NCBI GenBank assembly: GCA_963613725.1
Contig: CAVEAP010000002.1
Span: 1 to 30,641, forward strand
From: [Ruminococcus] torques
GTDB lineage: Bacteria; Bacillota; Clostridia; Christensenellales; UBA1242
Direction of reading: 5' to 3'
Length of the DNA: 30,641 bases
Shown piece after piece: positions 1 to 30,641 of this stretch. The notes under the pieces were generated by a model. It was not told the DNA's origin. It ran no database searches and saw nothing but the letters and a program-made list of their open reading frames with translations. How positions within the stretch are numbered: the first letter of the stretch is position 1; each line of letters begins with the position of its first letter. A program made the position numbers and the translations under genes.

Positions 1-25
1 AAAAACCCACCTCAATTTTTACTCC

Positions 26-54
26 TTGACAAAATTGTGATTTTATGATATAAT
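26..54 (+). promoter_or_regulatory. SigA/sigma70 promoter of the cytidylate kinase gene
   Basis: Perfect TTGACA (26-31), 17-bp spacer, TATAAT (49-54), with TG at 46-47 forming an extended -10. Confidence 0.85.
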
Positions 55-146
55 AAAGTTATGTAAATGCTAAAATTGTGGTTGTCATGCTAAATTTAAT
101 TTTTCAAAAACTATGGCAAAAACTAATTTTTTAGGAAGGTGTTTTT

Positions 147-854
147 ATGATTATTTCAATGACCGGAAAACCATGTAGCGGAAAAAGTGCTACGATTGAA
201 AAACTTTCAAAAGACTATGGCTTTGATGTGTTTTATTCGGGGGCGCTTTTTCGTGAGGAAGCCAAAAAGCGTGGGCTAACCGTTTTGGAACTTAACCAAC
301 TTAATGATTTTAATGTAGATTATCTTTTGGACAAAAAAATTATTGAAGAAGGCATTAAAAGGCAAAACGACGAAGTGATTTTTGACAGCCGTCTTGCGTG
401 GGCTTTGCTTTCGGTTTTGAACATGAAAACATTTTTAGACATTAAATCCGACGTTCAAGCAAAACGCTTGATTGGTTCGGGCAGACAGGGCGATGAAAAC
501 TCTGATGTAAGTTTTGAGCAAGCAAAAAAAGATTTGCAAGCCCGTTGGGAAGCGGAAAACAACCGTTATGAAATTTTGTATGGAACAAGCAACAACAATG
601 ACAAAAGCGTGTATGACTTTGTTTTGGATACTTCAGATTTAAGCATTGAAGAAACTGCAAAAATGGTGCATGAAAAATATTGCACCTATGTTGACACAGG
701 AAAACAAAAACGCAAACAAGAAAGTATTGCAAACATTTGCGAAAGTGCACTTAAAGACACCACACAAACACAAAACCGAATTGCCGAAATTATTGAAAAT
801 GCTCTTAAACAAGAAAAATCAAAAAGCAAAACAGCAGAATTTGGACAAAACTAA
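147..854 (+). CDS. cmk: Cytidylate kinase, archaeal-type (COG1102-like) P-loop NMP kinase, with a ~50-aa C-terminal extension
   Basis: N-terminal IISMTGKPCSGKS Walker A, SGALFREEAKKRG, DSRLA, R..R lid, YDFVLDTSDLSIEE. AGGAAGG RBS at 133-139. Confidence 0.8.
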   Translation: MIISMTGKPCSGKSATIEKLSKDYGFDVFYSGALFREEAKKRGLTVLELNQLNDFNVDYLLDKKIIEEGIKRQNDEVIFDSRLAWALLSVLNMKTFLDIKSDVQAKRLIGSGRQGDENSDVSFEQAKKDLQARWEAENNRYEILYGTSNNNDKSVYDFVLDTSDLSIEETAKMVHEKYCTYVDTGKQKRKQESIANICESALKDTTQTQNRIAEIIENALKQEKSKSKTAEFGQN

Positions 855-874
855 AAAGCCGTTGAGCTTTTTTT
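853..874 (+). terminator. Possible weak intrinsic terminator after cmk
   Basis: AAAAAGC-cgttga-GCTTTTTTT directly at the stop codon. The stem is short. Confidence 0.35.
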
Positions 875-1068
875 GTTATAATCAAGAAGTTTGTTTGGCG
901 TTGATTTTAAATTTTTAAGTTGTTTGTGAGGGGACTGCATCTTTCTTTGAATTATAAAATCAATAGCAAAGCCATGGCAACAAAAATTGGACACCTTTGA
1001 TGTTTTGTTTGTTTTTGTTTGACTTTTTGTTGTTTTTATGGCAAAATTTCCACAAAGGAGAAAACAAA

Positions 1069-1710
1069 ATGAAAGATGGCGTTGAAATGATTTTTGGAAT
1101 TTTTAATATTTTGGGTTATTTTGACAAAAAAGCCGAAGGCTGGAGGCGTGGCGGTTATGTCTACAAAATTTTTGTGTTTTTGGGATTGATTTTGCTTGGA
1201 GCAATCACCTTGGGTTTTGTTGTTGGTGCTTTTGCATGTTTTAAGCATGTTAATGATGGATTTGTTCAGCTCATCTTTTTGCTTTTACTTGGAATTATTT
1301 GTGCACTTTGTGCTGTTTATTGTGTTTTTTACTTTTTTGTTGAAACAATATCGTTAATTACCATTATTTCCATTTTGATTCCATATCAAAGAAAATATCA
1401 AAAAGCACAAGCCGAAAGTTTTAAGATGCAAAAGAAAATGGAGGAAGCCTCAACAACTACCTCCACAACTAGCCAAGAGCAAAAATATCAATTTGATGCC
1501 AAAGACCAATATCAAAAAGAAAATCTTGATGAACTGAAACCTTTCAAAAAACCAAAACGCAAAAAATTTGGCGAGTGGTTAAACGAAACCTCCGACCAAC
1601 CTTATCTTAAAACAAAAACAGGTTTTGACATTGCAATTTTGGTTTTGACAAGTTTGCTAACATTGGGAGCAACCATCCTAACAATTTTTGCTTGCTCTTT
1701 GATTAACTAA
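1069..1710 (+). CDS. Hypothetical membrane protein (213 aa)
   Basis: Start moved to ATG 1069 because AAAGGAG RBS lies at 1054-1060. Two or three N-terminal hydrophobic segments, a charged loop, and a C-terminal hydrophobic helix. Confidence 0.75.
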   Translation: MKDGVEMIFGIFNILGYFDKKAEGWRRGGYVYKIFVFLGLILLGAITLGFVVGAFACFKHVNDGFVQLIFLLLLGIICALCAVYCVFYFFVETISLITIISILIPYQRKYQKAQAESFKMQKKMEEASTTTSTTSQEQKYQFDAKDQYQKENLDELKPFKKPKRKKFGEWLNETSDQPYLKTKTGFDIAILVLTSLLTLGATILTIFACSLIN

Positions 1711-1853
1711 AAAATTTGGTGTTTGTTAACTTTGGTTTTTACTTTTTTAGTAGTTACAAATTAAAATAAATTTGAAAAAATAAATTAAAAAAGTTTGAAA
1801 TTTTCATAAATACAAAAAAAGCCTAAGGCTAACACTTTTAAAACTAACAAAAC

Positions 1854-1896
1854 AAAAAAAAGGAACGGTGCAAATTTAATGCGCTGTTCCTTTTTT
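1854..1896. terminator. Bidirectional intrinsic terminator between convergent genes
   Basis: AAAAAAGGAACGGTGCA-loop-TGCGCTGTTCCTTTTTT hairpin with A- and T-tracts on either side. Confidence 0.8.
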
Positions 1897-1937
1897 GTTA
1901 ATTTCAAACATTACTAACTAAAATGGCTAAGACAGTG

Positions 1938-2639
1938 TTATTTTTGTGATTTTTTTGCTTTTGCTAAATTTTTGCTTTTTTGAGTTTGATTTTTTTGCTT
2001 TGCTTTTTGAGATGTTTTTGGCATTGTTTCATCAAAAGGTTCATCAAAAGAAGTTCGACTTGATTGGCTTAAAATTTTTTTCTTTTGAGCGGAAGAAAGT
2101 GCATTTACATCCAAAATTTCATCTTTGTCTGGAAAAAACAAAGTTTCAACAAATTTTGTTGTGGCAAGAAGCACACACATCAAAAACATTACAACAAAAA
2201 ACAAAATAAGTGGCACAAAAGCAAGTGCCAAAAAGAAACAACTTGCCAAAACAATTGCCACAACAACATAAAATCCCCCGCCAAATCTAAGCCAATTTTT
2301 TGCTTTTAAAAAACTAACTGGATTGGTGGTGCTTTTTTTTGTGTTCATTCCCCACACAAGAGCAACTGCCCCTGCGCCAAGGCCACAAATTCCACAAATA
2401 ATCACCGCACTAAAAAGTTTTAATGTGTCAATTCGGCTGTCAAAACCATTGTAACCAAAAAATTCAAAAAATGGTTGCCCCCAACTGTTATATCCCAAAA
2501 GGCAAATTATAAAAGCAAAACATATGGCAGAAATTGCAATAAAAACTCCGCCAAAAATTATTTCCATTGTGCTTGTTTTTTTTAACACTTTGTTCAATGT
2601 TTCACTAACGCCAAAGGCTTTGAAATCACTTTGTTTCAT
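1938..2639 (-). CDS. Hypothetical integral membrane protein (about 4 TM, Lys/Gln-rich tail), probably co-transcribed with the nucleoside phosphorylase
   Basis: 233-aa ORF, AAGGGGG RBS upstream, four hydrophobic segments, 16-bp gap to the upstream gene. Confidence 0.75.
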   Translation of the reverse strand: MKQSDFKAFGVSETLNKVLKKTSTMEIIFGGVFIAISAICFAFIICLLGYNSWGQPFFEFFGYNGFDSRIDTLKLFSAVIICGICGLGAGAVALVWGMNTKKSTTNPVSFLKAKNWLRFGGGFYVVVAIVLASCFFLALAFVPLILFFVVMFLMCVLLATTKFVETLFFPDKDEILDVNALSSAQKKKILSQSSRTSFDEPFDETMPKTSQKAKQKNQTQKSKNLAKAKKSQK

Positions 2640-2655
2640 TTTTCCCCCTTACAAT

Positions 2656-3486
2656 TTATTCCCCAAAAAATCTAAAAAATCCTTGTTTTTTTATTTTTGG
2701 TCTTTCTTTTTCTTCTTTTTGCATTCTTTTTAACTCTTTGTCCACATATGCTCCACAATCTAAAGCTTCTGTTCGTTTGGGAATGGTGTCCCCCCGAAAA
2801 GCTCGTTTGTCATATTCTTCCCCAGCAAGACTGTCGGCACCATACAAAATTTGAGCAAAATTAATTTTTCTGAATTCAGCAACCGAAGCAAGTGCCGAGG
2901 TTTCCATTTCAACCACAATTGCCCCTTGTTTTTTTCGCTTGTCAATTTTTTCAAAAGTTTCACGATAAAGCCCATCGGTTGTCCATGTTTTTCCAACCAC
3001 AAAAGGTTGATTTTGCTTTTCCAAACTTTCACACACAAGCCTAACCATGATTTCGTTTAAAACAATTTCATCTTTTGGTTTGATGTAGTGATAAGAAAGC
3101 CCCTCATCACGAATTGCACAATTTGGCACAACAAGGTCAGACACTTCAATGCTTTTGTCCAAACAGCCACAACAACCAACGGCAATAATGTTTTTTGCAC
3201 CAAGTGCAACAACTTCCTCAAAAAGACTTGCCGAAGCGGGTGCCCCAATTGGTGACTGAAACACTGCAAGGTTCCGATTTTTGTGCCTGACTTTGTAGAT
3301 TGGAAAAACCATTGCTTCATTTTCAAGCACAGCAATTTGAACCGCTTGATGTTTTTTTAAAAAAATTTTTAAAAGTTTTTTGGAAAAAAATGTTATTGCA
3401 GTATTTGGGAAATTTTCCAATTTTGTGTGAAATTCTGACGGACTAAATATTCCCTCTTGCTCACCATAATGTTCTTTTAACAGCAC
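2656..3486 (-). CDS. Nucleoside phosphorylase (PNP_UDP_1 family, uridine phosphorylase-like)
   Basis: Motifs IGAPASA, GCCGCL, AIRDEGLSYHY, TWTTDGLYRET, VVEMETSAL. Start reassigned to GTG 3486, downstream of the AGGAGGAGG RBS. Confidence 0.9.
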   Translation of the reverse strand: MLLKEHYGEQEGIFSPSEFHTKLENFPNTAITFFSKKLLKIFLKKHQAVQIAVLENEAMVFPIYKVRHKNRNLAVFQSPIGAPASASLFEEVVALGAKNIIAVGCCGCLDKSIEVSDLVVPNCAIRDEGLSYHYIKPKDEIVLNEIMVRLVCESLEKQNQPFVVGKTWTTDGLYRETFEKIDKRKKQGAIVVEMETSALASVAEFRKINFAQILYGADSLAGEEYDKRAFRGDTIPKRTEALDCGAYVDKELKRMQKEEKERPKIKKQGFFRFFGE

Positions 3487-3521
3487 AAAAAACCTCCTCC
3501 TAAATTTTTTTACTTTCTTTA

Positions 3522-3530
3522 AGTATAACA
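3522..3530 (-). promoter_or_regulatory. Extended -10 promoter for the nucleoside phosphorylase operon
   Basis: TG-T-TATACT on the minus strand. The -35 match is poor. Confidence 0.45.
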
Positions 3531-3608
3531 TATTTTTTTTTATTTTGCTTGATTTTTTTAAGGTTTTTTAAATTTTTTGCAAAATTTTTGTTTTTTTTGG
3601 CTAAAATG

Positions 3609-3637
3609 TTGCAAACTTGCGTAAATTATGCTATACT
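3609..3637 (+). promoter_or_regulatory. SigA promoter of the YccA-family gene
   Basis: TTGCAA, 17-bp spacer, TATACT with TG extended -10. AAGGAG RBS follows. Confidence 0.7.
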
Positions 3638-3661
3638 TAACAATATTTTAAGGAGATAGAA

Positions 3662-4468
3662 ATGGAAACAAAAAATTCAAAGTTTGGGCAACAAATGGTA
3701 AACCCTGTTTTAAAGTCTGCCCTAAAAAGCAATGATGTTTCGGAAAACTGCATAACCTACAAATCTGTTTTCCGCAAAACTGGTTTGTTTTTGCTTGTGG
3801 TTTTGGGTGGAATTGTTGTGGCAATGGCTCTTCACTTACTTTTAGCAGCAACAATTGCAAGTGATGATGGTGTTTTTACCGCCAATAGTGTTGAAGTGGC
3901 ACTTTTGGTTATTTGCACAATTCTTTCGTTTGTGATGCCAATTGTGGCAAGTTTTTCAAACCGTGCCGCAGGAGTTTGCGGAAGTTTTGCTTGCTTTGCC
4001 TATGGCTATATTTTGGGATTTTTGGCAGTTGCGTTCAAGGGTTATCAAGGTCCAATGCTTCTTGCGCTTGCAATCACAATTGCACTTGTGGCATCAATGC
4101 TGATTTTGTATCGCTTTAGAGTGATTAAAGTTACAAACAGATTTATGAGCATTGTGTGGGTTTTGTTTTTAACGATGTTTTTGGCATCATTTTTGCTTTT
4201 GATTTGTTACTTTATTCCTGGCCTTAGCGGTTTTGTAAGTTCAATTTGGAGCAACCCATGGCTTTCAATTGGTTTTGGAATTTTTGGAGTTGTTATTGGT
4301 TGTTTGTTTTTGCTTTGCGATTTTAGGTCAATTGAAGATGCAGTTGAATACAAACTTGACAAAAGCTATGAAAATCGCCTTGCTTTTGGGCTTGCATTTT
4401 CAGTAATTTGGCTTTACTTTAAGGTTTTGGAATTGATTTTACGCATCATGCAATTTACAAAAAACTAA
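3662..4468 (+). CDS. Bax inhibitor-1/YccA family membrane protein
   Basis: NPVL N-terminus, T..SV..KT, about 7 TM helices, YRFRVIKVTNRF, LLCDFRSIE, AFGLAFSVIWLYFKVLELI C-terminal signature. Confidence 0.85.
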   Translation: METKNSKFGQQMVNPVLKSALKSNDVSENCITYKSVFRKTGLFLLVVLGGIVVAMALHLLLAATIASDDGVFTANSVEVALLVICTILSFVMPIVASFSNRAAGVCGSFACFAYGYILGFLAVAFKGYQGPMLLALAITIALVASMLILYRFRVIKVTNRFMSIVWVLFLTMFLASFLLLICYFIPGLSGFVSSIWSNPWLSIGFGIFGVVIGCLFLLCDFRSIEDAVEYKLDKSYENRLAFGLAFSVIWLYFKVLELILRIMQFTKN

Positions 4469-4497
4469 AAAAGTGTGGATTTTTGCCACACTTTTTT
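4467..4497 (+). terminator. Intrinsic terminator
   Basis: AAAAAAGTGTGG-loop-CCACACTTTTTT. Confidence 0.8.
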
Positions 4498-4499
4498 AC

Positions 4500-4528
4500 T
4501 TTACAAAACATCAAAGATATGTTAAAAT
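4500..4528 (+). promoter_or_regulatory. SigA promoter of the NUDIX gene
   Basis: TTTACA, 17-bp spacer, TAAAAT with TG extended -10. AAGGAG RBS at 4542-4547. Confidence 0.6.
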
Positions 4529-4552
4529 AAAAAGCACATTTAAGGAGAATTT

Positions 4553-5005
4553 ATGGAAAGATATCGAGCAATCATCATAAAAGATGGACAAATTGCACTT
4601 ATGGAAAGGCACAAAAAAGGAAAACACTTTTTTGTTTTTCCCGGTGGCGGAAAAGAAAAAGGCGAAACACCAAAAGAGTGCTGTGAACGAGAGGTTCTTG
4701 AAGAATTTGGCATAAAAGTTGAAGCAAAAAACATGGTTTATCAAATTTTTCAAAATGGCACAAAGCAAGGATTTTTTGTTTGCGATTGGATTGAAGGGGA
4801 AATTCACAAAACCGATGCAGAAGAATACACCAAAAAAGATGTCAACATTTCTGGCACCTATGAGCCAGGACTTTTTGACCTTAAAATGCTTAAAAACATG
4901 CCAATCAAACCTCCCGAGGTTCGCAACGCCTTTTTAAAAGACCTTGAAAAGCACAAAAATTTTGAACTTTTGCCACTGAAAACTGTTAAAGTGGAAAATA
5001 TGTAA
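4553..5005 (+). CDS. NUDIX hydrolase
   Basis: Nudix box FPGGGKEKGETPKECCEREVLEEFG (GX5EX7REUXEEXG). Confidence 0.92.
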   Translation: MERYRAIIIKDGQIALMERHKKGKHFFVFPGGGKEKGETPKECCEREVLEEFGIKVEAKNMVYQIFQNGTKQGFFVCDWIEGEIHKTDAEEYTKKDVNISGTYEPGLFDLKMLKNMPIKPPEVRNAFLKDLEKHKNFELLPLKTVKVENM

Positions 5006-5043
5006 AAAATTACAAAAATTTAGTTTTTTAAAACTAAACAAAC

Positions 5044-5095
5044 AAAAAAAGAACACCAAAATTAACTCAATGGGTTAAAATTGTGTTCTTTTTTT
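5044..5095. terminator. Bidirectional intrinsic terminator
   Basis: AAAAAAAGAACAC...GTGTTCTTTTTTT with an inner TTAAC..GTTAA stem, between convergent genes. Confidence 0.75.
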
Positions 5096-5104
5096 AATTT
5101 TGAA

Positions 5105-6301
5105 TTAAAACTCACGAACAACTTTTGGAACAACTCCACACTTGTTGTGTGTTGGGTCAAAAAATGTTTTGATTTTTTGGCAAACTTGATCATAACCACG
5201 CTTTGCTTTGCTGTAAGTTAAGTTAATCTCTTCAAACTCTTTTTGGCACTCACTCAAAACTTTTTGAGTTTGCTCTAAAATGCTTTCCATATTTTCCCAA
5301 TCAGCTTTTTCAAGGTCCTTTTCAGTAAATGGTCGTCCTTGTTTTTCAAAAACATTTTTTGTTAGTTCTTCATTTCGGTGAGCAAAAAGTTTGCTTTCAA
5401 ATTCTTTTGCACCTTTTAAATCAACACGGTCTTTTTTCAAAGTGCCAAGTGCCTTGTTAAGCTCATCTTCAACTTCTCGTTTTAATTTAAAAACTTGTTT
5501 GTAGTTCTGCTCAAAGGTCATGTTAAAATGGTTTTCAAAAGAAGTTGTGTATTCATCAATTTTGTTGCAAACTTCGGCATTGTCATCACACTCTTTCAAA
5601 AGCGTGTCAAATTTGCGTCCCAAAGTTGTTGAATAAGCATCCATTGCATTAATGGCATTTTCCAAAATCTTTAGTTTTGAAACAAGTTCATCAATGTGAT
5701 TGTCTTTCATGTGACTGAAAATGCTGGTAACACGAACATCTGCTTCACCAGCAAGTTTAACGTCCTTTTTAATAACATCATAGGTTTGTTTGTCAATTTC
5801 TTTGTTTTTTCTCATTTCTTCAAGTTGCGTCAATTGTTCTTCAACTGAAAGATAGGTTTCCTTTACTTCTTGTGGATATTTGTCAAACTTTGTAACCGAA
5901 CTTTTGTGTGCTGATGCTTTTTGTCGCATAATAATGTTTTCAGCATCTTCACTCACAGCACAACAATATTTAAGAAGTCGTCCTTGAGAAATTGCTCGCA
6001 CACCATTTTTGCCTATGATGTTAGAGATAATACAAAGAGCTTCAGGAGTTGTTTTGCTTATGTTTGCCGTGTCAAAAATTGGCAAAAATGGAACAAGGTC
6101 TTTTTTGTTAACGTCCCCATTTTTAATTTGTTGTTTCATTTTCACAGTAAATTTGTAAAGATCTTCATCACTTATGCCATCAAGATATTCTTCCACTTTG
6201 TTTTGATCAGTTTCTGTGCTTATATTTTTAAGTGCTTCCATTATTTCAGCTCTTGTCCTTTTTTCTGTTGTTTCATCTGTTGAGGTGTTGTTCATACTCA
6301 T
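5105..6301 (-). CDS. Hypothetical soluble alpha-helical/coiled-coil protein (398 aa)
   Basis: Long Lys/Glu-rich ORF with heptad-like periodicity. Start set at ATG 6301, after the AAGGAG RBS (6311-6316). Confidence 0.8.
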   Translation of the reverse strand: MSMNNTSTDETTEKRTRAEIMEALKNISTETDQNKVEEYLDGISDEDLYKFTVKMKQQIKNGDVNKKDLVPFLPIFDTANISKTTPEALCIISNIIGKNGVRAISQGRLLKYCCAVSEDAENIIMRQKASAHKSSVTKFDKYPQEVKETYLSVEEQLTQLEEMRKNKEIDKQTYDVIKKDVKLAGEADVRVTSIFSHMKDNHIDELVSKLKILENAINAMDAYSTTLGRKFDTLLKECDDNAEVCNKIDEYTTSFENHFNMTFEQNYKQVFKLKREVEDELNKALGTLKKDRVDLKGAKEFESKLFAHRNEELTKNVFEKQGRPFTEKDLEKADWENMESILEQTQKVLSECQKEFEEINLTYSKAKRGYDQVCQKIKTFFDPTHNKCGVVPKVVREF

Positions 6302-6330
6302 AATTATTTTCTCCTTTTCATCCAAAAATA

Positions 6331-6359
6331 ATTATACCACAGAACGCCATTTCTTTCAA
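6331..6359 (-). promoter_or_regulatory. SigA promoter of the coiled-coil gene
   Basis: Minus strand TTGAAA, 17-bp spacer, TATAAT with TG extended -10. Confidence 0.75.
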
Positions 6360-6449
6360 TACCCTTTTTGAAAATTTTTGAGTTTTTTGAGGAAAAGTGG
6401 ATAACTTTTTTGTTTTGGTGTTTAATTCAAACCAAAAACAATCAAGCAA

Positions 6450-6492
6450 AACAAAAAAAGCACATCCCAATCAATGGACACGCTTTTTTGTT
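6450..6492 (-). terminator. Intrinsic terminator after cvpA
   Basis: Minus strand AAAAAAGCGTGTCC-loop-GGATGTGCTTTTTTT. The G-U pairs form only on the minus strand. Confidence 0.65.
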
Positions 6493-6505
6493 AAAACCCA
6501 AAATT

Positions 6506-7177
6506 TTAGCGAAGCAAAAATGGGAAAATCCAATTTTGCAAAATGTGATTTGAAATTTTGTAAAGCCAACCAGCAAAGCCGTTTGAAGCAAACATGTTGT
6601 CCAGCCAACCAGCAATTGGAGTGATGACTCCGCCAATCGCAAACAAAATCCAACTTGCCACAAGAATCACAAAAAATCCTTTTAAAATTCCCAGCAAAAT
6701 TCCAAAAATTCTGTCCAAAATGCGGTGCGATTTTTTTATGCTTAGTTTTTTGGTAAATTTCAAAATTAGCCAAAGCACAAGTTTGATAAGGAAAAACACC
6801 ACAATCATACAAATTATGGAAATCAAAATTTTGGACACACTGCCCGAAAAGGCAGTGGCAAGTTCTTCGGCACTCGGCTCGCTTTGCAAATAAGTTTTTC
6901 CCAAAAATGCCACAAGCAAGGTGTAAATCCAGCCAGTATGCCAATCGGTTGCCTGAAAATAATTTGCAAAACTTGGCTGTAAACTTGAAGCCAAACTACT
7001 TGAAACATGAAACCACGATTCCAAAAGGTTTGCAATTGGTTTTGAAATCAAAATTGCAAGCACAATCACCACAATGCTTGAAAACAGTGACAAAAAATTA
7101 CGCCAAAACCCCTTGAAAAAGCCAGACAGCGCAAACATAATTAACACAGCACTTGCCAAAATATCAAGCCATGGCAT
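6506..7177 (-). CDS. cvpA: CvpA (colicin V production) family membrane protein
   Basis: WLDIL...ALSGFFKGFWR N-terminus and LDRIFGILLGILKG signature. GAGGAGG RBS precedes ATG 7177. Confidence 0.85.
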   Translation of the reverse strand: MPWLDILASAVLIMFALSGFFKGFWRNFLSLFSSIVVIVLAILISKPIANLLESWFHVSSSLASSLQPSFANYFQATDWHTGWIYTLLVAFLGKTYLQSEPSAEELATAFSGSVSKILISIICMIVVFFLIKLVLWLILKFTKKLSIKKSHRILDRIFGILLGILKGFFVILVASWILFAIGGVITPIAGWLDNMFASNGFAGWLYKISNHILQNWIFPFLLR

Positions 7178-7197
7178 AATTTCATCCTCCTCTAAAA

Positions 7198-7226
7198 ATT
7201 TTAACATAATTTGGTTGTTTTAGCAA
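7198..7226 (-). promoter_or_regulatory. SigA promoter of cvpA
   Basis: Minus strand TTGCTA, 17-bp spacer, TAAAAT with TG extended -10. Confidence 0.55.
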
Positions 7227-7293
7227 CTTTTTTTGAAAAAAATGAATAAATTTTTGAGTTTTTGCAAAAATTCAGTCAAAAAAAGGAGTTTTT

Positions 7294-7788
7294 ATGGAAA
7301 AATCTTTCAGCGTTTTTGCAAGTTCTTGCCAAGATTTGCTTGCCACTTTTTTGAGTGCGTTCAAAAGTCCGCCCGTTGTGATGTGTGTTGGCGAGCCAAA
7401 GTTCAGCCAAGATTTGCTTGGACCACTTGTTGGCACAATGCTGAAAAAGTTTGGTTACAAAAATTATGTTTATGGAACATTAGACTGCCCCATTAACGCA
7501 AACAATTTTGAACTTGCCCAAAGTTTTGTGAAAAAAATGCACCAAGGTCAAGCCGTTTTGATGATTGACGCCAGCACAAGTTCACAGCCTAAAAGGCTTG
7601 GGCAAATTGTGCTAAAACAAAACTATGTGCCATTTAACCCCATTCTCAAAAAAGTTAAACCCACTGCCGATTGGTTTTTGTTTGGGGTGTGTTCGGTGGC
7701 TTCGGTTTTTCCGCAAATGTTTTATGCAAAAACTTTGCTCACAAAAAAACTTGCGAGCGTTATTGCAAAAAGTTTGAGTTTGATGTGA
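7294..7788 (+). CDS. yyaC: Divergent YyaC-like (DUF1256) putative spore protease
   Basis: VVMCVG....QDLLGPLVGTML, VYGTLDCPINANN, MIDAS, LGQI and C-terminal KLASVIAKSL match the YyaC pattern. AAGGAG RBS. Confidence 0.75.
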   Translation: MEKSFSVFASSCQDLLATFLSAFKSPPVVMCVGEPKFSQDLLGPLVGTMLKKFGYKNYVYGTLDCPINANNFELAQSFVKKMHQGQAVLMIDASTSSQPKRLGQIVLKQNYVPFNPILKKVKPTADWFLFGVCSVASVFPQMFYAKTLLTKKLASVIAKSLSLM

Positions 7789-7791
7789 GGG

Positions 7792-7996
7792 CTTGCGGTT
7801 GTCAGGGACACTGGCGTGTCCAGATACGCTCCACTCACTTGCGTTCGGTCGGTATGACAATAACTTTGTGTTTCTCACGGGCTTTGGTGATAAGGTAGAG
7901 TTAGAAAGCAAACTTGCGGTTGTCAGGGACACTGGCGTGTCCAGATACGCTCCACTCCCTACGGTCGGTCGGTATGACAATAACTTTGTGTTTCTC
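7792..7996 (+). repeat. Direct repeat of ~85 bp, two copies (7792-7876 and 7913-7996), each containing a REP-like palindromic unit
   Basis: CTTGCGGTTGTCAGGGACACTGGCGTGTCCAGATACGCTCCACTC...TCGGTCGGTATGACAATAACTTTGTGTTTCTC is identical apart from a short variable loop. Confidence 0.95.
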
Positions 7997-8084
7997 TCTG
8001 AGTTATTTTATAAGGTGTTATTCAAACATGGTTTAGCGAGGCTTAATGTGTCGATTGATTGCTTTCTCAAACGGGGTGATTAAC

Positions 8085-8164
8085 GAGATCCTTCACAGGA
8101 GGGCTACGAAGATAGGTTCAGGATGACATGGGGTGGAGTTTTCGTAGATAGGTTCAGGATGACA
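8085..8164 (+). repeat. Second REP-like element type (GAGATCCTTC...CAGGATGACA) with a duplicated 19-bp end
   Basis: AGATAGGTTCAGGATGACA at 8110-8128 and 8146-8164. GAGATCCTTC at 8085. Confidence 0.8.
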
Positions 8165-8187
8165 CCCTAGTTGATGTTGATAACCCA

Positions 8188-8242
8188 TTGTCATACCGAA
8201 GCGAACAAAGTGAGTCGAGCGTATCTAGGGCATTTATGCCCT
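8188..8242 (-). repeat. Inverted third copy of the REP-like unit
   Basis: Reverse complement of 8189-8226 is AGATACGCTCGACTCACTTTGTTCGCTTCGGTATGACA, against copy 1 AGATACGCTCCACTCACTTGCGTTCGGTCGGTATGACA. Flanked by hairpin AGGGCAT-tt-ATGCCCT. Confidence 0.85.
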
Positions 8243-8297
8243 TGGAGTGCTTTTTTTGAGGTGAAAACCAAAAAACAGGCATGGGCAACTAGTGAAA

Positions 8298-8336
8298 CAA
8301 AAAAGAACACTAAAAATCAAATAGTGTCCTTTTTTG
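8298..8336 (-). terminator. Intrinsic terminator, probably ending the giant-gene transcript (possibly bidirectional)
   Basis: Minus strand CAAAAAAGGACACTA-loop-TAGTGTTCTTTTTTG. Confidence 0.7.
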
Positions 8337-8385
8337 TGTTAGTTTCAAAAAATGAAAACTAAAATTACATGTTTTTTGTTTTGGT

Positions 8386-8560
8386 AGCAATGACTAAGTG
8401 AGAATTAAAGAAAATTTTCTTGCAAAACGATTGAGAGAGTTAGAAGCCAATTTTTTGTAAAACGAAGTGAAAAAGTTAAAAAACAATTTTTTTGTAAAAT
8501 AACCAAGAGGTTAAAACAATTTTTTAAATGACTGAGGGGTTAAAAAACAGTTTTTTGCAA
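8386..8560. repeat. Degenerate tandem repeat, about 5 units of 29-37 bp
   Basis: Units begin near 8386, 8421, 8456, 8493 and 8525. Consensus is approximately TGYAAAAYGA.TGAGAG.GTTAAAAAACAATTTTTT. Confidence 0.65.
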
Positions 8561-8640
8561 GTTGTTTTTTGGTGTCATTTGGTCTTTGTTTTTTAATTCC
8601 TTTTTTAAACCATCTAACTTCTGCTTTTTTTGTAAGTTAC

Positions 8641-11600
8641 TCAATAAGTGTTTGAATAAATTGCTTTTCCTGGGATTCCAATAAAGTCGCGAGCAGTGTT
8701 AATGTTAAATCCTTTGGTGTATATTACACAGATTTCTTTTGTATCTGGCGTAATTTGTTTTACTTTTCCAGAAATTGTAGCCCACCCTTTATTTTCATCT
8801 TTTGAAATAGTGGTTGAAACACAATAATCCATGCCCTGGTAATTAACATAATCACCAACTTCATAACTTACACCAGACGAATAAGAATCAATTGCTTTAT
8901 CGTAACCAACAACAATTCTTCCAAAGGTAAGTTTGATTAGTGCGGTGTTGGTCTCTTTCTTTGTAATCTCTGGTATAGTACAAATAATGTAGGCGTTTGT
9001 ATAATTATCACTTCCATATGTTACTCGTGTTGTGTCTTGTTTATAATATGTGCAAGAAACTCCGCCAGTATCATAACCAATGTGCATTCCAACAATTGCT
9101 TGGTAGTTATACAAAAGCTTGTCATTGTTGTAGTAAGCTTTTTCAATAGCTGTTGGAACCTCGTTTATTCCACCATAAAAGTCAGTCATATCACCGCTAA
9201 CAGAAACGCCCATTGGTGTGCCAATTGGCTTTCCTTTGCTATCTGTGGTGTAGGAATCATACAAAATAAATTTCTTGTTATCATCACCATAAATGTAATA
9301 CATGTAAATACTTTTGTAAAATGCTTCTCTATATGCTATTTCATTAAATCCCTCTTCTTCCGTTGTATAATCAGATTTTAAAGGAATTTTTATGCCACCC
9401 CAATGAAGTGTTGGTTTGTTATCTGTGATTTTGGCTTGGTCATCAATTTTAAGTTGCCAAAAGTTTTCAATGCTTGCATAGTTAGAGCCAAAAAGTCCTC
9501 CAACCAAAGTGTCTGCATTGTAAATTTGAGCATTTATAACCGTGTCAAAAACTTTTCCAGTAGCAAAATTAACTCCAGCAACTCCACCAAAATTGTAAGT
9601 GCCAAGATATGTGTCTGTTGCTCCAACCTTCACATAAAGATAGTTAACATAATTTTGACTTGTTCCACCTTCAATCGTTCCACCATTAACTCCAACAAGT
9701 CCTCCAACATTGTGATGACCTTTTATGTTAGTTCTTTTTCCATTAGAATCAGAAGGGAACTTTGGATAGGTTAAGGTTGCGTCCTTTTCATTGTAACCAA
9801 TTGCGCCTCCAACAATTCGGGTTCCACTAATGGTTGGCTGTTTTGATGTGGACTCTTCCACAGTTCCTTGGTTGTCCCCAACAAAACCACCAACTTTGAC
9901 GTCTCCACCAACAGTTCCTTGACTAATGGTGCAAGTTGAAATTTTGGCTTTAGCTTCATTCAAGCCAACAAAACCACCAACGCAAGTTGTTCCTTCGATT
10001 GTTGAAGAGTTCACAGAAATGTTTGTTATTGAGCCAGTGTTTTGTCCTGCAATTCCACCAACATTTTCGGTTCCTTCAACATTTGGGTTTAAAATGGATA
10101 TGGCAGAGTTGTCGCTTCCAATTGTTGATGTGTTTTTCCCTGCAATTCCACCAACATTGGTGGTTCCGTTAACCTTAACTTTGCATAATTCAAAACTGTT
10201 TGTGGTGGTGTCGGTTGCTGAAACAGAAGTGTCTTGACCAGCAGAAGCCGTTTTGATTGGCGCAAATGTTCCGTTGTTTAAGCCAATGATTCCACCAACA
10301 TTTTCTTTTCCTGAAATTTGTATCATAAAGTTATCTTCATTAGAAAATTTGATTGCAGTTGGAATAAATGAGTAATTTTCAGCCAGTGTTCCCACAAGTC
10401 CACCAACATTGGTTTCGCTGTTGTTTATGACAATTGATTGTTCTGACCTTAAAAGTTCAATGTTTCCTGAAATGTTTCCACCAGCATAGCCAACAAGTCC
10501 TCCAACATTGGTGGTTCCGTTGACACTCACAGAACCTTGAGTAACAAAGTTGATTGAGGTGGTGTTTTCAAGCTTTCCAATCACTCCAATGTTTGTAGTT
10601 CCTTTTATGCTAACTGAATCAGTGATTTTTATGTTGATGTTATATTGTTCGTTGCCCTCTTCTTGTCCGCCAACATAAGAACCAACCGCACCCACATTTA
10701 TGTTTCCTTTGAATGTTATGTTTGAAAGTTCCAAACCTGCTTGTGTGTCATTTGTTCCTTTTCCAGTAAATATGTCAACACCAGAATCAAGCTCTGCAAT
10801 TTGGTTTTCGCAATAACCAATTGCACCAACATTTTCGTTTCCTGAAATTGTAAACATAGCCTTTGGTCCTCTTACCTTAACAACTTGAACAAAAGAAGTT
10901 TTGGTGCTTTTTCCAATGATTCCAACATTGTTGCTGGAGGTTTCTGTGTTAAATTTAATGATGTTTGAATCAGATGATTCAGCATTGATGCTTGTGTTGT
11001 TTTTGGTTTCTGTTTCGCCCTCGGTTGTTTTGTCCTCGGTTGTTTCAGGTCCAGTTGCATTTGTTGAAATGTAAATTCCCAAGTTGGAAACCCTTCCCTC
11101 ATTAAGCCCAACAAAACCAATGTTGTCGCCCTTATCAAATGTAAAGGTGTTGTCTGAGTGCGAAAGTCCAACATAAACAGAATCTAAAACAGCATATTGT
11201 CTGTTAACAGACACCAAAATTCCTTGTCCGCTGTTGTCTTCCGATGCTGAATTAAAGGTTACTTTCATTGGTGAGCTTATTTGCTCATTTGATGTTGTTT
11301 TGGAACCTGTTTCGGTTGTGCTGGTTTCATTTGTCAAAGTGTTGCCAGCAGACTCGCCCTCGCCCGAAGAAGTGTTTTTGACTGGGTTTGAGTTAACAAA
11401 AACATCACGAACAATGACATTTGAAATTAGTCCTGAACTTAGTTTTGAAATTGATTCTGAACTTGATTCTGAACTTGATTGTTCTTCTGCTTGAGTGCCT
11501 ATGTTTTCACCCGTGATTAGTCCAAGCAATTTGAATCCTGAAATTGTTACGGAATCAACATGAACAGCATCACTGGTGGCAATAGAAGTGCCTTTAATCA

Positions 11601-14600
11601 CACCTCTGTTTGCTCCAGCAATTCCACCAATGTGGTGGCCTCCTGTTAGGGTTGAATTGTAAATGGAACTTGTTCCAATGGTTGAACAAGAATCATTGTA
11701 GCCAACAAGTCCGCCAACATAACGGTCAGATGTAATGTTCAAATTTTTAACATCATAGCCATAGATGTTAGCCTCTACGTTAGCAGGATTATTTTTTCCA
11801 TAAGAATAGCCAACAAGTCCGCCAACAAAACCTGTTTTTCCGCCCGTAACATCAAAACCTTTTTGTGTAAGTAACTTTTGTGTCTCATCCTCAAGTGCAT
11901 CAAGTGCATAACCGTAGGTCTCAATTGTTGCATTGCTGAAACTTGTTACATAAATGGTTTGTCTGTTGTAGCCAACAATTCCTCCAACATAAAGAGCATT
12001 TCCTGATATTTCCATTTTGTAGTCTTTTCCATCATTGCAATCGTTGTAAATAATTTGTTGTTTGGTGTTGGAATTTCCTTTAACAACACCAATTTGGCGA
12101 AAACTACGTCCAAAAAGTCCGCCCACACTGTTGGCATTTGTTGAGTTGATGTTTATGTTTGTTTCAATAACATATTCCATAACACATTCAAAATCAGTGT
12201 TGTTGTCCCCGCCATTCAGAGTGTCACCGTTAAAACCAATCAAACCACCAACATATTGTGCTTTTGGGTTTTTTATGCTTATGGTTGGATAGGTGTTTTT
12301 GCTGTTTTGGTCTTTTGTGATTGTTATGGCAACTGTTGAGCTACCTGCACCAGTTGTTGCCTTTGCAAATTGTCCCGCAATTCCACCAAGGCTAGTAACA
12401 GAAGATTCGCTTTCATAGTTGATGGTTATGTTGCCATTTACGGTGGTTTGGCTTCCAGTTGAAATTTTGTAGATTCCCGCAATTCCACCCACATTTGTGA
12501 TGGAGTTTTCTGAACTTATTGTAAGGTTAACACTTGCAGTATCTTTTAAGGTTATTCCACCATAAATTGCTCTGATTTCTCCAAAAATTCCACCAACATT
12601 GGCTGCTCTTGCGTTAATTGTTGCCTCAACTTTTTTGCCAATTTCAACTTTTCCTGAACCATTGTTCACTCCAACAACAAAACCAACCGATTTTGCATTT
12701 CCACTAACAGTAACATTTTGAACGCCCACATTATCATCTGGTTTCACTGAATCTATGGGATTCATTGTTATGTTTGCTGTGTTTTGTCCAACAAGCCCAC
12801 CAACAACAACTCCAATTTCGGCATTTGTGGTGGTTTGCTTGTCTGTTTCATTGTCATTAGCACTTGCTTTTGAATTGTTGAATTTAGCAGCATTAACAGA
12901 AATTGAGACATCTTTCACGCCCGATTCGCTGATGCTTCCGTAAACAATTTTGGTGGTGTCATTGACCACAGTGTCGCCCTCTTGAGCAGTTTGTTGAACG
13001 GAGGCTGTTTTGTTGACTGCAACAAATCCGCCAACAAACACTTCTTGCCCACTGCCATTTTTAACATTGATTGTTACATTTGAAACAAAAGTGTTTGTGA
13101 TTTGCGCCAAACTTGAATCGGCAACAATTCCAAGCCGAGCAAAGTTTTCTTTGTTGTCTGCATCAAGCTCATTGCCAAATTTTGCGTTTGCCAAAACATG
13201 TGAAATGTTTACATTTGAAACACTGTTGCCCTCAACATAGCCTGTTGTTGAATCGTTTGAGGTAAACAAAACTGCACTGTTTTTGCTTGCAATAAGACTT
13301 ACATTTGAAATGTTAAGATTTGTTACAGTTCCAGCAAAAACATCAATCATGCTGTCGTTGGTAAGCCCAAAGTTTTCGATTTTGTGAGTTTTGCCATATG
13401 TTGTTATTCCTGTTTCAGCATTTGTTAGCACAACTTGTCCAGTAAGATAAGTTTGTTTTGTGCCATTGTTTTGCCCTGCAAAATATGTTCCAAGGTGTGA
13501 AAGTTCAAGGCCTTCCATGTTAATGTTGCTTGCAATCACAATGTTGTAAGGATGAAACACATTTTTCTCGTTTTCTTGATAGTATTGCACAAGTGCAATG
13601 TATTGCTCTTTTGTTGTGATGTAGATTGTGCCTTTTTTATCTTCTTTGATGTCCCAATCGTCAGAAAGTGTTATGTTGTCTTCAGAATCTGTGTAGTTGT
13701 CGGTGCCAATAATTCCAAACACATCATATTTTGAAGCGTTTTTGTCAAATGCACGCAAAACAAAGGTTCCTGTGCCTGTTTCATCATCAACCTTGCCACT
13801 TTGATGTTTCACATACCAAACATCAATCAAATCTTCAGCACCAAACAAAATATCACAGACATTGCTGTAAGAAACTGTTGTTGTGTCATAAAGCGTTCCA
13901 TTATTGTCAATACGCTGATTGTTTGTAAGACTGTTTTGCAAACTTCCATTTCCAGAATTGAAGAACAATTTTATTACTTTTTCGTTTGGCTTGCAATCTG
14001 CTTTAATGTAAATTTCCTTCAAGGCTCCATTGTTTGTGATTGCAACATAACATGGTGCAGAGTTATTTTTAAAGTTGCTATTTTTAAAGCCTAATTTTTC
14101 AATTGTTCCATGGTTTTCGTCAAACAAAACACCTTGGCTGTTTTGAATGTAAAAACCATTTCCGTTCAAAACACTACCATGTTCACCACCAAAGGTTGCT
14201 GTGCTAACCATATCCTTTCCGGTTAGTTGTGAATAGCTTGTGCTAATTGAAGCATAATCTAGGTCAATGCCCATTTGAACATAAGGATAGGAAATGTTTG
14301 GGTTCTTTGCTGTTTCTTCTTTTTCTTTTTTGGTTTGTTCATCAAGATTTTTGTCATCAATTTTGTCCAAAATTCCTTTGTTTTGTTGCGTTGCCCAAAC
14401 AAAGTGTGAGGCATGCTTAACAACAAATGGACTGCTTTCTGTTCCAATTCCTGTGCTTTGCCCCATGTTTGCAACAATTCCCGGAGTGCAAAGCCCAAAG
14501 TTGTAGCCAATGTTTGCTTGCCAGTTGTAGCCAATGTTTGCTTGCCCAGAGAAATTGTCTGAAAGTGTGTTGTAAAATTCAGTGTCTTTGTTTGCAATTT

Positions 14601-17600
14601 CGGTTGAAGCATAGAACTTTTTTGCACCTGATTGTTTGGCAATTGTGTATTTTTTGTCTTTGCTAATGCTAACACCGTTTTCATCTGTTGGGTTTTCGTT
14701 TTGAAGATTGGTGTCATACCAAAGGTTGCGAGTGCAAGATGAGGCATTAAGTGTTTCAGAAGCCCCAACAATTGATGAAGCCTTTATTTTTTCCCCTTCT
14801 GTCTTTGGACTGTCTCCGCTTTGGTAAATTTTGTAGTCATTTGCACCTTGTTTTACAACCGCAGTTGCCGAAACATAGGAGTTTTCAAGATAAGTTTTTC
14901 CATTGATGTTTTGACCACCAAAGGTGTCTTCATCAGCACAAGAAAGAATTGCTCCTGCAAGTCCGCCCGCAACAAAGTTTCCAACTTGTCCAAAACGAAT
15001 TGTTCCTGTGAAAAAGCTGTTTGAAACGGCATAGATTGTTGGGTTGTCAACTTTTAAGCCTTTTGTGATTGGGTTGAGTTTTGAATTAGAGCCATAGTCA
15101 AATTTGTTTGGATTGCCAATGTCATAGCCTTTTAAAAGCCCCGCAAGTCCACCAACATAAACTGTGCGAGTGCTACCATTGACAGTTCCTCCGTTTGCCC
15201 AAACATCAGCAGAAGAACCACTTGCAACAATTTGCCCAAAGTTTCGCCCCGCAATTCCGCCAATGGCATTGTTTGCGGTTAATGTTCCATTCAAAATGAT
15301 GTTTCCTGACGTTACACAGCCATAAACAATTCCGTGAGCGTCAACTGTTCCAACCAAAATTCCTACACTAACATATTCACCACTTTTGTTGTTTTTAACC
15401 GCAAGTTTTTCATAGTTTGCATTTAGGGCTGTAACAGCAGAACCACGATAGTAACTGAACGAAGTTGTTGTTGCAACTGAGGCGGTGTGAGTTTTGTCGA
15501 TTGATTTAAGCCCACCAAACAAGCCAGCATTTTTAACCGTTCTTCCATAAAGGTCACTTACAATTGCCCCTGTGATTGAATGGCCGTTTCCGTTGTAAAA
15601 ACCAACAAAATTGACATCTGAAATGTCGGTGCCAGTGATGTCGGCGGTTTGAATGTAGTAGGTGTAGGTTTGATTGTCCAAAACTGTTTTAAATTCTTCT
15701 AGGTTTGAAATGGTTTTTGGATTTAATTTTGTTCCTTTTTCTGCGTTCACAACAACTTGTTTGTATTTTTCAATGAAGTTGTAGGTTGGGTTGCCATCTG
15801 CATCTTGCATCACACATTCAACTTTGCTTGGGTCATCAAAAAGTTCAAGATTTAAAATTGGATAACTAAAACTTCCTGTCCAACGAAATACACTAAAACC
15901 ATACATGTTTAAAATTATGTTATCGGTTGAAAGTGCGTGATAGGTGGCATTAAAGGTGGTGTTGCTTTCATTCACTGTTTGTTGTGAAACAAGTGCCACT
16001 TGTTTGTCATAGAAAACATTAACATTATTGCCTTCGTTCAAACTAGGTGCTGAATGACCAAACAAAGCGTTAACATTTTTTAGTGTGGTGTAGTTCATTA
16101 TGCTTGCAACAGATTCAACATATGAAACATTTCCTTCAATCTCTCCCGCAAGTCCGCCGACATATTGACAGTCTTGGCCCATGTTAACCACATTCCAACG
16201 AGTTGTTGTTGAATCAGTTGAATCAAGGGTGTTGATGATGATGTTTGGAGCATTCACAACCTTTGAAAGGTCGGCATTTGCTTTGCCAACAACTCCGCCA
16301 ACATAAAAACCTGAATTTTGTTCAGACACAACATCAACAACAATGTCGCCCAAAACAACAATGTTTGTGAGTGCTGACAAGCTTTCGCTTCTGCCCACAA
16401 TTCCGCCAACATAATGCGTTGTTCCTGCCAACAATTTTGCGTTCATTGTAACATCGGCAACCATGCCATCTAGTGTAACATTTTTCATCATTCCAGCAAT
16501 TCCACCTTGGTTGATGATAGGAACATTATTGTTGGCATTTGGATTGTTTGTTGATGAAATGGTTTCGATGATTCCAGAAAAGAACCCTTGTTTAACCAGC
16601 AAACTTTCTCCTGAATTTGAACTTCCGCTGATGCTTCCAAAAAGTCCACCAGTCATGCCACTTGCTTTAATGTTTTTAAGGTCAAGATAAATGTCGGCAT
16701 CAACAACAAGGTTTTTAAGTTCAACTTCGGTTCCTTTTGTGTCAACACAACTGTTTCCAATGTATTGCCCCACAAGTCCACCAGTGTAAAAATTTGTCTC
16801 GCTAGAGATTTGTGGATAAGGAATAAGGTCAATTTGATTTTTGGCTGAAGTCATTGCAACCGCATTCATTGTAACAGTTTTATGTTCTGAGTCATAGGTG
16901 TAGTATCTGTTGTTAAACAAGAATTGCCCATTGTTGTCAATTTTTGCAATATTTTTTTTGTTTGCTTGTATCTTGTCCCCGTTAACAACACAAGTTGTGC
17001 CATCAATTTCAAAACTGTTTGTGTTTGTGTCAAATTCAATTGTTTTTGTTTTAAATTCATAGGTTACATCATCAATTTCAAAAATGGCGCCCTCAATGTT
17101 AATATTTTTTTGGCTTTCTTCGGAAATTTTCTTGAACAATTTTCCTTGGAAGATAATGTAGGAATCACCGTTAATTTTAACTTCTCCAGAACGGGTGGTG
17201 TCGGTTACGGTGGCACTATCAATTTTTTGTGTGTTGTTTGAATTGTCATTTGTGAAGTAAATCTTTGTGGTGTCAATTCCGTTTTCAACAACATAGTAGG
17301 TTCTTGGGCTTAACACCGCATTGTTAATGTCAAAAAACGAATTGGTCTGCTTAAAGGAAACTTCTGTTGTTGTTCCAGCCGTTGTGATGTAAATAGATTT
17401 TGGCGCTTCGGCAACAAGAGTTATTTTGGTGTTATCTTTTTTGTAAAGTTTTTCGTTAATTTCAAAGTAACTTTCTTTGTTTTGTGAGGAAAGAACAAAA
17501 TCGTTTTCTTTTTTGATTGTGATGTTTCGGATTGTGGTGTCGGTGGCCGTTCCAATCAAAAGACCAAAAGTGTTTGCAGTGCCATTATAGTCATGCCCAG

Positions 17601-20600
17601 TGATTCCAACAACATTAAGGTTTTCAATAACAGCGCCATTGGTTGTTCCCCAAAGTCCGTTGTGTTCACCCTTAATGTCAATGTTGTAGATTGTGTTCAC
17701 AATTTGGTTGCCCTCTTCATCTTCAACAAGCCCAGTAAGGCTTCCTGTAAACACTGTTCCCTCTCTACCAATGCTTGTATAATCAACCCCGCTAAAATCA
17801 AGGTCGTTCATAAGTTGATAGTCGGCATCTGGGTTTTCGTTCATTGCAAGCCATTCATCGGTTGTTGTGATTTGAATTTTTGTGAAGCCAACAATTGGGT
17901 CATAGATTGGCATTCCATAGGCATCATAGTTTGTGATTTTGTAGTCACTGAGCCTTGTTGAATTTTCGTTGATTTGTGTTCCATAGTCATAAATTGACCA
18001 AACTTCAAACATGCGGTCATAGGTTTTTGACTTGTTGTAACTGAAGTTATACATGCTGTTACGAGTAAGCCCTGAAGCAAGGTCAACATATTCAACATAA
18101 CTTCCATTGTTTTGCGAAACCAAAACAGATGAAGCCTCACTTTCACCAACAAGCGCAAGGGTTAATGCAGTTGTTGTTTCAGAAGATGATGTGATGTTTT
18201 GCTGACTTGCAAAAACTTTTGACACATAAAAGTTTTTCTCACCTGATTGCTTAACCTTTCCTGTCTTGAAGTTTTCTTCGTTGTAAACAGCATCACTTTT
18301 AATGCTTGTGTGCCCTGAAACACCCAAAAGGTTGCTGTATTCCAAAGGATAGTCAGAAGTGTTTTGGGTGGTTCGCCCAATAAAGCCTCCCAAATGTCCG
18401 TTTGATTGAATGTTTGAAAGTTTTGAATAATCTTCAAACGACCAGTTGTTTTTTGCAACAATTCGGTTGATTCTTGCAACTTGATAGGTCATTCCAGCAT
18501 AGGACCATTGATTGATTTTTGTTGCATAGTGATTTGTGTTGCCTTCCCTTTTTATTTGATTTTCTATAGCCTGTGTTGATGTGTAAACAGCATCATCATA
18601 GATAAAGCATTGACTTAGCAAAGCCGAGTTGTCATCTTGTGTTGTTGGTTGTTTTAGGGTGTAATAGTAATAAGTTGACATTACCCCATTAACTGTTAAT
18701 TCTAATTTGTTTGCGTTAATGGCATAAGACTTGTTGTTTACGATTGCCTCAGTTGGTGCGCCACCGCTTCCGTGTTTCAAAACAATGGTGTAGGAAGTGT
18801 CCATGCCATTGTTTGAGATTTTGATTGTGAATTGGTTGTTTTTGATTGTGCTGAATGGGCTTGTTAGAACTTTTTTGAGTTCTTCATCGTTAAAGGTCAA
18901 AATTCCACCAAAAGCACCACCTGTTGTGCCTGTGGCTGAACTCAAAACGCTTCCTGTTGCAAAATTGCTGTCAAATTGTCCACCAACAGCAACACCAACA
19001 ATTCCGCCCGCAATTTTTGCCAAAGTGTTCACAACTCTTACTTTTGAATAACTGTTTTTGATTGTTCCTGCCTGACTTCCGTTGGCAATTCCAATGTTAA
19101 ATCCAACAACACCACCAATAGCATAACTTGAACCTTGGAAAGATGAAAATCTTTCGCTACTTGAAACTGCTCCAACATAGGTGGAAGCATCAACAACATC
19201 TTGAATTTCTTGTTTGTAGGTTATGCGAGCATAGTTCAAAGCCCCATGGTTTTCACCAACAACACCGCCAGCAAAACGACTGCCCTTGATGTAGGCACCA
19301 TCTTCGGTAACTTTCCAAAGGTCGGAGGCTTGCGAAGATGCTCCCAAAAGTCCAACAACACCACCAGCAATTGTTCCAACTGTTTTGCTTGTGCCAGTTA
19401 CTTTAAGGCTTGTTAGTTTAACTTCACTGAAATAACTGTGGCTGAGAACCAAAAGTTCTTTTCCAAATGGAGTTAGGTCGCAAACTCCCAAAATTCCACC
19501 AGCATAGCAAAGTGAAATGTCAGAAAATGTTGACAATTTAATGATGTCTTTGTCAATTTGTGGCGAGCCATCTTCTGAAGAATAGCCATAAAGATTCAAA
19601 AGGTCTCGGTTGTAGGTGTAGGTGTTGCTTTCGCTGTTTCCAAACACTGCACTAACCGACAAATCTGAGGTTACATTGAACACTTGTGATTTTCCAACAA
19701 GTTTTCCAAAAAGTCCCCCCACCATGTTACGACCAATGACATGAACATTTGACGTGTTCTTGGCTGTTAAGGTAACGCCCGAAACAACAACATTGTTTGC
19801 ATAACCAGCGAGCGCACCAACATAGTTCACAAGTGATGCTCGCACTGCAATCACGCCAAGTTCAAGGTTTGTTATGCTTGCATAAGTTTGCCCAACAAAA
19901 TTGTCATTTTCATCTTGTTTTGTCAAAATTTGTCCAAACAAACCAAAGGTGCTGTATTTTTTGCCCAAAGTTTCAATTGGAGTTTCAACATCTTTGCGTG
20001 CCGAAAGGTCAATGCTGTTAATCTTGAAGCCATTTCCTTCAATTCTTCCAGCAAATGTTCGTGTTCCAAAAATTGAAATGTCAAGACCTTTTTCAACAAG
20101 GTCGTTTAGGTCAATGTTTGAAACAAGCCTATACCAATCATCTACAATGTAACCATCATTGTAATCATCAACAAGGTTGTAATAAAGTTCTTCTGCCGAA
20201 GAAATAACTCGTGGTCCAACAACAAGGCTTTCACCCACAATGTTTGCTTTGTAGGTTATTTCAGTTTGATTGCCGTTAAGGCGCCCCTCATAAATGTATT
20301 TTGCCTCTTGTGTGCTGTAGGTGGCTGTTTGCCAACCCTCGCTTGCAACAAGGTGTGCCGACACCAGTTGAGGCCCCAAAATGCTGATTGTTGGAGTGTT
20401 GTCCGAACCATATTTGCGATTTTCGGCATCAATCAAATCTTGCCCCAAAATGTTTTTGGTGTTAAAAAATTGATTTGTGTCAGAGTTTGCAAAAACCCAA
20501 TTGTTTGTGATTTCCAAAAGCACTTTTGAATCGGCTTCGTTGTTTCTGGAAACGCCAAAATATTCCCAAGCATCCATGTTTCGGTTGTTTTTGTTGATGA

Positions 20601-23600
20601 AATGCTCGATTTTGTAGTTCATAATTCCCATGTCTTCGGTAAGTTTTACGCTTGCTTTTCCAAAGTCAAGGTCCAAAAATGCCGATTCGGTAATTCCGTT
20701 TGCATTAAGATTGTTTAGAGATTGAAAATCATTTTGCTTGTTTGGTCCAACAAAAGGTGTGTGGGCTTGATTGTTCTTTGGAAGATGCGACACAGAATAG
20801 GACCTTGTGATTGTTCCTGAACTGTCGTTTTTGCAAACAAATCCGCCCGACACCGCCTCGCTTGAAACCGCAAGTTCTTCGCTGACATTTTCGGTCATGT
20901 CAACCGCACTGAAGCAATCTGAAATGTCGCCATCATTAAGCACAACAAATCCACCTGCATTAACATTTGATTTTAAGGTTTGTGTTACTTTTGTGGTTTG
21001 TGTTCCACCAAATTCAACAACATAGCCTGTTCCAACATGGCTTGTCATGATTGTGCCTTCGTTGATTCCAACAAATCCACCAGTCATGGCAATTGAAATC
21101 AAAATTGAGTTGTTTTGAACAATTCCCCAATCAACAAAACTTGAAGCAATGTGTCCGTTGTTTTGTCCAACAAATCCGCCCAAAACGGCGCTTCCAAAAT
21201 TGTTGCTCAAAGCCGTGCCTGTTGCAACAAGGTTCAAGTTTTGAATTCGGCTGTTTGAAATTTGTCCAACATTGTTAAGACTGTCAGCCAAAGAACCCTC
21301 AAGGTTTTGCCCAACAAGACCTCCAACATAAGTGGACGAGTTAAGACTGCTTGAAGTTTTTACATTAACAACACCATTTGTGGTTGTGTTTTGCCCCTCT
21401 TTTTCAAAATTCTTAACTTCACAGTTGTAGATTGAACCAAGGTTTGTTCCCGCAAGAACACCAAAGTTTGCATATTGAAATGCCGAAAGGTCTGCCGTGA
21501 CTGTTTTGCAAACCAAAGTAAGGTTTTTCACAACACTTCCTGCATAAATCTTTTTGAAAAGTCCAAAGTTTGCTGGGTTTGTTTCACTGCCCTCGTTTGA
21601 AGAAACCGCAGTTGTGTTAAAGTTTTCGCTGAGTGTGATTGTGTGCCCATTTCCGTCAAAACTTGCAAAAGCAACATCAAGTGGAGTGTAGGTTGGATAT
21701 TTTGTGATGTCAGAAAAATCAAGGTCTGCCATAAGGCGATAGTGTTTTCCTTCCTCAAGGTCGTTTAAAAATCCTGTTTCATCATAAATTGGAATTGGGC
21801 TGTCAACAGAAGTTTGTTGAGAGAAAGTTAAGTTAAACGAAATTGATGGAACAGAAAATGTGTTTGATGCTTCTGGTATTGTAACAGAATTGCCATCAAT
21901 GTAACCCTCTTGGAGGTTTGCTTTAAGCTGAAAGAAAGTTGTGTTTTGCAAAGTAAATTGCCCTTTTTCATAAACAAATTGAACACCATCAAGGCAAAGG
22001 CTTAGGCTTTCTGTTCCTGTTGTGCGATTTGTTGGGTGAATGTAGTAACCACGCTCGGTTGATGTTTGTGAACTTTCAAACAAAAGTGCATACATGGAAT
22101 AAAAGTTGTCAACAATTGAGGCGTTGTTGGTTTCGCTGTTTTCTTTCAAATCACTCAAAGAAGTTTTTACGCCAAACACAATGCCATCATTAGATGTTTT
22201 TTCGGCTTGGAAAAATGAATTTTCTGTTGAATCTTTTTGAATGAACCACATTTGTTTTGCATAAAACACATTCTTTTCACTATTCAATTTTGTTGAAACA
22301 AAGTTTTGAAGGGAGAAGTTAGCATCAGTTGTTGGGCTAAGGTTCAAAATGTTCACAAATTCATCAATTTTTCTTCCAACAAAGTCAAGGTTTCCAATAA
22401 CTTTTGTTTTGTCAATGCCAACTTCAATTTTGTAGAAAGCATTTTTAAAGTATGGTAAATCAATGGAATTTGGCGTTGCATCATCACTTAGGGTGGTGTC
22501 AGTGCCATATTTCACATAAAATGCCCCGTTTTGCAAAACAAAATCTACCAAAACAACATTTATGCTTCGGTGAATTGTTAGTTTGATGTTGTTTTCATCA
22601 TACTTAAATCCGCTTACTGTTAGGGTGATTGTGTAGCCCAAGTAGTTTTCAAAAAAGTTTTCAGCATCTGCGCTGTCGTTTGAGAACCCTTGAACATTCA
22701 AATAGTATTCATCAAGTCCACTGCCAGATGATTTTGGTTCAAGTTTCACTTTTTCCAAAAATTTTGCACTTGCCTCGTTTGAAAGTTTTTTGCCATTTGC
22801 ATCCAAAACACTGTCAATTTTTGCACTGCTAACATTTTGGAAAACTCCTGTTTTCTTTAGTGAGAACACATTTTGAGTGTTTTGCCAATTCACAAGGCTT
22901 GGATTTGCTTCAAGTTCGGCACTGGTTGGTTGCGCTTTTGCTCCGCCAGTTCCAATTGCAACATAGGCAGTTGGCACAACCGAATTTTTGTCGGAGGTCA
23001 TGATGGTGTCATAACTCCATTGAAGGTTAAAGTTGCTGACAACGGAAATTTCAAGACTGTTTTCACGAACAAGTTTGTCACGGAAATAAACCGCAACATG
23101 AATTGTAAATTTTTTTGCCGAAACGGTGGTTGAGGCAATAAGTGTTTGGAAATAAAGATTGCCATCAAACCAAACTTTGTCAAAACTGTTGGTTTTGTCG
23201 TTGTAGATGCAGTTTGAAACACGAGAAGCCACAATTCCGTTTGTGATTGGTGTAACTCCGCTTTCATAGAGATAGTAGTTTGTTACATTTTGCCCTTTTT
23301 CCTCAACATAAGAAGCCACTCGTTGTTGAAATGAAATTATGTCATTATTTTGAACATCAGAAGTGATTTCAACACGGTCAAACATTGCATAGTCTGGAGA
23401 AAGTGAAACCCTTAAAAGTCCATATTCTCCCGCAATAATTTTGTTGGTTGGATTAGAACCTGCATTTCTTAAAATTCCACCAACATTGGTGCCTTCGTTT
23501 GCTGTAAGTTCGGCATCGGCAAAATGTGCAAGTTCTGGGTCATCTGTGAGTGATTGTGGCTCAACATCAAACCAAATTGTTTTTGTGATTGTTTTAATGC

Positions 23601-26600
23601 CTTCTGCAAAAGCATAGTTTTTTACAACCATTTTAAACTTTTGATTTTCGGTTAACTCATAACGATAACTTTGTGAAATTTGGAAAGTGAATGTTTGAAA
23701 AATGCTGTCAACATCAACACTAATCTCACTCATATTGAAGTCATATTTACTTTCAAAACCATCACCCCACGAGATTTTTGTTTTAAATGTTTGATTTTCG
23801 CCCTCAACAGAAATGTATTCTTTTGTTAAAACCTGTTTCCACTCACTCGAACCATCTTCCATCACAAAAAGTGCAAGTTCCACTCCTGTTTGTTTGTCAA
23901 GGTCAGAATCGCTTTCAAGTGTTACATCAAAAACAATTTGTTGTGAAGATTCAATTGTGTCTGGTGCATCTTCTTCTCCACTTCCGCCTTCAATTTTCAA
24001 GTTTTTCACACCTGCATAAACACTTATGTTGTAATTTTGTGCCAAATCAAAATCTAAAACAATTTTGTTTTGATAGTCTGAAAGAACGGTGTTTCCTTGT
24101 GTTTGTGCAAAAATGCCTTTTAAAAATGGAACTGCCATAACTGAAATTTCACCATTTGTAAGATTAAAAGTTGAAACTTCAACATTGCTGGTGTTTTCGG
24201 CATAAAAAACTGCATTGTAAACAAATTGTCCATTTTCTTCAAAAACCCTTGCAAACCAGTAGTCGTTCACATAAAGGTCCAAATGGTCAAAACCAGATTC
24301 TGTTTCAACGTAATTTACTTTTCCACTGGTTCCAAAAATTTCAAGGAACTTTGTTTTTAGGTTTTCAAAAGTTTTGTCCTTAACAGACAAAATTTGTTCC
24401 ATAATTTCAGCACGAGAAAAAATTTGCTCACCAATTTGAATGTTTTTAAAAATGTCTTCACCAATTTTGGCAAATTTTTCATTTACTGCAAAAGCAACTC
24501 CACCGCCAAGATTTCCTGAAGCCGAAAAACCTGTGCTTTCACTGTCTTTTTTGCCATAAAAATGTATATACCAATTTTCGGTGGTGTCTTTTAAGATTGA
24601 CCTTGATGTGCCATTTTTCATTGAATAATCTGCCTGAATTCCATTTTTGGAGGTTTCGGCATCTTCTTTGTCCTTTTCTTCTTGGCTGGAATAAACTTTG
24701 AAAACATCAAAACCTTCAACAACACAAATTTTAAGAACAGCAAAAACAGCACTGTTTTGTCGGCAAGTAACAACAATTGTTTCGGTTCCGTTGCCCTTGA
24801 TTGTGAAACTTAGGTTTTCAAGGTCTGGGTGCAAAATGTTCACAATGCTTCCGTTTGAAAGCACAATTGAAATTGGAATGCTTTCAAGTTTGCCCGAAAG
24901 CGATTGTGGTTCAACAAAAATGCTGACAACATCGGTAAGATTTGTTTCACCTGCAAAAAGTGTTTTGTTAACAATAATTTCGTTTTCCGACACTTTCACA
25001 ATTCCATTTGGCAAAGCATCAAGAACATCAAAGCCCAAATTGGTTGGAATGGTTGGATAGAGTGTTGTGCCATTTTCATCGCACAAAAGAGGGTATTGTT
25101 TGCCCGTTGTGGTGTTTGGCATCACCCATTTGCCATTTTTGTTTTCTTCGTCATAGAATGTAAACCCCCCAAAATTAGATTTGTCTTGCATTTGTGCATC
25201 AGTTAGTGTGGTGGCACCACTGGTGCTTAAAGTTCCATAAAGAACATAGTTGTTTTTATTAACATTCATTGTGCTGTTACCAACCATCTTAAGTGGTTCT
25301 TCGGTTTTCAAAACCGAATAGGAATACTCAATTGAACCCTTGCTGCCTTCAGCAACAAAAAGGCTTGCTTGTTCGCTGTTCCCCTTAATTTGTCCTCGCA
25401 CAAAGCAGTTGCTAATAATTGTTTTATCATCACTTTTTCCAACAAGTCCGCCAACTTTTGTTCCAGCAAGGCTTGCAATCACAAAACTGCTTGAAATGGT
25501 GATTTCCTTTCCCTTTCCAACAAGTCCACCAACACAAATCCCATCAATTTCAGTGATTTCAAAACTGTTTGAAAGTTCAACATAACTGATAACATAACTG
25601 TATGTGATGGTCAACACACTGTTTGACCATGCCATTCCAACAAGCCCACCAACATTGCCCTTATTAGATTTTAGTGCAGAACCTTTTTCAAAAATTTGAT
25701 AAATGCAGTGTGAAAGGCTAACAGTTCCCATTGCTCCACCAACAATTCCGCCAACATTTTGTGCATCACAAAGTTTTACCGCACTCACACAATTTGAAAG
25801 GTTTGCACTTGTTCTTCCAACAATTCCACCAAGATAATTAAGATTCAATGAAGAATCTACATCAATTTTTCCTGCACATTCAATGTTTGAAAGAGTTCCA
25901 GAGCTGTTTCCAACAACCCCACCAAAATTTGAGTCATTTTGCACCGAGTCTTGTTCAACACTAACATTAAGGCTTGAAACTTTGATGTTTTGTGTTTTTT
26001 TGTTGTTCTGACCAATTGCTGAACCAAAATTCACACAAACAGGATTTTTTGACACCTTAAAGCAAGCACTGCTCATCAAAACTTCCAATCCACCAAATTC
26101 ACTAAAACTTTCACCACACTCATTAAGTCCAATAACACCAAAGTTTACGGTAGAATTTTGTGAGCCACCTTTTTCAAAACAAGCCGAAAAAGTTGCACTT
26201 ACGCTGATGTTTTGGAAACTTGAAAACGCATAAACTTTTTGTCCTTGCCCGTTGTTGTAAAGAGCTTCTGCTGTGGTTTTGTCGCTAATCAAAACAAATT
26301 TGTCAGTATCAGTGCCTTCATTTTTGTATCTTCCAACATAGCCATCCACAGTTGTTGGTGTGCATTCGGCATTCTCCGCAAGGTGTCCAATCAAAAGTCC
26401 AACATTTGCTTCTTTAGAAGACACAACAAAGGGATTGTCCACTGTTCCAAAAACGCTTTGGTCAAAACTAAATGCCAAATTTGAAAGTTTTCCCGCAAAC
26501 TCTCCAAAAAATCCAAAAGAGTTTTCGTTTTGTTGAAGTTTTGCATTTTCAAAACTGATTCCATAGATTGTGTAGGTTTGTGTTAACGAAACAATCTTGT

Positions 26601-29600
26601 TTTTCATGTCAAATTGTGTGCCATTAACTGTTAATTGTGTGCCAGTGTATTTGAAAGTGTTGCCATAAATCTCAAATTCATTTTCACTTGAATTGTTTTG
26701 AGAAATTTTTGCAACACGCTTGTTTAGTTTGTCGGAATCAAACACTTGGTCATCACAAATGTAGTAGGTTTTTGAATTCCACTCAAATTCAAGTGTGGTT
26801 TTAAGTTCTGGCATTGAAGTTAAACTTCCTGTGAAGGCGGTGTTACGATTTCCAATTGGCGACCACCCATCGCAAAAACCTGTCATGTCAATGTCGTTCA
26901 TGACGTAGTAGTTTTTGTCCCACAAAGTTGTGTTGTTTGCAATGTTTGCAATGTTTTCGCCATCATAAAGCCTGAAATAAGTTTTGTAGCCATCAGCAAC
27001 CGTAACATGAACAGTTTTCCAACTTAGCGTTTGTGAACCACTCAAAACATCTTGAAGGTCAGAAACGCTTTGTATGTCGCTTTCAAACTTAACAAGACTG
27101 TCTTGTGGCAAAATGTAAACAACAGTTCGCCCAGCCGAAATTGGGGTCACAAAATATTGCCCTGTTGCATAGTCAAACCCAAGCCAAACACTTGAGGATG
27201 AATATTGTTTTACATGTCCTGTTGGTTCCCAATTTTCATTGGCATCAAACAAAATGTAGGAAAGGTTTGAATTGGTTGGAATTTGTGAACCAACATTGCC
27301 CGCTTTTGCATCAATATATTGAACAATTTTGTTTTCAATGTCATCATTGGTGCCATTTTGATTGTTTTTGCTTGCAAGTCTGTCTTCATCTTTTGGTGCA
27401 TGTGCAAGCCCTGTGGTTGTTTCAAAGTAAATTCCCTCGGTTTCATCATAGTTGTTTAGGTTAACACTTCCAACAAGGTTAGATTGTGTTACCAAAATTT
27501 TAAATGTTACTGAATAAGAAATTCCATTGGCATCTTCAATTTTTGCAACAACACTGAAAGTGGCACTGGTTGAAGCGGGTTGTGAAGCACTGACAGTTAC
27601 ATAACTTCCATAAAAACTTGAATCAACCTGACCTTTGCCATCGGTGGCACTGTTTGTGATTTCAATTTCAAGTCCCATCTCATGTGAGCCCAAAGATTTT
27701 TTTGAATCTGTCAAAATATACCATTCAACATCTTTCGCTTGCACTGTGGAATCATTTGGGTTAAGGTTAATCGAAAGTTTTTGAGTTGATTGGTTTTTTC
27801 TGTAAACAAACTTTGAACTGTCGGTTCCAGAAGTGGTTTCTTTGCTGTAATAAAGCGTTAATTCTTCTTCTTGCAAAAAGCCATCTCCAATTCCAAATTT
27901 TGAAATTGCAACATAAACAGTTAGCTCAAAGAAAACTTTTTGAGTTTCGGTTTTAAACTCTTTTTTGTCCTCATCAAAAACAGAATATTCAAAACTTACG
28001 CAAACAATTTCTGTTCCGTTTGCTTTTGTTCTCAAAATTATTGTGCGGTCCAAAACATTTGCATCAAAATCGGCAAACTCTGGAGAATCTTCTGTTTCAG
28101 TGTAGTCATTTGTGTCTTTGTTGTAGGTTGCTTTTGTGATTGTTACGTTTGAAAGTCCTGCATCCTCCGGATAAATGTTCACATCAAAAATTGCTTGGTC
28201 GCCCTTTTTGATTTTCATCCAACTAAGGCTTTCTCCTTTGGCTTCTTGTTCTCGGTCGCCATGCAAAACATTTGCACTTGTGTTGTTGTTAACTGTTAAA
28301 GTTGCTTTTTCCATTATCATAAAAGTTTTTACATCAAAAGAAAAACTTACGCCGTTGATGGAAATTATGGTAACAACCGCTTCACCACTTCCATTTTGCA
28401 TGGTTCCCTCTGGGGTGATGTTAAATTCAACAGTTTTGTCGGTATTTCCATACATAGTTCCTGTTGACACAATTTTTGCATTGCTTGAAGTTGCAGTCAA
28501 ATAGCTTGCAAGTTCTTTGGAATCAATCAAATCGGTTGACTCAAAAGGTGTTACCTTAAGTTTTATGGTTTTTGACTGTTTTATCATTTCGCCACCAGCA
28601 TTTGAAATTGTTAATGGAACATAGCCGTCATATTGAAAAACACTGGTGTCAAGTTCAATGTTTGTGATTCCCGAACTTAACTTAACCAAAACTTCACGCT
28701 CAACGCTTTGGCTTTGTGCTGAATTTTTTGCCCGCACAACAAGTGGCAAGTAGCCAAGTTTGTCGCCCTCAAACGAAAGCACAAGTTTGGTGCCACTTTC
28801 AAACTCCAATGTTTGCCAAGTGTTTTCATCAATCAACTTGTAGGATTTTTTGCTTGTGGTGTCATAGATGCTAAGTTGTTCGGCAAGAGCGCCAACATTT
28901 GGATATTTTTCTTGTTTTGTCATGTCAAAAGCAAGTTCAAATGTTCCATAGCCCTCTGAAAAGTCCAAAAGCTCAACAAAAAAGTTGGCACCATCAATGC
29001 CTTCGGCATATTCACTGAACACAACAAGGTTGTAAGGGGTTTTGTCATAAATTGGAGTTGTTCCTGGTGTGATTGTTTTTGAACTTATCAAAGAAGCCCA
29101 GTTGTCTTTGGTAATCAAAGCATAAGAATAGTAACTGCTGTTTCCCTCTCGATAGTAATGCCCATAATATGATTCGGGTGCGGAACTAGCTGGCTTGCTT
29201 TCGGTGTATTCTTGAGAAACTTGGTTAAGCCAAATTTCTTTTGCATATTTTAAGATTTTTACGTTTAAAGTTTTGGTTACAACAGGAGAATTTAAAATTC
29301 CATCATATGCCATTTCAATTTTAACAGTTGTTTCGCCAGATTCAAGCCCAACAAGTTCAAATTTGTTTGCATCTTCTGAATCACGCTTTTCAAGTTTTTT
29401 GTTGTCATAAACAAATTCAAAGTTCAAAAGCGTAAGGTCAAAATCACTGTCAATTTCAAGGCTTGCTTTGTTGTCTGATTCGGTGTGATTGTTCACAAGG
29501 GTTAGTTTTGTGATTCCACGAACATAAATTTGTGTTTCTCCAACTTCAATTCCCATGTTTTTAAGATTATCTTCTGTTACTAAAACATAGGAATTTCCTT

Positions 29601-30474
29601 GGGATATGTAAAAACCAACATAGCCATCTAATGTACTTGGAAGATTGTCTTGCACCTCATAGGAAGTTATGTCATTTTGGTTCAAAATGCGAAATCCGTT
29701 TGCTTCAAGATTTGGCAAAATTTTAATGCGAAATTTCTTTTTGAATGCTTCATTTGTTGGATTGTTTTTTTGATATGTTGAAATTTCAATGACACCACCT
29801 TTGTCATCTTCTTCCAAATATTCATAAAAATCACCATTTTGATATTCTTTTTCGCCAACGCAATAAACAATGTCGGGCATAACAGAACCTGTTGGCCCAA
29901 ACTTGAACAAAATGTCGGTGGAAAACTGAAATTTAGCACCTTTGATGATTGCCATGTTGGTGATTTGGTCAAAAGTTTGGTTGCTTTCAACTTCAACCGC
30001 ATTTGAATAGGCCATGGTGCTTGCCACTTGGTCAACTTTCACAAACACTTTCAGCGTTTTTGTGTTGTCCTCTTTTGCCATCAATGTAACATAGGAACTT
30101 TTGTTGCTTGAAGTTGGTGCTGACGCCGTGATTTTTACTCGTGTTTTTTGAGTAAGGCTGTCAAACACTGTGTCAACAGCAACAGCATTTCCGCTTGATG
30201 AAGCCACAACGCTTCGGTCAACCGAATTGTCCCCTCCTGTTACTTTCACAAAAAAAGTTGCAATGGCCTTTTCCGTTAAATTTCCACTGCTGTCTTTTTC
30301 GTAAACAAGCGAAAGGTTGTAATCTCCGTTTTCATCCAAAGTTACAACTTCATTTTCTTCAATTTCAATTTTCATGCCTTTTCGTGAATCGCCACACGCA
30401 GAAAAAGCAAAGCAGGCAACAAAGCCCACAAAAAGCAAAATCCAAACAATTTGCCAAATCTTTGATTTCGTCAT
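8641..30474 (-). CDS. Giant (7277 aa) predicted surface lipoprotein/adhesin with Ig-like domains and GLUG-motif beta-helix blocks
   Basis: 21,834-bp open frame. Signal peptide with lipobox FSA|C27. Dozens of (V/I)GG(L/I)(V/A)GxN GLUG-type motifs. Repeated YxLxxD(I/L)D...FxG.(F)DGNGHTI caps. Big_2-like segments. AGGAG RBS at 30481-30485. Confidence 0.92.
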   Translation of the reverse strand: MTKSKIWQIVWILLFVGFVACFAFSACGDSRKGMKIEIEENEVVTLDENGDYNLSLVYEKDSSGNLTEKAIATFFVKVTGGDNSVDRSVVASSSGNAVAVDTVFDSLTQKTRVKITASAPTSSNKSSYVTLMAKEDNTKTLKVFVKVDQVASTMAYSNAVEVESNQTFDQITNMAIIKGAKFQFSTDILFKFGPTGSVMPDIVYCVGEKEYQNGDFYEYLEEDDKGGVIEISTYQKNNPTNEAFKKKFRIKILPNLEANGFRILNQNDITSYEVQDNLPSTLDGYVGFYISQGNSYVLVTEDNLKNMGIEVGETQIYVRGITKLTLVNNHTESDNKASLEIDSDFDLTLLNFEFVYDNKKLEKRDSEDANKFELVGLESGETTVKIEMAYDGILNSPVVTKTLNVKILKYAKEIWLNQVSQEYTESKPASSAPESYYGHYYREGNSSYYSYALITKDNWASLISSKTITPGTTPIYDKTPYNLVVFSEYAEGIDGANFFVELLDFSEGYGTFELAFDMTKQEKYPNVGALAEQLSIYDTTSKKSYKLIDENTWQTLEFESGTKLVLSFEGDKLGYLPLVVRAKNSAQSQSVEREVLVKLSSGITNIELDTSVFQYDGYVPLTISNAGGEMIKQSKTIKLKVTPFESTDLIDSKELASYLTATSSNAKIVSTGTMYGNTDKTVEFNITPEGTMQNGSGEAVVTIISINGVSFSFDVKTFMIMEKATLTVNNNTSANVLHGDREQEAKGESLSWMKIKKGDQAIFDVNIYPEDAGLSNVTITKATYNKDTNDYTETEDSPEFADFDANVLDRTIILRTKANGTEIVCVSFEYSVFDEDKKEFKTETQKVFFELTVYVAISKFGIGDGFLQEEELTLYYSKETTSGTDSSKFVYRKNQSTQKLSINLNPNDSTVQAKDVEWYILTDSKKSLGSHEMGLEIEITNSATDGKGQVDSSFYGSYVTVSASQPASTSATFSVVAKIEDANGISYSVTFKILVTQSNLVGSVNLNNYDETEGIYFETTTGLAHAPKDEDRLASKNNQNGTNDDIENKIVQYIDAKAGNVGSQIPTNSNLSYILFDANENWEPTGHVKQYSSSSVWLGFDYATGQYFVTPISAGRTVVYILPQDSLVKFESDIQSVSDLQDVLSGSQTLSWKTVHVTVADGYKTYFRLYDGENIANIANNTTLWDKNYYVMNDIDMTGFCDGWSPIGNRNTAFTGSLTSMPELKTTLEFEWNSKTYYICDDQVFDSDKLNKRVAKISQNNSSENEFEIYGNTFKYTGTQLTVNGTQFDMKNKIVSLTQTYTIYGISFENAKLQQNENSFGFFGEFAGKLSNLAFSFDQSVFGTVDNPFVVSSKEANVGLLIGHLAENAECTPTTVDGYVGRYKNEGTDTDKFVLISDKTTAEALYNNGQGQKVYAFSSFQNISVSATFSACFEKGGSQNSTVNFGVIGLNECGESFSEFGGLEVLMSSACFKVSKNPVCVNFGSAIGQNNKKTQNIKVSSLNVSVEQDSVQNDSNFGGVVGNSSGTLSNIECAGKIDVDSSLNLNYLGGIVGRTSANLSNCVSAVKLCDAQNVGGIVGGAMGTVSLSHCIYQIFEKGSALKSNKGNVGGLVGMAWSNSVLTITYSYVISYVELSNSFEITEIDGICVGGLVGKGKEITISSSFVIASLAGTKVGGLVGKSDDKTIISNCFVRGQIKGNSEQASLFVAEGSKGSIEYSYSVLKTEEPLKMVGNSTMNVNKNNYVLYGTLSTSGATTLTDAQMQDKSNFGGFTFYDEENKNGKWVMPNTTTGKQYPLLCDENGTTLYPTIPTNLGFDVLDALPNGIVKVSENEIIVNKTLFAGETNLTDVVSIFVEPQSLSGKLESIPISIVLSNGSIVNILHPDLENLSFTIKGNGTETIVVTCRQNSAVFAVLKICVVEGFDVFKVYSSQEEKDKEDAETSKNGIQADYSMKNGTSRSILKDTTENWYIHFYGKKDSESTGFSASGNLGGGVAFAVNEKFAKIGEDIFKNIQIGEQIFSRAEIMEQILSVKDKTFENLKTKFLEIFGTSGKVNYVETESGFDHLDLYVNDYWFARVFEENGQFVYNAVFYAENTSNVEVSTFNLTNGEISVMAVPFLKGIFAQTQGNTVLSDYQNKIVLDFDLAQNYNISVYAGVKNLKIEGGSGEEDAPDTIESSQQIVFDVTLESDSDLDKQTGVELALFVMEDGSSEWKQVLTKEYISVEGENQTFKTKISWGDGFESKYDFNMSEISVDVDSIFQTFTFQISQSYRYELTENQKFKMVVKNYAFAEGIKTITKTIWFDVEPQSLTDDPELAHFADAELTANEGTNVGGILRNAGSNPTNKIIAGEYGLLRVSLSPDYAMFDRVEITSDVQNNDIISFQQRVASYVEEKGQNVTNYYLYESGVTPITNGIVASRVSNCIYNDKTNSFDKVWFDGNLYFQTLIASTTVSAKKFTIHVAVYFRDKLVRENSLEISVVSNFNLQWSYDTIMTSDKNSVVPTAYVAIGTGGAKAQPTSAELEANPSLVNWQNTQNVFSLKKTGVFQNVSSAKIDSVLDANGKKLSNEASAKFLEKVKLEPKSSGSGLDEYYLNVQGFSNDSADAENFFENYLGYTITLTVSGFKYDENNIKLTIHRSINVVLVDFVLQNGAFYVKYGTDTTLSDDATPNSIDLPYFKNAFYKIEVGIDKTKVIGNLDFVGRKIDEFVNILNLSPTTDANFSLQNFVSTKLNSEKNVFYAKQMWFIQKDSTENSFFQAEKTSNDGIVFGVKTSLSDLKENSETNNASIVDNFYSMYALLFESSQTSTERGYYIHPTNRTTGTESLSLCLDGVQFVYEKGQFTLQNTTFFQLKANLQEGYIDGNSVTIPEASNTFSVPSISFNLTFSQQTSVDSPIPIYDETGFLNDLEEGKHYRLMADLDFSDITKYPTYTPLDVAFASFDGNGHTITLSENFNTTAVSSNEGSETNPANFGLFKKIYAGSVVKNLTLVCKTVTADLSAFQYANFGVLAGTNLGSIYNCEVKNFEKEGQNTTTNGVVNVKTSSSLNSSTYVGGLVGQNLEGSLADSLNNVGQISNSRIQNLNLVATGTALSNNFGSAVLGGFVGQNNGHIASSFVDWGIVQNNSILISIAMTGGFVGINEGTIMTSHVGTGYVVEFGGTQTTKVTQTLKSNVNAGGFVVLNDGDISDCFSAVDMTENVSEELAVSSEAVSGGFVCKNDSSGTITRSYSVSHLPKNNQAHTPFVGPNKQNDFQSLNNLNANGITESAFLDLDFGKASVKLTEDMGIMNYKIEHFINKNNRNMDAWEYFGVSRNNEADSKVLLEITNNWVFANSDTNQFFNTKNILGQDLIDAENRKYGSDNTPTISILGPQLVSAHLVASEGWQTATYSTQEAKYIYEGRLNGNQTEITYKANIVGESLVVGPRVISSAEELYYNLVDDYNDGYIVDDWYRLVSNIDLNDLVEKGLDISIFGTRTFAGRIEGNGFKINSIDLSARKDVETPIETLGKKYSTFGLFGQILTKQDENDNFVGQTYASITNLELGVIAVRASLVNYVGALAGYANNVVVSGVTLTAKNTSNVHVIGRNMVGGLFGKLVGKSQVFNVTSDLSVSAVFGNSESNTYTYNRDLLNLYGYSSEDGSPQIDKDIIKLSTFSDISLCYAGGILGVCDLTPFGKELLVLSHSYFSEVKLTSLKVTGTSKTVGTIAGGVVGLLGASSQASDLWKVTEDGAYIKGSRFAGGVVGENHGALNYARITYKQEIQDVVDASTYVGAVSSSERFSSFQGSSYAIGGVVGFNIGIANGSQAGTIKNSYSKVRVVNTLAKIAGGIVGVAVGGQFDSNFATGSVLSSATGTTGGAFGGILTFNDEELKKVLTSPFSTIKNNQFTIKISNNGMDTSYTIVLKHGSGGAPTEAIVNNKSYAINANKLELTVNGVMSTYYYYTLKQPTTQDDNSALLSQCFIYDDAVYTSTQAIENQIKREGNTNHYATKINQWSYAGMTYQVARINRIVAKNNWSFEDYSKLSNIQSNGHLGGFIGRTTQNTSDYPLEYSNLLGVSGHTSIKSDAVYNEENFKTGKVKQSGEKNFYVSKVFASQQNITSSSETTTALTLALVGESEASSVLVSQNNGSYVEYVDLASGLTRNSMYNFSYNKSKTYDRMFEVWSIYDYGTQINENSTRLSDYKITNYDAYGMPIYDPIVGFTKIQITTTDEWLAMNENPDADYQLMNDLDFSGVDYTSIGREGTVFTGSLTGLVEDEEGNQIVNTIYNIDIKGEHNGLWGTTNGAVIENLNVVGITGHDYNGTANTFGLLIGTATDTTIRNITIKKENDFVLSSQNKESYFEINEKLYKKDNTKITLVAEAPKSIYITTAGTTTEVSFKQTNSFFDINNAVLSPRTYYVVENGIDTTKIYFTNDNSNNTQKIDSATVTDTTRSGEVKINGDSYIIFQGKLFKKISEESQKNINIEGAIFEIDDVTYEFKTKTIEFDTNTNSFEIDGTTCVVNGDKIQANKKNIAKIDNNGQFLFNNRYYTYDSEHKTVTMNAVAMTSAKNQIDLIPYPQISSETNFYTGGLVGQYIGNSCVDTKGTEVELKNLVVDADIYLDLKNIKASGMTGGLFGSISGSSNSGESLLVKQGFFSGIIETISSTNNPNANNNVPIINQGGIAGMMKNVTLDGMVADVTMNAKLLAGTTHYVGGIVGRSESLSALTNIVVLGDIVVDVVSEQNSGFYVGGVVGKANADLSKVVNAPNIIINTLDSTDSTTTRWNVVNMGQDCQYVGGLAGEIEGNVSYVESVASIMNYTTLKNVNALFGHSAPSLNEGNNVNVFYDKQVALVSQQTVNESNTTFNATYHALSTDNIILNMYGFSVFRWTGSFSYPILNLELFDDPSKVECVMQDADGNPTYNFIEKYKQVVVNAEKGTKLNPKTISNLEEFKTVLDNQTYTYYIQTADITGTDISDVNFVGFYNGNGHSITGAIVSDLYGRTVKNAGLFGGLKSIDKTHTASVATTTSFSYYRGSAVTALNANYEKLAVKNNKSGEYVSVGILVGTVDAHGIVYGCVTSGNIILNGTLTANNAIGGIAGRNFGQIVASGSSADVWANGGTVNGSTRTVYVGGLAGLLKGYDIGNPNKFDYGSNSKLNPITKGLKVDNPTIYAVSNSFFTGTIRFGQVGNFVAGGLAGAILSCADEDTFGGQNINGKTYLENSYVSATAVVKQGANDYKIYQSGDSPKTEGEKIKASSIVGASETLNASSCTRNLWYDTNLQNENPTDENGVSISKDKKYTIAKQSGAKKFYASTEIANKDTEFYNTLSDNFSGQANIGYNWQANIGYNFGLCTPGIVANMGQSTGIGTESSPFVVKHASHFVWATQQNKGILDKIDDKNLDEQTKKEKEETAKNPNISYPYVQMGIDLDYASISTSYSQLTGKDMVSTATFGGEHGSVLNGNGFYIQNSQGVLFDENHGTIEKLGFKNSNFKNNSAPCYVAITNNGALKEIYIKADCKPNEKVIKLFFNSGNGSLQNSLTNNQRIDNNGTLYDTTTVSYSNVCDILFGAEDLIDVWYVKHQSGKVDDETGTGTFVLRAFDKNASKYDVFGIIGTDNYTDSEDNITLSDDWDIKEDKKGTIYITTKEQYIALVQYYQENEKNVFHPYNIVIASNINMEGLELSHLGTYFAGQNNGTKQTYLTGQVVLTNAETGITTYGKTHKIENFGLTNDSMIDVFAGTVTNLNISNVSLIASKNSAVLFTSNDSTTGYVEGNSVSNVNISHVLANAKFGNELDADNKENFARLGIVADSSLAQITNTFVSNVTINVKNGSGQEVFVGGFVAVNKTASVQQTAQEGDTVVNDTTKIVYGSISESGVKDVSISVNAAKFNNSKASANDNETDKQTTTNAEIGVVVGGLVGQNTANITMNPIDSVKPDDNVGVQNVTVSGNAKSVGFVVGVNNGSGKVEIGKKVEATINARAANVGGIFGEIRAIYGGITLKDTASVNLTISSENSITNVGGIAGIYKISTGSQTTVNGNITINYESESSVTSLGGIAGQFAKATTGAGSSTVAITITKDQNSKNTYPTISIKNPKAQYVGGLIGFNGDTLNGGDNNTDFECVMEYVIETNININSTNANSVGGLFGRSFRQIGVVKGNSNTKQQIIYNDCNDGKDYKMEISGNALYVGGIVGYNRQTIYVTSFSNATIETYGYALDALEDETQKLLTQKGFDVTGGKTGFVGGLVGYSYGKNNPANVEANIYGYDVKNLNITSDRYVGGLVGYNDSCSTIGTSSIYNSTLTGGHHIGGIAGANRGVIKGTSIATSDAVHVDSVTISGFKLLGLITGENIGTQAEEQSSSESSSESISKLSSGLISNVIVRDVFVNSNPVKNTSSGEGESAGNTLTNETSTTETGSKTTSNEQISSPMKVTFNSASEDNSGQGILVSVNRQYAVLDSVYVGLSHSDNTFTFDKGDNIGFVGLNEGRVSNLGIYISTNATGPETTEDKTTEGETETKNNTSINAESSDSNIIKFNTETSSNNVGIIGKSTKTSFVQVVKVRGPKAMFTISGNENVGAIGYCENQIAELDSGVDIFTGKGTNDTQAGLELSNITFKGNINVGAVGSYVGGQEEGNEQYNINIKITDSVSIKGTTNIGVIGKLENTTSINFVTQGSVSVNGTTNVGGLVGYAGGNISGNIELLRSEQSIVINNSETNVGGLVGTLAENYSFIPTAIKFSNEDNFMIQISGKENVGGIIGLNNGTFAPIKTASAGQDTSVSATDTTTNSFELCKVKVNGTTNVGGIAGKNTSTIGSDNSAISILNPNVEGTENVGGIAGQNTGSITNISVNSSTIEGTTCVGGFVGLNEAKAKISTCTISQGTVGGDVKVGGFVGDNQGTVEESTSKQPTISGTRIVGGAIGYNEKDATLTYPKFPSDSNGKRTNIKGHHNVGGLVGVNGGTIEGGTSQNYVNYLYVKVGATDTYLGTYNFGGVAGVNFATGKVFDTVINAQIYNADTLVGGLFGSNYASIENFWQLKIDDQAKITDNKPTLHWGGIKIPLKSDYTTEEEGFNEIAYREAFYKSIYMYYIYGDDNKKFILYDSYTTDSKGKPIGTPMGVSVSGDMTDFYGGINEVPTAIEKAYYNNDKLLYNYQAIVGMHIGYDTGGVSCTYYKQDTTRVTYGSDNYTNAYIICTIPEITKKETNTALIKLTFGRIVVGYDKAIDSYSSGVSYEVGDYVNYQGMDYCVSTTISKDENKGWATISGKVKQITPDTKEICVIYTKGFNINTARDFIGIPGKAIYSNTY
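11451..11480. repeat. In-frame 12-bp tandem repeat (2.5 copies) within the giant gene
   Basis: TTGATTCTGAAC x2 plus TTGATT, encoding QSSSESSSES. Confidence 0.8.
14499..14546. repeat. Perfect in-frame 24-bp tandem duplication within the giant gene
   Basis: AGTTGTAGCCAATGTTTGCTTGCC x2, encoding GQANIGYNWQANIGYNF. Confidence 0.92.
30394..30474 (-). other. Lipoprotein (SPase II) signal peptide
   Basis: MTKSK basic n-region, hydrophobic IWQIVWILLFVGFVACFA, lipobox F-S-A-C followed by G-D-S. Confidence 0.8.
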
Positions 30475-30573
30475 AAAAAACTCCTACTTTTTAGTTTGCA
30501 AAACTTTTTTGGTTTTATGTTAAAGTTAAAGCAATTTTGCCACAGCAAAACAAAAAACCCAGTTTTCATCTAA

Positions 30574-30603
30574 ATTATATCAAAATGCGAGGCAAAAAGT
30601 CAA
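30574..30603 (-). promoter_or_regulatory. SigA promoter of the giant gene
   Basis: Minus strand TTGACT, 18-bp spacer, TATAAT with TG extended -10, about 100 bp upstream of the ATG. Confidence 0.7.
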
Positions 30604-30641
30604 ATAAATTTGGCATAATTATATAATTTTATTATATAACT

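What the first reader, a model, noticed from the sequence alone, without database searches (positions are those of the whole stretch)
8641..30474. A 7277-aa lipid-anchored beta-helix/Ig mega-protein as a stand-alone 22-kb transcription unit
Seen: an intact 21.8-kb ORF with its own promoter, RBS and terminator, an N-terminal lipobox, no LPXTG, SLH or autotransporter end, and no neighbouring secretion gene. The layout is an Ig-like stalk (~aa 30-1170), a beta-helix block, a second Ig-like region (~aa 1820-2890), then about six further beta-helix blocks. Known: GLUG motifs occur in IgA1-protease/Zmp (M26) N-terminal regions and in haemagglutinin-like surface proteins. Most giant Firmicute adhesins are wall-anchored at the C-terminus and made of near-identical repeats. 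Inference: this is a membrane-tethered filament of roughly 0.8 MDa with its C-terminus distal, used for contact with host, substrate or other cells. Its repeats are highly diverged, so it is not a recent expansion.
Basis: partly seen in the sequence, partly recalled or inferred. Interest (0 to 1): 0.8.

Follow-up and report, generated by a model that had tools for sequence, protein, structure and literature searches.

The report
Giant lipid-anchored surface fibre, glycan tip
An intact 22-kb gene in a tiny-genome, uncultured Clostridia bacterium encodes a 7,277-residue protein predicted to be a membrane-anchored surface fibre with a sugar-binding-like module at its far end, and it likely helps these probably partner-dependent bacteria hold on to other cells or surfaces.

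Summary
The gene is real. It is an intact 7,277-aa ORF (789 kDa) with lipobox, RBS and a sigma-A-type promoter shared by relatives. An independent 7,280-aa copy aligns end to end at 66% identity, and dN/dS is below 1 throughout, so it is no chimera. Models show tandem Ig-like domains and beta-helices like the non-catalytic domain of M26 IgA1 proteases (Z 25); there is no HExxH. It is not a one-off: 147 of 201 genomes of its ~1-Mb-genome family (probably UBA1242) carry relatives, mostly 3,000-8,400 aa and usually two paralogues; other families of the order match only short pieces. This scan found the family before in at least nine genomes. New here: a CBM5/12-like (chitin/GlcNAc-type) module in the variable C-terminal cap, with another inserted elsewhere in a congener's orthologue. 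The family almost lacks sortase and type IV pilus motors, which explains the lipid anchor, and keeps a core VirB4. Best reading: a vegetative attachment fibre with a fast-changing tip (0.6). Binding, partner and expression are untested. Known building blocks; family not found in print.

The parts
8641..30474 (-). Giant lipoprotein gene, 7277 aa
   Evidence: end-to-end relative P0002
30574..30603 (-). Sigma-A-type promoter TTGACT-18-TATAAT with extended -10 TG
   Evidence: 11-12 of 12 matches upstream of 12 of 17 stand-alone or first-of-pair genes, 0 of 6 second-of-pair genes
30481..30485 (-). Ribosome-binding site AGGAG, 6 nt before ATG
   Evidence: sequence
30394..30474 (-). Lipoprotein signal peptide aa 1-26 and lipobox Cys27
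   Evidence: Lgt, LspA and SecA in the genome
26998..30393 (-). Stalk 1, aa 28-1159: about eight or nine tandem Ig-like domains (predicted)
25105..26997 (-). Beta-helix module M1, aa 1160-1790
   Evidence: Glug 37.2 bits, cut-off 20.5
21823..25104 (-). Stalk 2, aa 1791-2884: Ig-like domains with low-confidence helical inserts (aa 2250-2884 modelled)
20224..21822 (-). Beta-helix module M2, aa 2885-3417; with M3 the most conserved part
   Evidence: (Z 25.4 to 7uvk)
17887..20223 (-). Beta-helix module M3, aa 3418-4196
15754..17886 (-). Beta-helix module M4, aa 4197-4907, with a ~200-aa insert
14443..15753 (-). Beta-helix module M5, aa 4908-5344
13573..14442 (-). Degenerate module M6, aa 5345-5634 (cap motif, no GGxxG repeat)
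   Evidence: (E 3e-3)
9448..13572 (-). Long distal beta-helix M7, aa 5635-7009, 20 GLUG-type repeats, fast-evolving
8644..9447 (-). C-terminal cap aa 7010-7277, no known family apart from its insert
8779..8883 (-). CBM5/12-like insert in the cap (just below Pfam cut-off)
8297..8337 (.). 16-bp hairpin, candidate bidirectional terminator
   Evidence: missed by the terminator scan, loop of 9
7294..7788 (+). DUF1256 gene, conserved convergent downstream neighbour
6506..7207 (-). CvpA-family gene, conserved neighbour

Best explanation
The gene encodes a 7,277-residue protein with a lipoprotein signal, predicted to be lipid-anchored in the membrane and to form a long, non-enzymatic fibre of Ig-like domains and beta-helices whose variable outer end likely binds glycans on a partner cell or gut surface. 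Shown: intact ORF, promoter, RBS, lipobox, Lgt/LspA/SecA in the genome, module layout, conservation gradient, CBM5/12-like insert. Predicted: Ig and beta-helix folds. Inferred steps: (1) sigma-A transcription in vegetative cells; (2) Sec export, Lgt lipidation and LspA cleavage at Cys27; (3) the Ig stalks lift the rod through the peptidoglycan; (4) seven beta-helices extend it to roughly 100-150 nm (my estimate from recalled domain sizes); (5) the distal helix and cap, here with a chitin/GlcNAc-type module, set what is bound; (6) in a lineage without sortase or type IV pili this fibre and its paralogue supply the attachment that a lipid-, nucleotide- and amino-acid-dependent cell would need, possibly ahead of its core VirB4 system.
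For: Lipobox in 24 of 24 relatives examined and in 11 of 11 database relatives P0002-P0012. Lgt, LspA, SecA present. Stalk 1 model pLDDT 77.6, nearly all beta, with Ig-type matches to SbsC/Sap, Big_2, FdeC and intimin at Z 8-9. M2 matches the IgA1-protease NTD2 and 3n6z at Z 21.6-25.4 against 15.3 or less for lyases and tailspikes. No HExxH (72); the conserved columns are mostly Gly/Asn/Ser/aromatic. Against P0002, identity is 96% in aa 1-200, 78-90% in aa 2801-3800 and 26-57% beyond aa 5800. Against G128, dN rises from 0.29-0.32 (M2, M3) to 0.53-0.76 (M6 to cap) while dS stays 0.85-1.32. The C-termini of eight orthologues printed differ. CBM5/12-like module: Pfam 25.0 bits; PDB 4ny2, E 2.4e-5; 15 of the 16 best cap hits scanned carry CBM_5_12 above cut-off; 3 of the 5 family-wide CBM matches in 151 genomes lie in this gene, one over cut-off at a different position. 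Family: sortase 1 of 101 over cut-off, pilus/T2SS ATPase 2 of 81, ketoacyl synthase 1 of 81, MraY-type 39 of 41, VirB4 193 of 201. PMC12306168 (whole text read) proposes a partner-dependent life for UBA1242.
Against: No binding, localisation or expression data. A shared fold shows no function, and the IgA1P NTD2 is a gate, not an adhesin (PMC9637739, passages). The CBM hit is below Pfam's cut-off in the window protein (25.0 vs 26.2), P0002 (17.3) and G128 (21.3), and is missing from the C-termini of 22 other giants, so it is not the family's general mechanism. 54 of 201 family genomes lack a strong match; five near-complete ones hold only weak partial hits although their genera keep VirB4 (45), so the fibre is not essential to the whole family's lifestyle. 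dN/dS never exceeds 1 (124): relaxed constraint explains the gradient as well as diversifying selection. The partner-dependent lifestyle is itself inferred from genomes. Five of seven modules and the cap were not modelled.
Confidence: 0.6

Rival explanations
1. Structural or protective coat: the giant lipoproteins form a mesh or brush around the cell (S-layer substitute, shield against phage, antibodies or enzymes), and the outer end varies because it is exposed.
For: Best Ig matches include S-layer proteins SbsC, Sap, EA1 and SbsB. A near-consensus promoter suggests high constitutive output. No SLH domain found in the genome. 13.5% of the assembly lies in 11 ORFs of 2000 aa or more.
Against: The S-layer matches are generic Ig folds at Z 8-9, tied with adhesins. 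Length varies from 3,000 to 8,400 aa among relatives. Repeated recruitment of a CBM-like module points to binding.
Confidence: 0.2
2. Accessory of the core VirB4 (conjugation-type) system: a mating-pair adhesin like PrgB, or part of the contact apparatus.
For: VirB4 with a Mbov_0396/MMCAP2_0566-type membrane protein is in the genome and in 193 of 201 family genomes. The top Foldseek hit of the stalk-2 model is the PrgB Ig domains, E 1e-7.
Against: The genes are on different contigs here, and about 19 kb apart in G010 and G104. VirB4 is kept in genera that lack the giant. The PrgB match has TM 0.09-0.14.
Confidence: 0.1
3. Tethered multi-domain depolymerase: the beta-helices cleave capsule, mucin or wall glycans to reach a host or free nutrients, like phage tailspikes.
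For: Pectate-lyase-type and tailspike beta-helices score Z 10-15. CBM5/12 modules often accompany enzymes.
Against: Much closer match to non-catalytic NTD2-type helices. No conserved acidic or basic cluster apart from cap-motif residues in the M2 alignments. No enzyme family hit. UBA1242 reportedly lack sugar transporters (PMC12306168).
Confidence: 0.08
4. Assembly artefact or chimera.
For: Short-read-type assembly of 136 contigs; the exact protein is on record from one contig only.
Against: Independent 7,280-aa P0002 on a 24.8-kb contig aligns end to end. Collinear 4,900-7,000-aa orthologues, with DUF1256/CvpA downstream in four relatives. Codon usage is native in all eight segments, r 0.88-0.97.
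Confidence: 0.01

Closest known systems
NTD2 beta-helix of M26 IgA1 metalloproteases (Gemella 7uvk, S. pneumoniae 7jgj) and Bacteroides BACOVA_03286 (3n6z); Pfam Glug PF07581, Peptidase_M26_N PF05342
   Same: Capped right-handed beta-helix, Z 21.6-25.4, rmsd 3.0-5.4, 268-286 residues aligned; GLUG motifs over cut-off in four segments; nearest Atlas cluster is of this kind (weak recognition).
   Different: Seven diverged copies in series with Ig stalks; no protease domain, no HExxH; lipid anchor instead of LPxTG.
Tandem bacterial Ig-like surface proteins (S-layer SbsC/Sap/EA1, intimin/FdeC, LigA, PrgB)
   Same: Tandem Ig-like beta-sandwiches in both stalks.
   Different: No Pfam Big-family hit; no SLH, beta-barrel or LPxTG anchor; stalks alternate with beta-helices.
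CBM5/12 chitin-binding modules (PF02839; e.g. Vibrio-type chitin oligosaccharide deacetylase 4ny2)
   Same: YxxGDxVxYxG core, E 2.4e-5 to 4ny2.
   Different: Single copy inserted in an unknown cap; below the Pfam cut-off; the first Trp of the motif is Tyr in this copy (seen).
Giant surface proteins of host-dependent bacteria (Omnitrophota; Clostridia examples in bioRxiv 2023.11.21.568195)
   Same: Very large surface proteins in small, dependent cells.
   Different: Those carry many TM segments and SecA-like domains, or RCC1/Listeria-Bacteroides repeats; the text has no occurrence of GLUG, lipoprotein or Christensenellales (abstract passage and term search).

Membership tests
Bacterial lipoprotein (Sec/SPII) | Basic N-region, hydrophobic h-region, lipobox ending in Cys | tested here: met
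   MTKSK..., hydropathy peak 2.56, FSA-C27; conserved in 24 of 24 relatives. SignalP itself was not available.
Bacterial lipoprotein (Sec/SPII) | Lgt and LspA in the genome | tested here: met
Bacterial lipoprotein (Sec/SPII) | Lipid actually attached | not testable with these tools
   needs mass spectrometry or labelling
GLUG / M26-NTD beta-helix domain | GLUG motif over the Pfam cut-off | tested here: met
   24-43 bits vs 20.5 in 4 of 18 segments scanned
GLUG / M26-NTD beta-helix domain | Capped right-handed beta-helix fold | tested here: met
   M2 model, Z 25.4 to 7uvk; other modules not modelled
M26 IgA1/Zmp metalloprotease | HExxH zinc motif and M26 catalytic region | tested here: not met
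   no HExxH; no Peptidase_M26_C hit
Sortase-anchored giant adhesin | C-terminal LPxTG, TM segment, basic tail; sortase in the genome | tested here: not met
   sortase not found in this 94%-complete genome, 1 of 101 over cut-off in the family
Filamentous haemagglutinin / autotransporter | TPS domain or beta-barrel translocator | tested here: not met
   no such Pfam or NCBIfam hit
S-layer protein | SLH or other wall-binding domain | tested here: not met
   no SLH hit on the protein or in the genome
S-layer protein | Self-assembly into a 2D lattice | not testable with these tools
   needs electron microscopy
CBM5/12 | Pfam PF02839 over cut-off 26.2 | tested here: inconclusive
   25.0-25.8 bits here; 32.3 bits in the G004 orthologue at another position
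CBM5/12 | Binds chitin or GlcNAc polymers | not testable with these tools
   needs a binding assay
Beta-helix polysaccharide lyase/hydrolase | Conserved catalytic acidic/basic residues in a groove | tested here: inconclusive
   none evident among conserved columns of M2 and the start of M3; other modules not examined; Z 15 or less
GTDB family UBA1242 (host organism) | Phylogenetic placement | tested here: inconclusive
   Family is unnamed by the tools; ~1-Mb genomes, homologue records named Christensenella sp./Clostridia/Christensenellales, Spo0A and no fatty-acid synthase fit PMC12306168

The most novel reading that the evidence does not exclude
UBA1242-type Clostridia are spore-forming epibionts inside the Bacillota that converged on the Patescibacteria plan: a domesticated VirB4 system plus, in place of type IV pili, a pair of 0.3-0.9-MDa lipid-anchored grappling fibres whose exchangeable tips choose the host. 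In this genus the tip has twice recruited a chitin/GlcNAc-type module, pointing to a chitin- or GlcNAc-coated partner such as a gut fungus or protist.
Probability: 0.2. Interest if true: 0.85.

Novelty: new variant of a known kind. Interest (0 to 1): 0.57.

Why it matters
This family of ~1-Mb-genome, uncultured gut Clostridia is thought to depend on other cells, and neither partner nor contact mechanism is known. A protein that takes 2.5% of the assembly, is kept under purifying selection in most of the family and varies at its outer end is a direct handle: its 268-aa cap or the CBM-like insert can be expressed and used as bait to find the partner, which could allow culture. It also shows that a walled monoderm without sortase can apparently display a 0.8-MDa protein by a lipid anchor alone. 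The folds are known and the scan has met the family repeatedly, which limits the surprise.

Tried and rejected
Sequencing runs: none was listed, so no reads could be laid; no RNA holder listed. PDB sequence search with the M2-M3 profile: 0 hits. NCBIfam: no hit on the protein. Atlas search with the cap: no usable hit. Foldseek on both long models was dominated by Ig arrays with TM under 0.2; VIA-align was more informative. A profile of a hairpin repeat from the G004 C-terminus found no copies in the window protein, so my idea that the window's inserts are that repeat is unsupported. The careful tree did not finish; only the quick tree (26 rows) is used, and its deep forks are open. No contig end overlaps this contig's right end, so upstream context is unknown. 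Positive selection over whole regions: not seen. A second, C-terminal membrane anchor, reported by earlier notes for other members: not present here. Pfam DUF3576, InlJ_IG, Rota_NSP3 and Tail_spike_N hits are below cut-off and rejected. Supplements of PMC12306168 could not be read; its genome list might settle the family name. No complex prediction was run, as no binding pair is claimed. Literature searches that found no description of this family.

Full report
Observation. The ORF at 8641..30474 (-) is intact: 7277 aa, 788.5 kDa, pI 4.8, rich in Gly, Ser, Asn and Thr. It starts with a hydrophobic signal ending in FSA-C27. No other segment reaches hydropathy 1.9, and there is no LPxTG or HExxH. 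AGGAG lies 6 nt before the ATG. A promoter TTGACT-18-TATAAT with TG lies at 30603-30574. The terminator scan found nothing downstream; a 16-bp hairpin at 8297-8337 is the best candidate. The contig ends 167 nt upstream and overlaps no other contig.

Is it real? The exact protein is on record once. An independent 7280-aa protein, P0002, from a 24.8-kb contig aligns end to end at 66%. Collinear orthologues of 4,900-7,000 aa were read from ten relatives' contigs (one is cut by its contig). DUF1256 and CvpA lie downstream in G061, G004, G070 and G128, as in the window. Codon usage matches the genome in all eight segments (r 0.88-0.97). Against G128, dN/dS is about 0.27-0.58 in all eleven regions, against 0.24-0.26 for two neighbours. 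The chimera reading is rejected. No sequencing run was listed.

Anatomy. An AlphaFold2 model of aa 28-1200 (24 sequences, pLDDT 77.6, pTM 0.40) is a chain of beta-sandwiches. Foldseek returns Ig arrays at low TM-score. VIA-align gives Z 8-9 to SbsC, Sap, Big_2, FdeC and intimin domains, a level that shows an Ig-type fold and no more. A model of aa 2250-3440 (32 sequences, pLDDT 75.5) shows further Ig-like domains with uncertain helical inserts, then a capped beta-helix. That helix matches the NTD2 of IgA1 proteases and 3n6z at Z 25.4, 22.4 and 21.6; lyases and tailspikes score 15.3 or less. In IgA1 proteases this domain is a gate beside the catalytic domains (PMC9637739, passages). An iterated cap profile finds six module starts, one weak, and I place a seventh by eye near aa 5635. 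The modules are too diverged for blastp and mostly for phmmer, so the repeats are old. GLUG motifs pass the Pfam cut-off in 4 of 18 segments scanned. M1, M3-M7, aa 1200-2250 and the cap were not modelled.

The tip. Residues 7010-7277 have no relative among 1.84 billion representatives except through a ~40-residue insert (28 hits besides the protein itself). 15 of the 16 best of these carry CBM_5_12 over cut-off. The insert scores 25.0 bits against a cut-off of 26.2 and matches the chitin deacetylase entry 4ny2 at E 2.4e-5. It is also in P0002 (17.3 bits) and G128. The cap was found in 2 of 13 genus genomes. In 151 family genomes CBM_5_12 matched five times, three of them in this gene; in G004 it passes the cut-off but sits at aa 4068, aligned to window aa ~3950, so it was likely gained separately. 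The last 400-600 residues of 22 other giants show GLUG repeats, once Flg_new_2, or nothing, never this CBM. Identity falls towards the tip: 96% (aa 1-200), 78-90% (aa 2801-3800) and 26-57% (beyond aa 5800) against P0002. Against G128, dN doubles distally while dS is flat; relaxed constraint and diversifying selection cannot be told apart.

Distribution. The single M2-M3 sequence matched 96 of 151 family genomes. A 15-sequence profile matched 147 of 201 at E 1e-30 or better, in 46 of 58 genera, usually two genes, mostly in open frames of 3,000-8,400 aa. In an order-wide sample all 14 family members scored E 2e-86 or better; 66 of 287 other genomes had only partial matches, best E 7e-22. The profile was built from family members, so this shows family-specific sequence, not that other families lack analogous giants; a few have 6,000-7,400-aa frames with one matching module. 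Five well-assembled family genomes without a strong match hold only weak pieces in 770-2,100-aa frames. All 24 relatives examined have a lipobox. The two paralogues are tandem in G044, G083, G025, G027, G109, G134 and G115. In a quick tree of 26 rows the window protein groups with the downstream gene of the G044 pair (support 98), and the genome's other paralogue (contig C14, probably with C46) with the upstream gene (99); deeper forks are open. Promoters of 11-12 of 12 precede 12 of 17 stand-alone or first-of-pair genes and 0 of 6 second genes.

The organism. The assembly is 887 kb, 94% complete; 11 ORFs of 2,000 aa or more make 13.5% of it. It has Lgt, LspA and SecA. Sortase, pilus ATPase, ketoacyl synthase and SLH were not found. 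Family-wide: sortase 1 of 101 over cut-off, pilus/T2SS ATPase 2 of 81, ketoacyl synthase 1 of 81, MraY-type 39 of 41. So these are walled cells for which lipidation is the main anchor left, which removes much of the oddity of a lipid-anchored giant. A VirB4-like ATPase next to a mycoplasma-ICE-type membrane protein is in 193 of 201 genomes and 58 of 58 genera. A similar fixed system is described for Patescibacteria (bioRxiv 2025.01.22.634366, abstract). Homologue records are named Christensenella sp., Clostridia or Christensenellales bacterium. The family name is inferred, not shown.

Mechanism and rivals. Most likely (0.6) the protein is exported by Sec, lipidated at Cys27, lifted through the wall by its Ig stalks and extended by beta-helices, with the distal helix and cap binding glycans on a partner or surface. 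The length estimate of 100-150 nm rests on recalled domain sizes. Rivals: protective or structural coat (0.2), accessory of the VirB4 system (0.1), tethered depolymerase (0.08), artefact (0.01). Against the best reading: no functional data, a sub-threshold and genus-limited CBM, and about a quarter of the family lacking the gene.

Novelty. The domains are known; the protein is no M26 protease, sortase substrate, autotransporter or SLH protein. I found no paper on this family (term searches in two giant-protein surveys gave no GLUG or lipoprotein); subscription journals are mostly not covered. This scan reported the same family in at least nine other genomes with the same adhesin reading; those notes are not independent evidence. 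What this member adds is the CBM-like tip, the lack of a second membrane anchor, the promoter pattern and the sortase/pilus/VirB4 census. Verdict: real, a new variant of a known kind, interest 0.57.

Noticed in passing
L043:1713-6862 (G000 contig C12): VirB4-like ATPase (best NCBIfam: Mbov_0397 ICE type, below cut-off) with an upstream Mbov_0396/MMCAP2_0566-type membrane protein; the ATPase is found in 193 of 201 family genomes, 58 of 58 genera, mostly once: a conjugation-type system fixed in the core genome, as in Patescibacteria. The copy here is about 100 aa shorter than in relatives, with a 155-aa frame following: frameshift or assembly error.
   Followed up: partly
L045:7424-10249 (G000 contig C10): Companion protein of ~930-985 aa with an N-terminal hydrophobic segment and two beta-helix modules; lies just downstream of the giant in G044, G021 and G135, in the ribosomal-protein region here.
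   Followed up: partly
L044 and L050 (G000 contigs C14, C46): Pieces of the second giant paralogue, at least 3,120 and 2,177 aa, both cut by contig ends.
   Followed up: partly
L046, L047, L048, L049, L051, L052, L053: Further giant ORFs (>6,578, >4,827, >3,122, 2,954, >2,818, 2,406, >2,377, 2,157 aa), nearly all without Pfam or NCBIfam hits; 13.5% of the assembly is in ORFs of 2,000 aa or more.
   Followed up: no
window 7790-8240: Dispersed palindromic repeat (REP-like by my recall) matching 22 contigs of the genome; absent at this spot in G128. The 96-aa ORF at 7793-8083 is probably spurious.
   Followed up: partly
G000 contig C4: A run of ORFs that looks like phage portal and tail genes by eye (recalled, not tested).
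   Followed up: no
window 5105-6325 (-), 997-1710 (+), 1938-2639 (-): A 406-aa protein and two membrane proteins with no Pfam hit over cut-off.
   Followed up: no
family genera g24, g2, g3, g11, g22, g26 and others: Genera without the giant pair mostly have the most distant VirB4 (41-46% identity), suggesting a separate subclade: a natural contrast group.
   Followed up: partly
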